From Psammoneis japonica (taxonomy: Eukaryota): DNA of 64,000 nucleotides. Positions 1 through 64,000 of the stretch are shown here, piece by piece. The stretch covers positions 124,001 to 188,000 of the forward strand of contig QPGO01000068.1 in assembly GCA_008632985.1 (NCBI GenBank), given 5' to 3'. Each line of letters starts with the position of its first letter. The first letter of the stretch is position 1. Under the pieces are notes generated by a model. It saw only the letters and a list, made by a program, of their open reading frames with translations, had not been told where the DNA came from and did no database searches. A program made the position numbers and the translations under genes.

Positions 1-1
1 G

Positions 2-664
2 GTGCCTCCACACCCACTTGCAGTGTTCGCCGTGAGCATTCGCGACGGCTTCAGGGTCGCTCCTGATGCACCCCAGTTCTCCCAGCGCGGGGAACCAGAG
101 GTCGGGATCATTCGGTGCATCCTTCATCAGGCACATGGACTCCTGGAAATCATTGGATTTTTCGTGCCGCAACACCCAGTCCCACAAGTCGAATGACGGA
201 TCGTTGGGGTCCGGAAATTGCTTTCCTTCTTCTTCCTCTTCCGCCGTTGCTTTCGCGACCACTTTGGCCGCGGGCTTGGCTGCCTCCTCGCTTTTGCCGC
301 TGCAAAAAGGTGGGACCTCCGGTTTCACAAAGGTGGCCTGATCACCCACCAACTCGATCTTGCAACCGGCCTCAAGGAGCTGCTCGGCGGTGTGACCCAG
401 CTGCTGTGCTTCATTCCAACCACAAATTTGAAAGGTTGGCTCCGGCGGCACGGCTTTCTCCCTCTTTTCAGTTTGGGACTGCGCCGGCTTCTCTGACATC
501 CTTGCGCGTTCGGACTCGACGGACACACCCTCGGCACTTCCCTCGGCGCCAAGTGCAGTCATGGCAGCTGCCGCCGCGCCTTCGGCACCCGTGAGTTCTG
601 CCATGACTTCCGGAGCTGCTGCATCCTCTGCTTTGCCAGACGCAACGATGTTGTCCTCCGCCAT
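2..664 (-). pseudogene. TpA-depleted ORF of unknown function running off the left edge (MAEDNIVASGK...HCKWVWRH)
   Basis: Manual translation from the ATG at 664: 221 open codons, no Tyr, no TpA seen in 1-664. Absent from the ORF track because it has no stop in the window. Confidence 0.55.
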
Positions 665-953
665 TCTAGCGCCGTGATGACAGAGCTGCACTGACTGCTG
701 TGTGGTGTGCTGCTTTGTTCCAGCTGTTGGCGATCCACATCCTTCTGCGCACGCAAACGCATGACACTTTGCACCAAATTCCACGCAGCGCGTCTGCACC
801 TGTCTGCGTCCGTCTTCACTGCTGCGCGCACTGCGGTGCTGCAGCGCACCCTTTCAAACCTTCATCAATGTTTGTTTTTTCCTTCCTTTTCCTTTTCTCT
901 TCTTCTTCTATCTGGCTGGGAGGAACTGCTGGATAGCCGGTGTATTCGATTAA

Positions 954-1347
954 GGGTGGTCGGTTGCTACTTTTTTAAGCTCGAATTCGGCCGAACAGCT
1001 CGCATTTTGCATGATTTTTCCTGAATTTCACCGTGCTTCACCGTGGTGAAAACAACAAGCCATGAGTCTGTGACGGAGGTGGTCCGTCTACCAACTCTCA
1101 TTTATTTTATGTTTGTTATGTATCAAAGATTGTATATACATGAAAAGTTGGTAGACGGCAAACTACGTTTTTGAGAAACATCGATGATTGTCATCATCGT
1201 CGTGCTTCGGTCGCGGTGGTGATGGTTCTCGTTTTCGTGCGCGATCGGGTGTGACTATGAATAATTCTTGTATTCAAAAATAAACACTATAAAAAACCTT
1301 ATTCAAATGCAACGGTAATTTTAGGATAAACGCGGGGATGACCCCCC
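954..1347. mobile_element. TTAA-flanked MITE with GG...CC ends (Kolobok-like), unmutated copy
   Basis: TTAA at 950-953 and 1348-1351; short TIRs gggtggtc / gacccccc; homologous copy at 53655-54074. Confidence 0.7.
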
Positions 1348-1664
1348 TTAAGCATTTTTCTATTCCGGGTTTTACTATTTTATGAGTCATCAAACTCAAA
1401 ACTTCGCTCTCCGAAAAGCTTCGCAACTCGCAACTCAAAATACCGGTACCGGTACACAATAAATAATACACAACACACGACACACAACACACAGTACACA
1501 ACACAGAACAAACAGACGCTCATCTAGTTACCGTAGCAATCCTTCCTCCTCTCTCTTTTCTTTTGTTTCTCTCTCCCCTTCCCCCCCTTCTTTTGTTATT
1601 CCGCCAATAAGACAACAAAAAATTGCCCTCGTGTTCGCGATTTGATCTGGATCTGAACGCAACC

Positions 1665-2777
1665 ATGAGCATGCACGGAAAGCAAAGGAACAGCAGCACT
1701 GTTTATGCGGCGGTGCCCACGGCTGGGTCGAATCATGACGACCATGACAACGAATTGAAGCTGGCATCTCCATCTAGCCGCGGTTTTATGCAGTCTCGAA
1801 AGCTTGTTTTCTTGGTCCGGTTGTTGATTGTTGGATTCATTTCGAGTGGCCTTTACTATCAACGTGATTCTTGGTGGCCATCACGTTATCATGGACATCC
1901 AACAAAACTGCCCGGTGGTGGTCGTGATTGGTTGATCAACGTGGTGGATGGCACCATTGTGTGCAAGCATGAAACTGATTTAGTCCTCGGCGTGGATGCA
2001 ATGTCGCCGTTAATCTTGGTGGAACGAGGATCACCGAGTCAACTGCTATTTGGCGAGGTTCCTGCTCCAGGAGAGAGTGTCACGTTTAGCAATATCGTTG
2101 TGCCAAAGGAGATTTTGAAGGTTCCAGGATATAATGTTCGTGTGGCTGAACTGCCGAGTCAAGACGACGGTGATGATGAGCACGACGACAGCACGATGCC
2201 CGCCACCGTCAGCTACAAGGACAACTTTATCATTCTTGAGAATCAAAACATGGTACTAGATATTGCATTTTGGGACGTGAGAGATGGAAGTCACGTCAAT
2301 TTTGTGTCCGAGTGGCACCCAAAACGTACCTACACGTCGGGTGGAGGGCGCGATTGGGTATGGAATACAAAGGACGGCACCATTAGTCCCAAGTTGAATC
2401 CAAATCTAGTATTGGGGTCAGGCGGGCCTAGCATTGTATTAGTCGAGAGTAACGGCGACGACAAGCATAAACTCATCGTGGAACAAAAAACCATATCGAA
2501 GCTAGCTGCAGGCGAGACTGTTGACTTTGCTTTGGAGAATGGTGGTTATGTGACTCAACGGTTTGTCAAGGTTCGAGAGTATGATGGATGGAATGTTGTC
2601 GAGAGTGCTGTGGTTCGTGATGCAACCACAAATGCAAACGCAGTCCAGATTCAATACGATGGCAACTATGTCTTTGTCAATGGCAAGGATCTCGTACTGG
2701 ATGTGGCTTTTTGGAAAATGGTTCCTGGGAATGATGTTAACTTTGTTGGGGGGAATGATGAGGACGACCCGGTGTAG
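1665..2777 (+). CDS. Type II membrane protein with duplicated ricin-B/beta-trefoil-like repeats
   Basis: N-terminal hydrophobic helix; twice-repeated GGGRDWxxNxxDGTI...LVLG and VLDxAFW...VNFV motifs; first in-frame ATG at 1665. Confidence 0.7.
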   Translation: MSMHGKQRNSSTVYAAVPTAGSNHDDHDNELKLASPSSRGFMQSRKLVFLVRLLIVGFISSGLYYQRDSWWPSRYHGHPTKLPGGGRDWLINVVDGTIVCKHETDLVLGVDAMSPLILVERGSPSQLLFGEVPAPGESVTFSNIVVPKEILKVPGYNVRVAELPSQDDGDDEHDDSTMPATVSYKDNFIILENQNMVLDIAFWDVRDGSHVNFVSEWHPKRTYTSGGGRDWVWNTKDGTISPKLNPNLVLGSGGPSIVLVESNGDDKHKLIVEQKTISKLAAGETVDFALENGGYVTQRFVKVREYDGWNVVESAVVRDATTNANAVQIQYDGNYVFVNGKDLVLDVAFWKMVPGNDVNFVGGNDEDDPV

Positions 2778-2921
2778 AACCACGAGGATGAGGAGCCCAT
2801 GGTTTCAAGGGCCGTCATCTTTTTCCCATACTCGAGGTAGCATGTATCATTATCAGAGCAGCGCAGCAGAAAGTCGAGTGAAGTGTAGGTATTTTATTTT
2901 AACAATTAATTAATGTAGTCT

Positions 2922-4997
2922 TCATAGAGCGAATGCTTTCAAGTATGAATCGATTCCATCCGGAATTCTGCGTAGTTTCCCTTCCTCGTCCATAATTACA
3001 AAACATGTTCCTCCCAGCGATCGTATCAAGTTGGCATCATGACTAACCATGACTACGGTTCCTTTCCAGTGCTTTAATCCATACACCAACGCTTCAACGG
3101 ATTCAATATCTAAATGCGACGTTGGTTCATCGCAAATCAGAATTTGTGGGTCCCGCAGCATCAAGGAAGCAAGACACAGCCGACATCGTTCGCCACCGCT
3201 TAGGAACCTCACGTTTGTACTCGCTTGCTTGGGACTCAGACCAAAATTGGTGAGCTCTCCACGAAGGTCTTGCTCAGTTTTGTGCGGAAAATGCTTGGCC
3301 AAGAGCGACAATGCTGTTTCCGCTTTGCTGTCGTCGTCAGCCTCACCAATAAGCTCATCAACGGCATGCTGATCAAAATAGCCAACGGAGATATTATGTG
3401 CATGATGTACACTTCCCTCGAGTGGTTCCTCTTTCTTTGATATAATTCTCAAAAGAGTAGATTTTCCAGAACCATTCGCGCCAACAATGCAAGTTGTGGA
3501 CCCTTCGTTAATACAGAGATCCACACAGTCAAACAGCATTCCGTCCTTCTTGGTAATGTGAGTAGGTTCTGTCGGAGGTGTATTCGGTTGCGATGAGGAT
3601 CCTACTCCATATCCGTGTCCAACGTCCAGGAGCATAATGAGCGGTTCTCCCCACGTACAGGTAGGATCACGAAACACAAACTGAACCGCCTTGTCTGGAA
3701 TGGGTGCCACAGATGCTTCAGCGCGCTTCAGTAACTGACTGTGACTCAGCTTGCTTCGCGTGTTGGCATCCATGGAATTGATAGAGCCAGGCCGAATACC
3801 ACTCCCGGCCTTTTGTGCGGACCATCGATGGCCTTTCTCATCCTTTTCGATACCGTGTCGTTCTAATTTCTTCTTTCGGCTTTCGATTGCTCTGTCTTTT
3901 TTCCTACGACTCGACCCTCTCTTTCCGGCAGGTTGTTTCTTGATGTTGTCGATCGATTTCATCATTGCCTCTCGCTGCTTTTCCAGAGCATGATCTTGTC
4001 GGAGCTTATGCAGATCCTTTTGATTTTTGTATCCAATGAAATCCCGATAGTTACCGGGATAGTAAGACAAGCATTGATTGGAGAAGCAAATCACGTCCGT
4101 CGCTACATCATTGATCAGGTCAACATCGTGTGACACGAGCAAGATGGTGGTTGCCCTATTGGCGTCTGTGCAATCTGAAATCAAACGCCGTAATTGAAGC
4201 AAGCCCTCTAGATCCAAGAAATTCGTGGGCTCATCCAACAAGAGCAAATCGTATTGGCAAAAAAGAGCGCACGCCAACAGCACCTTTTTTCGCTGACCAC
4301 CAGATAAATTCTCGGATTTCGTATTCCAACATGATTCGTCGACACCAAAAAATGTCAAAGCTTCTTGAGCCTGTTTTCGCACTTGTTCAATATCATATCC
4401 TCCCTCAAGCTCTTCTTCGAGTACCGATATTTGTTGACAGAGATCTTCCACCATGTCCGTGTTCTCGTCACAACCCATGTCAAGCTTGTCCATTTGTTCT
4501 TCCAAAAGCTCAATACGCATCTTTGTCGTTACAGCCGATTGTTGAAAGTACGTGTCATGATGTCCCAGCACAACATCCATGGGTGTCATGTCTGGCGGAG
4601 TGATTACCTCTTGGGGAATTAGAAAGGTAGAGATATGAGTTGGAAATCCAGGTATTTTCTTTGCATGAACACGTCGCAACAAACTGCTCTTGCCACATCC
4701 ATTCCGACCCACCAGAGCGTAGACTCGTCTGGACAAGAGCTTGAGCGTTGCATTATCCAAGAGCACCTTTCCCGGCAAGTTTGTGTCGGCCACGTATTCG
4801 AGACGCACATTCTCGACAATCACGTCAAAGGGTTGTACCGTCTTGCGAGCTAAACCACGTCCGCCCTTGCCACGGCCGCCCCAAGCACAAGATCCATGAG
4901 CCAGCGCATCCGCCCATGCGGAAGCATAACAATCTGTATCATCCAACGATGTGAGTTGCGATGAAACCACTGTATCCAAGTTTGACGTAGATGCCAT
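2922..4997 (-). CDS. ABC-F family ATPase (soluble, two NBDs)
   Basis: Two Walker A (GRNGCGKS, GANGSGKS), LSGGQ/LSGGE signatures, LLDEPTN/ICDEPTSHLD, VSHD; no transmembrane domain. Confidence 0.92.
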   Translation of the reverse strand: MASTSNLDTVVSSQLTSLDDTDCYASAWADALAHGSCAWGGRGKGGRGLARKTVQPFDVIVENVRLEYVADTNLPGKVLLDNATLKLLSRRVYALVGRNGCGKSSLLRRVHAKKIPGFPTHISTFLIPQEVITPPDMTPMDVVLGHHDTYFQQSAVTTKMRIELLEEQMDKLDMGCDENTDMVEDLCQQISVLEEELEGGYDIEQVRKQAQEALTFFGVDESCWNTKSENLSGGQRKKVLLACALFCQYDLLLLDEPTNFLDLEGLLQLRRLISDCTDANRATTILLVSHDVDLINDVATDVICFSNQCLSYYPGNYRDFIGYKNQKDLHKLRQDHALEKQREAMMKSIDNIKKQPAGKRGSSRRKKDRAIESRKKKLERHGIEKDEKGHRWSAQKAGSGIRPGSINSMDANTRSKLSHSQLLKRAEASVAPIPDKAVQFVFRDPTCTWGEPLIMLLDVGHGYGVGSSSQPNTPPTEPTHITKKDGMLFDCVDLCINEGSTTCIVGANGSGKSTLLRIISKKEEPLEGSVHHAHNISVGYFDQHAVDELIGEADDDSKAETALSLLAKHFPHKTEQDLRGELTNFGLSPKQASTNVRFLSGGERCRLCLASLMLRDPQILICDEPTSHLDIESVEALVYGLKHWKGTVVMVSHDANLIRSLGGTCFVIMDEEGKLRRIPDGIDSYLKAFAL

Positions 4998-5431
4998 TGA
5001 TGACAACGACAGCTTTTTGTTTTTATGCCACGAGAATGAAGCGCATCGCAAAACGCACGTTGGGCTGGGCCTTCGAATCGTGTGACACGTCTGAGGTCAG
5101 CGGTTAACTCAACGGATAGTTCAATTACATATCTTCATAGCTGCACCTTTTATTGAATTTTCAATTTCTTCGCGCCAAAAATGATTCTACGCTGAATTGG
5201 TATGTACCGTGCGTATGTAGGCCCTACAAGACGTCCGTAGTAGACGACGGCACGCAACGCATACCACCGGGCAGACATCAGACGCATGTTGTTCGTTGCG
5301 CTCGCTGTTCATGAGCTGTACCTCAGATGCAGACTTTGTTGTTTGTTAGACAAACAGCCAACAACACCTTAGCATAAGACATCAAGCTTTGTGTATTGGG
5401 AGACTTGAGAGCGTTCAGAGGAGAGGCAACA

Positions 5432-8400
5432 ATGTCGCAAGACAACGAGTGGGAGAAATCAAGTTGCTCCGAAGGAAGTGACTCTACAGAAAGTATCACT
5501 CCGCCTCCACGAAAGTCATTGCGCAAGCAAACGTTTTTCCGTGACGGCAATGACACGGCGGCCAACAGCAGTAGTGATTCAAAAGGTCGCAAACGCAAGA
5601 GCCGCGACAGTACTGACAGCGGTGCCATGGACACAGAGAGTAGTTCTGACAGTATCTCTGGCTCTCCCGCAGTTGCCACAGCATCAAGCCTTTTCAACAA
5701 AACCTTTGCCGGTGGTGTTCGACGTGTGACACAGGAGGAAGCGGAGCAAGGCTTGTCAAAGAAACGTCAAGATGAAATCATTGCAAGTCTCCAGCTGAAT
5801 CATTTGCCCTTTTGGAATGAGGAATTTCAAAATGCTATGGACAGGTACAAAATCAAGACTGTGTCGCAATTGCTGAATTGGAACTTGACCAACGGTGTAC
5901 TCCTTAGGCTGGAACCTCGCGTACAAACAAGCGTCTTGTATCTGCGGGAGTGGAAGACCAAACCCAAAGTCATGGCGCCCTTTCTTCGGTTCTGTCAGCT
6001 ACGAATGCAAACGTACAGCAACAACAACAACCAGTTGAACACACGGAGACTTTCGGGAAGAAAAAAGAAGTCGATTCGGCAGGAAGACGAAAGTGATTCG
6101 GTATCTGCTACGAGAAGCAATGGCACTGGAACCGATGATTCGGTGTCAGGCGCCACCTCAAGGAAACGCAAAAGCCGGTCGCAGGAAAGTGCCACCGAAG
6201 CTGATTCCGTGGATTATGATACGGATGATTTGGATGGTGGGTGCTTGATGGAAAACATTCCGCACTTGTCAAAGAAAACGTTTGATCCACAGACGGGACA
6301 CCCGATTCGTCATTTTAGCGTGTTGGATCAAGAAGGTGCGTTGTAGCTTACGTTCTTTGTCTGCGTTACAGTGTAAGGAAAAGAACGATTTCTCACTTAA
6401 TGTATGCCATTCGTACTCCTCTCGCACTTTTCAGAAAACATTTTCGATTTCAGACTGAATGTCAACACATCGACGATACCTGGAAGTGGTCGAGGTGCCT
6501 TCTTGACATACTTGGGCTGTCGAGTCCTCAAGAAGGAATGCAGAGAACGTTCCAAGGAGAAAATGAAAGATCGGCATGCCTTGATTCCCGACACTATGCA
6601 GCCCCTCGAGGCAGTCTCCGCCGATGGATATGGGATATCCGTCAAACTGAATGGTAAAAACCTTCACGGAAACAATAATTTGCTGTACTGGCCAGTCACC
6701 ACGTTTAATCTTACCGCTACAATGCCATCAAACGGCACGACGCGTTCCAAGCAAGTTAGTGTGAAACTGACTGGTGAAAACCTTCACTATGACAGCGACG
6801 ACGAAGAAGAGTACATGACGCATCTTGATATGATCAACTCGTTTGGATTTCTGAAACTACACGTGGAGGACGATTACGTTCCTTCCAGTAAGTCTTTCTC
6901 AAATAAGTGCGGTGTGATTGACTTGGGACGATATGGGCCCTGGTTGAAAAGCGATCGCAAAACCAGGACGGAGTTTGATATCAAAGATTTTGTTTTCAGC
7001 AACGAGCCCTCTGGTTGGGACTTTGGCGTCAACGAGAAGCTGCATGGGGAAGACCAGATTATCGACGTTACAAGTGATGCAACCGGAGAGCCTCATGTGC
7101 ATGCTCAGACGTTTGGTGATATGATGATGTACGTCAATGAGGTGGGCTACAACGAAGAGCTCCAGCAAAATGTACAAGCGCTCGAGAAGGATGGAAGAAC
7201 GGTTCATTACTACTTGGATGTAGCAACGCCCATGCAAAAGAACCAAACGGTCGAACTCTTTGTGGACTATCATGATGCATACGAAGCATCTCGGGAACGC
7301 AAGGGGTATGGAAAGAGAAATTTGAAGGAAGGTCTTCGAGGCGACGACCACGAAGCGACTCGCTTGAAACGAAATTTTCTCGAGCGGCATGATATTCAGC
7401 ATTATTTGGAAAACTTAGACGTTATGCAATTGTATGAGTTGGTGGAGTATTTGCACACAAAGATACTGCAGCCGGTTGCGAGTGTTACGAACGACTTTGT
7501 TCAACACTTGCAGAGTAGAACTCCGAGTCCTCGCTCCATCGCGGTTCAAACTGTCAAGCACCCGTCTCTGTTGCAGTGGTGTGCCCGGCGTCGTTTGCAT
7601 TGGATAAGCATGGAATTGGGAGAACGTGCGTGGAGACTTGAAAAACTGTCACGAAAAGCAGGTGCAGGTGGTTCCAAATCTTTTCCATATCAAGGTATTT
7701 TCGATGAAACGAAGAAACGACTGAAAGACATGGAGTGGAATCATGTTGATGGTGTTTTGAAAAATCTGAACTGCGATGAAGACGATGCCTACGAGAAAGC
7801 AGTATACGCGGGCCTCACGTTTGAGATGTCTGAAGAATGCCTTTTTGAACTATCGAAGAAAGGCTTGTTGGATGCATTTGACGAATCGAGGTGGTGCCCA
7901 ATTGCGGTGAAACTCACAAAGAGTCTCTGCGAGAAAGTGTACATCACCAGTACCTCGTCGCAAGAGAGGCGGCTCACAAAGGAACGACTCCTGGAACTTC
8001 TTTTAACTATTGCTGGTACGGCTGCTGATTGTGTGCGGCGTGCCTGCCAGGTGAAAAGTCCAGAACTTCTCAGCCAGCTGCAGTTTGAGTCCGGCGTTCA
8101 GCGCGATCGATGTGTCAATGCGGCTTATGTGCGACAATGTGAGATAGTGATGGGGCCGAATGCATTATCCTGTGAGAACTTTCCTCAGTTTCCCATGGGC
8201 GTGTTAGCCGCCTTGGGGCAAGCGCACGATTCCTCGGGGACGCCGACTGACCGGGGTGCTGGTGCCGCATCAACCTCACAAAACGTTCAGGTGTCTACTG
8301 ATGGTGTATTCGTGGTTACGCAGAAGAACAACACCACGGCTGCGCCTGGGGAACCGAAGCCAAGAAGTTTCGCTTGACGCCTCAGGCGATCCCTCGAAAG

Positions 8401-9054
8401 CCGAAAGATGTTGTGGATGGCCTCGCCACTCTGGACGAAATGTGGTATGTTCTTTGGCAAGTGGTGTACGTTGTACACAAATTCGCATCCAAGGTTTTTG
8501 AACGCAAGTTAGGGTCCGAGGCGGTATATTCTCTAGAGAAGCTGTGCCAGGCTACGAATGTAGACATCAAAGATGCCAAGAAGGTTGTGGAGACGCCGAT
8601 GAAGCCTTTTGACTATCCAGAATTGCCGAAAATTGCGAGGCGGCGTAACTCCCCGAAAGCAACCAATGAGAAGAAGTCGCAGAAGCCCCATTCGAGCGCT
8701 GGAAAGCCGAGGCCGAAAGCTGCATTGTTTCATGGAATTGTTTGGAAAGCTCTGGAAAGTGTTGGTTGGACGTTGGATAAAGGCAATCGACCGACGGACT
8801 ATTATTTCCTTCCACCCGGCGTTGCTCGCGGCAAAGGCTTCAAAAATCGCGTGGATTTCTTTGACAGTGCCATGCAGGTGATGAATTTCATCGAGACGGA
8901 TCCTCGATGGAAAGACAAGGAAGAGGTCGTTGCAGGCTTGAAGCTGTTCAGGGCGTGCTCTAAGCTGCAGGATGAGCTCAGGTTCAAGAAGCGTCTCCCC
9001 AAAGGTCAAGTGACGGTTGAATGGTTAGTAAGTCAAGTAGAGAACAATAAGTAA
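5432..9054 (+). CDS. Large multi-exon protein with a SET-like domain and a C-terminal W..L...GW domain
   Basis: GT-AG intron 6336-6434 joins the ORFs in phase; SET-like motifs STIPGSGRGAFL, YVNE, ELFVDY; apparent 1-nt frameshift near 8370. Confidence 0.65.
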
Positions 9055-9081
9055 TCAGAGTAAATTGTGCTACTATCACAT

Positions 9082-10254
9082 TTATTCGGCAGCAGCAGTT
9101 TTCGATGCCGCTTGCGTCATTTCGACAATGATTGTCTTGACTTCCTTTCTATCATTGGCGGGCCGTGGGAAAGGGAGACGGAGCTTGAATTGCTGCGGTT
9201 GGTCGCTCGCACGAGGTGTCCTTGTCACCTTGACATACATGCCTAGACTGTCGACAGACGTAATGATTGCTTCCGACACATCCATGCCCGGAATAGCGTG
9301 CGCCACCATGGCAATAGTTGAATCCATGTGATCCTCATTCATGTGATTTGCAACATGCGAGCCAAAGGCAGAAATTGGATCGGGTTTTGCCTCGGCGTAC
9401 TCTTCCGGAGTCACAGAACCGGCGCGAGCAAATCCACCAACGAAACGGATCTTTTCAATCTCCATACGGAACCAGTTAAAGTCGCCAAAGTTCACCCAGA
9501 AGGCACCAGGGTGTTTCTTAAGATAGAGTTCTTTGGCTGCCTCCTTTTCTTCTGCCGGCAAGAGTTCACATTTTCCCATGAGATTAACACGACCATCGGC
9601 GGCGCCTTTGAATTCTTTAGCAGCAATCGTAACGGAACATTTGGGATCAGCGAGAATGTCTTGCGTGTGAGTAGACATTCCTGAAAATACGAAGATGGGG
9701 CGCCCCAACTCATCCGGGGCAAATCCAACAACGGAACCTCCAGGGTATCCAGGATCACTGCGGGGAAGACAAGATTAGAATGTGAGCAGCAGGAGTACGC
9801 AAGTCAAAACGATAGCCTCTTCGTTTTGCTACAGGTGCCTGTGCGTTCAACAACCCCCAACCAAAACAACATTTCAAAAACACGTACGATTTCGAATTGG
9901 TCGACATGACGGCAAATCCGTGATTGTAGGCAACGAGGGTTCGAATTTCGGTTGCCCACCCGAGTTTGGGTGCGTCTTTTTGATGTTCCATGAAAGCTCT
10001 TGAATTTTCTTTTCTTCTTCATCCATTTCCACCATACCTTCGCCGCTTCTTACATCGTGACGAGGAGCCTTGGACTGTTGCTCTTCAGTTTTTTCTTTGT
10101 CAGCCATAAACAGCGGGCCACTCTGCGAGGAAAAGCGTCCCACCCGTCGTGTGCCGATGCCATGTGGCGTCGCTGAAAACGCCAAGGATTCCAACGCCAC
10201 CTGTGACACCGCAACGATACACCATACCAATCGTGAACTTGAAGAAACCATCAT
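9082..10254 (-). CDS. Pyridoxamine-phosphate-oxidase-like/DUF2470 protein (GluTR-binding protein/HugZ-like), probably plastid-targeted
   Basis: GYPGGSVVGFA, HTQDILADP, RFVGGFARAG and HMNEDH motifs; intron 9758-9887; signal peptide followed by SLAFS (bipartite presequence-like); 1-nt frameshift near 9995. Confidence 0.8.
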
Positions 10255-10673
10255 TTTTAACTCTCACAACTATGAAGAGTGTCGACAGCTCACAGCTCTC
10301 ACAAAAAAAACACCATTGTGAGACGCTGTGACGAGTGACGATGCGTCAGTTTCGTCGAAAGATCTCAAAAGAGCTGGGCGCAAAGATCGCGCGAAAGCCG
10401 ATGATGGTTTTTTCAAAAATCAGAGTAAATTCGAAATTCGACAAAATTGTAAAAATACCGAAAATGCCAGAAAATCAGAAATGCCTCCAATCAATCGATC
10501 GCCACATCTCATTCTCATCATTCACGTTGTCGAATGCTGATTAATGCTTTGTTATATGCCAGCGCTGGTGTTTGTGAGAACGAACGTTGTTAGCTCTTAC
10601 TTTTTATAAGAAAAGTCAGAGCTTGTCATTATGACGACAGTTTCCAGACGTAACGCAACGAACATAATATGCC

Positions 10674-12146
10674 GTGTTGCAACCGGAAACTGAAGTTGAG
10701 CGGTCCATGTTTCGTCATGGCAATGGCTGCTCTTGCTTGTTTTTTCTGCTTAGTATATTCATGCTAGAAGAACCAGACCCATACGCTGATCGCTACAATA
10801 TGCCGCTAGAAGAAAGAGCAAATGAACCAGCAAACTTTATACAACAGGTGATACAAGCGGAAGCCAAAGAAAATGAAGAGCTTCAAGAGGACGACGCATA
10901 CGATGACGATGATGCCACCGACACTGAAGATCTTGAAGAAGATCAAGATGAAAACGAAGATATGAGCACTTATGCCAGGGTTGCATTAACCGGATCACAC
11001 ATCTTTGAAGAGGGCCCAGCATGTAGTTCTTCAGCGATTCGTTGTATGATTCACTACCCGGCGATTGACCTGAAGAGTGCCATTGTTCGTGATGAATGTC
11101 TTGATATCGTATTTGTCATGCCAGGGTTGCGAGGGAACATAGATGAAAATGTGGAAAAACCATACCCGCCACCAAAGTACACAAATCAGCTGGATAGTCA
11201 ATCAACACCGCTCTCTTCCTCGGATAATCACGCTGTCTTGACACGATGTGGCTGCAAAGCTCGAGCCTCGGGCGTCACGGCAAACCAGGATCGAGCCGTG
11301 TTGGTGTCACCGTTTCTTTCACATAAACAAGCTCCTCCCCACGATTTTCTATTGGGAATTATGGACGGGCACGGTGAGCCAGGGCACGTTGTTTCTCATT
11401 ATTCCGCATTGGAATTACCGAGCTTGTTGATGGAAGAGCTCCAACGACGAAACGTCCATGAAATCGAAAATAGTCAGGAAAGAGATGCGGCCATCAAGAC
11501 GGCGCTTAACGAAACCTTTGTCGAAATTGACAGAACCTTGCCAGACGCCCCATCAGGTGGGAGTACCGCATCTTTCATTTTGAAAATGTATGAAACGCTA
11601 TACGTCGCCAACGTTGGGGACAGCCAGTCGTTCATTGCTGTCTACGATGCAGAAAACGATAGAGTTCAAATCGTCTACAGAAATGGCCTACACAAGCCGC
11701 ACTTGCCAGAAGAACGTGCACGCATCGAGGGCATGGGTGGCGAAGTGGCCATGCCACAAGGACCGGGGGACAGTAGTCGCGTCATTATACACTTGAACGC
11801 TTTTGACTTCATGGCCCTTGCCATGAGTCGAAGCATTGGTGACAAAGAAGGGAGATCCGTGGGGCTCATTCCCGATCCTACTGTCGACGTGTTGAAACTT
11901 GATGACCTTTTTCAAGAAGTGAAGTACCGCGATGTGTTTGCAGTGTCGGCAAGTGACGGTTTATTTGACCGCGTTCCGTTAGAAGACATTGCTTTGCATT
12001 TGGCTCAAAGTCTCTACCGAAACGACACTGTGCCACCCTTGCAGGCATGTGAACAACTCATTATGAAAGCTTCTGAAAGCTGGATTGCGGGTGGAATGCC
12101 TTATCGCGATGACATTTCTGTAGCTGTAACCAAGATCTTAACTTAA
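10674..12146 (+). CDS. PP2C-family phosphatase with hydrophobic N-terminus
   Basis: NQDR, DGHG, ANVGDS, LAMSRSIGD, SDG and RDDISV motifs; start codon uncertain. Confidence 0.88.
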   Translation: MLQPETEVERSMFRHGNGCSCLFFLLSIFMLEEPDPYADRYNMPLEERANEPANFIQQVIQAEAKENEELQEDDAYDDDDATDTEDLEEDQDENEDMSTYARVALTGSHIFEEGPACSSSAIRCMIHYPAIDLKSAIVRDECLDIVFVMPGLRGNIDENVEKPYPPPKYTNQLDSQSTPLSSSDNHAVLTRCGCKARASGVTANQDRAVLVSPFLSHKQAPPHDFLLGIMDGHGEPGHVVSHYSALELPSLLMEELQRRNVHEIENSQERDAAIKTALNETFVEIDRTLPDAPSGGSTASFILKMYETLYVANVGDSQSFIAVYDAENDRVQIVYRNGLHKPHLPEERARIEGMGGEVAMPQGPGDSSRVIIHLNAFDFMALAMSRSIGDKEGRSVGLIPDPTVDVLKLDDLFQEVKYRDVFAVSASDGLFDRVPLEDIALHLAQSLYRNDTVPPLQACEQLIMKASESWIAGGMPYRDDISVAVTKILT

Positions 12147-12152
12147 ATACGG

Positions 12153-13581
12153 CTATCGAGACGCAAAAGTAAGCTTGCATGCCGCAACGGCAATGTCGTC
12201 TCTGTAACTTCCGTCGTATTCGTCACGCCACGCTTTCGCGGCTTGCATAATCAAGTCTCTACTGGCCGTGAGCGGATGACCGCTGCGTCTTTACTGTAAA
12301 AGGCGTTTGCAAAAACTTTTGCAATCGTCTTGCGTGGCACAAAGTCCATCATTCCGTCAGTGGCGGACACCGCGAAAATCTCAACGTCAGTCTCCGAAGT
12401 AGGAGAACATGTATCTGACACCGCCGCCGCTTTGCCATCAACGACTGCAGCTTCACAGGTTGGTTCTTCCTCTAGAATGCTCACTATAATCTCGTCAATA
12501 TCCAAGACATCAACAACGGGGTCCGGAATCACACCCTTGATATCGCAATCACCAATACTTCGACTCATTGCAACGCCATACCACCATCCAGTTTTGGGAT
12601 CTACCATCATAGCACGGGGTGAATCTTCATCATCTTCTGGTATATTGACCTTGCCCCCATGGCTTCTATTCTTGCTCGTTCTTCAGGCAAGTCTGGTTTG
12701 TCCTCACGAGACACATAAACTATTTTCGTTTCGCCCGAAGTCCGAAGGTGGCCACCACAAAGGTCTGGCTATCACCAGCATTAGCAATGTATATTTTTCT
12801 CCCCAACTGCAACGCAACCGACGCAGTACATCCTCCCTCGTATTTTGTTGGTGCCGGTAAACTGAAGATAAATAAAGATATCTGCCGTAAGAACAAGACG
12901 AGGAATGCAGAAACCGTCGCTATGAGCAGTGCAGGTGCATGCTTACTCTCTTTCAATCTCGACAAACGTCTCGTTTAACGCACGAACTACTTCTTTGTCT
13001 ATCATTTGGATCATCCAGCACTTTCTTGGTCAAGTAGAGCTCGAGCTTTTCCGACAGTCGACTTGGAACCTGTTCTACTGCGTACTGCGAAACAATTTCT
13101 CCTCTTTTCGAATGGCCATCAAACACGCCAAGAAGTCTCGCATTTGGAAGGCTGACATTTCGGAGGCGAAAGGGTGACAAAACAAAAGACCGGTCTTGAT
13201 TGACTCTCTCGTTTTCGGGCTCTCCTTGTCTCCAATCATTGTCATTGTTACCTGGTTGCTGTTTCCACACGATTCCAACTCTTGCAGCGCTCGTTTTGCC
13301 TTCCAAAGCGTCTTTGTTTTGGTCCGCCGTCTCTGAAAGGATATCCAACGCATCGCTGGCAATTTCATCAAACATAACATCTCGAGGATAGTTTGGACAA
13401 CCATGGGAAAAGCATATTTTCCGTTAGTGATGGAAGAATCTGCTATGTCAGTTGGCACTGAAGCAACTGCTGCGGTCGAAAGGAACCAACACACCACAAC
13501 TCTCAACACGAGGACTCGGTGTTGCGACGGCCATCTCTGTAGCTGTCGTCTTTGAATAGAAATCAATTCTTCAGAGTCCAT
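12153..13581 (-). CDS. PP2C-family phosphatase, broken by several frameshifts (assembly error or pseudogene)
   Basis: NQDR, FDGH, GGCTASV, ANAGDS, AMSRSIGD, ATDG and YRDDIAV spread over several frames plus a probable intron at ~12850-12930; stop lies 6 bp from the convergent PP2C stop. Confidence 0.75.
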
Positions 13582-13918
13582 CTTATACCAAAAAGAAGAA
13601 CGGAAATCAGCGATTGTGTTCACCATTGTGAAATTTTGTCGATTCATACAGTAGCTGATGGTGATGGATTCTTTAGCCACGCGGCAAAAAATTCGGAAAC
13701 GTTACGTTAGCGTTGGCGCACGGATTCCTCGCTGTTTTCGCGCGACTTTCACAACAAGCCGTTGCCGCCAAACGCGGGAGACGATGAACGATGAACATTA
13801 GAGTTAGTAGGGTGGGAGCAGGAGATAGCAAACGTAATACTTCAAATCAGGCATCCTCGCACATCACGATAGCACAGAACAGTTTTAGATTATTGTTTGA
13901 TTAATTTTCGAAGCGCAT

Positions 13919-15310
13919 CTAGCTGGCTGATGGCGGCGTCCTTATCTTGCTGACCGCAATCGAAATGTCATCACGGTATCTTCCTTGCTTCGCATAGTGC
14001 CACCCAGTGGCGGCAATAGTAATCAGATGCTCACATCCAGAGAGAGGATGTGGCCCATCCGGATCAAATAAACTAGTAGCAACGGCTGTGGCAATATCTT
14101 CGGGTGAGACGTAGTCAGTTAGCCCGTCTGTAGCCGAAACAGCAAAGATATGAACATCATCCACTCCCAGATTGTTGTCTAAAATCTCTTCAGCTGTACA
14201 CGATTCCATAGCAACCTCACCCAGGTCGCTCACCACCATACAAGAATGAAGGCTGGACATTTCGCCAGCCACTATTTCCGGGATATCAAGAACATCTACA
14301 ATGGGATCAGGAATAACCCCAAACTTGCCAACCTCCCAGTCACCAATACTCCGACTCATTGCCAATCCATTTCTTGCACCCGTCACCGGATCTGTGTACA
14401 AAACACGTGTCGTGCCACCACCACGAGGAATATACACGCTACCGCCAGCTGCTTCCACCCTCGCCCTTTCATCAGGTAGGTGTGGCTTGTCCTCTCGACT
14501 TTGATACACAATGTTGGTCTTGCCTGTATTCTTGTGGTAAGCAATTATGAACGATATGCTGTCACCGGCATTGGCAACGTATATCTTACTACCCTTTTGC
14601 AGGACCACCGAAGCAGTACAGCCACCCGACTCCTCGGCCGGGACGCGCTTGTCTAATTCCACAAAAGTCTCAACCAGAGCCACTTTTGTTGCGTCGTCCT
14701 CTTGTTCTGCAGAAAGTGATTGTTTGGCAATTTTTTCAAGTTTGGAAGAAAGCAGCTTTGGAAGATTCACAACAGTGTACTCTGAGACATGTTCGCCCAG
14801 AGCGGCATGCCCATCAAACACTCCAAGCAGGCGATTCTGAGGAACGTCACCACCCGCGTCCGAAGCCGGGTCGTCATCATCTTCGGTGTATTCACGAATA
14901 TGAAAAGGCGATACAACAAAAGCTCGATCCTGGTTTATTTGAGATGCCATCCTTCCACCTTTGTACCCAATCAGCGTTAATGTTGCCTTTTCTGAGTCTC
15001 CGGACGACTCCAACATCATGAGGGACTCGTTGCTGTCTACAGACGAATCATCGTCAGAGGATGATTCAAGTTGTTCCCGTTGCGCTTTTCTGATTGCTTC
15101 AAGGGCTTCCTTGGCATCCGGATCGTAATTTATATCGACTGGGAGAAGTGGGCATCCATAAAACGAACATTTTTTTCTTCGCGTCCTGGGCTCTTCTTGC
15201 TGTACTTGGGCAAAGGATAAAGCTGGCTGAGACAACGCAGCGGTTGTCACTGCCAATATGAACGAAATCTGCTTTGGATACATTGAAACGCGACCGATAA
15301 ATTGCGACAT
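13919..15310 (-). CDS. PP2C-family phosphatase with signal-peptide-like N-terminus
   Basis: Intact ORF with NQDR, FDGH, ANAGDS, LAMSRSIGD, ATDG and RDDISI. Confidence 0.9.
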   Translation of the reverse strand: MSQFIGRVSMYPKQISFILAVTTAALSQPALSFAQVQQEEPRTRRKKCSFYGCPLLPVDINYDPDAKEALEAIRKAQREQLESSSDDDSSVDSNESLMMLESSGDSEKATLTLIGYKGGRMASQINQDRAFVVSPFHIREYTEDDDDPASDAGGDVPQNRLLGVFDGHAALGEHVSEYTVVNLPKLLSSKLEKIAKQSLSAEQEDDATKVALVETFVELDKRVPAEESGGCTASVVLQKGSKIYVANAGDSISFIIAYHKNTGKTNIVYQSREDKPHLPDERARVEAAGGSVYIPRGGGTTRVLYTDPVTGARNGLAMSRSIGDWEVGKFGVIPDPIVDVLDIPEIVAGEMSSLHSCMVVSDLGEVAMESCTAEEILDNNLGVDDVHIFAVSATDGLTDYVSPEDIATAVATSLFDPDGPHPLSGCEHLITIAATGWHYAKQGRYRDDISIAVSKIRTPPSAS

Positions 15311-15503
15311 TCGAGCAAACAATCACAAGGCCTTATCTCGAGCACGATAAACGTTCTAAGTGATGGGCATCAGCCGACCCAGGAGCAACCTGAATGCAGA
15401 ACACAGAACACACAGCCAGGTTGCCATCACAGTACAGGCCATCGAGCTCTCGACGCGACGCACGACGAATGAGCGGAGGTTGCAGTTTCGAAAAGATATG
15501 TGG

Positions 15504-16096
15504 TGACGTCATGAAGTATCATGCAAATCGAATGACTCGACTAAATAATGGAGAATGGACGTAAGAAATCCAAGTGAGACATTTTGGAAAGTGACGTGGT
15601 TTTTGGTTGTTCTCTCGAACCTGAGCTGGCAAACTTGAATTCTTTTGTGATAGTAGTGTCCGAATCTGTTAAATAAAATTGTTCTTCCAATTCATGAAGA
15701 ACATGCATCACGGTTTCCATTTTCGTTAAGTCTTGTGATGAAAATGACATTTACGGTGCTGAGTCCAACTAAGTAATGAAGTCGTATAGGGGTCCTACTC
15801 ACTCAGTAGTAGTGTGCGTTGGCCCTGCCACGAACCCGTGCCATCTGCTGGGATAGTTCAACTCCGGGTTGTTCATTCTGACGTAGTTGAAGTCGATCGA
15901 TCGTGGGTGTCATCAGATAAAAGATTGAAATATCGTCATTCTTGGATAATTATTTATCTCTTGTAGTCGTGAAATTGCGAACCCAACATCAATCAGCGCA
16001 AGATGTTGCTGACGTGTCAATGACGTCTATCAGAAGAAAGACGTTTCTGTCATTAAATAGAAAAAAGAAAGCATCATGAACAATCGACACTGACGT
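15504..16096. promoter_or_regulatory. Cluster of six TGACGT bZIP (aureochrome-type) boxes
   Basis: TGACGT at 15504 (palindromic TGACGTCA), 15592, 15879, 16010, 16021 and 16091, between divergent genes. Confidence 0.45.
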
Positions 16097-16173
16097 GGTG
16101 CAAGGAATTCGCAACCGTGGCATGTAGAAACGCGTAGGTCAGTACCGGCGAAGGGTGATGGCGGTGTTCTTCA

Positions 16174-16941
16174 ATGACTGAGAGGGAGAAGAATACAGTT
16201 CGGTTTCTTTCGCTCACGGAAAACCGGACAAGTCCTCAATCCCACAATACAGGAGGCACAAACATCGACAACAACACCATGATGGACACGATGCCCAGTC
16301 AATCGACGCTCCCAGCTACCAGAGCGCTCGAAATGCTTCAAGGAAACATGCCAGCAAGGGAATACAGACGTACAGCGATAGTCTCTCCCGACTCTTCGGG
16401 CTCGTCCCTCTCTTCTATGGGCGATGGCGAAAGCAGACAGGCGTTTGACATGAACGACTTGCTGCGGGCGACTCGGCCTGTTGAAGACTCTGTAGCTTTT
16501 CCTGTCATCGAATGGTGCAGGGATGATTCAGATGAGGGCGATACAGACGGAATACCAGTGTCGAGAAAGAACAAGGCACAACACGATGACGAAGAAGAGA
16601 CCTGTCTCGGCAAAAGACGGCGGTCTGGACCTCAGTTGGGCCGAAGCAAGTCACTCAAAATGGATCTCTCTTCGCTTGTCAGCTCGAGTTCACTAGGGCC
16701 TGCTACATTGGCTCTTGAGACAAAGCTACAGTTTGGTAGCTGGGGACAATTTGTGTCTGATGACGATGCACCTACCTTTTCAATTGGCTCCAACAAGTCG
16801 CCGACCTATCCACGAACACAAAGACAACGATCAAGCAAGTCACCCGTTTCTCGATGTCAACAAAGAGAAAGATTACAGCTCTTCTCTCAAGAACCAAAGG
16901 CATTTGAGTTGACAGAGATGAGTCGACGCATCGTTCTCTAG
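16174..16941 (+). CDS. Hypothetical Ser-rich protein
   Basis: 255-aa ORF, low complexity, basic KRRR patch; true start may be the MM at ~16279. Confidence 0.6.
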   Translation: MTEREKNTVRFLSLTENRTSPQSHNTGGTNIDNNTMMDTMPSQSTLPATRALEMLQGNMPAREYRRTAIVSPDSSGSSLSSMGDGESRQAFDMNDLLRATRPVEDSVAFPVIEWCRDDSDEGDTDGIPVSRKNKAQHDDEEETCLGKRRRSGPQLGRSKSLKMDLSSLVSSSSLGPATLALETKLQFGSWGQFVSDDDAPTFSIGSNKSPTYPRTQRQRSSKSPVSRCQQRERLQLFSQEPKAFELTEMSRRIVL

Positions 16942-17961
16942 ATCCACAATCCATCCTCAATCATAAAATGTAAATAGCAATGACAATATAGCGAAAACAT
17001 GATTCATAACGCAGCTACGATATCCATACTAACTTCTACTCTAGAATTAACTGGCTACAGGCTCCCTAAGTTGTATGAACTACTAATCATACTAAGTGTT
17101 TTTGCACAACATCAGTTCATGTTGATTGGCGATTGTTGGAGACACCAAATCATGCCCTGTTGGTTGCGTTGACATCCGGTTCCCTCCAGATGATGTGATG
17201 ACGTGATTGCGGTTCGCGGTTTTTGATGGAAGTTCTTCGTCGCGAAAGATCGTGGCTGCCTGGATGGGTCGTGATCTGGTCGTGATGGCGTCAGCTCATT
17301 CTGTGTCTGACGTGGTTGCCAGCATCTGCTACGTTCAATTCAGTACCTTTTCTACGATAAGTTGAAGTTGTGGTTGTTCGGTCGAGCCAATCTTTTTTAA
17401 AATCTGGTACGAAATTTCAAAAATCTTGGGCATCAAATTGAGAAGGGGTCAATCAAATATGCGAAGTTGTTCACAGTTCACAGCTGATCATATCAGCTGT
17501 CGTCCCCTTGACCCTTGACCTGATGTTGACGCGTCATCATCAACGGTTGCTTTCAATGCCATCGCTCTCGGAAAAGTGAGAAGGAAAGCAACACCATGAG
17601 CCATGAGAACCCTAGAAAAGAAAAACCGTTCCCGCTGCGGTTGTTGTATGGACGCCTTTGTTGCGATTTCGTCTTAGTGTTCCCATGCGGCACTCCTCTA
17701 CTGTTGACTGTACTCGTGTTCATATCATAAGCGTTGCCATCCACTGCAGCACGTTCGATTAAGCCATGATGTGAATCCAATTCATGCTGCTGTTACGTCG
17801 CACTTTTCATTTCAGCAGTCTTCCTGAGAGACAATGATTGCATCCACAACAACGCATTTCAAAGCCAGCAAAGGTTTTCGCTGCGTTCGAAAGTACCATC
17901 ATACACATCCGTCTTAAAATTGAAGTGCCCTCAGAATGAAGAGTGCAAGTAAGCGGCAACT

Positions 17962-18215
17962 CTACAGTTTTCCTTGCTGCAACGTCTTCTTTCGCGATTC
18001 GTTCCTCTTCAAAAGCCAGCGAGCTCTTGCGTCATCGAGGTAGCCAAAGAATTGCTGGTACCGTTGGAATTTTCCGTGTGGCCCCTCTTTGACGGTTCCG
18101 TAGTGATGGAGCCGATGGTCTCGAATGCCAACAAACCATCTTCGCCAAACATTAGGAGCTTTCGCCGCTGCATGACTCTCTGCAAGCATCCAAGTGACCA
18201 GCATGTTGTGCAGAG
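17962..18215 (-). pseudogene. Fatty acid hydroxylase/sterol desaturase family gene, 3' part
   Basis: ESH and HRLHH His boxes; reads in frame with the part beyond 28030 once the LTR composite and one TSD copy are removed (…RLARAL|HNMLVTW…). Confidence 0.8.
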
Positions 18216-18579
18216 TGCCGAGCATCACGGTCATCTATATTCATTCGTATGTTCATTCGTGGGTGTCAGCCTGGTGTCAAAAGTGTCAAAAGGATGTCAA
18301 CGATGACACTTTCTAGAAACCTCTTCTCCTTTCTCGATACATCTCGATGCCTCTCGAAAGATTGTTTCTTTACATTTCTGCGCGGTTTCTTAGCATTAAT
18401 TCTACGAGATTTCGGAGTAGCCGAATCTCTTTCATTTCTTCTCACAATGTTGGCAACAGTCAACTTTACAACGCTACTTTGTGCCATTACTTGGCGCCAC
18501 TTGGCATGGTAAATTTACTCCCAAACACCCATTCATCTCTCTTGAGACACATCCACCGATCACATTGTCCTGACCAGAC

Positions 18580-21500
18580 ATGTCAGCAGAAAACTGCCCA
18601 TTCGAACTCAAGCGTCCTGACTGCTCTGAGGAAGAGCGACGCAAAGACCAACTCGTGTCTTTTGAAAGCCCCATTGATCCTGACGATCCAGATGGGCTTA
18701 AAACTACGATCGAGGTGCGTAAGTTAGCTTCAACTGAACCGGAAGATGTTCTTACCTTCTGGTCAAACTTCGATGAACTTGTCAACGATCTCGGCGCGGC
18801 TGAAGGACAGCCACGTTTCCGGCTCGTGACCAGACTCATGACCGGAACACCAAAAGACGACTGGGAAATCGTCGTAAACGAACACGAAAACCGCGACCAA
18901 GTTACATTCGATGCTTGTCGTGAAGAATTTCCACTCCAATGCATGGACAGAGAAATTGCCCTTGATGCCAAGGAATGGCTTCAAAGCCTTGAGAAACCCA
19001 GGAACCAAACTGTCAAGTCATTTGTTAATGACATCCGTCGCTTTAATGAGTTGATTGATGTCAACCAAAGATGACGCCGAAAGAGTTCCGTCATTCACGG
19101 AAGCGGAATTGTCCGTAATCCTTCGAAAATGTGGACCAAGATCATGGGCCGAAACTCAGACTAAAGCCCGTCTTCGCAACTTAAACTTGAACGACCAAGC
19201 TCAATGCTACGAGACTCTCCGACGTATGGAACAACGTGGTGACAAAGGGTCTGCCGACAACAACAGACGCAATGACAATCGGAGTCGACGCAACAACGGT
19301 CGAAACACGCGTCGCGGCCAGAATGACGACCAAAATCGCGACACCAGGAACAGGAACCAAAACAATCGTGAACAAACATGTCCAATCCATGGCGTTGTAC
19401 ATCCGAACGGTCAAGAGTGCAATGTCATCCGTCGTGAACGTGAAAATTATGAGCGGAACCGCGCAAATCGGAATGCGCCGAATCAACAAAACAACTCTCG
19501 AAACGAGCCGACACACCGCTGTCCCACACGGAGCCGCACACGGAACGTCGAAAACAATGATGTGGACTCCAAAGCTAGTCGCTCCGCTTCTAACGATGTC
19601 GACAGCGTCGCGTCAGATGATGTCAACGATGTTTTTGAAGACGTCACGTCTCTTCTGGATGATTCCATTGAATCCGAAATAGAAGACAATCTTACCACGG
19701 AAGCGCGTGTCCAGATGATTGATGCTCATTCTGGAATGCACAAGTTCCGTGTTGCTTTGCTCGATGCCGGTGCAAATCGCAATTTTGTGAAGCGCTCAGC
19801 CCTTCGCGGGATTCCTCACAAAATCCACAAATGTGACGTTCCCGTCAAAGGCCGTTACAGTGCCGTTAATCTGCACGAGATTGCGACGCTGACATTGAAG
19901 TTCCCAGACTTCGCATCGTCCAAGAAGGTTTCCGTCGATGCTCACGTGGAAGACAAAGCCACAGGAAAACACGACATTGTCATCGGAAGAAAAACCGCCA
20001 CAGAAATGGGACTCGTTTTTGATTTTCGACATCAGACAATCACGTGGGACGATGTCACCCCATCCATGTGATCCAAGGGCTCTTTCGACCAAGTCGAAGT
20101 TAATGCAATTCATCCGGCGATGCTGAATTACCCAAGTTCTTCCAGAATGCCGTCAACCGTCAGGTTCGAGGTGTGACGAGCAACATGCACGACAAGCACA
20201 ATTGTCGCGACATGGTTCTATGCTGCAAACACCTTGATGACGATCAACAGCACCAACTCATCGAACTCTTCGGACGACACCCGCAATTGTTCGATGGTGC
20301 ACTTGGAGCTGCACCCGGCAAACCCGTCCATTTGACCCTGAAACCAGGATCGCGTCCATGCTGTGCGAAAGCTTGCACTGTTCCGCAAGCGTCACATCCC
20401 ATGGCTCGCAAAGAAGTGGATGAATTGGAAAAAATCGATGTTGTTGCGCGCAAACTTCACTCTCCTTGGGGCGCATCCTGTCTTTTCCGATCGAAGAAAA
20501 GCGGTGGCATCCGTTTCTTATCCGATTTACGGAAACTCAACGAGTGTCTCGAACGGCATCCACATCCACTGCCCATTGTCGACGACGTCGTATGGAAAAT
20601 GAACGGCTTTACCCATGCAACATGTTTGGACCTCAACCGAGGCTGCTGTCACTTCGTGCTTGACGACGAGTCAAAAAAACTCTGCGGCATCATCCTGCCG
20701 TGGGGCAAGCATTGCCACAACCGCCTGCCGCAAGGAATCAAACCGGCAAGCGATGTTTTTCAAGCTCACATGACAGACATTTTTCATGATGTGGAAGATG
20801 TCATAGTCTGCATCGACAACATCATCCTCTTGCCAAGAACAACTTCAACCATCACTGTCAACGACTCGAACTCGTCTTGCAACGGCTCCTCGTGAACAAT
20901 CTTCACGCACATGTCGAAGAATCCCATCTCGCCACCAAGACCGTCGACTGCTTGGGCTGTGCCATGACTGCAAAAGGCACTCAGCCTCAGAAAAAGAAAA
21001 TCCTGCCCTTGCTTCGCTTCGCTAGCCCTCAAAACCGTCGACAATTACGTGGTTTCATCGGGTTCGTGAATTGTTGCAAGAAATTGTGGTGCCGACGCAG
21101 CCACACTCTTACGCCCTTAACTGCGCTGTCATCAGACAAAGTCAAATTCAAGTGGACTGACGTCCACACGGAAGCTTTCAATCAGATGAAAAAAATTGTG
21201 GCGCGCGAAATCCTCCTCCGATTCCCCGACTTCTCTCAACCTTTCAAGATCTATCCGGATGCGAGTGATTGTCAACTTGGTGCAGTGATCACTCAAGATT
21301 TTGACGATGGCGAATGGCCAATTGCATTCTGCAGCCGAAAATTGTCTCAAGCGCAACGAAACTACACGACAATGGAAAAAGAGCTGCTGTCGCTCGTGGA
21401 AACGACCGAAAATTTCAAAAGCATCCTTTTTGGTCATCGATGCCACCCATTTGCCGATCACAAAAATCTCACATTTGACAAATTCAAGTCAGAACGCGTC

Positions 21501-22722
21501 AAACGCTGGCGTTTGCTTCTCGAGGAGTGCGATTGCTCTTTCGAGCACCTGCCAGGCCACAAGAATGTCGTGGCTGATTTTTTGAGTCGCCATCCTGTTG
21601 TCCAAGTCGATCAAAGCGATTACGAGGAAATGACTTCGTTGGAAATCGATCCTTCGACATTCCCCGTTACTTTCGACATTGTCGCCGACCATCAGAAAAA
21701 AGATTCTGCTCTTCAGCAACGACTCGACAAGTCCGAATCCTGCTCAGCCGAACCATTCAACGGAAAACAGATTGTCCTTTACAAGAACAAGATTGTCCTC
21801 CCTCCAACGCTTTTTCCTGCAGTTCTACGGTGGTGCCATGAAACTCTCTGCCACCCTGGTGCCAATCGCACCTGCCAAACTTTGGCTTCACATTTTTACA
21901 TTCGCGACATGCAGACGAAAGTCCGCACTTTTGTCCGCAAGTGCCGCACGTGTTCCAAATCCAAGCGCACTGCGGCAAACTGTGGCGAATTGCCTCTTCC
22001 AGATGCTGCTCACAAACCTTGGCAGGCAACTCAAGTCGATCTTTTCGGTCCCTGGACGTGTGCCGACAAAAATGGTGTCGATCGCAAAATCAGAGCCGTT
22101 TCAATTGTTGATGTCGCAACCCGTTGGGTCGAACTTGCGAACTGTGAGTTCAAAACGTCCGAAGACATTTCACTTGTCGTCGATCGCGAGTGGTTTTGTC
22201 GCTATCCGCGACCAGAAATTGTCATTTATGACAACGGTTCCGAATTCACTTCCGAGTTTACAGATCTCCTCTACAGTTGTGGTGTTAAACCGAAACCTGC
22301 AACAATCAAGAATCCTCAAGCCAATGCGTTCGTTGAACGCATTCATCAAGTGACAGCCGATTCTCTCCGTGCGATGGATCTCCCTTCTCGCGATCATGAT
22401 GAAGACACAATTCATGGAATTTTGCAATCCGTTGCATGGGCCTTGCGCAGTGCCTGCCACACTGCCCTCATGTCGTCTCCCGGACAAATTGTCTTCGGTC
22501 GAGACATGGTCATTTCTGCTGCTTGTCTTGCGAACTGGAAAATGATTAACACCCGTCGCAAGCGCGATGTCCTGCGCAACAATCTCCGCGAAAACGCAAA
22601 ACGTCTTGCTTGCGACTGCAACATCGGCGATCAAGTCTTCGTCATGACCAAAGACATCCAACGCAAACTCAACACCAAAGATGGTCCTTTCCGCATCGTG
22701 CGTGTCCATGCCAATGGAACCG
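18580..22722 (+). pseudogene. Gypsy family A gag-pol (gag, PR, RT, RNase H, IN), hypermutated, broken near the 3' end
   Basis: LLDAGA protease, RT (LPQG, CIDN), DAS RNase H, HPG/C-x2-C zinc finger and DDE integrase, in Gypsy order. Confidence 0.9.
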
Positions 22723-25700
22723 AAGTGGCGCCAAGCAACAGCACAAAGCAGCGTTGTAAAGTTGACTGTTGCCAATGTTGTGAGAAGAAATGAAAGAGAT
22801 TCGGCTGCTCCGAAATCTCGCAGAATTAATGCTAAGAAACCGCGCAGAAATGTAAAGAAACAATCTTTCGAGAGGCATCGAGATGTGTCAAGAAAGGAGA
22901 AGAGGTTTCTAGAAAGTGTCATCGTTGACATCCTTTTGACACTTTTGACACCAGGCTGACACCCACGAATGAACATGCGAATGAACACAGATGACCGTGA
23001 TGCTCGGCACTCGCTTCCCCAATTGAGACGTTAGAAGACAGGGTGAAGACGGCGGATGTTGACACGTTCAGTGACGTGAGGCGAGCGCTGGATGGCAACG
23101 GTTCCATTGGCATGGACACGTGCGATGCGGAAAGGACCATCTTTGGTGTTGAGTTTGCGTTGGATGTCTTTGGTCATGACGAAGACTTGATCGCCGATGT
23201 TGTAGTCGCAAGTGAGACGTTTTGCGTTTTCGCGGAGATTGTTGTGCAGGACATCGCGCTTGCGACGGGCACCAATCATTTTCCAGTTCGCAAGATGAGC
23301 AGCAGAAATGACCATGTCTCGACCGAAGACAATTTGTCCGGGAGACGACATGAGGGCAGCATGGCAGGTGCTGCGCAAGGCCCATGCAACGGATTGCAAA
23401 ATTCCATGAATTGTGTCTTCATCATGATCGCGAGAAGGGAGATCCATCGCACGGAGAGAATCGGCTGTCACTTGATGAATGCGTTCAACGAACGCATTGG
23501 CTTGAGGATTCTTGATTGTTGCAGGTTTCGGTTTAACACCACAACTGTAGAGGAGATCTGCAAACTCGGAAGTGAACTCGGAATCGTTGTCACAAATGAC
23601 AATTTCTGGTCGCGGATGGCGACAAAACCACTCGCGATCGACGACAAGTGAAATGTCTTCGGACGTTTTGAACTTACAGTTCGCGAGTTCGACCCAACGG
23701 GTTGCGACATCAACAATTGAAACGGCTCTGATTTTGCGATCGACACCATTTTTGTCGGTGTGCGTCCAGGGACCGAAAAGATCGACTTGAGTTGCCTGCC
23801 AAGGTTTGCAAGTGGCATCTGGAAGAGGCAATTCGCCACAGTTTGCCGCAGTGCGCTTGGATTTGGAACACGTGCGGCACTCACGGACAAAAGTGCGGAC
23901 TTTCGTCTGCATGTCGCGAATGTAAAAATGTGAAGCCAAAGTTTGGTGGGTGCGATTGGCACCAGGGTGGCAGAGAGTTTCATGGCACCACCGTAGAACT
24001 GCAGGAAAAAGCATTGGAGGGAGGACAATCTTGTTCTTGTAAAGGACAATCTGTTTTCCGTTGAATGGTTCGGCTGAGTAGGATTCGGACTTGTCGAGTC
24101 GTTGCTGAAGAGCAGAATCTTTTTTCTGATGGTCGGCGACAATGTCGAAAGTAACGGGGAACATCGAAGGATCGATTTCCAACGAAGTCATTTCCTCGTA
24201 ATCGCTTTGATCGACTTGGACAACAGGACAGCGACTCAAAAAATCAGCCACGACATTCTCATGGCCTGGCAGGTGCTCGAAAGAGCAATCGTGCTCCTCG
24301 AGAAGTGAACGCCAGCGTTTGACGCGTTCTGACTTGAATTTGTCAAATGCAAGATTTTTGTGATCGGCAAACAGGTGGCATCGATGACCAAAAAGGATGC
24401 TTTTGAAATTTTCGGTCGTTTCCATGAGCGACAGCAGCTCTTTTTCCATTGTCGTGTAGTTTCGTTGCGCTTGAGATGATTTTCGGCTGTAGAATGCAAT
24501 TGGCCATTCGCCATCGTCAAAATCTTGAGCAATCACTGCACCAAGTTGACAATCACTCGCATCCGGATAGATCTTGAAAGGTTGAGAGAAGTCGGGGAAT
24601 CGGAGGAGGATTTCGCGCGCCACAATTTTTTTCATCTGATTGAAAGCTTCCGTGTGGACGTCAGTCCACTTGAATTTGACTTTGTCTGATGACAGCGCAG
24701 TTAAGGGCGTAAGAGTGTGGCTGCGTCGGCACCACAATTTCTTGCAACAATTCACGAACCCGATGAAACCACGTAATTGTCGACGGTTTTGAGGGCGAGC
24801 GAAGCGAAGCAAGGGTGGGATTTTCTTTTTCTGAGGCTGAACACCTTTTGCAGTCATGGCACAGCCTAAGCAGTCGACGGTCTTGGCGGCGAGATGGGAT
24901 TCTTCGACATGTGCGTGAAGATTGTTCACGAGGAGCCATTGCAAGACGAGTTCGAGTCGTTGACAGTGATGGTTGAAGTTGTTCTTGGTAAAGAGGATGA
25001 CATTGTCGATGCAGACTGTGATGTCTTCCACATCATGAAAAATGTCTGTCATGCAAGCTTGAAAAACATCGCTTGCCGGTTTGATTCCTTGCGGCAGGCG
25101 GTTGTGGCAATGCTTGCCCCACGGCAGGATGACACCGCAGAGTTTTTTTGACTCGTCGTCAAGCACGAAGTGATGGTAGCCTCGGTTGAGGTCCAAACAT
25201 GTCGCACAGGTAAAGCCGTTCATTTTCCACACGACGTCGTCGACAACAGGTAGTGGACATGGATGCCGTTCGAGACACTCGTTGAGTTTCCGTAAATCGG
25301 ATGAGAAACGGACACCACCGCTTTTCTTCGATCGGAAAAGACAGGATGCGCCCCAAGGAGAGTGAAGTTTGCGCGTAACAACATCGATTTTTTCCAATTC
25401 ATCCACTTCTTTGCAAGCCATGGGACACAACGCTTGCGGAACAGTGCAAGCTTTCGCACAGCATGGACGCGATCCTGGTTTCAGGGTCAAATGGACGGGT
25501 TCACTGGGTGCAGCTCCAAGTGCACCATCGAATGATTGCGGGTGTCGTCCGAAGAGTTCGATGAGTTGGTGCTGTTGATCGTCATCAAGGTGTTTGCAGC
25601 GTAGAACCATGTCGCGACAATTGTGCTTGTCGCACGCATTGCTCGTCACACCTCGAACCTGACGGTTGACGGCATTCTGGAAGAACTTGGGTAATTCAGC

Positions 25701-27447
25701 ATCGCCGGGATGAATTGCATTAACTTCGACTTGGTCGAAAGAGCCCTTGGATCGCATGGATAGGGCAACATCGTCCCACGTGATTGTCTGATGTCGAAAA
25801 TCAAAAACGAGTCCCATTTCTGTGGCGGTTTTTCTTCCGATGACAACATCGTGTTTTCCTGCAGCTTTGTCTTCCACACAAGCATCGACGGAAACCTTCT
25901 TGGACGATGCGAAGTCTGGGAACTTCAGTGTCAGCGTCGCAATCTCGTGTAGATTAACGGCACTGTAACGGCCTTTAACGGGAACGTTGCATTTATGGAT
26001 TTGTGAGGAATCCCGCGAAGGGCTGAGCGCTTCACAAAATTGCGATTTGCGCCGGTGTCGAGCAAAGCAACACGGAACTTGTGCATTCCAGAATGAGTGT
26101 CAATCATCTGGACACGCGCTTCCGTGGTGAGATTGTCTTCTATTTCGGATTCGATGGAATCGTCTAGAAGAGACGTGACGTCTTCAAAAATGTCATTGAT
26201 GTCATCTGACGCGACGCCATCGACATCGTTAGAAGCGGAGCGACTAGCTTTGGAGTCCACATTGTTGTTTTCGACGTTCCGTGTGCGGCTCCGTGTAGGA
26301 TGGCAGTGTGTCGGCTCGTTTCGAGAGTTATTTTGTTGATTCGGCGCACTCCGATTTGCGCGGTTCCGCTCATAATTTTCACGTTCACGACGGATGACAT
26401 TGCACTCTTGACCGTTCGGATGTACAACGCCATGGATTGGACATGTTTGTTCACGATTGTTTTGGTTCCTGTTCCTGGCATCGCGATTTTGGTCGTTGTT
26501 CTGGCCGCGACGCGCATTTCGACCGTTGTTGCGTCGATTCCGATTGTCATTGTGTCTGTTGTTGTCGGCAGACCCTTTGTCACCACGTTGTTCCACACGT
26601 CGGAGAGTCTCGCAGCATTGAGCTTGGTCGTTCAAGTTTAAGTTGCGAAGACGGGCTTTAGTCTGAGTTTCGGCCCATGATCTTGGTCCACATTTTCGAA
26701 GGATTACGGATGATTCCGCTTCCGTGAATGACGGAACTCTTTCGGCGTCATCTTCGGTTGGCATGGGCATGACATCAATCAACTTATTAAAGCGACGGAT
26801 GTCATTGACAAATGACTTGACAGTTTGGTTCCTGGGTTTCTTAAGGCTTTGAAGCCATTCCTTGGCATCAAGGGCAATTTCTCTGTCCATGCATTGGAGT
26901 AGAAATTCTTCACGACAAGTGTCGAATGTAACTTGGTCGCGGTTTTCGTGTTCGTTTACGACGATTTCCCAGTCGTCTTTTGGTGTTCCGGTCATAAGTC
27001 TGGTCACGAGCCGGAAACGTGGCTGTCCTTCAGCCGCACCGAGATCGTTGATAAGTTCATCGAAGTTTGACCAGAAGGCAAGAACATCTTCCGGTTCAGT
27101 TGAAGCTAACTTGCGCACCTCGATCGTAGTTTTAAGCCCATCTGGATCGTCAGGATCAATGGGGCTTTCAAAAGACACGAATTGGTCTTTGCGTCGCTCT
27201 TCCTCAGAGCGGTCAGGACGCTTAAGTTCGAATGGGCAGTTTTCTGCTGACATGTCTGGTCAGGACAATGTGATCGGCAGACACATCTCAAGAGAGATGA
27301 ACAGGTGTTTGGGAGTAAATTTACTGTGCCAGGTGGTGCCAAGTGACAGCACAAAGTAGCGTTGTAAAGTTGACTGTTGCCAATGTTGTGAGAAGAAATG
27401 AAAGAGATTCGGCCACTCCGAAATCTCGTAGAATTAACACCAAGAAA
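22723..27447 (-). mobile_element. Second, inverted copy of the family A element inside the composite
   Basis: LTR 22723-23009 (lacks its terminal 4 bp), PPT 23010-23020, pol ORF 23031-25877, gag ORF 25931-27253, partial LTR 27327-27447. Confidence 0.9.
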
Positions 27448-28029
27448 TTGTGGTGCCAACGCAGCCACACTCTTGCGCCCTTGACTGCGCTGTCATCAGA
27501 CAAAGTCAAATTCAAGTGGACTGACGTCCACACGGAAGCTTTCAATGACATCGGCGATCAAGTCTTCGTTGTGACCAAAGACATCCAACGCAAACTCAAC
27601 ACCAAAGATGGTCCTTTCCGCATCGTGCGTGTCCATGCCAATGGAACCGTTGCCATCCAGTGCTCGCCTCACGTCACTGAATGTGTCAATGTCCGCCGTC
27701 TTCACCCTGTCTTCTAACGTCTCAATTGGGGAAGCGAGTGCCGAGTGTCACGGTCATCTACATTCATTCGTGTGTTCATTCGTGGGTGTCAGCCTGGTGT
27801 CAAAAGTGTCAAAAGGATGTCAACGATGACACTTTCTAGAAACCTCTTCTCCTTTCTCGACACATCTCGATGCCTCTCGAAAGATTGTTTCTTTACATTT
27901 CTACGCGGTTTCTTAGTGTTAATTCTACGAGATTTCGGAGCAGCCGAATCTCTTTCATTTCTTCTCACAATGTTGGCAACAGTCAACTTTACAACGCTGC
28001 TTTGTGCTGTTGCTTGGCGCCACTTGGCA

Positions 28030-28698
28030 CAGAGCCCTTGCCAAGCGTGACTTTACAACTCCCCACGGAGTGAATCTCTGCACGAGAACATTCACAAGCA
28101 CCTGCAGTGACCCATCAATGATTGAGTGCCGAAGAGCATCCCTCGCCTCTCGCCTCCAACGAGCCAGCATGAGAATGGTGTCTTGCGTGCAATGGCCTCA
28201 GAACAGGGAGTTCATGCATGGCCCAATGAATAAAAAAGAAAATAGCATCGTACAGGACAATGCCACTCATGACTTCGGCAGCAAGATGCAATGATCCGTC
28301 GACATCTTGCGGAATGCCATCAGGGAGTGCACCATTGGCTGGAGGTGGGACAACACATTTCAGAATGAAAATTCCCACCCAACATGCCGAAAGTGAGTTA
28401 TAAACAGGTGACCATCCAATTCCAATGGTTGACACAAAGCTCTTGTCGACGGAAACACCGGCTTTTCGCTCGTAGAACCAATGCAAATTGACAAAAACAC
28501 CGAAGGAAGCTGCAGCAACAAGTGGGTCCATCCACCACGCTCTGAAAACTCCATTCTCCATGTCGAAAGACGGCATTTGTGTCGCACGTATCCATTCCTG
28601 CATCATGGCGTTAATTTTCCCAATACGCCATGCCAAGGATTAGTCTATGGGCAAAGGAGCTTTCCAACCATCTAAACTGAGCCTGCCCGAGCCGTCAT
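28030..28698 (-). pseudogene. Fatty acid hydroxylase/sterol desaturase family gene, 5' part
   Basis: YDAIFFFIHWAMH and HARHH boxes; a 7-bp tandem duplication (ctcgcct, 28142-28155) frameshifts it; start uncertain. Confidence 0.8.
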
Positions 28699-29242
28699 GT
28701 TCGCCGCGTTGTTCCAGTTTCTGTGTCCGTTGAGCTCCCAGCTGGTCGTCGGGGAATAGGAAATATGTTGAATTGAGTATACAACTATTTACCAATATTT
28801 ACAAAAATTTCAAAATAATGCCTTATTCATCATCTCAATTCCTAAATAATGATTCCATTCTCAAATTCAACAAACTGCATCAACATAAACTTTCACATGC
28901 TTGAACCCATACCGGTACACAGTGTGCCGATAACGATGAAAGTTGTCCGGGAAAGTGGCGTTGGAGCGGTAGCGCAGCACTGGAGAGCCTGTGTCTTGCG
29001 CATGCATACCTTTGAACCGTTACTAGAACGACACGAGACAGACATGTTCTTGACACCTACTATGGAACCGACGTAAATAAATGGGGTGGGAGTGCTACAA
29101 CCGATGCTATGATGGAGAAACACTATGGAAATTGCCTCAAACGTGTGTTTGCTGTGAAAGAGTGTCTAAATATGTAGTTTACAAAAAGTGTTTGAGGAGT
29201 GAAGACCAATAATCGATGGTGATGTCACCGTTTGGACTTGGC

Positions 29243-31813
29243 CTACTGCAGAGAGTCCATCAAGACTTTCTCCCTACCCCGCTCGTCAAGGCAGGTATTT
29301 ATTGCGTCCAGGACGATTCCCAGTCTCCGGTCCAAAGCAGCAAGCTGACCATCTGACAAAAGATTCTTCTGTCCCCTGGCATGACTTGCGATATCAACCG
29401 ACGTTAGATGAATCAGGGCATCGGAGATGCTCATATTCCACCTTGAAATCCATTGAAGATGCTCGTAAGAATTTTCTCGCAAGACGCAACAGCTCACCAA
29501 GGGCACCAAAAGTTTCATCTCGTCGTATTCCGCAGACTCTGGTAGAAAGCTCTTGCCCTGATCGATCAGCAGCACTGCACCATTATCCTCTCCATCTACA
29601 AACTCGTGCGTATGGCGATCAACGTTCTGGGTGAGGAAATCAAAGATGGCTGTTTCGACGACATCAAGGATCCGAGGCTCCAAAGGAAACTCAGGTTTAA
29701 CATGGATGTCACAGTAATCCTTTGATTTCATGAGCTCTGTTCGTCGTCGGTCCTTGTCATTCCACGCATTGAGCGGAAATCTGGTGCTCTTGTGGCCGAT
29801 GACGAGGTCTGATCCTTCGCGTATCTCCTTAGGTAGAAACAAAATCATGACCCCTTCCATCATGCCGTCCTCTCTGGGACACACGGGATCCTCGCAGAAC
29901 TCACATTTTCCGTAAAAACAGTTCTTCTTTCCTCCGGCATTGGTAAACGTATCACGGAACTCGGGCGTGGCTACCGGAAAAATCTCCTTTTCGATATCTA
30001 GACGACGACCGACGGTGATTGGGGCTCTTCGCATGTCCAAGAGTCGAGACAGATGGAATGCAGCAATCTCTGAGCTATGCAAGTCATTTCCTGGGTCTAC
30101 CCTCATGGGTTTGAAGATAACTTGTTGACCGCCCTTGAGTTCCAAAAGAAGCTTGAGCTGCGAACCTCCTGTTGCAGAGGTTGCTTTGAGGATCTCTCCG
30201 CTCCTTAGTTGGTCAAAGATATGAGCTAGCTCGTTGTCTTTGATGGTGGGAGGTAAGATTTGTCTTGGAGTAATCCATTTAGAGGGGGCCTTCCAGACGT
30301 ACTCTGGGTCGCGATGGGCGGACGCGTGTTGCTCTTGCAGAATCGTGTCGTTCCTCAGCATTTCCAACCAGGCATTGGCTTCTTCTGACTTTCTTTGAGA
30401 AATCTCGTTCGCTTTGATCTTCGTTGAAGTCTTGAACCCCTTCAACCATGCCTTCGCGGAGTCGGATACGTGCAAAGCCTGACTTGCCGTAGGCTTTATG
30501 GCCTTAATATTGCTGAAACCCGCGGCGTACGAGGTAATGTTGGCGATGTTCGTAAAGGCCATACCGTCATCGTGGACGAAGCTTCCATGACGGAAGCTTT
30601 CCGGGTTTACCGCTCGCATTTCTTCAGTCAATGCCGCCATGTCTTCTGGAGCTTGACGATGGCAAAACATGGCTTTCGAGTTACACGTGTTGACTAGGCT
30701 GTGATTGCCGCATTGATTGGGCCATGTCAGGATGGGATAGATAGTGGTGGCATTGGTTTCAACGTCGGGTGTGGCCAAGTTTAGGTAGTACTTTGCCATA
30801 TATCCAACGAGCCAATCGGAGTGGAGGCATAATTGTGGGCTTCGAGCGGAATACTCGCTAATGAGGTCAACGATGGACATACCTTCTTGGAAGAACTCTT
30901 CTTCTCCAATCCGATTGGATTGAATAGCGTCGCAGGCATCTTGGAGAAAAGAGTCATCGCTTTCCTTAGTCGTATTGGTGGAAGAAGTTGTATCGCGATT
31001 GCCACGAAGGCCATGCCTGGAACAGAAAACGGGTTTAATCATGCGCTTGACCGCTCCTTTGGAGAAGACAACACCAAATCCGCCGTAGGGGAATTCATAT
31101 GGAATATTGATTGTCTCGTTTGCTTCAAACAAACACCCCGCGTAGACTCGAGCTTCATTGGGGTCAGCTAATGCTATATGATCCTGAAACATGTTAGCGT
31201 TGAAGAAAGTGTCGTCGTCCACCATGACGACATAGTCTGCCATTGTCTCTTCTGCTGAATTCTTGATGCTGCTCTCGAGGACTCGTAGTGATTGCCCAAA
31301 TCGTCTCTGAGCGCAGTGCCAACCAGGATCGGTCCTGATCACGTAGGTATCCGGCATATCTCCTTCCGTGTGAGAGTAGTGCTCACTCGCAAAAGCCTTA
31401 ATGGGGGGACTAAAGCTTGGATTAGCCCTGCAGGAACTAATGTACGTAAGAGTCTCCTTGCTACTCATTTGAGAGCACGTTTGGTTATGATCGTCCATCT
31501 CGGTCACCCCGATGAACGATCTGATGGACACGTGCGAAGCCCACGTTTCCAACTGAGATTGAAGATACTTGGGCCTGGTAATGGAGCCGACGGACAAGAT
31601 GTCCAGAGAGCGAACGGGATCGTGCAATGGTTCGCGAAGGTTTGAAAGGAATCGAGATCCGAAGTTGCTCTCGTAATTGATGACCGTTCGAGCTAGCTTA
31701 ATCTCCTTGAGCATTATCCAAGCCCAAATTACAGACAGTGACTTCATCAAACCTCTTCTGCGCGACCAAAGGACACACCAGATTGGCTTTGCAGGAGTCA
31801 AAGCTGATAACAT
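29243..31813 (-). CDS. Fringe-like (GT31) glycosyltransferase fused to a FAM20-family secretory kinase
   Basis: N-half: VMVDDDTF, FPYGGFG, HSD. C-half: GSQLKL...FKP, EIAAFHL, RRAP..VGR, CFYGKC, DFL..NVDRH, LIDQGKSF. Confidence 0.85.
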   Translation of the reverse strand: MLSALTPAKPIWCVLWSRRRGLMKSLSVIWAWIMLKEIKLARTVINYESNFGSRFLSNLREPLHDPVRSLDILSVGSITRPKYLQSQLETWASHVSIRSFIGVTEMDDHNQTCSQMSSKETLTYISSCRANPSFSPPIKAFASEHYSHTEGDMPDTYVIRTDPGWHCAQRRFGQSLRVLESSIKNSAEETMADYVVMVDDDTFFNANMFQDHIALADPNEARVYAGCLFEANETINIPYEFPYGGFGVVFSKGAVKRMIKPVFCSRHGLRGNRDTTSSTNTTKESDDSFLQDACDAIQSNRIGEEEFFQEGMSIVDLISEYSARSPQLCLHSDWLVGYMAKYYLNLATPDVETNATTIYPILTWPNQCGNHSLVNTCNSKAMFCHRQAPEDMAALTEEMRAVNPESFRHGSFVHDDGMAFTNIANITSYAAGFSNIKAIKPTASQALHVSDSAKAWLKGFKTSTKIKANEISQRKSEEANAWLEMLRNDTILQEQHASAHRDPEYVWKAPSKWITPRQILPPTIKDNELAHIFDQLRSGEILKATSATGGSQLKLLLELKGGQQVIFKPMRVDPGNDLHSSEIAAFHLSRLLDMRRAPITVGRRLDIEKEIFPVATPEFRDTFTNAGGKKNCFYGKCEFCEDPVCPREDGMMEGVMILFLPKEIREGSDLVIGHKSTRFPLNAWNDKDRRRTELMKSKDYCDIHVKPEFPLEPRILDVVETAIFDFLTQNVDRHTHEFVDGEDNGAVLLIDQGKSFLPESAEYDEMKLLVPLVSCCVLRENSYEHLQWISRWNMSISDALIHLTSVDIASHARGQKNLLSDGQLAALDRRLGIVLDAINTCLDERGREKVLMDSLQ

Positions 31814-32063
31814 GGTCGGTAGGATTAGAGAGCTGCGGAACGTTGGGACGATTGGTGGAAAAATTGTGTTTCGTGTTCCTTGTTAGTGCTCCGTTTCGGA
31901 GTTTTTGTGTTTTGTGGGGCTAACAAGGGTGAGTGAACAAAGTCACGCGATCCTCCGATGACGTCAGCTTTCTGGCTGAGTTTTTGCGTGTTTTTCCGTC
32001 GTCGACGACGGAAGCAAACACACCCAATAAAAAACAAATGTCATGACAAAAAGTAATGACCAT

Positions 32064-32114
32064 TGATAAAAAGTCATTTCTGATAAAAAGTCATTTCTGA
32101 TAAAAAGTCATTTC
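32064..32114. repeat. Three exact tandem copies of the 17-mer tgataaaaagtcatttc
   Basis: Units at 32064, 32081 and 32098; a degenerate fourth unit at ~32044. Confidence 0.9.
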
Positions 32115-33024
32115 TTACAGCTTACAGTATTTACTCGTACGTAGGAGGGTCATAGCTCTACCCAGTGCCGTAAAGCAAGGGTCGCCTTTCCAAAAAAGAT
32201 ACATGTAGAATTTATGCGGTCATTTTCCTTCAAAATGTGTTGCAGTGCAAATGCACGTGCAGTTACCTGTATGTACGACGTATTTAACACGTTTTCACGA
32301 TTGAAAGTCATGAAGAGTCATTAAGTCCGTTGGATTTTGTCGCGGGCAAGACTGCTTTGGTCACAAGTGCGGGAAGCTCATGGGGAATGAAGGAGTGCGT
32401 CACTGCAGAGCCAAGCAGGAACTGCTTCTTATGCACGCGGAGCTTTCCTTGGTTGTGCGAACCATGACCACCACCACCACCTTCCTTGCTGTTCTCATTG
32501 CCACAATGTCTTGCCACAGCAACAGGCAACAGTGCAGCATCATTGATCTGATGTGCAGAGGAAGTGCTCAGTTTGGCGTCACCGCAGGGTGCCCAAAGTT
32601 CTCCGGGGCTGCCACCTTTTGATGTGCTCTTCTGCAAACTCGAGCTCCCAGGGAATTGCCATGAGCACTGCTTTGTCATGCACATGCTTCAGATGTGACT
32701 GTGCACAAATTCACGCACATTGGTGGTTTCCCGTGCTTCCCCTCTCATGCACTCCTCCCGCGCGTCTTCTGCACGCTGGAACGTGCAAAGCCACACTCGG
32801 AGAAATCAACGATCAACTGACTGCAACAAACAAAAATGGGCAGGATGTGCCATGGTGCTTTTGAGCCCCTTTTGTAACAACTTTTGTTCATCAACGACAG
32901 CGCCACACCATGCATTTGACAGTGTCAATTGAGTGGGATCTGTGGCATGAAACATGAGATGAAATGTGATGGCTCATGTGCAGAACACCAGCGCAATTGA
33001 TCATCAGCCGTCTGCCATTTTTTT

Positions 33025-33428
33025 GTCGTGCAATCACAAATGCAAGCTGCAAGGCATGTGTCAAGAGTCAAGGCAAAAGCAGAGCCATGCATGGCTGGTG
33101 ATGACAGTGTGGTGGATTGGGCAGTCACCTTCATTCTTCCAATTGAAACATCTTGTGCGCAAAATGAAGTGGATTGCTCAAATGACTCTTGTGTCATGCA
33201 GTCACAAATGCAAGCTGTGAGGCATCTGGAGCAAATGCTGAGGCAAAAGTAGAGCCATGCATGGCTGACAAAATGTGGCTGATTGACTGACCATGTTTGT
33301 TCTTCCCTTTGACCCTTCTTGTTTCTTGTGCACAGAGTGCAGTGTGTCATTTTTGCTTCTTTGTTGTGTGGCCACAAACACAAACTGCAAGGGCTCTGGA
33401 GCAAAGGCCAAGGCAAAAATGGAGCCAC
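33025..33428. repeat. Degenerate tandem repeat, period ~170 bp
   Basis: cacaaatgcaagctg...aggcaaaag.agagccatgcatggctg recurs at ~33025, ~33193 and, more decayed, ~33368. Confidence 0.55.
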
Positions 33429-36400
33429 ACACAAGCAACTCAATGTCAATGTGGGTGATTCAATGGCAAAGTTTGTTCTTCTTTCCTTGCTCTGCCGCAA
33501 GGGGCTGCTCTTTGTGTCAGTGTGTTGATGCATCAGAGTCACAGTTGCTGCCCACAATTGCTGGATGGTTGCAGAGCTTGTGGACATGTGATTAAACAAC
33601 AGGATTGATGGGCCATGTTTGATCAGTGTCAGATCAGTTGCTGGCTGGCCTCCCACTTCCAGCACAATCCTGCAGCATCTGCAGAAACTTCAAATGGCTG
33701 TGTGCCAAATTTTGTGGGGCAGAGCTTTTTCAATGCAGCATGGATCCAAATCTGCACCATGCACCATGTTGCGTCCTTTCAAAAATCAACATCTGTTGGT
33801 GTTGTTGGTGCTGCCCACATGTTGCAAGGTGTGTTGCAATGGTGCATGTCTGCCCTCTTGTTCCAGTCAATTTTGACTTGATCTGCTGCTCTCTTCTTTG
33901 GCACGTGTTCTTTTGTCACTTTTTTAGAGTTCACCATGTGCCCTGTGTGTGCACTGGGCACTGAAAAAGAAGATGTGTTGCGACTTTGTCGTTGTGAAAA
34001 TTGTGAGCTAGTTTAGAGTAGAGAAAGTGGGATCGTGCGAATGGGGAATCTTGCCAAATCCCCATTCATTCGCATTTGGATCGCATCAAATCGATCGTGC
34101 GTTCACATTGTGGATCGTGCGAATCAAGCCATCACGCGCCATGCACGAGTGATGTCATCATGTGGAATCACGCTGCCATCGTGGGCCAGACGATGGGCCA
34201 GTGTGCTTCACACGGATGCTCTCTTGGCATCCTTCTGGAATTGCCCAAGACCTGGAGCCACGCCCTCCTGTGGTCGTGCTTCCCAGGCACGCGTCAACAA
34301 TGCCACGTTGCTGCGTGCAAGAGGCTCACACACGGTCTCACCATGTTGTCCAGTGGTGAGGCATGCTGCACACTCCCCCATGATCAGGGCCATTGAGTGA
34401 CAGGATGTCTTGCTGGTGACAGGTGCAATCTGCCGCAGATTGCACGCATCTGTCAGCGCTCCGTTCTGGATGCGCAACGTGCCGTTGTCAAACACACGGA
34501 CAACTCTGGTGGGTCCTGCACAGCTGTCAGAACCACATTTAGAGGATTGTTCCTGTTTGACAAGCATCAATTGCCCTGCGGTGCATTGACACTCCTTGCA
34601 TTTCTGATTTTCACGCTTGTCATTTAAGTGGACAAGCTTCTGCTTTCTGGTTTCCATGTGCTTCCACTCAGCACGATGGGCAACAGACAAAACCGCATCA
34701 CGTCCGAAGACCAATTGCATGGGACTTGCACGCGTGGTCGTGTGCACTGCAGCTCTGATGGCGAAGGCTGTGCCCCATGCATGCACTGGGCACTGAAAAA
34801 GAAGATGTGTTGTGACTTTGTCATTGTGAAAATCACGAGCCAGTTTAGAGCAGAGAAAATGGGATCGTGCGAACAGGGAATCTTGCCAAATCCCCATTCG
34901 TTCGCATTTGGATCGCATTGAATTGATCGTGCGTTCGCATTGTGGATCATGCGAATCAAGCCATCACGCGCCATGCACGAGTGATGTCATCGTGTGGAAT
35001 CACGTTGCCATCGTGGGCCAGACGACGGGCCAGTGTGCTTCACACGGATGCTCTCTTGGCATCCTTCTGGAATTGCCTGAGACCCAGAGCCACGCCCTCC
35101 TGTGGTCATGCTTCCCAGGTGCGTGTTGACAATGCTACGTTGCCATGTGCAAGAGGCTCATGCACGGTCTCGCCGTGTTGTCCAGTGGCGAGGCACACTG
35201 CACACTCCCCCATGATCAGGGCCGTTGAGTGACAGGATGTCTTGCTGGTGACAGGGTGCAATCTGCCGCAGATTGCACGCACCCATCAGCGCTCCGTTCT
35301 GGACACGCAACGTGCCGTTGTCACACACACGGACAACTCTGGCGGGTCCTGCACAGCTGTCAGAACCGCATTTAGAGGATTGTTCCTGTTTGACAAGTGC
35401 CAATTGCCCTGCGGTTTGTTGATGCTCCTTGCGTTTCTGATTTTCACGCTTGTTGTTCAAGTGGGTGAGCTTCTGCTTTCTGGTTTCCATGTGCTTCCAC
35501 TTGGCACGATGGGCAACAGACAAAACCGCATCGCATCCGAAGACCAATTGCATGGGACTTGCATGCGTGGTCGCATGTGCCGCAGCTCCAACAGCGAAGG
35601 CCACTGCGGAGAGGATGCCACTCCATGGGTCATCTTCGTCCAGCTCCATGTCCTGCACTGAAAAGAAACGCACCATGTTGCCAAGTGTCTGGTGTGCATG
35701 TTCCACTGTGGCATTCGCCTGTGGATTCCGTTTGCTTGTGGGTTTCTTCAAAATCCCACAGTCATTTTTAATCATCTGGCTAAATTCTGCCACAAATTCT
35801 GTCCCACGGTCACAAACCACCTGGGTTGGCCACGGACATCTGTGTGGCCATGTTTGTTCCATGACGTTTGCTGCAACGTCTGCGCGTTTCGCAGACACTT
35901 CTTTAATCTCGAACCACCCGGTTGCTGGGTCAATCATTGTGACTGCCCACAATTGCAAAGTGTCCTTTCCGCGTCTTTGAATTTTATGTGGCCCCATCAC
36001 ATCTGTGCATGGAGTCTCCCATGGAATTGTCTCTGCGACCTTTTCTGGTGGCTTCCCATGACGCTGCGTTCGGCGTTTTGTCTTCTGGCATCGATCGCAC
36101 TCAACGCACGTAGAATGCACCGTAGACCTCACACCAGGCCAACAGAAGTGCTGGGCAATGGACATTTCCGTGCGTGTCTCACCTGGATGACACAGTGTCT
36201 CGTGGTGCCATTCAGTTAGCGGAACCTGCAATGACTGTGGTGCTGCGATTTTGTCCTTATGACAGATTGACTGTCGTGGTGACCCTCCCCCACGATGCGC
36301 GCAAATGGAGCAGTCGGACGAGTCCTCAGCTCGTGAGAGCAGGCGCTTGTCCTTTTGTCATGCTTTTTGAATGCGCTTGAAGCCAACAGGCAAAGATGGC

Positions 36401-36896
36401 TCATCTTGCGCGTCTGTGTTAAAAGCTTCATGTGAAGGATGACTCAATGGAGTGTCTTTTACATCCGGACTGGCCTCGGAAGGCAAGCTGGGTGCCAGTT
36501 GAAGGCGACTAAGAGCGTCAGTGACTGGGTCATGGGCACCCTTGACATGGCGTAATTCGGGGCCACACTCTTCGCATGTCAACCGCCAGCGCATGGCGTG
36601 CTTGGTGTTGAATGCTTTGTGCGTAAGATTTTTGTGATCAGTGCACATGATCATGCGATGACCAAGGAGAGTCGTTCGAAATTCTTTCAACGTCTCCACA
36701 ATGGCGAGTGATTCTCTCTCCATTGTTGCACAATTTAATTGCGCACTGTTGAGCTTTCTGCCATGAAAGGCAACAGGTTCATTGTCTTGGGATGTGACTG
36801 CTCCCAATTGACATTTAGAGGCATCGGCATGCATCTCAAAGGGTTTGTTAAAATTGGGATGTGACAATAAAACATCATCCGATGTCACCCGTTTAA

Positions 36897-37429
36897 TGCA
36901 CTCGCACAACGAGCTGATGGATGGCAAGACGATTTGACATTCTGAATTTTTTTTGTGCTGGAAACTTCGTGCGCGCTACACGAGCATCGCTAAAAATCGG
37001 CAACATGACGGCGGTGCGTTGTCGTAATGATGGCGACGACATTGACGTGTCCTGGAGTCTTTGAGCATTACAGACATTTAGATTGTTAAATTTGCGAACA
37101 CACAAAGTCATGAAATGGACCAGGAGCAGCCTTCGTTCAATCGCAAAACGTCGCACCAATGCTGAGCTCTGTTTTTTGACTGTCATTTGATGCATTCAAT
37201 CATCGAACGATTGTGAGCTCGTCCGGGCAGCTTTCTTTGCGCATTGATGTTCTTGAGAGCATCATTGACAATGCCATTGAGTGCACACTTTAAAGTCGTT
37301 CTGTAAGACAGTCAGAAAAATGTCATCGTCATCATCGGCGTCGACGGCAATTTGTCGCGCAAATCGCAAAAAAAGCACCACAGTCGTCTGCCCGACATTG
37401 CGCCACTGTGCGCTGGTTGCGCGAATGCC
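36897..37429. mobile_element. TTAA-targeted MITE inserted in RT/RNase H
   Basis: Absent from the outer copy; flanked by TTAA (36893-36896) and TTGA (37430-37433); imperfect 18-bp TIRs tgcactcgcacaacgagc / gctggttgcgcgaatgcc. Confidence 0.75.
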
Positions 37430-40296
37430 TTGACGGTTTCGAACGCCTCGTCTTCAATGGACGTCCACTCCCACTTGACAGTCTCGCTTACGAGTCGTGC
37501 CAGCGGAGCCAAGACTTCAGAACGTCCAATCCACGTGTCGCGGCAGCAGCTCACCATGCCAATGAATGAACGCAGGTCGCGTTTGTTGGTTGGGGTCGCG
37601 ATTCGCTCAATGGCGTCGACTTCATCAGGTGTTGGTCGTGTTCCGTCTCCATTGACCAGATGACCCAAGCATTCTAATTGGGTTTGACAGAAATGAGATT
37701 CAGTTGCGTCAACTTTTAGCCCTGCTTTCTGGACCCTCAATGAAACTTCTTCAAGTTTGTTGAGGTGATCTTCATGGGTGCCTTTCGTCACGATGAGAAG
37801 GTCATCTAAGTGCGTTTGAACGAACGATGGATCTTCAAACAAGCCTGACATGCGTTCTTGGAAAATGTCTGGCGAATTGCATGATCCCATGGGCAATGCC
37901 TGCATCTCACACTTGCCCCACGGGAAGATGAGCGTGCAGAGCTTCTCACCATCAGTGTCCAATCGTACATGATAATAGCCCATGTTTAAATGCAGCGATG
38001 TAGCCCACATAAAGCCTTCGAGCTTAAGTAGCACATCTTGGATATGAGGAATCGCATAAGGCAATCGCTTGATCCGTTTATCCAGCTCTCTGAAATCATT
38101 AATAAAGCGTACCGTTAAATCTTTCTTCGGTATGATAAATGATGGAGCTGCCCATTGGGATCGGTTAACGCGTTTGAGAACACCGATACGTACTAGGCGT
38201 TCTACTTCTTTACGTAGCGTAGCTTCGTACGCACGAGGTACTTTATACGGACGAGCGTGGTATGGTTCTACACCCTCCTTGAGTTGGATATGGTAGGGTT
38301 CTCCCTTCCATTCTCCTAATGTCCCATCAAATAAGGACTCATGGCGTCTCAATAGTGCCAAAAGGTCGTTTTGTTGAACTATAGAAAGTCCTATTGTCCC
38401 TCGCGTTATGTCCTCGAGGCAGGCCGGCGCGTACTTAGCGTCTAAAATACGCGAAATCCGGTCGGTTTCCGAAGATAAGGCTTCTGGATCTTGAAGATAG
38501 AAGGAGGTTTCCACCGTAGCATCTACGTGCCTCATTGGTACTTCTCCATTGACTAATGGCCACTCTATCATCTGTTTAGAGAAGACAATATCAATGCCTT
38601 GCGTCTCCAGAATGTCACGTCCAATAATCATATCGTACTTGCCCAACTTTCCGTTGTGTACGTGGACGGTATGTTTAAGTTCTGCAGTTTCGCATAATTC
38701 TGGTAACCAAAATTTAACGGTACAGTCGTTAGACGTACTGAACGAGCCTGCTACCGTAGTCCAGTTTGTCTCAGCCGTTGAATGGCTTCGCAGACGTTTA
38801 CAGTATCGACTATCGAGAAGAGTACTGCTGGCGCCACTATCTAGTAGTGCCTTAATAGTTTGAGTCTTGCCCTTGCAATGTTTAGTATTCATAGCTATAA
38901 ACAAGATTGGAGTAAGATGAGTCTTTTTCACTCGTTTACGGGATTGGCCTACAACACGTGTACGATGGTAATTTAGTTGTTCATTTATACATTCATCAAA
39001 TGTATTAAAACTACCTGTGTCGTGTCGGCCCCCTTCTCAGGCGTCCGAGTCTTCGGAATCACTTAAGTTGAGGTCGCGGAAGTGATTGAGCTCCTCCTCG
39101 CGTGCCTTACGCTTTTTCTGGGCGTTGGCAAAGAACTCCTCGACCTTCGATCCGATGAGAGCATTAACATCTTCCTCATTCTGAGGTTTTGCACTAGGCT
39201 TGCTGCCTCCATCATTGGAATGTCCAGTCTTGACACGTTTCACGTGGTGCTTGAGCTGACGGCAGTCCTCCGCATGGTGTCCACAGCCAGTCCCGTGCAG
39301 CACACACGACTTCTGGGTGTTCCGTTGGGTCGTGATCAACGACTCAGGATTGTCCGTTCTACGTCCCCGCTTGCGTGGAACCTTAGCATGTTGGTCCTGG
39401 TTACCTTCGGCAAGCTCGACCTGCTCGATGCGCTCGCAGAACTGCACAAATTCGGCGACAGCATGCGCCAACGGGTCAAAATTCTGCAACGTCATGAACT
39501 TCTGCCATGCGTTTGGCACACCGTGCTCGAACACATCGCACAGTTCGTCATCAGGTGATGGTGCCAGTGTTTCTCCATCCTCCATCATGGGTGGAAACTG
39601 AGAGACACAGCCGTTAATTTCAACAGCCCTCGCCACGCAGTCACGAGTGGAAACCTCCGCGGGCTTGTGTGTGAAGCGCCGCAGATGACGCTTCTGCAAT
39701 GGTGCCGCCCCATGTGGGAAGATACTTTCCTTTAGCTTTGCGACGCATGCTGCACACGTGGCGTTGGTTTGGGATGCCTGCTTGTCAGCGGCATTGTCAA
39801 ATGACGTCAGAGCATCGCTCTGCAGCAGGTCACGCACAAGGGCAAATTTTGCTGGCCCGGTCATGATGTTTTGTCCTTCGTGCACGCGATCCACGTTGCG
39901 CAGAAAGATTGGGAGTGTCTCGCATGTAGCCGCAGAAAGGTGCGGAATGCCCATCTCGTGTGTTGGACCATCTGGATCAGTGGGGTTGTTGCGCAGCTTG
40001 AACGTCTGGCACTCGCCCTGCTGCAGCTCTTTCTTCTCCGGCCGTGCGAACGGAATCGGCGGCTCAACCCGCTTCTTCATGGTCGTTTTAAGATTTGTCG
40101 GTCCTGCCAACATTTCGTAGTTTCGTTTCTGTAGATTTTGTCACCTCGCACAACATGCGGGAGTGACATTGCTGTGCCCTGTGTGTGTGCCAGGCGCTGA
40201 AAAAGAAGATGTGTCACGACTTTGTCGTTGTGAAAATTGTGAGCTAGTTCAGAGCAGAGAAAATGGGATCGTGCAAATGGGGAATCTTGCCAAATC

Positions 40297-40724
40297 CAGC
40301 GTTGTAAAATCGTCAACTTTCTCCCAACAATCACGGATTGCAACCATCGATTGCGTGCGGCTTCGCAGCAATCGAAAGATCGCAATGCACGCGCGCTTGC
40401 CACGTGTGACAATCGATTGCAATCGCGATCGCGATTGGCCACCGCGCGGAATTCGTGCGCCCCACGCAGGGGCGCCCTCTGCGCAAGAACGCATTTTTCG
40501 TGAATGTGTGCCACGTTTCGGTCAATTTTTAGTCCCGTGTGCGATGAAAATCCCGATTCACGACTGAATTTTAGACACGAATCGATCGCGATCGATCGCG
40601 AACACGATTGCGATCTTTGTGACCAGCGCCAGACAAACAATCAGCAGATTGCAATCGTTTCAATCGCGATCCGCAATCGAGTTGCAAACAAGATTGCAAT
40701 CGAGTTAGCGATTTTATGACGCTG
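40297..40724. mobile_element. hAT-type MITE inserted in an LTR
   Basis: 8-bp TSD gccaaatc; TIRs cagcgttgtaaaatcg / cgattttatgacgctg; CpG-rich subterminal cgat repeats. Confidence 0.85.
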
Positions 40725-43700
40725 GCCAAATCCCTGTTCGTTCGCATTTGGATCGCGTCAAATCGATCGTGCGTTCGCATTGTGGATCGTGCGAATCAAG
40801 CCATCACGTGCCATGCACGAGTGATGTCATCATGTGGAATCACGTTGCCATCGTGGGCCAGACGACGGGCTGGTGTGCTTCACACGGATGCTCTCTTGGC
40901 ATCCTTCTGGAATTGCCTGAGACCTGGAGCCATGCCCTCCTGTGGTCATGCTTCCCAGGCGCGTGTCAACAATGCTGCGTTGCCACGCACAAGAGGCTTG
41001 TGCACGGTCTCGCTGTGTTGTCCATTGGTGAGGCACACTGCAGCTGCTGCGGAGAGGATGCCACTCCATGGGTCATCTTCGTCCAGTTCCATGTCCTGCA
41101 CTGAAAAGGAACGCACCATGTCACCAAGTGTCTGGCGCACACGTTCCACTGTGGCATTCGCCTGTGGATTCCGCTTGCTTGTGGGTTTCTTCAAAATCCC
41201 ACAGTCATTTTTAATCATCTGGCTAAATTCTGCCACAAATTCTGTCCCACGGTCACAAACCACCTGGGTTGGCCACGGACATCTGCATGGCCACGTTTGT
41301 TCTACGACGTTTGCCACGACGTCTGTGCGTTTCGCAGACACTTCTTCAATCTTGAACCACCCGGTTGCTGGGTCAATCATTGTGACTGCCCACAATTGCA
41401 AAGTGTCCTTTCCGTGTCTTTGAATTTTATGTGGCCCTGTCGTGTCCATGCATGGAGTCTCCCATGGAATTATCTCGGTGACCTTTTCTGGCAGCTTCCC
41501 ACAACGCTGCGTTCGGCATTTGTTTCTGACATCGATCGCACTCAACGCACGTAGAATGCACCGCAGACCTCATGCCAGGCCAACAGAAGTGCTGGGCAAT
41601 GGACATTTCCGCACGTGTCTCACCTGGATGACACAGTGTCTCGTGGTGCCATGCAGTTGGCGGAACCTGCAATGACTGTGGTGCTGCGATTTTGTCCTTA
41701 TGACAGATTGACTGTCATGATGACCCTCCCCCACGACATGCGCGAATGGAGCAGTTGGACGAGTCCTCAGCTCGTGAGAGCAGGCGCTTGTCCTTTTGTT
41801 GTTCTTTTTGAATGCGCTTGAAGCTAACAGGCAGAGATGCATCGTCTTGCGCATCTGCATTAAAAGCTTCATGCAAAGGACGACTCGATGGAGTGTCTTT
41901 TGCATCGGATTGGCCTCGGAAGGCAAGCTGGGTGCCAGCCGAAGGCGACCAAGAGCATCAGCGACTGGGTTGTGGGTGCCCTTGACATGGCGTAATTCGG
42001 GACCGCATTCTTCGCACATCAACCGCCAGTGCATGATGCGCTCGGCATTGAGTGCTTTGCATGTAAGATTTTCATGACCAGCACATGTGAGCACACGATG
42101 ACCAAGGAGAATTGTTCGAAATTCTTTCAACGTCTCCACAATGGCGGGTGATTCTCTCTCCGTTGTTGCACAATTTAATTGCGCACTGTCAAGCTTTCTG
42201 CTGTAAAAGGCGATGGGTTTATTGTCTTGGGACACAACTGCTCCCAATTGACATTTAGAGGCATCGGTGTGTGTCTCAAAGGGTTTGTTTAAATCAGGAT
42301 GTGACAACAAAACATCATCCGATGTTGCCCATTTGACGGTTTCGAACGCCTCGTCTTCAACGGACATCCACTCCCACTTGACAGTCTCGCTTGTGAGTCG
42401 TGTCAGCGGAGCCAAGACTTCAGAATGTCTGATCCACGCATCACGGCAGTGGTTCACCATGCCAATGAATGACCGCAGGTTGCGTTCATTGGTTGGGGTC
42501 ACGATTCGCTTGATGGCGTCGAATTTATCAGGCATTGGTCACATTCCGTCTCTGTTGACCAGATGACCCAAGCACTCTAATTGGGTTTGACAGAAGTGAG
42601 ATTTAGTTGCGTCAACTTTTAGTCCTGCTTTCTGGACCCTCAACAAAACTTCTTCAAGTTTGTTGAGGTGATCTTCGTGGGTGCCTTTCGTCACGACGAG
42701 AAGGTCATCCAAGCACGTTCGAACGAACGACAGATCTTCAAACAAGCCCGACATGCGCCCTTGGAAAATGTCTGGCAAATTGCACAACCCCATGGGCAAC
42801 ACCTGCATCTCACACTTGCCCCACGGGAAGATGAGCGTGCAGAGCTTCTTGCTGTCAGCATGATCGGATGTGACAACAGCCCATGTTTAAATCCAGCGAT
42901 GTGGCCCACATGAAGCCTTCAAGCTTGAGCAGCACATCTTGGGTGTGAGGAATCGGAGAGGCAATCGCTTGATCTGTTTATTCAGCTCTCTCAAATCATC
43001 AACAAAGCGCACCGTTAAGTCTTTCTTCGGCATGACAAATGATGGAGCTGCCCATTGGGATTGGTCAACGCGTTTGAGAACACCGACACGTGCCAGGCGT
43101 TCTACTTCTTTGTGCAGTGTAGCTTCGTGCGCACGAGGTGCTTTACACGGACGAGCGTGGTGTGGTTCTGCACCCTCCTTGAGTTGGATGTGGCAGGGTT
43201 CTCCCTTCCATTCTCCCAATGTCCCATCAAACAAGGACTCGTGGCATTTCAACAGTGCCAAAAGGTCATTTTGTTGAACTGTAGAAAGTCCCACTGTCCC
43301 TCGTGTTATGTCCTCGAGGCAGGCCGGCGCGCACTTGGCGTCCAAAATGCGTGAAATCCAGTCGGTTTCCGAACACAAGGCTTCTGAATCTTGAAGATAG
43401 AAGGAGGTTTCTACCACAGCATCTGCGTGCCTCATTGGCACTTCTCCATTGACCAATGGCCACTCTGTCATCTGTTTGGAGAAGACAACATCAATGCCTT
43501 GTGTCTCCAGAATGTCACGTCCAACAATCACATCGCACTTGCCCAACTTTCCGTTGTGCACGTGGACGGCATGTTTAAGTTCTCCAGTTTCGGATGATTC
43601 TGGCAACCGACATTTAACGGTGCAGTCGTTAGACGCACTGAACGAGCCTGCTGCCGTAGTCCAGTTTGTCTCAGCCGTTGAACGGCTTCGCAGACGCTTG

Positions 43701-44608
43701 CAGCATCGACTGTCGAGCAGAGCACTGCACTGCTGGCGCCACCATCTGGCAGTGCCTCAATGGTTTGAGTCTTGCCCTTGCCATGTTCAGTGTTCACAGC
43801 TGCAAACAAGATTGGAGCAAGATGAGTCTTTTTAACTCGTTTGCGGGATTGGCCTGCAACACGTGTACGATGGTAATTCAGTTGTTCATTGACACATTCA
43901 CCCAATGCATTAAAACTGCCTGTGTCGTGTCGGCCCCCTTCTCCGGTGTCCGAATCTTCGGAATCACTTGAGTTGAGGTCGCGGAAGTGATTGAGCTCCT
44001 CCTCGCGTGCCTTGCGCTTTTTCTGAGCGTTGGCAAAGAACTCCTCGACCTTCGATCCGATGAGAGCATCAATGTCTTCCTCATTCCGAGGTTTTGCATT
44101 GGGCTTGCTGCCTCTGTTGTTGGAATGTCCAGTCTTGACATGTTTCACGTGGTGCTTGAGCTGACGGCAATCCTCCGCATGATGTCCACAGTTAGTCCCG
44201 TGCAGCATGCACGACTTCTGGGTGTTCCATTGGGTCGTGATCAACGACTCAGGATTGTCCGTTGTACGTCCCCGCTTGTGTGGAATCTTAGCATGTTGGT
44301 CCAGGTTACCTTCGGCAAGCTCGACCTGCTCGATGCGCTCGCAGAACTGTGCAAATTCGGCGATGGCATGCGCCAACGGGTCAAAATTCTGTAACGTCAT
44401 GAACTTCTGCCATGCATTCGGCACACCGCACTCGAACATGTCGCACAGTTGTCATCAGGTGATGGTGCCGGTGCTTCTCCATCCTCCGTCACGGGTGGAA
44501 ACTGAGAGATGTGGCCGTTAATTTCAACAGCCCTCGCGACACAGTCACGAGCAGAAACCTCTGCGGGCTTGCGCATGAAGCGCCTCAGATGACGCTTCTG
44601 CAACAGCA

Positions 44609-45127
44609 TGAGGCTACGACCAGCACAATGTGCAACATAGAACATTCAGAACCACACATGTTTCATTTGAATGCATGTCAAATGTCTGAATGATCGGCAC
44701 ATAAAATGACTGCACATGACTCCTGGTGTAGAATTTGTGCCAGTCTACGTGCTTAAAGCTCTGTGAACTGAGGTGCAACAAAAATGACTTACATTGGGTG
44801 AGTTCAAATGTCGGAGCCGCCAAAATCGACCGAGACGCCGGCCACGTCTTTTGACAAAACAAAGCACTTGAATGTGTTGTGTGAAGCAGTCAGAGTTGAA
44901 AAAGCAATGTCAAAATTTGAGAACTGATTTGAGTGGCAAACATTGTCAAATTCTTCTAATTGTTTTTGACAGTGTCGGTTTTTGAGTGCAAATTGCACGG
45001 GTTGCATCTGCAAAAACACCCCAATCATTTGCCAAAAACCATCATCGTTAAATGTCGATGTGCAAAACTTGCAATGCCGGTGTTCGGGACGTTTTTTACA
45101 GTTCACATTGTGCCAGTCGTAACTCCA
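44609..45127. mobile_element. TA-targeted (Tc1/mariner-type) MITE inserted in gag
   Basis: TIRs tgaggctacgaccagcacaatgtg / cacattgtgccagtcgtaactcca; flanks CA and TG reconstruct to a TA TSD; a related end occurs at ~52825-52920. Confidence 0.75.
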
Positions 45128-48100
45128 TGCTGCCCCATGTGGGAAGATGCTTTCCTTTAGCTTCCCGATGCATGCTGTGTACGTGGCGTTGGTTTGGGAT
45201 GCCTGCTTGTCAGCGGCATTGTTGAATGACGTCAGAGCATCGCCCTGCAGCAGGTCATGCATGAGGGCAAATTTCGCTGGCCTGGTCGTCATGTTTTGTC
45301 CTTCGTGCACGCGATCCACGTTGCGTAGAAAGATCAGGAGTGTCTCACATGCAGCCGTGGAAAGGTGCGGGATGCCCATCTCGTGCGTTGGACTGTCCGG
45401 ATCAGCGGGGTTGTTGCGCAGTTTAAATGTCTGGCACTCACCCTGCTGCAGCTCTTTCTTCTCCGGCCATGCGAACGGAATCGGCAGCTCAATCCGCTTC
45501 TTCATGGTCGTTTTGAGATTTGTCAGTCCTGCCAACATTTCGTAGTTTCGTTTCTGCAGATTTCGTTGCCTCGCACAACATGCGGGAGCAATGTCACTGT
45601 GCCCCATGTGTGTGCCAGGCGCTGAAAAAGAAGATGTGTTGCGACTTTGTCGTTGTGAAAATTGTGAGCTGGTTTAGAGTGGAGAAAGTGGGATCGTGCG
45701 AATGGGGAATCTTGCCAAATCCCCATTCGTTCGCATTTGGATCGCATCAAATCGATCGTGTGTTCGCATTGTGGATCGTGCGAATCAAGCCATCACGTGC
45801 TTTGCACGAGTGATGTCATCGTGTGGAATCACGCTGCCATCGTGGGCCAGACGATGGGCTGGTGTGCTTCACACGGATGCTCTCTTGGCATCCTTCTGGA
45901 ATTGCCTGAGACCCAGAGCCACGCCCTCCTGTGGTCGTGCTTCCCAGGCACCTGTTAACAACACTGCGTTGCCACGCACAAGAGGCTCATGCACGGTCTC
46001 TCGCCGTGTTGTCCAGCAGCGAGGCATGCTGCACATGGGTTTTGTTCTGTGAGTGCTGCTTTTTTTGCACTCCCCTTCTCTCCACAATCTGCAGCTTGCT
46101 CTTTCTGCATTTTTGGCACTCGGCTTTTGCTCTTGTGTGGACCACCTTTTTCACAATGTTCCTCCACACATGATGCTTCAGCGATGCAATGGCCATTTGT
46201 TTGCTGCTGTTCTCTTGGGCTGTTCTCAAAAAAGATTGTTGCAACACCTCATTTTTCATCACCTTCTCCATGCAGAAGTCAAGTGGTTGCATTTCATGAG
46301 CTCGGGGGGGGGGGGGGGGGCAGTGAGGAGCCAACACTTTGTGCTCTTCCCTGCAATCTTTGCTCAGATTGAAGCAATTTTCAACACAGTTTCATTGCAG
46401 CAGACTGCTCTCATCTCCTCATGTGATTTTCACAAGGCAGGTCATGTTGCACTTGTTGGATGCCAAGTGTGTGGAATGTGCCACACTGCACTTGTTGCCC
46501 CAGTTGCAAATGCAAGCCTTTTTTGCCTTCCTTTTTGTGCCAGTTGCAGCCTTGGTGCCAGGTGCCATTGCACCGCAAATCCACGAATGAAACAAAGTGG
46601 CTCTGATGGTGCTTGCATCCACTCCATTGTCCCATTGATGGCAGCATTGATGTTTGTTGTTCAAGTGTTGTCGCACATTGTGGCATTCAGAAAAATAAAA
46701 AAAATTGAAAAGCTGCTCTGCACCACAAAATTTGGCGTGCAAAAACTCAAAGCCCCTGCAGCCCATGTCTGGTGGGGGCAGCCGGCAACTGATCTGACAC
46801 TGATTGAACAAGGATGAACTGTGTTGAAGCTGATGGTGGGCCCATGCAGGCCTGCCCATCCTGCTGTTCAATTGTGTGTCCATGACAAGACCAAAAGCAC
46901 ACCCGCCTGACAACAATTGCCGCACATTGCTGGACTCCACTTGTTTTTGTTCCCCTCCCCTGAGCCCTTTCAGTCATTCCTTCCTGCAAAATTTCCCTCA
47001 TTTCCCAGGTTTCTCCCAAAAAGGCAAGGTTCCCCTTGTCACACTGGCCATTTTGGGGAATCCTCAAATGGGTGAAACCAAACCAAGCAAAGATGAAGGT
47101 GGGACTTTCTGCCAACTTCTGTGTGCCACATGTGTTTGATGCCAAATCCATGCCAGGGACACATGGAAGTTTGTTTCACTTTCCAACAAAGCCGTCCATG
47201 GTCCTGCACTTTTGTGCATTGACCCGCTGGAGTTTGTGTTGCAATTTTTCAGCAGAATGACTGTTGAGGACAAACAAATGATTGTTTGTGTGTGTGATTG
47301 TTTGGGTCAGTTACAATGTTGCCATTTGACATGAGCATCACATCAGTTGGCAAGCAAGTCTGAATTTTGGTGGTTTGTTTCCATTTTTGAACTGCAAGCA
47401 TTTTTTCCCCACCTTGTCACAGACACAAAATTTTGTCAGGAGGAGCAGACAAATGGAGGCAGTTGGGAAAATCTTGTCTGTGACAGAGACAGACAGAGAC
47501 AAACCAAAAGGATTGATCAAGTGACATCATTGCCTCCACTGTTGCATCATGTAAAATGAGCACTTTCTCTTCTTTCTCCAATGGCGCTGCAGCACACATG
47601 AAGCCATGAAAGACTCAGAACAAGAGCAGCGAATGTGCAGCCACCAAAAATTTCAAAAATGCACTCCCTTTGATGACCAACCTTCTTCACGTCACAATTG
47701 TGCATGGAGCCAGGGCTCCATTCCCAAGGGACTTCAGACACATTGCTGCACAATGTCATTTTGCTGGAAACAAAGACTTGCAGAGAGACAGCAGCTTGTT
47801 GGAATGACCCTGATTTTGGTCCTGTGGATGTTCAGACCAGGAGTGTCAAAGAGCTGAGCATGGAAAATGCCATTTTGTGTGTCTGCCACAGGCAATGTGT
47901 CAGAGCAAAGATTTTCAAGGGCCAGGGCTGTCCTGCTTGATCTTTGCACCATTTTCTTCCTCAGCGCAAATGAGTCAGAAGCAAAACAGTGGAGTGTTTG
48001 TTGTGCAGTGCAACATGGCACAAGGAACCCTGCACTGCAAAATGGGAAAGCAACTTGGACTTGTCTCATGAAGAAATGTCAACAATTGCTTGCCAAGCAA

Positions 48101-51100
48101 GTGCAGCCACCCTCCCTCCCACACATTTGTCGGACAAGTTTCAGACAACAGAAGAGCAAGGACCAGTTGGTTGTCCATGCAAATGGCACATTTGGACAAA
48201 ACATGCTGTCAACATGACACTCCCATCCAAAATGCCACCACTGTTTTTCCAATGACCCCCAACTGATTTTCCATTGAGAGCACAGTGTCAAACATCACTG
48301 GGCACAGGGGTGCATGAAATGCACAAGGGGAAATTGATTGGAAGTGGCACTCCAAGACTTCTGAATGCATGAGAAACAAGTTTTTGTTGCAGTCAGGGGT
48401 CACAAATCAATTGCCAGCTTTTTTCCATGCAAAACAAGCTGTTTTGTGCTGTCTCATAGAATCAGCACCAGGTTCTGCTGCAGCCAGAAATGGCAGCATG
48501 CATGCTGCCATGCCATTTGTGCTGACAACCAACTGGACTCTGGCAGTTGCTGAAAGAACAGCTCCCATTTGCCATTGCTCAGATCACATGTGGGAGACCA
48601 TCATTGATGACAATGGGTGCGGAGTGGAGTTGCTTGTTTGCAGCAGAAGCAGCTGAGGATGCTGCCATGGACTGAGCTTGTTCAGCAATTGCAAAGGTGC
48701 ATTTGTTGCAATGTCTGAGTTGTCTCCAACAATGCTGTTTGTCCCTGACATGTTGTTGGGGTCCACAGTTTCTCCATTCACGGCACTGTCATTGTTGTCA
48801 TCATCAGAGCTGTCAAGGCAGGGCTCTGAAGGAGACAAGTCTTTTAAGGTGATGTCATTGAGGTCTGACCTCAGGCTGTCTGAGAGTTGCAATGACCAAT
48901 GTTTGATGGAGGTCAGGGGGGTGCCACACCACAGTTGAGCTGGTGCAATCAAAAAGGATCAAACACCACAATTGGATGGGATGATCATCCATTCATCTTC
49001 ACCCTTCCCAGTCATTGCACTCCTCAATTCTTTGAGAGCTGCAAGCTGCTCATGTTTTGAGAACATGGTGGAGGAGCTGGGCAGACTGTGTCTTTCATCA
49101 CAAGCTGTTCCTGCAGGTTGAAATTTGGGATGTCATGGAATGCAGCCATGACATTTAGATTCCATGTGGATGCATCAGCAGGCAGCAGAGGGATGAGCCA
49201 AACAAAGGCAGCATGTGGCTTGGCAAGGACCGGTGCTTGGCTTTGCCATCATGTCCATGTGAGAAAAACTGCTTTGTCACATGGATTGAGTTGTTCCAAA
49301 ACTTGTCAAAGGCACAGTGTCTGGAGGCTTTCTGAACTTTGATGGGTGCATTCTTGTTGCCACCAAGTTTGACAGTTTAGAACTTGGCATCTTTGGGAGC
49401 AATTTTCTCTGAGAAGGAGCCTGTGTGGCAAAAGTGCTGCTGCACCCCATGTCATTTGATGCCACACAAAAGCAGGAGGTTCCAGCAGAGTGCCGCTGGA
49501 GCAGTGCTGAGGGATCTGAACAGTGATGGTTGTGACTTCTGCAACTGGGTGCCAGATGGAAATTGTGGCAAGAGCCTTCATTTTCTGCTGAGAGTTCAGC
49601 CCATTCATGAACATTTTTGGTCCTTGGAATGGCCCCAGAACAAGTCTCATGTGCATCTGATGCTGTCTCAGCATGGAAGGCATTGGTGTTGTCTTTGATG
49701 TTGTGTGCCAAAGCCCAGCTGACAGCGCCATTGTGTTGATCATGCCACCATGTAAATTGTGCATTTGAGTGCCTTGCTCATCTTTTTATGGGATGATCTT
49801 TTTGCTTGTCTCCACACATGAACATGTTTGGTCATTGGTTTCTGTTGTCACACAATGCATGTGTGTGGTTTGTGCATGTCTGGAATGTGCCCATTGCAAA
49901 TCTTGTGCACCCCAAATGTGCACCAAAAATCAAGCAGTGCTGCCGCTGCAGAGCAAGCTCTCCCACTCACAAACACCGCACACTTGCTGATGACTGCCTG
50001 AAACTTCTTGTGGGGGCAAGAGTGCTGTGACAGGCAAGTGAGACAGTGGTTGACAAAGCAGAGTTTTTAGAACATTAATTTTTGCTGCTTGTGGGCCCCC
50101 TCATGTCAGGATTTTTGACTCGCAGCATTTTGATCCCTCCTCTTTTTCTCTTCCTCTCAGGCTGTGCAGCCCAGTGCCTTGAGCACCAAACTTGGTGATG
50201 AGTTTGTTGAAGGCAGTTGCAAAGATTGTTGATGACAACAATTGTGAAACTGTTTCTAAGTTGGCACACTTGGCTGAGAAACCTTTGATGATGTGAGTTG
50301 CATGTGTTTGCTTTGTGCTGTGGATGCACGGCTGCTGTGCCCCCTGATGAAGTGCTCCTCTGCACCAGCAGCCCACCTGACACCTTGTTGCCTGGCATGT
50401 CTTTGGAAAAAGCAATCAGCAAATCAGCCTTGGTTGAAAAAACTTGATGGTGAGCACTTGGCATGCATGCCCAACCCCAGCTGCAGTGTGCATGTTGAAG
50501 AAGAAAACATGCTGTCCCCGCCCTGGTCACATTGTGCAACAGAGCCAAAGGGCTGCTGGCCAGCACATGGGTGAAAATGGAGGAAACATTTGATGCCAAA
50601 GAAAAAGAAAAGAAAACAAAGCCAAAGCAGCAGCTGACCTTGAAGAAAAGAGGACAAAGCTGGAAAAAAGGGTGCAAGCCAATGAAAAAGAAAACAGACT
50701 GGTGGGCCAAGAACATCACAGTGATTGGTTTGCTTCTGCAGAGAGGAGCTTCTTTTCCCATGACAACCACAGCAGAAATCAGCTGTGAAATGTTCATGTT
50801 GTCTTGCCAGTCATGTGGTGTGTCCCAACTGGCTGTGGGGGAGCTCTTGTCAACTGGCACACCACTGCTTGGTGGCAGTCTCATGGCTTTTGTGACACAG
50901 TGGACACCATGGTGAGCTGTGACCTGCTGCCATCTGCCACCCACAACAGCGGCACCAGCTCTTTTTCCTGAGTGGTGGCACCCCCATCTTTTGAAACAAC
51001 TTCCAATGCCAGTTTTGGGTTTCAATGGGTGTGACTCTGGCTGATGACTGAGTTTGCTTGGCAAGATGAAGCTTTGGTGCACTCAAAGCACTGCTCAACA

Positions 51101-53001
51101 GTCCTGATGCTTTGCTCCACCCATGGAGGGATCACAATGAAGTGCATGGTGTCCTCTGTGCTGTCAGATTTTTGCCCAAAAAGCAGAGTGGGTGCAACAA
51201 GCTGAGTTTTGTGTGCTGTTGCCACATTTCTCACTTGGCTTTGCCATCACCCAGTCATGCCAACTTCTCCTTCATTCCCCCATGATGGACAGAAATGAAA
51301 GAGCTGTGGGGGTGGGTGGAGAAAACCATGCTTGCAGTTGAAAACACTGGGCATGTTGCAGACAATGTTGCTGTTTTTTGGCCAGAAATGCTTTGAGGAG
51401 TCCCCATGTCTCCCAGGAGTGAAAGTGTGTGATGGCTCTGCCACTTCATGGCCTGCATGCTTGACGCTCACAGACCATGAAGTTTCCAAGGCAGAGTGCT
51501 CATGATGTGTTGTTGGGCTGTCACAACTGGTTTGTGATGAGGTTTGAACCCAGAAATGAGGCGTCAATGAATGCATCACTGTGCTTGGCAGTTGAAGCAG
51601 AGCAACCCATGTCCTGCTCTTGACCCAGCTGCCTGAGCTCCAACAGATGGCTTTGGGCTTCTTGAAACACAAGAACATCCTCATGGCAATGGCTCACAAC
51701 ACATTGGGGTCAAGACAGTCCCATCAACAGCGGGTGTTCTTTGCAGGCTGTTTTGACAGCATCTTTGGAAGAGCCTCACAGAAACTTCCAAAAAAGTTGT
51801 TTGAATTTTGATGTTGTCAAATGTGCCAGAGTGAAAAGAGAAGAAAACTTTTGAACTTGGAAGCACAAAATCCAGATGTGGAGAGAAGCACTCTCAGAAA
51901 GGGGCCCACAACAAATCTGAACAAAAGACATGAAGAGTGATGAGGGCAGAAAGGTGGAGCTCCAGCTCTTCATGATCCTTGGACATTGCTCCTTTCATTG
52001 CCACAAGTGTTGCAAGACTCCATTCCCAAATGGTGCTGGGTCATCGAGAACACCCTCCGCACACAATGCACAAAGGAAAAATGGTGCGAGGGCACATGAG
52101 AGGAACACAGGTCCCACACAGATGGTGGAGCAGATGGGCTCAGGCCCAGCATGTTCTGCATGCTTTGCACCTTCACATCTCATGTGGCCATGGAGTGCAA
52201 GAACCAAAACTTGTGAGTGCAGCCACTGCCCTTGGTCTGTCTGGTCCAAGAAAGAAAAGCTTTGCAAAATTTGCAAGTCAGGCAGTGATTTTTCATCATG
52301 ACAAAAACTTCTTCCTTTGCAGGGCACAGCTTCTTGGCAGACATTGTTTCCCAAAGAAACAGGGGCCACAAAAGTTGAGCTTCTTCCCTCCCTGTCCTCC
52401 TCGAAGCCAAGAGGAGATTGAAGTTGTGCAGTCCAGTGTCATTTTCATCGGCGCTGCCTCCGCTGCTGCACTCTGAGCAAGAAAGCAAGTGAGAGCATCC
52501 TTGGAGCAAGGGTGACAAAAGCCCTCATTGAGCTCCTCTCCCAGAAGAACAAGTGCCTCATGGCAAAAAACACCTTCCAACCTCTGCTGGCCCAAGCAGC
52601 CAGCATGGCATCTTGCTCCTCATCTTGGAAATCTTGAAAACTGCCTTTGTTGCTCATGCACACCCCACCAACTGGTGCATTCTTGCCCATCAACAGGGAC
52701 ACATGAATCTTTGTCTTTGACCAGGAAGCCAGGAGCAAGAGATGAAATGAGGAAAAGCACAAGCACTGAGTTGCCATCTCAAACAGATGACATGGATGTG
52801 AGAGTCCACTGTGGAGCTGCCAGCATGAGACTGGCACAATCTGACCTGCCAAAAATGTCCCAAACACTGGCATGGCAATTTGTGTCATTGGTCATTTGAT
52901 GAGAGTGGTTTTTCACAAACAAACAGAGCATTTTTGCAGAAGTGATCCACACAATTCTTTCTTAAAATTTGACACTCATTGACACAATCAGAAGCATTGT
53001 A

Positions 53002-53393
53002 GGACGCGTTCCAGCCCCAGGTGGGACTCCGTGTGACATTGGGCCCGTAGAATTCTACGTGCGAGCTCCGTAGTACGAGAATTTAATTAATGGATATATT
53101 TATCTTTAACATCAAATAAACGGCCAAGTTTGTGGTACAATTATGCCTCTTACCACTCGACGTTTTTGCAAATGCACCTGCCCTACGCGATTCTTAAGAC
53201 ATTATAGAATCGCGCTGTAACAAAAAATGTCAAAAGTTGTTGGACGGATCGCTCAATAAGTGTACCGTAAAATGACACAAAATATCAAAAAAATCACGTA
53301 GAAATCTACGTGCGCGACATACGACGTGATTCAAAAAACTATCGATGTCACAGTTCAGCAGTGCGAGGTCCCACCTAGACCTGGAACGCGTCG
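53002..53393. mobile_element. Young TA-flanked MITE, unmutated
   Basis: TIRs ggacgcgttccagccccaggtgggac / gtcccacctagacctggaacgcgtcg; TA on both sides; TA- and CpG-rich interior. Confidence 0.8.
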
Positions 53394-53654
53394 TAGATGC
53401 TTTCCATGCAAATTGTTGCTCAAATTTTGATGTTGCTTTGTCCTCAACTCCAGCTCCTTCTTGAACCATGTGCATGTTAGAGTGTGTTTTGTGAACAGAC
53501 ATGGCCAGCATTTTGTTTGATTTTGCAGCACTCTGAAATTTTCAACTCCCAATTTGACATCAGGCATTTTTGTCACACCCAGTTTTGTTGACCCACCACA
53601 AGTTTTTGGGCTGGTGCAAACCACACACAAAAAGTCATGTGCAGTCATTTTCAA

Positions 53655-54074
53655 GGGTGGTTGGTTGCTGCTTTTGAAGCTTGAATTTGGCAAAAGAGCT
53701 CATGTTTTTTGCACAAATTTTCCTGAATTTCACCGTGCTTTGCTGCATCAAAGACAGCAAGCCACAAGTCTGGTGTGACAGAGGTGGCCCATCTGTCAAC
53801 TCTCATTTGTTTTGTGTTTCTCATGCATCGAAGCTCTCATGTGCATGAAAAGTTTGAAGATGGCAAGCTGCATTTTTGAGATGTGTCAATGATTGACATC
53901 ATTGTCATGCTTGTTTGATTGGCATGTGGCATGGTGCCCGATGTTCTCATTTTCATGCATGATTGATGATCGGGTGTGAACAACAAGAACAACTTTTGTG
54001 TTCAAAAACAAACACTGTAAAAAACCTTGTTCAATTGCCATGGAAACTTCAGGATGAATGAGGGGATGATCCCC
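53655..54074. mobile_element. Hypermutated copy of the 954-1347 MITE
   Basis: Colinear homology end to end; flanks TCAA (53651-53654) and TCAA (54075-54078) in place of TTAA. Confidence 0.8.
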
Positions 54075-54298
54075 TCAATGCTCTGTTTTGCATGTTTTAA
54101 CCAATGGAACACAGTGCAGAGCTCTCAGCTGGGGTTCAAAGAGTGCAGTGTGCAACAGAGTGCCAGCTGAAGAGCCGCCAGGAGAGAGAGACAAGGTGTG
54201 CTGTTGAGAGGACAAACTGGAAGAGAGACAGATGTGAGCTGGCTTTGAAAATGACAGTGGAAAGCACACTGGCTGAATTGTGTGTGTGTGTGTCAGAT

Positions 54299-54500
54299 GA
54301 CCTGTTCCAGCTCCAGGTGATGCACACAGGTTCAACGCCCATCACTGGACCATTTTTGCATTTGGTGCAACAAACTCCTTCAAAATCACCCTTTGATTTT
54401 TGAAAAGATCAAAATTGAAGGAGTTCATTGTGCTAAACTGCACACAGAAAATTGGCCTCTCGAGTCATGGATTTCTCATCACCTGGGGCTGGAACAGGCC
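54299..54500. mobile_element. ~200-bp MITE-like element
   Basis: 24-bp inverted ends gacctgttccagctccaggtgatg / catcacctggggctggaacaggcc, resembling the TIR of the 53002 MITE. Confidence 0.6.
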
Positions 54501-55449
54501 AGATGCAAGCACAAAACAGCAGCACAAGTGCAAAGAAAAAAGAGGTGTGCCAGTGGGTGGTCAATGGCCAGTTGCTCCAAACAAACAATGTGGTTCTTGG
54601 CAGGATGCTGGCTGTTGTCTCACACAGCAAAAATTGCAAATCCGCGGATCATCTGTGGCTCACAACAAGCTGCCCCAGGCGCACGTCATGCAAGAAGAAG
54701 TGTGGCTTGGTGGTTTGAGATTGTGCATGATTGTCAAAAACACCACTGCTGCATCATTCAGCTTCAAACCAGCTGCAAGTTTTGCTGTGCACATCATGTT
54801 GTTGTTTTTGATCACATGCTCATTTTTTAAAAATTTGTCAGGGGCATTTGTCTTGTCAACAGCAGAGATGGCCTGTGCTGCATGCTTTTTGATTTTGCCA
54901 TCAGGTTCCATGTAGAAGAAGAGTGCCAAGTCATGTGCACATGACACACTGCACAGTGCAGCAACAGCAGCTCTGCATGTGCACGACACTGCATTGGCAG
55001 AAGAACAGTGAGGCAGGATCTGACACCTTGCCAGTTGCACAGAAAATTGACCACAAAAACAAATTGGCCACTTTTTTGTGCGTGGGAAGTACGAACGGCG
55101 AGCGGAAGAGGTTTTCTGTTTTTGCCTGTGACAATGGCCAGTTGATTGCCAATTGATTGTCTGCCACTTGTGAGACACTAAATTGACTGACACACCACAT
55201 GTGTCATGACCTGTTGTGGTGCCTTGACACCACATCAGAAATGTGTTGTGAAGAGGCACGCATCTCAATTGTCACTCAGCGGTTGGTGTTGTTCTTGCAA
55301 TTTTTGATGGTTTTTGTTTCATTCTTTGGCACAAATTGCTTTGATGACTCAGAGTTTAAATTCAACCCCTCTTGTTTGAATTTAAACATGAGGGTGACAG
55401 ATGCGAGGTGGTTTCATGATGATGGTTGTCACAACATGAGAGAGTCCAC

Positions 55450-58364
55450 ATGATGGCTTCTCACAGCGGACCAGGTGATGGTGGCAGAAGCAAGAAACCA
55501 CAAAATGGGAAACATGTCATTGACACACAACATGCTCAAGGTGCACGAGAGATGCCAGAGTCACTCGATCAAGTCAAAAATGTTAAAACTGTGGCAAAGG
55601 AGTTGTGCAAAATGAAGCCGAGTTGGCTAAATCCAGAAGCCTCTTGCAAAAACTGGGTGTGTTGGTGGAGGCATCTGAGAAGACACATTCCAAGGGATGC
55701 AAGCAGGTTGGCAAACTTTTGACTGTGAAACATTTGTCAAGGTCACACAACTCAGTGAAAGCTGAGGAGCATTGGCAAGAAACCACAAAATGGGAAACAT
55801 GTTGTTGATGCACAACATGCTCAAGGTGCACGAGAGATGCCAGAGTTGCTCAATCAAGTCAAAAATGTCAAAACTGTGGCAAAGGAGTTGCAAAGTGAAG
55901 CCGAGTTGGCTAAATCCAGAAGCCTCTTGCAAAAACTGGGTGTGTTGGTGGAGGCATCTGAGAAGACACATTCCAAGGGATGCAAGCAGGTTGGCAAACT
56001 TTTGACTGTGAAACATTTGTCAAGGTCACACAACTCAGTGAAAGCTGAGGAGCATTGTGAGAATCCACCCCTGGACCCCATTTGGCAGCTGAAGTCTTTT
56101 GCAAGAGTGCCCAAGAGTGTGAAGAAGGCAGCAGCATGTTGAAAAAAAATGACCCAAACATTGAAGTGAGATGATCAAAAAGGACAAAGCTTGTGACACC
56201 ACTGAAAGATGTCAATTCTGGCCCACCTGTCCCTGACCCCAATGACAGATCCATTGGTTGAAAAGCTCTGTGAGCACCTTGCTTGCTGCCCCAAAAAGAG
56301 CAAAGAGAGAAGCAAGGCTGTCAGGTGTGCTTTTTTAAGTCAAAGTGGTGTCCATGCTCTGACATCTCAAATGTCCACAAGCTGCCAAGGAAAGGACCCT
56401 CAGGACATGTTGGTCAGCCCTGCCTGATGAGCCATGCCACTGCTCAAGTTGTTTTCACCGAGAAGGTTGAGGCCACTGGTGGAAGATCGTTTTTGGTCTT
56501 TCTGAAGCAAAAGAAGCAATGGAAGAGCACAGTGGTGTCAAAGTCTCAAATGATGCCACCAAGCTTCAATTGGTTTTGCATGCTGTGAAAAAGGGTGCAC
56601 AGCGCTTGTTGACAGACAGAAAAACAGTGAGTCAGACAGAGACGTGCTTTGTCAGCATGAACTTGATTCAAGTGGCATTGACGCATCAAAGTGTGGCCCT
56701 CGATGCACATTTCATTGAGGGCCCCAAACCCTGGAGAGGGTGGGAGCATTGTGATGAGTCTGAGCTCAGTGATGGCGCAAAGGAAGCCATTGAATTTGTG
56801 AAACAAGCGTGGAATGCAGAGGAAGCATTTCCTGTCAATCCCAATCTTCTGCTGTCGACCGATGACACTGCTGTTTTTGCTTTTGAATGAGCCAAAGAAA
56901 AGGATGAGTGGAATTGGGAGCTCATTGATCCAAAGGAGAAAGCTGGTGTGCGTTTAACCCACAAGGTCAACAATGATCCTTCCAGTGGGGGTGGCCTTTG
57001 AGTTTGGCTCACCTTTGCTTTTGCAGCTGGCAGCTTGATGGCACCTCCGTGCATGGTGGTTGCTGGCCCAACTGAGGAGGAGCTTCCTGTTGAGAGTTGT
57101 TCTGATGGCATTTTGGCTGTTGAAATTCTGGGTCTTTGCCAGCCAATGTCTGCAAACATCTGCCCCACAGATGTCAACGGCTTTCTTGTCCTTCTTCGTG
57201 CAGACAAGAATGACGAGAGTGGCACGTCCATCACAAACAAGAAGTTTCGGCGTTAAAATGACAACGTGTTGCTTCCAAAGCTTGTGCACCCTGTCCATTG
57301 GGCTCTCAAATGGGACACAGACAAGAGCCCAGATCAACCTGTGCCAGATTGGTTGAAGTCCATGGCTTGGTCTGATGGTGACATCACGCAATTGCAGACA
57401 TTGTTGTGCGAAGCCCAAAAATTGTCCGACAAAAAGGAGAAAGTTTGTCATGACAAGCACTCTGCAGCTGCAACTGGAATGCAGCAGCCTGCAGATCTGT
57501 TGCAACTCTTTAAACTGATCAAGCAGATGTCACCAACATTGACCATGAAACACAGTCCCATCATTGGCTCAAAGGCTGACGTGCTCACCACCATTGATGA
57601 ACTCGAAAGATCAGTCAGTCTTCATCTTGCCAGCTGAAATAAAAAGGCTCTCACTGACTTTCTTTGCTGTCTCCTGGCAGCTTTGGAGAAGGCTGCGTCC
57701 TCTGGGAAGAGCATTGTGAAAGGCTTTGTGGGTGCCAAAATGACCGACAAGGAAACAAAATCTGTTCCGGCATTCGGAGAACTGTTGAAAATGTGCCACC
57801 ACCCTCACACCCCAGAGCTCAATGCACTCATCATGGAGAAGAGGGGGGAGCTCTTTAAGATTCAGGATCTCGACGAACGCGGAAAAATGAACTTGAGGGC
57901 TGCCACCTCTGCTGTGACAAGACCAAGGGCCGCTGGATGCAGAGCGGCAAAGTGTCCAATGATGGAAAACCCTGCTTTCGTGTCCATGGGGGGCAACACT
58001 GGGAAAATGCAAACAAGTTAGATGAGATGCAAAGTTCCAAGTTCTGCCGTGGGCACCCCCGAAAAAGAGCGCTTCTCAAACTCTCGGACGTCGGGAGGGG
58101 CGCCCTGACAATCTTCAGATGCATTGTGGCATGGCATTTGACAGGAAAGAGGAAAAGCAAGCATTGTTTGACTGTTTTTGTTGGAGTGAAGAGACGATGA
58201 AATTTCTTCGTGGACGCAAGAGCAACACGCTGGATGACATGCAGCTTGATGTGTTGGCGCATCTTTGGGAAATGTGCTGTGATCTCATGCTTGGCGAAGA
58301 GGAAAACGTCTCGGAAAGTCCTGGGTTTGAAGCCGTATCGACAATGAAAACATTGATCAAGTAG
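55450..58364 (+). pseudogene. Decayed pogo/Tigger-like (DDE_1) transposase
   Basis: Fragments LLSTDDT, TFAFAAGSLMAPPCMVV, WSDG and KHSAAATGMQQPADLLQLFK resemble DDE_1 motifs (N.DET, LPP.VI, D, NTT..LQPLD...F...K). Confidence 0.6.
55490..56057 (+). repeat. Tandem duplication of ~285 bp
   Basis: Units 55490-55774 and 55775-56057. Confidence 0.9.
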
Positions 58365-58870
58365 TGTCACTATCAGATAGCAATAGTGCCGAGACGGGGA
58401 TGTTGAGATGCCGAAAGCAGCAATAAGAAAGATGATGTTCATGTTCAGACTCAGACCTCGTCACGGGTAATTTTTCTGTACCTAGAGAGAATACGTTTTG
58501 GCCAATTTTCCGCGCGACTAGTAGCTCGATCTCAGATCTCAGGAGGATGGCTGAATGCTGATGCGTTTATTGCGCTGTTATTGCTGATTTTGTGTTGCCT
58601 GCTCTACCCTCTACCATACGTACCCTGGGTCCACCCAGTGTTTCGAATGCCGCGATATCACGGAACTCGCCCAGGAAACGATTACTAGGGCTAATACGGA
58701 AAGAGAACAAATTCGCTTCGGCCTTCGTTTCAAAAATTGAATTCGCTGCGCACTCTAGCACATATTATTATCTACTGTATCATTCTCAAAGAATTCGATT
58801 CGAGGCGCCAATCACGGTACAGACCGTGTGACCTTGGAGAGGAACAAGTGTATTCATTGATAAATTCAAA

Positions 58871-60187
58871 ATGAAGACTGCAAAGCTATGGATCCGTCTT
58901 GTGGTATTTGTGTGCTTGTGGTTCGTGGCATCCGTCGACGCCAGATTAGAGCCGCGACTATCAATCTCGACCCGGTCATTCGGGAAAACAGTGGTACTTC
59001 GAGGAGGAGCTTTGAAAAAGGCAAGAGAAGATTCTCCTCTCAATTCTACTTCTGGGGAGAGAAACTCGATTCAAGGGATCTCTCAGAAGAAAGTTATTTC
59101 TATTCTATGTGTTGGTTCGGTGTTGGTTGCTTCAACTTGCTTTAGCGGAGCGTTTGCTGGAAGTGAAATTGTGAGCACGATAGCATCAGCGCTCACCACT
59201 ATGCGAGCAAGACTGTTGGTGCTCATGGTGTTTCAAAATGCGTGCACAGTCCTTTTGGGTCGATATACACGATCGACCGCTTCGAAAGAAGACATGTACG
59301 TTATTAACCACCTTGTCCTCATGTGTGAGGTTGTGAAGTGCATTTTGAGTTGCATACTGGAGTATATCGCTACAGATGGTCACTTGTTGCAATCGATCGA
59401 GGACAACATTATCAAGCACCCAATGAACTCGGTCAAGATTATCATTCCGAGCCTGCTGTACCTTGTTCAAAATTCTCTGCAATACGTGGCTCTTTCCAAT
59501 TTGTCGGCGCCTCTCTTTCAGGTGACATATCAAACAAAACTACTGACTACGGCTTTAGCAAGTGTACTTCTGCTACAAAGGCGGTACAGTCCAAAACAGT
59601 GGGTGTGTCTACTGACATTAGGGATTGGCGTGGCGATTGTAGTTTTGGGGGAGAATGCTGCTTCGCAGACCAAGGCTTCCGAGAGCACAAACAAACAGAC
59701 AGTCGCCAAAGGCGAAGAAAAACACGAGCAGCACTTGGTCGTGGGATTGTCTGCCGTTGTTGTGGCGTGTTTGTCGTCTGCGATGGCTAGTGTCTACCTT
59801 GAAAAAGTACTGAAGAAACCAGCTTCGGTAGACGACGCGGTTTCAAAACCGGTGTCTCTCTGGATGTTCAATCTTCAAATGGCTTTCTTCAGTGCCTGTA
59901 TTGCAGCTGTGCAAACCAAGAACCTTACTGGAGAGGATGCTAAGAAGCCTTTCTTACATGGATTCACCCCATGGGTTTGGATGCTAGTCGCCCTCCAGGC
60001 TGGGGGCGGACTCTTGGTGGCTGCGGTGATGAAATACGCTGATAATGTATTGAAAGGTCTTGCCACTGGTGTGTCAGTGGTTGTGTCAACTTCCCTGAGC
60101 ATGGTTTTGTTCGGTACACCAGTTACAAAACAATTCTCCGTCGGAGCTTGCCTTATTTTGGCAAGTGTGTACTACTTCTCTCAGTAA
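58871..60187 (+). CDS. Nucleotide-sugar transporter (UDP-Gal/CMP-Sia, SLC35A-like)
   Basis: PSLLYLVQNSLQY, FQVTYQTKLLTTA, VYLEKVLK and GGLLVAAVMKYADNVLKG motifs; multiple TM helices. Confidence 0.92.
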   Translation: MKTAKLWIRLVVFVCLWFVASVDARLEPRLSISTRSFGKTVVLRGGALKKAREDSPLNSTSGERNSIQGISQKKVISILCVGSVLVASTCFSGAFAGSEIVSTIASALTTMRARLLVLMVFQNACTVLLGRYTRSTASKEDMYVINHLVLMCEVVKCILSCILEYIATDGHLLQSIEDNIIKHPMNSVKIIIPSLLYLVQNSLQYVALSNLSAPLFQVTYQTKLLTTALASVLLLQRRYSPKQWVCLLTLGIGVAIVVLGENAASQTKASESTNKQTVAKGEEKHEQHLVVGLSAVVVACLSSAMASVYLEKVLKKPASVDDAVSKPVSLWMFNLQMAFFSACIAAVQTKNLTGEDAKKPFLHGFTPWVWMLVALQAGGGLLVAAVMKYADNVLKGLATGVSVVVSTSLSMVLFGTPVTKQFSVGACLILASVYYFSQ

Positions 60188-60520
60188 GAGGAGACTTATA
60201 TTTTAGAATCCTTTTATCCTTTCAACTTAGCGGGGAGATCTTTGGTTGTACATTAGGCCCTGCCATACTAGTAATGCAGGATCAATACATCCGACCCTCA
60301 ATCTTTTCGCCCATGCGGAGCATTGCCGCCCGGCAAACAACACCGGGCGGTGGGTGATGCGCGCGGTGCCAGTGCCCAATCAGCATTCAACATGGCCGAA
60401 CTCGATTGCTGCACAGCGCATAGCATGTTGAACTGTACCGAGTTCCGACGATCTAACATCGAAGCTTGAGCTAACGGTATGAAAGGGATCAAGCTGGAAA
60501 TTAGGACTTGAAACTGAACC

Positions 60521-62620
60521 ATGGAAACCGGGGCACCGTCAACTTCGCGACTGCGCATATTGACAGTTGGAGATGGTGATTTGACGCTTTCTCTCGCCTT
60601 ATCACGAGCTTATGGGAGTGATCAAATTGATCTAATAGCATCGACTCTCTGTTCGTCGCATCAAGAGCTCTGTCATACCTATGAGAATGCTAAAGATGTT
60701 GTGGTCGAGTTGGCGCAGCGTCATGTACCCGTTCGTTATGGAGTCGATGCCACTCAGCTGCATGGGACCATGAAACCTGATGGAACTTTCGATATTATTG
60801 TTTTCTTTCATCCACACCTCGGGTATTCTTCACTGCTTGAAAAGAGGAACGACGACATGCATGCAGAACGTCATTTTATATTGTTAGCACACTACTTAAA
60901 ATCCGCACAATCGCGCTTGAAACCAGACGGATCAATTCATTTATGCTTGTGCGGTACGCAACCCCAGACATGGCGTGTTTTTGAGGCTGCTGAACGTCAG
61001 GGTTTAGTATTGCGATCGACGGTGTCGACGACTTGCCCTCCACACACAACATGGCTATCACGTGGAACGGAAACCTCACAAAACCATGACGAACCTTTAA
61101 CGCTGAAACCGGTTGAGGCGCATTTTTCTGCGCCGAGAAAATTCAGAAACGGGAAACTTGGATCGAAGCACTACTTGGGAAAATACGGCTACATGCATAG
61201 ACGTAACCACGGACGAGGAGATACATATGCTGGGAATCAGGTGGATACGAATGTGAACGGGTCCGTACATCTTATTTTCACTCGTTCTGATCATCAGCAG
61301 GACAGGGAAACAATTCCGAGGCACGAGAGCTTCACTTGCAGCATTTGTGGGAAAAGCTTCCAGAATAATGACCAGCTTGAGCTTCACAAACTTGCTCCTG
61401 CCCTTCCAGACGCCTTGGAGAGCTCTGTCATCGAAGAAACCGAAGCAAATGGTAGTCGTTCGTCTCTCGATGTCAAAAAGGGAGGATTTCAGGATGCAAA
61501 ACGCGCTTCTCAAAATGAGGATAATGGATCATGTCCGAAGCGTCTTCATAGCGAAGTAGGGCACGCTGAAGTGGCGGTTCCGAGTAGACTTGTGAATGAC
61601 AACGACATTGTGCGAGAAACGCTCACTGTCGGAGCACCCAATGATGGAAAGCGACTTCGGTGGTACTTGCGCCAGCCCTCCGTCACAGATCTGAAGTTAT
61701 CCAGAAAGCAATGCGATGATTTGATTGCAAGAGGTAGGGTCGCAGTAAACGGTCGTATTGTTTTCGATTCGGGTCGTGTCCTTCACACTGGAGACGCTGT
61801 GTCAATAATAGAAGAAGATGAAGCAGAGACAGCTGTTGCTAAAGGCGAACTAGCAAAAACCAAAGTGTTTGTGGTTCGTGAGTTGAAGGAAGGGGGGAAT
61901 AGCCTCCTGGTGGTCTTCAAGCCGGTAGGGATGCGAACGATTGGGAATTTCTCATCGCAAACATTGGAGATGACTGTGTCACGTGCAAGGGGTGGCCACC
62001 ATTACAGGAGTATATCGAAGTTGGATACTGGTTGTTCTGGGCTATGCGTCTTACAAGAAATGCCATGCATTGAAAAGACCGAGTCTATAGTTGTTACGCA
62101 TGTATTTACGGCCCTTGTACATGGAACACCACCACAGACTGGGACCGAGTCGCCCATCATTCTACAACTGCAGAAAACTAGAAAATGGAGAAATCGTGGA
62201 CAAGCTGTTGATTCGGAAAAGTCGAACAGCACTGACAATGATAAAGGCAATTCTCATTGCCCTGCGACAAACGAGCCAGAGACGATCTGCATCGAATGCA
62301 CTGAGCAAACCAACTGCAACGGCGCTGCGGAGCTATCTAGTCTGAGGATTACAACCAGCTCAAACTCCTCCGGTCTTTGCAACGCCATCTGCTATCAACT
62401 AAGAAAGCTCGGGCACCCAGTAGTGAATGACCGACTATGTCAAAAAGAGTTCATGGCGTTGCCTCGACCTATTCGGAATACAATAAAGAAAAAGCTTTGC
62501 ATCGGATGCTTCCATGTTGAGATTTCAATCGGTAGCAAAGCGGTGGTCCCTATTTCAATTAATTGTCCAGACCGGTTGAGTGCCTTATTTTGGGAAAAGC
62601 AGCTTTTGGTTAAGCGATAG
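60521..62620 (+). CDS. DUF2431 (Bmt5/Bmt6-like rRNA methyltransferase) + C2H2 finger + S4 + RluA-like pseudouridine synthase fusion
   Basis: ILTVGDGDLTLSLAL, GVDAT, FDIIVFFHPH; CSICGKSF..QLELH; S4-like LSRKQCDDLIARGRVAVNG; KPVG, KLDTGCSGL, LGHPVVND. Confidence 0.8.
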   Translation: METGAPSTSRLRILTVGDGDLTLSLALSRAYGSDQIDLIASTLCSSHQELCHTYENAKDVVVELAQRHVPVRYGVDATQLHGTMKPDGTFDIIVFFHPHLGYSSLLEKRNDDMHAERHFILLAHYLKSAQSRLKPDGSIHLCLCGTQPQTWRVFEAAERQGLVLRSTVSTTCPPHTTWLSRGTETSQNHDEPLTLKPVEAHFSAPRKFRNGKLGSKHYLGKYGYMHRRNHGRGDTYAGNQVDTNVNGSVHLIFTRSDHQQDRETIPRHESFTCSICGKSFQNNDQLELHKLAPALPDALESSVIEETEANGSRSSLDVKKGGFQDAKRASQNEDNGSCPKRLHSEVGHAEVAVPSRLVNDNDIVRETLTVGAPNDGKRLRWYLRQPSVTDLKLSRKQCDDLIARGRVAVNGRIVFDSGRVLHTGDAVSIIEEDEAETAVAKGELAKTKVFVVRELKEGGNSLLVVFKPVGMRTIGNFSSQTLEMTVSRARGGHHYRSISKLDTGCSGLCVLQEMPCIEKTESIVVTHVFTALVHGTPPQTGTESPIILQLQKTRKWRNRGQAVDSEKSNSTDNDKGNSHCPATNEPETICIECTEQTNCNGAAELSSLRITTSSNSSGLCNAICYQLRKLGHPVVNDRLCQKEFMALPRPIRNTIKKKLCIGCFHVEISIGSKAVVPISINCPDRLSALFWEKQLLVKR

Positions 62621-63539
62621 GCCTGTTCCTTTCCCATTGTACATTATTGAAAATGTATGAATGCACCTTTTACGTTTCAATTTTCATGATTTTGTCTCTT
62701 GTCGTCCTCTGCCCCCTGTGCCCCGCTGTTGTTTTGTTTCTGTTTGTTTTTTCTTTAGCATTTCAATCTGACTCTTCAAGTCTGCATTTTCCTTAAAAGA
62801 GCATCACATTGACAGTTGATTCTGTGCCGAGGTTGCGTGTACATAATCAATGGCGTCAGCAGGCCTTTCCGGTTCTTCAAACAATCCAACCATAACTTCG
62901 TCAAGGCATCCATCAGACCTGACTCTTGAGGTATTTTCTAAATTCATGCTTCTTTACTTCAGTCTAAGAAAGAGCGTGCAAATACATGAGGTACTACGCC
63001 GTTCATTGGGAGAGGGGGGGAGTCGGCTTTTTCAATGCGGCAAGATCATTTTCAGTTTCAACTTGAGACTCCGCCATTGTAAGTCCTACCTGATTTCGAT
63101 TATTCGAGGACATTATTGATTACCAGTCCTACAAAGAACTTGAATCGGAACTGAAAGACTTTATCGAAAGCGGGTCTGGGCGGCAATAACATTAGCATAA
63201 CGACTGCTACTCTGTTAGGAAGAACTAACAGCCAGTGTATGGTCAGTGGTGATGGTGCATGGTTTTTGCGACAGGGTTAGGGTTGTGTGCTTTTGTCAGG
63301 AACTGGCAATTCTATCACAAACAATTATGAATATAAGTCATTGCGCTTGGATGGAGTTTCGCTGGTACTATTTCTACGTATTGCTACGGAAAAAAGAAAA
63401 ATCGACAACGCAACGCAACGCAACGGGGGCACGGAGCGTTGACGGGAGTTGGGACGGGATCTTGAGATCGAGAAAGAAACAAAACGCAACATCGCAACAC
63501 GACTTGAGTTATTCAGAAGTCGTCTCCACAAGAAGTCAA

Positions 63540-64000
63540 AAGAGCAAGAAAACAGATGGCTATCGGCTGAAAAGCGTTCGGTATCAGGTAAGTTCAAGGT
63601 GGTGTGTTGCTTGCGATTTTATAGTGCCGTTTGATCATTTCTTGTAACACCCTGCTTTTTTTTCTTGCGTTGATTTTCGTAGGCGTCGGATCGTAACATT
63701 CTGTTGCAAAATGAAAACGGACCTTGCCCTTTGTTAGCTGCAGCCAATGCCCTGTTGCTGCGGGGAGCCATTTCTCTTCCACCGGAATGCATTCGAACAC
63801 GCGTTGCTAGCATTGAGGACGTGGTAAATGTTTGGCAGAGCGTTGTCTTGGAGTTGAGGACAGCGAGCACAGCCAACACCACTTGAATGAGTTGCTTTCT
63901 ATATTTCCAAAATTGCAATATGGAATGGACGTCAATCCGAAATTTACCGGCAGGACCTACTGGAGTCGAATACACATCCAATCTTACTGCGTTTGATTTA
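63540..64000 (+). CDS. MINDY-1/2 (DUF544) deubiquitinase, 5' part
   Basis: YRLKSVRYQ, intron 63588-63682, QNENGPCPLLAAANALLL, then GMDVNPKF after a 1-nt frameshift near 63832; start unresolved; runs off the window. Confidence 0.8.

Follow-up and report, generated by a model that had tools for sequence, protein, structure and literature searches.

Why does one copy of a short transposable element keep its TpA dinucleotides when a second copy on the same contig has lost almost all of them? The question arises in a window of 64,000 nucleotides from Psammoneis japonica (assembly GCA_008632985.1, contig QPGO01000068.1, positions 124,001 to 188,000), which contains two copies, and only two, of a MITE family that we call MITE-1. 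Copy A (positions 954 to 1347 of the window, plus strand) has a body of 394 bases with 22 TA (rho 0.68) and 25 CG (rho 1.44), and is flanked by TTAA at 950 to 953 and 1348 to 1351, the target-site duplication (TSD). Copy B (53655 to 54074, plus strand) has 1 TA (rho 0.03) and 4 CG (rho 0.22), with a TG+CA rho of 1.87. The initial annotation presented the two as an independent control pair, one unmutated and one converted together with its TSDs, and the strings that it quoted from both copies are found where it placed them. TCAA does stand on both sides of copy B (53651 to 53654 and 54075 to 54078); that it was once TTAA we infer.

MITE-1 is an abundant, non-coding element of some 400 bases between TTAA flanks, and in all likelihood belongs to the cut-and-paste (class II) transposons. 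A TTAA target-site duplication is seen on both sides of copy A and, as TCAA, on both sides of copy B. The arms are 12 nucleotides long including the TTAA and 92% complementary, the terminal inverted repeat (TIR) has 8 bases, 7 of them matching, and the ends read GGG...CCC; copy A also has a central perfect hairpin of 13 bp (arms 1084 to 1096 and 1146 to 1158). The element is small and multi-copy and lacks an A-tail, and a search for a tRNA or SINE origin found no tRNA, while in Rfam nothing reached the gathering score (3 hairpin matches fell below the threshold). In its TTAA, short TIR, size, lack of coding capacity, copy number and internal deletion derivatives, MITE-1 resembles the TTAA-specific class II MITEs of the piggyBac type. 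Canonical piggyBac ends are CCC...GGG, and MITE-1 differs from piggyBac in its GGG...CCC ends, its 8-base TIR and the lack of a visible transposase partner, no transposase domain being found among the window ORFs scanned. The class II assignment, one of the weaker points of the reading, draws on the TTAA flanks, the 8-base TIR and the family-wide ends; nothing in the element points to an origin from RNA.

The two copies are clearly homologous (BLASTN E-value 1e-62, 72.8% identity over 423 columns), and copy B carries the annotated signature. With both TTAA flanks counted, copy A has 24 TA and 25 CG. At 20 of the 24 TA sites copy B reads TG or CA (11 TG and 9 CA; the alignment itself gives 8 CA, and the ninth comes from reading the misaligned right TSD by eye), one TA is kept and the rest are transversions. 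The 25 CG became TG in 10 cases and CA in 10, with 2 kept and 3 changed otherwise. Mismatches of TA in A against TG or CA in B number 19, with none in reverse (binomial P = 3.8e-6), and those of CG against TG or CA number 21, with 2 in reverse (P = 6.6e-5). Transitions are enriched in TpA and in CpG (Fisher P = 6e-6 each); yet of the 38 A>G and T>C differences between the two copies, half (19) fall at places that are not TpA in copy A. The single TA of copy B compares with 34.9 expected (Poisson 2.5e-14), and none of 20,000 shuffles had one or fewer.

However, A and B are not a before and after. Their alignment over 430 element columns has 304 matches, 97 mismatches (70 transitions and 27 transversions) and 29 gap columns, and the transversions and gaps show that copy B is far older than copy A. 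From these two copies by themselves, targeting and age cannot be told apart. The transversions and gaps also fit a reading by age only, to which we return below. Nor is copy A strictly unmutated: it reads CA or TG at the doublets 996/7, 1003/4, 1063/4 and 1179/80, where many family members have other letters, and seven doublets are TG in one copy and CA in the other. The description holds approximately, and the control pair stands as two homologous copies, one TA-rich and one converted, that are deeply diverged. The best explanation of the pair is that copy A inserted recently and is still close to the source sequence, and that copy B is an old one lodged in a second MITE.

Two copies by themselves give no direction of change, and fungal RIP makes TpA from CpA; one could hence propose that the TG/CA form is ancestral and that the TA- and CG-rich copy arose by a RIP-like process. 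The initial annotation had named a TG/CA-rich family consensus as the finding that would overturn its reading. We aligned 522 contig pieces of at least 80% likeness from one public run (X1) to the copy A region; public runs may be the assembly's own data, and contig depth does not equal copy number. The pieces vary at 72 places, with 22 A>G, 22 T>C, 9 C>T, 9 G>A and 10 transversions. Among 40 of the 79 rows, 22 variant places lie inside a TpA that copy A carries, whereas its CpG sites have none. At six TA sites (1089/90, 1117/18, 1121/22, 1137/38, 1288/89 and 1300/01) the family has both CA and TG variants, for which a TA ancestor is the sole single-step explanation. The piece identical to copy A at 1227 to 1351 has a word depth of 1153, compared with 32 to 69 for pieces with 17 to 33 differences. 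Most variation in the family thus consists of A>G and T>C changes that fall on TpA, the TG/CA-rich consensus is not what is found, and the pile-up settles the direction of change: the TA form is ancestral and the TG/CA form derived. The hallmark of RIP, C>T at CpA creating TpA, is absent and the polarity in the family is the opposite. Moreover, RIP would not create CpG, and 12 TA in 6.8 kb is impossible as an original coding or transposon state. With TA, CA and TG together at family sites and the exact A type deepest by far, we regard the reverse polarity as extremely improbable.

The same contigs bear on whether the converted letters are an assembly or base-calling artefact at modified bases, which is hardly credible. 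Converted MITE variants occur as separate read-derived contigs at that depth of 32 to 69 (in runs that are possibly the assembly's own), each site has one fixed outcome, and the borders match element borders. Contig depth falls from 6781 to 9 past position 1353, with loose ends at 949/950 and 1349 to 1352. Internal deletion derivatives of MITE-1 are present among the pieces, and a metagenome scan with the 21-base conserved core gave 0 matches. As for the surroundings of copy A, the right flank at 1375 to 1450 is without contig cover and the low-complexity left flank at 871 to 933 is deep; neither flank enters the argument.

Did the change happen on chromosomal DNA, or on RNA? Copy B lies in decayed repeat DNA and the window is rich in Ty3/gypsy elements, so that copy B and its flanks might have been passengers of a retroelement RNA, changed by RNA editing or reverse transcriptase error. 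Such a route would leave a single polarity, that of one RNA strand. Within the 420 bases of copy B, however, sites that became TG and sites that became CA follow one another in random order (11 TG versus 9 CA, runs z 0.05), which excludes one edited RNA strand as the source. The host element around copy B is converted too. In the 45.6- to 58.4-kb block, none of 65 ORFs of at least 90 amino acids has a credible Pfam match above the cut-off, and nothing therefore suggests that copy B travelled by way of retroelement RNA; no retroelement remains were found in the block around copy B, and no long direct repeats are seen to frame it. ADARs are not known outside animals. An RNA origin is accordingly very improbable, and the annotated claim that the change took place on chromosomal DNA, and not by ADAR-type editing or reverse transcriptase error, is supported by the interleaving on both strands, the converted host element and the lack of retroelement remains. 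The MITE pair removes the explanations by RNA editing and reverse transcription that are still open for retrotransposons.

The converted block around copy B extends from 45600 to 58300 and has no recognisable protein domain; outside an inserted MITE that we call Y, its TA rho is 0.03 to 0.06 and its CG rho 0.10 to 0.28. Copy B sits in a converted MITE of a second family, X' (plus strand). Two of its parts, at 52821 to 52998 and 53398 to 53650, have 1 TA and 0 CG each, and a probable third part, tentatively placed right of copy B at 54079 to 54177, aligns to the related element X only at 54077 to 54096. Homology to X runs precisely up to where the left flank of copy B starts. Nested in X' is the unconverted MITE Y (52999 to 53397, plus strand), which has a 28-nt TIR (86%), is bounded by TA on either side and contains 30 TA (rho 0.96) and 29 CG (rho 1.53), so that TA and CG content changes in a step at its borders. 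Further right lies a short converted element (54296 to 54505, plus strand; 1 TA, 2 CG) with Y-like inverted ends, to which, on those ends only, we give a tentative kinship with Y. X itself (44604 to 45132, minus strand; 29-nt TIR) is partly converted, with a TA rho of 0.26 and a CG rho of 0.77, and sits in copy 2 of a gypsy element, being missing from copy 1 at about 39700. Between X and X', TA changed to TG or CA 6 times (reverse 1) and CG to TG or CA 13 times (reverse 0). As a second control pair the two are weak, with 51 other transitions, 29 transversions and X itself partly converted.

Copy A also has a TA-free neighbor. Only 40 bases away lies a stretch (1 to 908) with 1 TA, compared with 37.5 expected, and 66 CG, compared with 74.1 expected. 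An unconverted Y within the converted block and a TA-rich copy A next to a TA-free stretch indicate that position alone does not decide conversion, and the suggested dependence on gene-proximal versus nested position is not borne out in this window. Younger insertions in the block are untouched.

Is copy B then simply old? If TpA and CpG were the fastest-mutating dinucleotides genome-wide, an old B and a young A would differ as they do without any targeting. Y and A, being unconverted, could just be young, and conversion borders at insertion borders are likewise expected by age alone. Against this reading, 13 inter-ORF spacers of the gene zones have retained TA although they are expected to be old (rho 0.40 to 0.90; 392 observed versus 671 expected, 0.58). 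The borders of the converted DNA are sharp, at about 32430 and at 58020 to 58336, beside such TA-keeping spacers. In a patch shared by two gypsy copies, copy 2 has had 75 of its 94 TA sites converted, with 2 transversions, whereas the 894 matched columns hold only 19 differences outside TA and CG. A patch of 1.1 kb stays unconverted within an otherwise converted element, and this too speaks against age alone. Conversion is confined to mobile DNA (rho 0.03 to 0.06 in the block versus 0.58 in the gene spacers), the stretch at 1 to 908 being the exception. We consider age alone an improbable explanation. The gypsy copies repeat the behavior of the MITE pair in other respects: strand outcomes in the patch are 32 TG versus 44 CA (runs z 0.9), and 76 doublets, 73 of them outside the patch, are TG in one copy and CA in the other, which indicates independent conversion after the copies had separated.

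Conversion has a sequence context. Where a site is informative, the base 3' of the edited A is a pyrimidine in 39 of 48 cases (P = 1.5e-5), and the MITE-1 family gives the same in 10 of 11. The TA that survive in converted blocks stand in YTAR at 23 of 35 places; in TA-normal DNA the proportion is 162 of 970 (P = 4e-10). Resistance is strongest in TTAA, which accounts for 14 of the 35 survivors, and conversion of both TSDs of copy B is therefore the least expected event. The order of events could also have been different, with a TTAA-seeking element entering DNA that was already converted. The pre-insertion TTAA was not recovered, since X aligns up to the insertion point of the left flank of copy B and X' is without 56 bases there; in X, the corresponding site without an insertion has a different sequence.

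The context also bears on the agent. Instead of an adenine deaminase, error-prone repair synthesis on DNA (polymerase eta-like, WA>WG) or a base modification at TpA might be responsible. TA is lost with CpG intact in the gypsy copies and in the stretch beside copy A, which would fit repeated patch repair that restores CpG and miscopies TA; regions with TA loss and intact CpG lie at 18 to 28 kb, at 34 to 46 kb and at 1 to 908. Polymerase eta prefers WA. ApA is not visibly hit here, and the gypsy patch has just 8 other transitions. Outcomes are also nearly all transitions (20 TG or CA versus 3 transversions in the MITE, 75 versus 2 in the gypsy patch), and the 3' pyrimidine preference resembles the contexts of tRNA adenosine deaminases. 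An origin in repair or base modification is, in our view, rather unlikely.

We consider it likely that TpA conversion at the DNA level, together with a slower CpG decay, explains both the pair and the block. The polarity, the use of both strands and the pattern of conversion are observed directly in the MITE-1 and block data, as are the flank preference and the confinement to mobile DNA. Copy B would have inserted in X' within a 12-kb region of decayed mobile DNA. A fast, TpA-specific A:T>G:C conversion would then have acted on either strand, independently at each site and favoring 5'-TAY, and a slower decay of CpG to TpG or CpA, as from 5-methylcytosine deamination, would have accompanied it. 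Between them, both processes would have removed 23 of 24 TA and 23 of 25 CG of copy B, including the TA of the TSDs. An enzyme that deaminates adenine to inosine, which is then read as G, may be the agent; it would target DNA that is silenced or foreign, in episodes or slowly, so that recent insertions would stay unhit.

How does this process compare with known systems? RIP in Neurospora and other Pezizomycotina likewise produces chromosomal transitions in a dinucleotide context on both strands and disables transposons. It differs in direction, since it creates TpA out of CpA and raises the AT content, whereas here TpA is destroyed. In addition, RIP is triggered by duplication, whereas MITE-1, with hundreds of pieces, keeps many unconverted near-identical ones (78 of 522 at 99% identity or more). 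5-Methylcytosine deamination in methylated transposons gives CpG decay, which accounts for the CG>TG/CA half of the differences of copy B and its block and cannot explain the loss of TA. ADAR and APOBEC enzymes are deaminases that also leave transitions clustered in mobile elements. Their substrates are RNA or single-stranded cDNA and their changes are strand-coordinated, whereas the element here has no known RNA stage, its flanks are changed and strands are random.

The closest parallel is the rhizarian Bigelowiella natans. A preprint describes TpA hypermutation in this alga, where DNA integrated from giant viruses and virophages has undergone almost exclusively A>G and T>C changes, all of them at TpA. 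It reports that TpA>TpG/CpA changes arose in integrated DNA in a mutation-accumulation experiment, and proposes a regulated process with an adenosine deaminase; transposon domains are over-represented among the TpA-poor coding sequences of that genome, the NCLDV region has a TpA rho of 0.45, and diatoms are nowhere mentioned (Mettrop et al., bioRxiv 10.64898/2026.01.13.699255). The same changes to TpG or CpA are seen here (20 of 24 sites in the pair, 44 of 72 in the family and 75 of 94 in the gypsy patch), and both systems convert by strand and are confined to integrated foreign or mobile DNA. They differ in host, a rhizarian there and an apparent diatom here. In culture lines of B. natans the mutations were caught as they arose, whereas we deduce the process from copies, and depletion there is mild (rho 0.45) and here nearly complete (0.03). 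Here the targets include cut-and-paste MITEs and their flanks, a 3' pyrimidine preference is seen, and CpG is also lost in old blocks. Full-text literature searches led to this preprint, and no work on loss of TpA from diatom transposons was among the matches listed. A targeted mutator of this kind would add a second case to the one reported in that 2026 preprint. Tentatively, and at somewhat less than even chances, we hypothesize a programmed diatom defence in which a DNA-acting adenine deaminase attacks 5'-TAY on either strand in integrated mobile elements of any class and copy number, in episodes that spare later arrivals, and which may share an origin with the process in B. natans and so be ancient in the SAR group.

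In chemical terms, a natural, targeted chromosomal A:T>G:C mutator would mirror fungal RIP. Should the conversion prove enzymatic, nature would have its own editor of adenine in DNA, with TAY as its defined context. Such an enzyme would be of interest to base editing, to the biology of genome defence and to the annotation of algal genomes, with their tyrosine-free pseudo-ORFs and long false ORFs without TAA or TAG. The ORF at 2 to 664 (minus strand) in the TA-free stretch beside copy A matched no Pfam family (scanned as 5 to 799, minus strand) and had no homologue among proteins of 121 to 387 residues; the ORF in this stretch has no tyrosine.

The two copies of MITE-1 in the window differ in a directed manner: TA and CG in one are rewritten to TG or CA in the other, which we term conversion. 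The initial annotation placed two copies of one MITE family at 954-1347 (copy A, flanked by TTAA at 950-953 and 1348-1351) and 53655-54074 (copy B, flanked by TCAA at 53651-53654 and 54075-54078), and its strings and coordinates are all correct. The copies are clearly homologous (E-value of 1e-62), and the window holds no other copy of the family. Their alignment of 430 columns contains 304 matches, 97 mismatches (70 transitions and 27 transversions), and 29 gap columns. TA in copy A faces TG or CA in copy B at 19 mismatches, with none in the opposite direction; for CG, the corresponding numbers are 21 and 2. Counted by site, 20 of the 24 TA in copy A read TG or CA in copy B and 1 is kept (right flank counted by eye), and 20 of its 25 CG read TG or CA and 2 are kept. 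Copy B retains a single TA against 34.9 expected, and none of 20,000 shuffles was as low. Half of the A>G or T>C differences in the pair (19 of 38) lie outside TpA of copy A. With so many transversions (27) and gap columns (29), the copies are old relatives and not a clean before-and-after pair. The description of copy A as unmutated is an approximation, because it is not pristine: at 996/7, 1003/4, 1063/4, and 1179/80 it reads CA or TG, and much or most of the family differs there. Seven doublets read TG in one copy and CA in the other. MITE-1 also carries a central hairpin, at 1084-1158 in copy A (13-bp perfect stem) and at 53789-53863 in copy B; in the latter, the arm CpGs have become CA and TG, a pair that stays complementary, and other stem positions are broken (77% complementary).

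Could the TG/CA-rich form be the family consensus, with copy A derived from it? We aligned contigs from three public runs of one sample, which may be the assembly's own data, to 850-1450 at 80% likeness, and no such consensus was found in this pile-up. One run (X1) gave 522 pieces, 78 of them at least 99% identical, 90 at 95 to 99%, 199 at 90 to 95%, and 155 below 90%. The variable places of the family comprise 22 A>G, 22 T>C, 9 C>T, 9 G>A, and 10 transversions; among the best 40 of 79 variant rows, TpA of copy A accounts for 22, each T>C or A>G, and none falls at its CpG. Six TA sites (1089/90, 1117/18, 1121/22, 1137/38, 1288/89, and 1300/01) show both CA and TG variants in many contigs, which argues for a TA ancestor, as TA alone connects the three states by single steps. 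Word depth was 1153 for a piece identical to copy A over 1227-1351 and 32 to 69 for the listed diverged pieces (17 to 33 differences), although contig depth does not equal copy number; this suggests, short of proof, that the TA-rich form is the multi-copy one.

MITE-1 is best read as a TTAA-specific class II MITE. This assignment would follow from its terminal inverted repeat (12 nt including TTAA, leaving 8 bases with 7 matches), from ends shared across the family (alignments break off at 949/950 and 1349-1352, with depth falling from 6781 to 9 past 1353), from deletion derivatives among the contig pieces, and from the absence in MITE-1 of a tRNA, an Rfam match at the gathering score, and an A-tail. 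Its ends, GGG...CCC, are unlike the piggyBac end motif.

Copy B is nested in a second MITE family, X. The copy of X at 44604-45132 (reverse strand) is partly converted, has a 29-nt terminal inverted repeat, and is inserted in the second of two tandem Ty3/gypsy copies but missing from the first. The converted relative that hosts copy B, X', consists of 52821-52998, 53398-53650, and a short stretch to the right of copy B; its alignment to X runs exactly up to the left flank of copy B, and its main parts each contain 1 TA and no CG. At the insertion point, 56 bases of X are missing from X', and hence the empty site is not recovered. Judging from the TTAA flanks of the family, the TCAA flanks of copy B were probably once TTAA. 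There is no sign that copy B was carried through an RNA stage as the passenger of a retroelement: of the 65 open reading frames of at least 90 amino acids at 45.6-58.4 kb, none matches a Pfam family above cutoff (one hit, at 16.6 bits against a cutoff of 26, is at chance level), and no direct repeats framing copy B were found. Between the main parts of X' lies a further MITE, Y (52999-53397), of 399 bases, with a 28-nt terminal inverted repeat and TA at both ends, a trait of Tc1/mariner-type elements. Y is unconverted, with 30 TA (observed/expected ratio [rho], 0.96) and 29 CG (rho, 1.53), and its borders form a sharp step to TA-free DNA on both sides.

What decides whether a sequence is converted? 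A dependence of TpA loss on a gene-proximal versus nested location is not borne out in the window. Y is unconverted within a converted block, and copy A is TA-rich beside positions 1-908, 40 bases away, where 1 TA remains against 37.5 expected and CpG is normal (66 versus 74 expected); position alone is thus not decisive. (This segment contains an open reading frame at 2-664 on the reverse strand, of 221 amino acids with no tyrosine, 6 cysteines, and 5 histidines; Pfam assigned it to no family, a comparison with proteins of similar length gave no homologue, and a converted gene or the reading frame of a mobile element is a possible origin.) Age alone is also inadequate, since TA is retained in 13 spacers between reading frames of the gene zones (392 versus 671 expected; rho, 0.58), and a 1.1-kb patch shared by the tandem gypsy copies (37950-39150 versus 42850-44050) has lost 75 of 94 TA in one copy with only 19 other non-TA, non-CG differences in 894 matched columns. 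The simpler reading is that arrival time relative to the process decides conversion. In the otherwise TA-poor first copy (37950-39150), the patch spans the protease and the beginning of the reverse transcriptase and has retained its TA, with 85 counted over four 250-base bins. Either the process acts tract by tract, or an intact copy restored this patch through gene conversion. Across the tandem copies (35000-45650), 76 doublets read TG in one and CA in the other, 3 inside the patch and 73 outside, and the latter indicate that, once separated, the two copies underwent independent conversion of shared ancestral dinucleotides.

The order of outcomes bears on the substrate. TA>TG and TA>CA changes number 11 and 9 in copy B and 32 and 44 in the gypsy patch, in random order in both (runs z of 0.05 and 0.9, respectively). 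Such an order rules out one edited RNA strand as the source and speaks against one processive sweep along a single DNA strand; each TA site is hit on either strand, independently. With TG and CA interleaved and no retroelement remains found around copy B, the proposal that the change occurs on chromosomal DNA and not by RNA editing is supported. Among informative sites, those with TAY on just one strand, a pyrimidine lies 3' of the changed A in 39 of 48 cases (P = 1.5e-5; MITE, 9 of 12; gypsy patch, 30 of 36); for the informative sites of the family, the count is 10 of 11. Of the 35 TA that survive in converted blocks, 23 lie in YTAR and 14 in TTAA, compared with 162 (P = 4e-10) and 42 of the 970 TA in TA-normal DNA, and TTAA is thus more refractory than any other context. 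That both flanks of copy B are converted is a mark of saturation. Given the persistence of TTAA, a TTAA-seeking element could also enter already converted DNA, and insertion may have come before or after conversion. Overall, the observation is confirmed and its first reading is supported, qualified with respect to age, flank state, and position.

TA loss runs ahead of CpG loss, as the gypsy copies and 1-908 retain CpG and the best 40 of 79 family rows include no CpG site. Hence, we read two processes: one would be a fast, TpA-specific conversion and the other a slow, methylcytosine-type decay of CpG. Changes at TpA are almost exclusively transitions, which adenine deamination, by a putative enzyme, fits better than polymerase error.

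The closest case is TpA hypermutation in Bigelowiella natans (Mettrop et al., bioRxiv 10.64898/2026.01.13.699255). The mutation-accumulation lines of that study acquired 211 changes in an integrated giant-virus region, 210 of them A>G or T>C, and 20 in a virophage region, every one A>G or T>C; these changes all lie on TpA and arose at ~1000 times the background rate, in some lines only. Its authors propose an adenosine deaminase. The window bears the same signature but differs in lineage, in affecting transposons including cut-and-paste MITEs, and in its nearly complete conversion. Repeat-induced point mutation (RIP) has a like logic and the opposite chemistry, and the direction of change that defines it is not found in the window. 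Full-text literature searches gave, among the matches listed, no paper that describes a loss of TpA from transposons of diatoms. We read the process in the window as a further case of the kind that this one preprint describes.

The window is eukaryotic, and its ABC-F protein lies nearest to a protein cluster with mostly Bacillariophyta members, a tentative pointer to a diatom-like source. Pfam scans and dinucleotide profiles place genes at ~1.6-17, 29-32, and 58.8-64 kb (TA rho, ~0.45 to 0.6), two inverted Ty3/gypsy copies at 18.2-28 kb (TA rho, 0.14 to 0.3; CG, ~1.2), the tandem gypsy copies at 33.9-46 kb, and a block nearly without TA or CG at ~45.6-58.3 kb. Within the block, 46000-52800 has 12 TA against 460 expected and 41 CG against 391, with a TG+CA rho of 1.83. 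The inverted gypsy copies form a near-perfect 9.8-kb inverted repeat (18213-28032) with arms 94 to 96% complementary and CpG intact, and the converted block contains a tandem repeat at 55490-56057 with a period of ~283 to 285 bases and copies 93 to 99% alike.

Follow-up and report, generated by a model that had tools for sequence, protein, structure and literature searches.

Comparative evidence for TpA hypermutation of gypsy retrotransposons in the diatom Psammoneis japonica

Introduction

Hypermutation of integrated viral DNA at TpA has been described from mutation-accumulation lines of Bigelowiella natans sequenced by Illumina (Mettrop et al., bioRxiv 10.64898/2026.01.13.699255). Two viral inserts acquired 231 mutations in these lines, of which 230 were A>G or T>C, reportedly all at TpA, and the changes arose in integrated DNA during vegetative growth at ~6e-7 per site per generation, in a target reported as single-copy (bioRxiv 10.64898/2026.01.13.699255). 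The preprint also gives a TpA observed/expected ratio (O/E) of 0.45 for an NCLDV region and an enrichment of reverse transcriptase and DDE domains among TpA-poor coding sequences (bioRxiv 10.64898/2026.01.13.699255).

Several better-known systems also leave context-dependent transitions. RIP in ascomycete fungi changes C to T mostly at CpA, making TpA and stop codons, and APOBEC3 acts on cytosine in the minus-strand cDNA alone of retroviruses and LTR retrotransposons, leaving strand-asymmetric G>A. ADAR hyper-editing and the ADAT-dependent A-to-I mRNA editing of fungi give A-to-G changes with U/T favoured immediately 5′ of the target, and ADAR tolerates A there as well. Pol eta produces A>G at WA, with TA the favoured motif, and 5hmU in dinoflagellates and base J in telomeric repeats occur at T before A. 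Here we compare these systems with a stretch of 64,000 nucleotides from P. japonica (GCA_008632985.1 QPGO01000068.1:124001-188000; the window), for which an initial annotation had proposed a repeat-directed change of TpA to TpG or CpA.

Results

The window divides into domains whose edges can be resolved to within 250 bp. Three blocks of host genes have TpA observed/expected counts of 615/1193, 145/244.5 and 244/411 (O/E 0.52–0.59), whereas O/E is 0.07–0.20 in two families of gypsy elements (apart from one patch described below) and in ~14 kb of unassigned DNA, so the depletion claimed for repeats but not for host genes held when counted by block. The first of the host blocks (1001–18212; ABCF, two PP2C and other genes with Pfam matches) served as an unmutated control, with CpG at 997/964 and 1.2%–3.3% Tyr in its proteins. 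The surplus of TG and CA approximately balances the shortfall of TA and CG. In transposon ORFs, Tyr falls to 0–1.2% while Cys and His are raised, and among stop codons the depletion affects TAA and TAG and leaves TGA untouched; the frames stay open.

The domain at 46036–58200 has lost nearly all of both its TpA (63/850, ~93% of the expected number gone) and its CpG (136/674, O/E 0.20), with TG+CA at 2686/1515 and a sharp right edge near 58250. Pfam gave no match for the 22 ORFs located here or at the right edge (among 24 scanned), tblastn with gypsy proteins found no match in this domain, and no homologue was found for its 335-aa ORF. It has the appearance of DNA in which the process has run to completion. 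A second stretch erased of both dinucleotides (TpA 4/95.8, CpG 22/83.2) lies to the left of gypsy family 1 at 32500–33936, its edge at ~32500 falling within one 250-bp step. The window start (1–750) is depleted in TpA (1/29.4) with normal CpG (55/64.8), the transition lying near 750–1000.

The elements are Ty3/gypsy LTR retrotransposons, with protease, reverse transcriptase, RNase H and integrase in order between LTRs. Pfam matches are RVP (below cut-off), RVT_1, RT_RNaseH, Integrase_H2C2 and rve, and tblastn with gypsy pol proteins together with the repeated terminal units supports the assignment. In family 1, two copies on the minus strand share ~90% identity. Copy A (aligned part 35604–40297, with RVT_1, Integrase_H2C2 and rve) is hypermutated except in a patch of ~1.05 kb covering the protease and reverse-transcriptase region (37966–39012, minus strand), and copy B (41047–45722) is hypermutated from end to end and carries stop codons and one frameshift. 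The patch has dense TA positions throughout (TpA 91/82.7, CpG 60/49.6) and sits within a 574-aa open frame carrying RVT_1; outside it, TpA stands at 38/235 (33937–37965) and 82/403 (39013–46035). The TA-rich state noted at 38061–38460 thus extends over the patch and not over the rest of copy A. TG-versus-CA is the sole common kind of double difference between copies, with 71 cases in the flanks and 3 in the patch, and the patch preserves the ancestral, unmutated state.

Two tandem 832-bp units of family 1, recognized by self-BLAST and made up of the pol end and LTR (33937–35601, minus strand; 34562–34789 matches the pol C-terminus), differ from each other, over an alignment of 832 bases, at 24 dinucleotides that are TG in one and CA in the other and, as judged from these, were mutated separately. 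TpA in their LTR parts is 2/23.5 and 3/23.5. The LTR between copies A and B holds a 424-bp insert (40298–40721) with TpA at 5/25.4 and CpG at 52/27.4, whose depth in the one sequencing run matching the window (run X1) is ~500 against ~47000 alongside. All targets recognized so far are repeats. In run X1 the unmutated patch equals its mutated flanks in copy number, and embedded segments of lower depth are depleted in TpA.

Comparison of 38061–38460 in copy A with 42961–43360 in copy B (400 aligned bases) gave 42 differences. Both this total and the 27 that coincide with a TpA in copy A agree with the count in the initial annotation; its minor classes shifted slightly, from 10 CpG transitions and 5 others to 9 and 6. 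From A to B, the TpA differences comprise 17 T>C before A and 10 A>G after T, and the number of TpA falls from 34 to 7, again as claimed (27/34 lost). With 68 of the 400 positions belonging to a TpA, the finding of 27 of 42 differences there corresponds to a binomial p = 1.1e-11. The peptide examples given for these changes also stand, copy A reading GEPYHIQLKEGVEPYHARPYKVPRAYE and MGYYHVRL where copy B reads GEPCHIQLKEGAEPHHARPCKAPRAHE and MGCCHIR.

Over the whole patch, the 89 TpA of copy A are represented in copy B by 16 TA, 29 TG, 44 CA and no CG, a conversion of 82% (73/89). A>G changes depend on the 5′ neighbor (T 74/183, A 3/163, C 4/116, G 2/129), and TpA exceeds other A:T positions with an odds ratio of 30 (p = 3e-33); this spectrum, with the polarity, supports the TpA specificity and the contrast with RIP and 5-methylcytosine decay drawn in the annotation. 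There is also a CpG component, 12 of 120 CpG bases being changed versus 5 of 336 other G:C. The strands are nearly equal (TG 30 versus CA 44, p = 0.13), and both orientations alternate within a single copy without clustering (42 runs versus 36.7 expected, z = 1.29). Sorted by the base 3′ of the A, conversion stands at 31/54 for C, 23/42 for T, 8/44 for A and 11/38 for G, a preference for 5′-TAY, and the choice of strand tracks the neighboring base (12:2 versus 4:17, Fisher p = 1.4e-4).

Gypsy family 2 is present as two copies in inverted orientation (18213–28032), hypermutated at TpA (117/593) but not depleted in CpG (669/560), so that the TpA and CpG processes are separable. Over 4336 aligned bases the copies show 197 differences, of which 196 are transitions and one is a transversion. 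There are 38 TA-versus-TG/CA sites and 63 TG-versus-CA discordant sites, the latter splitting 27 and 36 by orientation; set against the single transversion, these place the relative rate of TpA change far above background. The pol frame, open for 1022 aa, encodes 1.1% Tyr, 4.3% Cys and 4.7% His. By these counts the family 2 copies are young yet independently hypermutated at TpA, and a comparison within each of the two families shows that their copies have been struck independently.

The polarity that had been proposed, with TA ancestral and TG/CA derived, is borne out by Tyr residues in homologues and by TpA content in relatives. Where copy A has Tyr and copy B has Cys or His, 115–119 of ~120 outside homologues have Tyr (Y134 115/119, Y202 119/120, Y354 and Y355 118/120 each), and all strongly conserved Tyr positions within the patch agree with copy A. 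Of the residues that differ and have sufficient homologues for scoring, 55 side with copy A, 34 with copy B and 6 are tied; residue 270 opposes the trend, copy A having Tyr where 79 homologues have His. Outside the patch, copy A itself carries derived His/Cys at positions 409 and 497, with His in A and Cys in B where 119/120 homologues have Tyr, and Cys in A and His in B where 103 homologues have Tyr. In 80 related environmental loci, the best 80 of 536 matches and therefore a sample that leans to intact copies, TpA O/E ranges from 0.56 to 1.18 and none shows TpA depletion, so the gypsy family is not natively TA-poor. The TG-versus-CA discordances also imply that the ancestor must have been TA (or CG).

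Discussion

The best explanation of these observations is a host process that changes A:T to G:C at TpA in resident transposon DNA, to which we assign a probability of about 0.7; that the TpA hypermutation is real and occurs at the DNA level is likely. Such a process would act in place on transposon DNA already resident in the chromosome, rather than during retrotransposition, and conversion at the self-complementary TpA on either strand would yield TpG or CpA. Each site would be converted independently, until almost no TpA remains, and adjoining host genes would be spared; the A in 5′-TAY-3′ would be preferred, with the outcome at each site set by the neighboring base. The likeliest chemistry may be that a deaminase, TadA/ADAT-like or of another kind, turns adenine in DNA into inosine, an idea we hold tentatively and at somewhat less than even odds; the link between the TAY preference and a deaminase is based on the substrate preferences of TadA. 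In the same domains a second, slower process would turn CpG into TpG or CpA, probably deamination of 5-methylcytosine, which accounts for the CpG part of the changes but cannot cause TpA loss, as family 2 illustrates. The signature, its polarity, its restriction to domains, the independence between copies and the context preference are established here.

The copy A and copy B pair by itself gives no direction of change, and one could suppose that the patch was mutated in a RIP-like manner, with C>T at CpA/TpG making TpA and the TA-poor state being ancestral. This is practically impossible, as it is contradicted by the homologue Tyr residues and the TpA content of the environmental relatives, is at odds with the TG-versus-CA discordances, which call for a TA (or CG) ancestor, and sits badly with the 574-aa open frame of the TA-rich patch, where RIP would make stops. 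A sequencing artefact is also unlikely. No run other than X1 matched the window, and X1 is of unrecorded library type and may derive from the very sample that was assembled; its contigs on the window are short, with 40 of 166 variant places listed, the base of the window at 38348 is absent from all placed contigs, and a chimeric assembly could account for the patch. On the other side, the k-mer contigs of X1 reach 315 kb, which demands accurate reads; 0.48 of sampled 31-mers are present in it though converted sites occur about every 12 bases, and 720 of 4091 placed contigs are at least 99% alike. A strand-specific miscall predicts one TG/CA orientation in the inverted pair of family 2, where both were seen, and the lack of any TpA to CpG change at the 89 sites, the neighbor rule, the fit with codon-level homologue data, and the same signature by Illumina in B. 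natans (bioRxiv 10.64898/2026.01.13.699255) all make it very improbable that modified bases were miscalled as transitions or that consensus building or polishing mixed copies.

Among biological alternatives, a heritable, symmetric modification of T or A on silenced transposons could decay or mispair to give T>C or A>G as a by-product of silencing, just as 5mC gives rise to CpG>TpG. A 5-hydroxymethyluracil-like or base-J-like mark on T would find in TpA a self-complementary target like CpG, and the roughly equal strands, the domain-wide loss with sharp edges expected of a chromatin mark, and the accompanying CpG decay in older domains all fit. We nevertheless consider this reading improbable: we know of no such mark in diatoms, TpA loss is separable from CpG loss, and the 196:1 ratio of transitions to transversions, roughly two orders of magnitude, is beyond what passive decay would be expected to give. 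Still less probable is editing during retrotransposition, by a deaminase working on element RNA and single-stranded cDNA in an APOBEC3-like manner on adenine, so that insertions would be born hypermutated. The clearest targets are retroelements, and many independent TpA conversions with almost no transversions would fit separate descent from an intact master. However, RNA and cDNA routes should leave unequal strands, conversion in the patch region of copy B and in 46036–58200 is far above that known for single-cycle editing, the latter domain showed no retroelement similarity by Pfam or tblastn, and the tandem units and lower-depth inserts are depleted and differ independently. The B. natans changes likewise occur in integrated DNA during vegetative growth (bioRxiv 10.64898/2026.01.13.699255), and we therefore argue for action in place over action during reverse transcription. 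A Pol-eta-like polymerase, of the sort named among the candidates in the initial annotation, could make errors at WA motifs while carrying out repair synthesis in heterochromatic repeats; it could affect either strand and would favor TA. This reading is barely plausible, since the 5′-neighbor spectrum speaks against a WA process (AA 3/163 versus TA 74/183), there are no clusters or strand runs, and occasional patch synthesis would hardly reach near-complete saturation.

The proposed conversion of TpA in resident DNA resembles RIP in being a DNA-level, both-strand, dinucleotide-specific transition process that stays within transposons; in both, the affected domains end abruptly and sister copies are changed independently. 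RIP itself is rejected because the polarity is reversed: C:G>T:A at CpA raises TpA, whereas here TpA is destroyed and TAA and TAG vanish. APOBEC3 offers a likeness in deaminase-type hypermutation that disables retroelements, but APOBEC-type cDNA editing predicts sense-strand G>A, and what is seen here is A>G and T>C, on either strand (30:44). ADAR and ADAT share the A-to-G outcome and the 5′ U/T preference; they act on RNA, however, and copied into DNA would mark the retroelement sense strand only, whereas both orientations occur in a single copy and AA sites are at background.

The closest match is the TpA hypermutation of B. natans as described in the preprint: nearly all changes are A>G/T>C, only at TpA, giving TpG or CpA by strand; foreign DNA alone is affected beside normal neighbors, at a rate orders of magnitude over background (relative, in our case); and over the long term TpA becomes depleted and CpA+TpG enriched. 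The signature is therefore not categorically new, and the initial annotation overstated its novelty, the same pattern having been reported experimentally in a chlorarachniophyte in that 2026 preprint (bioRxiv 10.64898/2026.01.13.699255). Our literature search found no description of TpA hypermutation in diatoms. The host here is a diatom, a stramenopile, rather than a rhizarian, and LTR retrotransposons in high copy number are the clear targets; loss of TpA comes close to saturation (O/E 0.07–0.20 versus the 0.45 given for the NCLDV region), and the TAY preference and the independent hits in neighboring copies are shown here. De novo events were measured in B. natans; the evidence here is comparative.

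Hypermutation in place gives no account of a TpA-intact patch inside a saturated element, and a second event has to be invoked: an intact copy may, for example, have supplied the sequence by gene conversion or recombination, or the assembly may be chimeric at this place. For the diatom, the purpose of TpA conversion would probably be the disabling of invading DNA, that is, a function in genome defence.

Results

Self-BLAST of the window resolves two repeat families. Family 1 has two copies of about 90% identity in a tandem array, copy A (35604-40297, minus strand) and copy B (41047-45722, minus strand), with LTR-like units at 33937-35601, ~40173-41042 and 45598-46035, while family 2 is an inverted pair of 95% identity at 18213-28032. 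Family 1 (minus strand) and each arm of family 2 encode the Pfam domains RVT_1, RNase H, integrase zinc-binding and integrase core; as tblastn with gypsy pol proteins leads to the same regions, both families are Ty3/gypsy LTR retrotransposons. In the sequencing run that matches the window (run X1), 4091 contigs align to copy A with a summed depth of ~1e4, which makes family 1 a very high-copy element. The inverted duplication of family 2 is near-perfect, with arms of ~4.8 kb and a junction near 22.7-23.1 kb; a 290-bp terminal unit of this family is present in three places in mixed orientations and is far less TpA-depleted than the interior (observed/expected 13/22.7 and 8/21.0).

The host genes are long unbroken ORFs with Pfam assignments to ABCF, two PP2C phosphatases, Fam20C/Fringe, a nucleotide-sugar transporter and a BMT5-like protein. 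The named relatives of the ABCF protein are all diatoms (Odontella, Thalassiosira, Cyclotella, Skeletonema, Mayamaea, Stephanodiscus and Cyclostephanos) at 48-56% identity, with other matches reaching 64%; the organism is accordingly taken to be a diatom or closely related to diatoms, with no near neighbor among the database sequences. The PP2C ORFs (10668-12146, plus strand; 13919-15322, minus strand) are ~1.8 kb apart on opposite strands and may be a local paralogue pair.

TpA depletion follows the transposon DNA and spares the host genes, as the initial annotation of this DNA had proposed. The host blocks (1001-18212, 28751-32250 and 58251-64000) have a TpA observed/expected ratio (O/E) of 0.52-0.59 (615/1193, 145/244.5 and 244/411) with CpG at ~1.0. 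TpA falls to 117/593 in family 2 (CpG 669/560) and to 38/235 and 82/403 in family 1 outside a short patch of copy A (CpG O/E ~0.9). It is lowest in 46036-58200 (TpA 63/850, CpG 136/674, TpG+CpA 2686/1515), 32500-33936 (4/95.8) and 1-750 (1/29.4). Domain boundaries near 750-1000, 32500 and 58250 are sharp, each falling inside one 250-bp step, and the surplus of TG and CA is of about the same order as the summed deficits of TA and CG. Lower-depth inserts within the array are also depleted (5/25.4 at 40298-40721; 9/37.5 at 36886-37429). The first of these, 424 bp long, interrupts the LTR that separates copies A and B and has almost twice the expected CpG (52/27.4), yet its TpA is depleted. The host TpA range itself lies at about or below the minimum of the related environmental transposon loci (0.56-1.18 in the best 80 of 536 matches), and it may reflect weak genome-wide action of the same process.

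None of the 24 ORFs in 46-58 kb, 32925-33689 and 2-853 has a Pfam match at E <= 0.01, and tblastn with eight gypsy pol queries gave no match in these three stretches among the rows listed, which cover two of the eight. A 335-aa ORF at 50075-51082 has no phmmer match among 1.84 billion representatives and is probably spurious, open only through the loss of TAA and TAG. Within the domain where both TpA and CpG are erased, 55490-56057 holds two tandem copies of a 283-bp unit (96% match).

Alignment of 38061-38460 in copy A to 42961-43360 in copy B yields 42 differences per 400 bases, 27 of them at TpA of copy A (T changed to C in 17 and A to G in 10), and the number of TpA falls from 34 to 7. As TpA bases make up 68 of the 400 positions, this concentration has a binomial p of 1.1e-11, and the TpA signature is far beyond chance. 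These totals agree with the initial annotation, including 27 of 34 TpA changed; the remaining differences are 9 CpG transitions and 6 others, where it had 10 and 5. The TA-rich state that it had noted at 38061-38460 is limited to the patch at 37966-39012 (minus strand; TpA 91/82.7), the rest of copy A being as depleted as copy B.

Over the whole patch comparison, A>G on either strand depends on the 5′ neighbor, with 74/183 changed after T vs. 3/163 after A, 4/116 after C and 2/129 after G, which upholds the core of the earlier proposal, a conversion of A:T to G:C at TpA. In copy B the 89 TpA sites of the patch are now TA (16), TG (29), CA (44) and CG (0). CpG transitions are raised as well (12/120 vs. 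5/336 at other G:C), but ~82% of TpA is lost in this stretch against only ~20% of CpG; TpA loss thus outpaces CpG decay. The base 3′ of the converted A is preferably a pyrimidine (C 31/54, T 23/42, A 8/44, G 11/38). At sites with TAY on one strand only, outcomes are skewed as this preference predicts, 12:2 and 4:17 (Fisher p = 1.4e-4), and TTA and TAA are enriched among the survivors.

Where two copies convert the same ancestral TpA independently, about half of the sites should end up discordant, TG against CA. TG-vs-CA is the sole common double difference, with 37+34 sites in the family-1 flanks (the alignment outside the patch) and 3 in the patch, every other kind numbering at most 4. The 832-bp tandem units of family 1 have 24 such sites, and family 2 has 27+36, both orientations being present. 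Across 4336 positions the two arms of family 2 show 197 differences, 196 transitions and 1 transversion, and from this ratio we infer that conversions are faster than ordinary mutation by approximately two to three orders of magnitude. Outcomes alternate along the patch (TG 30, CA 44; 42 runs vs. 36.7 expected, z = 1.29), and a runs test in this comparison found no strand-coordinated, kataegis-like clusters. Given this lack of strand runs, the conversions were not made in one processive pass along a single strand, as in APOBEC kataegis.

To determine polarity, the 574-aa frame of copy A was aligned to 120 homologues of 45-60% identity, and copy B was read by codon through the same frame. Where copy A has Tyr and copy B has Cys or His in the patch, Tyr is found in 115/119, 119/120, 108/120, 118/120 and 118/120 homologues; sites with Ile replaced by Met, Thr or Val in copy B are likewise A-like (e.g., I302 and I332, each Ile in 117/120). 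The sole exception is position 270, Tyr in copy A and His in 79 homologues. Beyond the patch, the derived state is found in both copies: position 409 is His in A and Cys in B with Tyr in 119/120 homologues, and position 497 is Cys in A and His in B with 103 Tyr and 12 Phe. Related metagenome elements have TpA O/E of 0.56-1.18 and none is depleted among the best 80 of 536 matches, a choice that favors intact copies, so the gypsy family is not natively TA-poor. Together with the location of the TA-rich patch within an open 574-aa frame, these results make TA ancestral and TG/CA derived, the direction that the initial annotation had read from conserved residues. RIP-like C>T change at CpA was considered as the origin of the patch and rejected, because RIP would break the 574-aa frame and the homologues support TA as ancestral.

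An environmental gypsy reverse transcriptase (RT) from an ENA metagenome, P0238, is 50% identical to copy A; of the 13 columns with conserved Tyr, 9 are Cys or His in this protein. Its Tyr content is 0.59%, and other AT>GC-type replacements are few (10 forward vs. 1 reverse). Judged from this one protein sequence, P0238 may hint at the same process in another organism.

The patch retains CpG as well as TpA (13 CpG lost in B vs. 3 in A) and has private, damaging changes outside TpA at three RT positions that are otherwise invariant, with His replacing Asp 349, Ala replacing Pro 328 and Asp replacing Asn 319. Either the patch therefore came from a donor that was not fully functional, or it has decayed since. 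Hypermutation itself does not explain the patch; exchange with an unmutated copy, by gene conversion or recombination, and an assembly chimera are candidates, and no contig spans it among the run X1 contigs listed. Transversions (11/999 aligned bases in patch bins vs. 20/3151 elsewhere, as raw sums) are at most suggestive of a more diverged donor.

The coding consequences are marked. Transposon ORFs have 0-1.2% Tyr and 4-7% Cys and His, compared with 1.2-3.3% Tyr in host ORFs and a homologue median of 3.74%. In mutated DNA, TAA and TAG are down to 1-7 per kb-strand with TGA still near 20, and this loss of stops accounts for the many open frames in 33500-58200, including 47 ORFs of at least 100 aa on both strands of 33.5-46.5 kb. 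The seemingly intact 1022-aa pol of family 2 is hypermutated.

Discussion

We favor conversion of TpA in place on resident DNA rather than during retrotransposition, a case that is argued and not proven. In-place action would fit the near-equal impact on both strands (TG 30, CA 44), the extent of conversion (73/89, or 82%, in the patch region of copy B; ~93% of expected TpA gone in 46036-58200) and the graded series from family 2 to family 1 to 46-58 kb. It would also account for tandem DNA-level units that diverged independently, for depletion of the embedded lower-depth inserts and for a depleted 12-kb domain without retroelement similarity.

Miscalling of modified bases could in principle place TG and CA at these sites, and the comparison with run X1 is limited in that its library type is unrecorded, it may be the window's own source sample, and its contigs are short, with variants listed at 40/166 places. 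Such an artefact is nevertheless unlikely. A strand-specific miscall predicts one orientation, whereas the inverted pair has TG-vs-CA sites both ways (27 and 36), and TpA became CpG at none of the 89 sites. Of the 31-mers sampled from 35650-45649, a fraction of 0.48 occurs in run X1, whose k-mer contigs reach 315 kb, and 720 of the 4091 contigs aligned are at least 99% alike; runs X2 and X3 contain next to none of these 31-mers. As to the agent of the conversion, a Pol-eta-like process acting on WA and an ADAR-like preference both have against them that AA sites are at background, while T-A-C, the best context here, resembles the anticodon-loop substrate of TadA.

To our knowledge, biology offers very few cases of targeted A:T>G:C hypermutation of DNA, and the known genome-defence mutators RIP and APOBEC act by cytosine deamination. 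The process seen here is like RIP in being DNA-level, dinucleotide-specific hypermutation confined to transposons; it differs in lacking the chemistry that defines RIP.

A much closer counterpart comes from a 2026 preprint on Illumina-sequenced mutation-accumulation lines of the chlorarachniophyte Bigelowiella natans. There, the mutation rate given for two integrated viral regions is ~6e-7 per site per generation; A>G or T>C make up 230 of 231 changes, all reported on TpA and giving TpG or CpA, and changes occur in 11 of 15 lines. Reverse transcriptase and DDE domains are over-represented among the TpA-poor coding sequences of that genome, and the authors propose an ADAT2 homologue as candidate enzyme (bioRxiv 10.64898/2026.01.13.699255). 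Four of the five features that define the B. natans system are found here; the fifth is de novo occurrence, in place of which we have sequence comparison. TpA hypermutation is thus already described. For diatoms, where the initial annotation knew of no account, the literature searched gave no description; the available text of a mutation-accumulation study in P. tricornutum gives CG, CC and TG as mutagenic contexts and reports no TpA hypermutation (PMC6604790). What is new here is the host lineage, the target class, the much deeper footprint and the context rules. The mechanistic constraints added are that both strands are hit, that sites are independent, that TAY is preferred and AA spared, and that TpA changes faster than CpG.

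Taken together, we tentatively propose, with a probability of roughly 0.4, that TpA-directed A:T>G:C hypermutation could be a shared and ancient genome defence of SAR, found in a diatom-like stramenopile and a chlorarachniophyte, which would target the resident DNA of transposons and viruses in place, under a 5′-TAY rule, and disable these elements by erasing Tyr and Ile codons while frames remain open.

The footprint also affects gene and repeat annotation. Hypermutated elements give rise to long spurious ORFs and to Tyr-poor, Cys/His-rich "proteins", and they drop under similarity thresholds; the open frames in 33500-58200 could be mis-annotated as genes. If the proposal is true, comparing algal genomes with and without the footprint would identify the DNA adenine-editing enzyme, and such an enzyme would be the counterpart in nature to engineered adenine base editors. 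That LTR retrotransposons of a diatom-like genome carry this footprint at near saturation suggests that the system is widespread in major marine algae.

Follow-up and report, generated by a model that had tools for sequence, protein, structure and literature searches.

Retrotransposon copies in the window, the whole 64,000-nt stretch of DNA that was analysed, have undergone DNA-level hypermutation of TpA dinucleotides that is restricted to repeats and spares host genes, and the T:A pair whose adenine precedes a pyrimidine is changed several-fold more readily than the pair whose adenine precedes a purine. We consider it probable (about 0.75) that this bias is the site preference of a single enzyme acting on duplex DNA, probably a DNA adenine deaminase, in a process akin to the TpA-specific hypermutation of integrated NCLDV and virophage DNA that a preprint describes in Bigelowiella natans (Mettrop et al., bioRxiv 10.64898/2026.01.13.699255). 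The regions of the window that were compared are as follows.

35604..40172, minus strand: internal region of Gypsy copy A, with integrase, RT and gag-like ORFs
37950..39050, minus strand: unmutated patch of Gypsy copy A, TpA O/E 1.10, with sharp borders
38061..38460, minus strand: segment of Gypsy copy A coding for RT/protease, lying within the unmutated patch, with 34 TpA (from the alignment and RVT_1; the RVT_1 domain is carried by the copy A ORF 37312-39036, minus strand)
41047..45597, minus strand: internal region of Gypsy copy B, with hypermutation along its entire length and ~90% identity to A
42961..43360, minus strand: homologous segment of Gypsy copy B, in which 27 of the 34 aligned TpA read CA or TG
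33937..35601, unstranded: two 832-nt LTR-containing repeat units in tandem, with many CA/TG discordant columns
40173-41046 and 45598-46035: related LTR copies
18213..28032, unstranded: a second Gypsy family (TE2), present as an inverted pair
46036..53000, unstranded: old degenerate repeats, TpA O/E 0-0.06, CpG 0.05-0.22, CA+TG O/E 1.74-1.96
54001-58000 and 33001-34000: degenerate repeats resembling 46036..53000 in TpA and CpG loss
1001..18000, unstranded: host-gene baseline DNA, including ABC-F and two PP2C genes, with TpA O/E 0.44-0.69 and CpG ~1
28101-32000 and 58001-64000: additional host baseline

Across these regions, TpA O/E is 0-0.3 and CA+TG O/E 1.2-2.0 in the repeats, compared with 0.44-0.69 and ~1.03-1.3 in host genes. 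Beyond the patch, the internal region of copy A is itself hypermutated (TpA O/E 0.12-0.28), and 389 of the 419 differences between the internal regions of copies A and B are transitions. The two members of the TE2 pair (18386-22722 and 27447-23099, 95% identical) differ by 196 transitions and 1 transversion, and 126 of those transitions stem from 63 CA<>TG swaps. TpA O/E in TE2 is 0.12-0.30 and CpG is undepleted (O/E 1.0-1.46); because TpA has been lost there while CpG persists, a slower CpG>TpG/CpA decay that accompanies the TpA process in the same repeats appears to be separate from it, and is comparable to the deamination of 5-methylcytosine at CpG in methylated transposons. Within the patch this decay has reached 13 of 130 strand-sites (copy A against copy B), and surviving CpG show no R/Y flank bias.

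The preliminary description of this DNA derived a 5'-TAY-3' target from an alignment of 38061-38460 in copy A of the tandem Gypsy family (TE1) with 42961-43360 in copy B, and we recovered its counts. All 11 RTAY sites among the 34 copy A TpA are mutated in copy B (5 to CA, 6 to TG), as are 16 of the 23 other sites, and RTAY is absent from the 7 survivors. Six of 8 RTAR sites are mutated, every one to CA, and 4 of 8 YTAY sites, 3 to TG and 1 to CA; no TA>CG double change occurs in the segment, where 6 of 7 YTAR sites were also found to be mutated in copy B. The bias persists in the larger samples provided by the patch, by surviving TpA and by metagenomic relatives.

The direct polarised sample is one copy pair (A versus B) with 89-91 TpA sites in the patch at 37950-39050, where A alone has TA at 69 sites, the two copies share it at 14, and discordant sites are absent. 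The patch itself may reflect gene conversion, protection of the tract or a join made in assembly. Among 91 TpA, the numbers mutated in copy B were 26/27 for RTAY, 21/26 for RTAR, 15/19 for YTAY and 13/19 for YTAR. At asymmetric sites, 29 of 35 changes fell on the pair whose A precedes a pyrimidine (binomial p 1e-4), and the direction was the same for 20 of 25 (p 0.004) at the 57 patch sites lying outside 38061-38460. A competing-risk fit gave a TAY:TAR hazard ratio of 3.3 for the patch (LRT p 5e-6) and 3.7 for the held-out sites outside that segment (p 8e-5); counted by strand-site, A>G occurred at 53/97 TAY and 19/83 TAR in the patch. The flank rule is a preference of ~3-5 fold and not an absolute one. 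Discordance between copies is frequent at asymmetric sites (32 cases in TE1 and 32 in TE2), so the cold pair must be hit regularly, which limits the preference to several-fold. Single-hit asymmetric sites follow the direction rule at 9 positions and oppose it at 2 in TE1 beyond the patch, and the corresponding numbers in TE2 are 17 and 11 (p 0.34), a weak trend. In a four-copy LTR alignment, which is uninformative about direction because ascertainment hides concordant changes, RTAR divided 1:1 and YTAY gave 6 CA to 5 TG.

Specificity for TA is strict, with A>G at 72/180 TA strand-sites in the patch compared with 3/162 for AA, 5/121 for CA and 2/136 for GA (1.5-4% after A, C or G). DNA polymerase eta, whose WA preference had been offered as one analogy, is ruled out as a source of the signature because AA>AG is not elevated. 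The other analogy was TadA, whose loop is U-A-C-G and whose natural substrate is RNA (tRNA A34). The proposed change resembles those made by TadA/ADAT2-3 and ADAR in being A>I, read as G, with a 5' U/T, but these are RNA enzymes, and T at +1 is at least equal to C here (TAC 30/54, TAT 23/43, TAG 11/38, TAA 8/45), which does not fit a U-A-C specificity. We detected no effect of the +2 base, since TAY followed by A, C, G or T was changed at 11/18, 13/26, 16/30 and 13/23 strand-sites, and the effect at -2 was accounted for by competition from the opposite strand. The suggestion of an enzyme-like sequence preference therefore stands insofar as the bias behaves as intrinsic to the mutator, while the likeness to TadA ends at +1.

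The comparisons show that T:A pairs within TpA become C:G, giving TA>CA or TA>TG but never both, with every TpA struck independently and on either strand. A pair is hot when its A precedes a pyrimidine, that is, when its T follows a purine, with a +1 grading of approximately TAT >= TAC > TAG, TAA. RTAY disappears first because it holds two hot pairs, RTAR becomes mostly RCAR and YTAY mostly YTGY because each holds one, and YTAR is the longest-lived context. We propose that the agent is one enzyme with an intrinsic site preference whose substrate is the duplex DNA of elements that are silenced or foreign; its likeliest identity would be a DNA adenine deaminase whose product, inosine, is read as G. 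To call the target strand-resolved, as was done before, is correct in that the base 3' of A matters, but too strong, because a changed T:A pair can be taken as A>G in 5'-TAY-3' just as well as T>C in 5'-RTA-3'; at the level of sequence, the adenine of T-A-Y and the thymine of R-T-A are the same base pair and indistinguishable. This equivalence extends to a thymine-directed enzyme with the same context rule, for example a TET/JBP-type dioxygenase producing 5-hydroxymethyl- or 5-formyluracil and thereby T>C, given that 5-formyluracil mispairs with G, and equal use of the strands without clustering fits either chemistry. We nevertheless regard attack on thymine as unlikely, since the window contains no sign of thymine modification and the sole published proposal for the signature, which the preprint itself presents as a proposal, is adenine deamination (Mettrop et al., 2026).

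The flank preference also shows in which TpA survive. In 31.8 kb of mutated repeats 289 TpA remain (RTAY 12, asymmetric 153, YTAR 124), compared with 317, 511 and 167 of 995 in host DNA (chi2 p 6e-30), although the baseline here is host DNA and not the ancestors of the elements, and the counts give net loss rather than attack. Survivor density ratios range from 0.011 (ATAT) to 1.26 (TTAA) and are near-additive per strand, but an additive model fits the survivors of the window imperfectly (Pearson X2 18.2, df 6, p 0.006). Loss in the window is greater with T than with C at +1. TE2 survivors are skewed on the sense strand (YTAY 21, RTAR 4), which we attribute, without proof, to ancestral composition. 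Of 55 metagenomic relatives of the RT, 6 show the same depletion (TpA O/E 0.01-0.22). After removal of one near-duplicate, survivors in the hypermutated loci (n=58) comprised 4 RTAY, 16 asymmetric and 38 YTAR, whereas the remaining 49 loci had 3825/6503/3177 (RY term p 5e-12); two metagenomic pairs contained 24 and 22 CA<>TG swaps, and G and A at +1 do not rank in the same order in these loci as in the window. When these loci were compared with unmutated relatives, at 70-75% identity too diverged for a firm reading of direction, the count was 12 for the rule and 6 against.

Because survivor counts record net loss against a host baseline, and because TE2 carries a compositional skew, the flank bias might be thought to come from context-dependent repair of lesions, or from composition or selection in the elements, and not from targeting. 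This we judge very unlikely, though context-dependent repair keeps a small probability: the direction seen at 29 of 35 asymmetric sites comes from a direct ancestor-descendant comparison of dead copies, and the context make-up of the patch is ordinary (27/46/19). Selection is not involved, since copy B is dead, having acquired Tyr>Cys/His changes and at least 8 stops.

The two strands were changed about equally, with 52 TA>CA and 38 TA>TG in TE1 and 36 versus 38 at discordant sites, and changes were not clustered by strand (runs test, 42 observed and 35 expected). Both observations argue against editing of element transcripts by an ADAR- or ADAT-like activity (A>I after U) with fixation by reverse transcription, as does saturation in the non-coding degenerate repeats. 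ADAR and tRNA deaminases require or prefer a 5' U/T, to which the requirement seen here bears a resemblance, and the inverted TE2 pair might give dsRNA; but ADAR prefers a 3' G, opposite to TAY, and edits in strand clusters, and both features are absent here. The preprint likewise argues from the 5' U/T resemblance to ADAR and tRNA deaminases, yet the events it reports in B. natans occur in integrated single-copy DNA (Mettrop et al., 2026), and we consider RNA editing highly improbable.

Comparison of copies and outgroups confirmed that the polarity is TA to CA/TG and that copy A retains the ancestral state in the patch. CA<>TG discordant sites number 74 in TE1 and 63 in TE2, whereas other double-transition swaps number 0-8 and TA<>CG 0, and such discordance between copies requires an ancestral TA. 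Judged against 12 outgroup proteins, copy A has the better-supported residue at 36 of 54 differing sites and copy B at 9, with 9 ties; of 7 Tyr>Cys/His sites, 6 have a tyrosine that the outgroups conserve. Pfam scoring of the copy peptides, a weak test of polarity, gave a weak protease match of 17.7 bits for A and no match for B. When 4242 contigs of sequencing run X1 were compared with copy A, transitions made up 449 of 488 variant places, and among the 40 of 490 variant rows listed, from which polarity was read, 17 had TA where the window has CA/TG and 1 had the reverse. Although differences between two copies alone carry no polarity and run X1 contains 0.66 of sampled words, a reversed polarity, with copy A having undergone RIP-like CpA>TpA change, or an assembly or base-calling artefact at modified bases is scarcely credible, because CA<>TG discordance demands an ancestral TA, the outgroups favour copy A by 36:9, the repeats are TpA-depleted rather than enriched, host genes are untouched, run X1 contigs vary in the same way, and the signature recurs in independent metagenome assemblies.

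In the RIP of Neurospora and other fungi, C>T changes at CpA make TpA. The hypermutation in the window is like RIP in consisting of dinucleotide-specific transitions on both strands, in being confined to repeats and mobile DNA, in approaching saturation and in destroying reading frames, but TpA is destroyed here (A:T>G:C), so that direction and target are opposite, and we saw no sign that duplication itself is the trigger. Membership in RIP was rejected, since C>T at CpA creating TpA was not found and, with polarity reversed, the repeats are TpA-depleted.

Closer parallels are found in B. natans. According to the preprint, mutation-accumulation lines, though only some of them, acquired de novo TpA-only A/T>G/C changes in integrated viral DNA, TpA-poor and CpA+TpG-rich clusters include reverse-transcriptase and DDE genes, and an adenine deaminase is proposed (Mettrop et al., 2026). 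The de novo mutations reported there number 231. As described there, that system shares with the window a nearly exclusive A>G/T>C change at TpA yielding TpG or CpA, confinement to foreign or mobile DNA, and clusters depleted of TpA and enriched in CpA+TpG. The host here, to judge by named homologues of its ABC-F protein, is a diatom-like stramenopile and not a chlorarachniophyte (rhizarian), the targets are tandem and inverted LTR retrotransposons rather than viral DNA, and the differences are fossil rather than de novo. The main text of the preprint includes no flank analysis (context, flanking, trinucleotide and tetranucleotide have 0 occurrences) and does not mention CpG. A literature search turned up no account of TpA>CpA/TpG hypermutation beyond this preprint, and none in diatoms; PMC9258296 has no bearing on it.

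TpA-specific hypermutation of foreign DNA is thus already known, from one report so far, a 2026 preprint on one chlorarachniophyte; what is new is the preference for particular flanks, together with the finding of the process in this DNA. For annotation, the consequence is that hypermutated elements invite misreading, because their Tyr, Ile and stop codons are lost and long false ORFs arise. The flank rule provides a quantitative fingerprint (per-pair additive hazards, with neither a +2 effect nor strand clustering) that could help to recognise the enzyme when candidate deaminases or dioxygenases are compared. The same signature in diatom-like LTR retrotransposons and their metagenomic relatives suggests that many marine and freshwater protists possess the system. 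More tentatively, and at slightly less than even odds, diatoms, their environmental relatives and Bigelowiella may share an 'inverse RIP', in which a duplex-DNA enzyme with a T-A-Y (R-T-A) preference graded T>C>G/A erases TpA and is aimed at silenced mobile DNA; if true, this would amount to a SAR-wide editing system for genome defence.

The window is eukaryotic DNA with few introns, and among its host genes are those for an ABC-F protein, two PP2C phosphatases, a Fam20C-like kinase, a nucleotide-sugar transporter and a BMT5-like methyltransferase. Named best homologues of the ABC-F protein were diatoms only (Fragilaria, in a cluster, 59% identity; Phaeodactylum, 54%), and its top unnamed match had 64% identity; on this basis the genome is termed diatom-like. 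The repeats considered here are as follows.

33.9-46.0 kb, minus strand: Gypsy LTR retrotransposon (TE1), two tandem copies
35604-40172, minus strand: internal region of copy A
41047-45597, minus strand: internal region of copy B
38061-38460: segment first examined, protease/RT part of copy A
about 42961-43360: its partner in copy B
about 37950-39050 (~1.1 kb): unmutated patch of copy A, sharp borders
18213-28032: second Gypsy family (TE2), head-to-head inverted pair
46036-53000, 54001-58000, 33001-34000: old repeat DNA, both self-complementary YR steps almost gone

Copies A and B are ~90% identical. The TE2 arms (18386-22722 and 27447-23099; 376-nt spacer) are 95% identical, and differ by 196 transitions and 1 transversion. 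Copy A contains a 544-nt segment (36886-37429) that copy B lacks; contigs from public sequencing run X1 show a matching 537-nt skip (36892>37430) and cover the segment about twenty-fold less deeply than the rest of the element. By alignment, the LTR copy at 40173-41046 carries a ~430-nt, ATCG/CGAT-rich insertion (40182-40600), absent from the other three.

Aligned with copy B, the segment at 38061-38460 contains 34 TpA in copy A. The preliminary description reported that all 11 TpA between a purine and a pyrimidine (RTAY) were changed in copy B, compared with 16 of 23 others, with no RTAY survivor, and re-alignment reproduced this table exactly. The RTAY changes gave 5 CA and 6 TG, and the 7 survivors were 2 RTAR, 1 YTAR and 4 YTAY. 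Mutated RTAR became RCAR in 6/6 cases and mutated YTAY became YTGY in 3/4, and no TA>CG change was seen between the copies in this segment. Because the segment lies inside the unmutated patch, copy A looks ancestral and copy B derived there. The patch has a TpA O/E of 1.10, with TA retained by copy A alone at 69 sites and by both at 14, and no discordant CA/TG sites between the copies; beyond its borders, both copies are mutated. It was spared TpA changes and most CpG changes, and the remainder of copy A is saturated. The patch could have arisen by gene conversion from an intact copy, as a protected tract, or through an assembly join. Inside it, run X1 contigs differed from the window at 5 positions (37966, 37992, 38082, 38348, 38877).

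Since a comparison of two copies cannot by itself polarise a difference, four tests of polarity were run. Outside the patch, CA was paired with TG at the same dinucleotide at 74 sites in TE1 and 63 in TE2, compared with 0-8 for each of the other double-transition swaps and none for TA<>CG in either pair; such discordance requires an ancestral TA, struck on either strand in each copy. At 54 differing residues, outgroups (twelve metagenome-derived relatives of the protein, all intact) favoured copy A at 36 and copy B at 9 and were tied at 9, and Tyr was conserved at 6/7 positions where copy B has Cys or His. At >=80% identity, 4242 contigs of run X1 match copy A, which marks the family as highly repeated. 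These contigs showed transitions at 449/488 variant places and, among the 40 listed of 490 variant rows, the window had CA/TG where the contig had TA in 17, and the reverse in 1. Lastly, TpA O/E was 0-0.3 in repeats, compared with 0.44-0.69 in host genes. The four tests exclude a RIP-like change of CpA to TpA.

Flank preference was counted directly in the patch, using 91 TpA, of which 2 had become GA and were excluded from fits. In copy B, RTAY was mutated at 26/27 sites, RTAR at 21/26, YTAY at 15/19 and YTAR at 13/19. At asymmetric sites (RTAR and YTAY), the change fell on the pair whose A precedes a pyrimidine (TAY) in 29/35 cases (RTAR to CA 17, TG 4; YTAY to TG 12, CA 2), and in 20/25 outside the first segment (57 patch sites; p 0.004). 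Scored by strand, A>G affected 72/180 TA, compared with 3/162 AA, 5/121 CA and 2/136 GA; AA>AG, the check suggested for Pol eta as the source, was therefore not raised, which speaks against Pol eta. By 3' neighbour, the counts were TAC 30/54, TAT 23/43, TAG 11/38 and TAA 8/45. A competing-risk likelihood model, with two mutually exclusive targets per TpA and a hazard set by the 3' base, gave a TAY:TAR hazard ratio of 3.3 (LRT p 5e-6), and 3.7 (p 8e-5) in the part of the patch outside the first segment. The +2 base had no effect on hits in the patch, and hits were not clustered by strand (42 runs observed, 35 expected).

Surviving TpA were then compared between 31.8 kb of mutated repeats (TE2, TE1 beyond the patch borders, and degenerate DNA at 46036-53000 and 54001-58000) and 26.9 kb of host DNA.

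TpA by flank class (mutated repeats, surviving; host DNA)
Total: 289; 995
RTAY: 12; 317
Asymmetric: 153; 511
YTAR: 124; 167

TpA density ratio, mutated repeats/host DNA
ATAT: 0.011
ATAC/GTAT: 0.027
GTAC: 0.065
ATAG/CTAT: 0.094
ATAA/TTAT: 0.135
CTAG: 0.25
CTAC/GTAG: 0.27
CTAA/TTAG: 0.47
GTAA/TTAC: 0.57
TTAA: 1.26

Class make-up differed (chi2 p 6e-30), the baseline being host DNA and not the element ancestors. In an additive per-pair model of the window survivors, a pyrimidine at +1 added 1.18 to the log-hazard (p 6e-41); relative to A, the +1 terms were T 2.26, C 1.01 and G 0.77, and the model misfitted in the window (X2 18.2, 6 df, p 0.006). The flank rule is quantitative, and the two copies frequently disagree at asymmetric sites (32 in TE1, 32 in TE2). 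Single-hit asymmetric sites ran 9:2 for the rule in TE1 outside the patch, and only 17:11 in TE2 (p 0.34). On the TE2 sense strand, surviving YTAY outnumbered RTAR by 21 to 4, and discordant sites were skewed alike (24 vs 8), which may reflect ancestral composition.

When the RT protein of the window was used to scan metagenome contigs, 55 loci were recovered, with a bimodal distribution of TpA O/E (<=0.22 vs >=0.58). Six were hypermutated (L039, L042, L027, L046, L031, L038; TpA O/E 0.01-0.22, CA+TG 1.4-1.84), and the remaining 49 had TpA O/E of at least 0.58. With L031 excluded as 99.6% identical to L038, survivors numbered RTAY 4, asymmetric 16 and YTAR 38, compared with 3825/6503/3177 in the 49 others, and the pyrimidine term was 1.40 (p 5e-12). 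Two pairs of mutated loci had 24 and 22 CA<>TG swaps (control swaps 0-4). G and A at +1 ranked differently in the window and in these loci, and site-level direction, scored against diverged (70-75% identical) relatives, was 12 for and 6 against. The context bias thus persists in the larger samples and in independent DNA.

A second, separate and slower process in the same repeats changes CpG to TpG/CpA. It shows no R/Y flank bias, and affected 13/130 strand-sites in the patch. TE2 has lost TpA and retains an intact CpG O/E (1.0-1.46), so TpA disappears far more quickly than CpG decays; in the oldest repeats CpG O/E was 0.05-0.2. CpG O/E was 0.15-0.23 in 3/6 hypermutated metagenome loci. In the old repeat blocks (46036-53000, 54001-58000, 33001-34000), TpA O/E was 0-0.09, CpG 0.05-0.39 and CA+TG 1.6-2.0, and long spurious ORFs occur there because TAA and TAG were lost. 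Positions 53001-54000 form a less mutated island (TpA O/E 0.37) within a saturated block, and 952-1346 matches 53653-54074 at 74% identity; 1-1000 is also TpA-poor (O/E 0.16). At 55490-56057, within a degenerate block, a 283-285-nt unit is duplicated in tandem (93-99% identical).

These data show that T:A pairs of TpA are converted to C:G at the DNA level, in repeats only, with both strands struck equally often, at single sites at a time, and with a hazard set by the pair's outer neighbour. The strand-resolved 5'-TAY-3' target of the preliminary description goes further than sequence can show, since the A of 5'-TAY-3' and the T of 5'-RTA-3' form one base pair and either could be the base attacked. 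The pattern is probably the work of an enzyme that attacks duplex DNA site-specifically, with a DNA adenine deaminase the leading candidate. Such a deaminase has been proposed for Bigelowiella natans, where two integrated viral regions were reported to carry 231 de novo mutations, 230 of them A>G/T>C and all 230 at TpA (10.64898/2026.01.13.699255). Thymine oxidation, with the T of 5'-RTA-3' attacked, is a live alternative, because with T and A in one pair the sequence reads alike. The hits are symmetric between strands and do not cluster, which argues against RNA editing with later reverse transcription.

TpA hypermutation of foreign DNA is already described in that preprint; our full-text literature search found no other account, and none in diatoms. 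The preprint's main text offers no analysis of flanks (0 uses of context, flanking, trinucleotide or tetranucleotide). What is new here is the flank preference, the occurrence of the process in a diatom-like genome and metagenomic relatives, and its separability from CpG decay.
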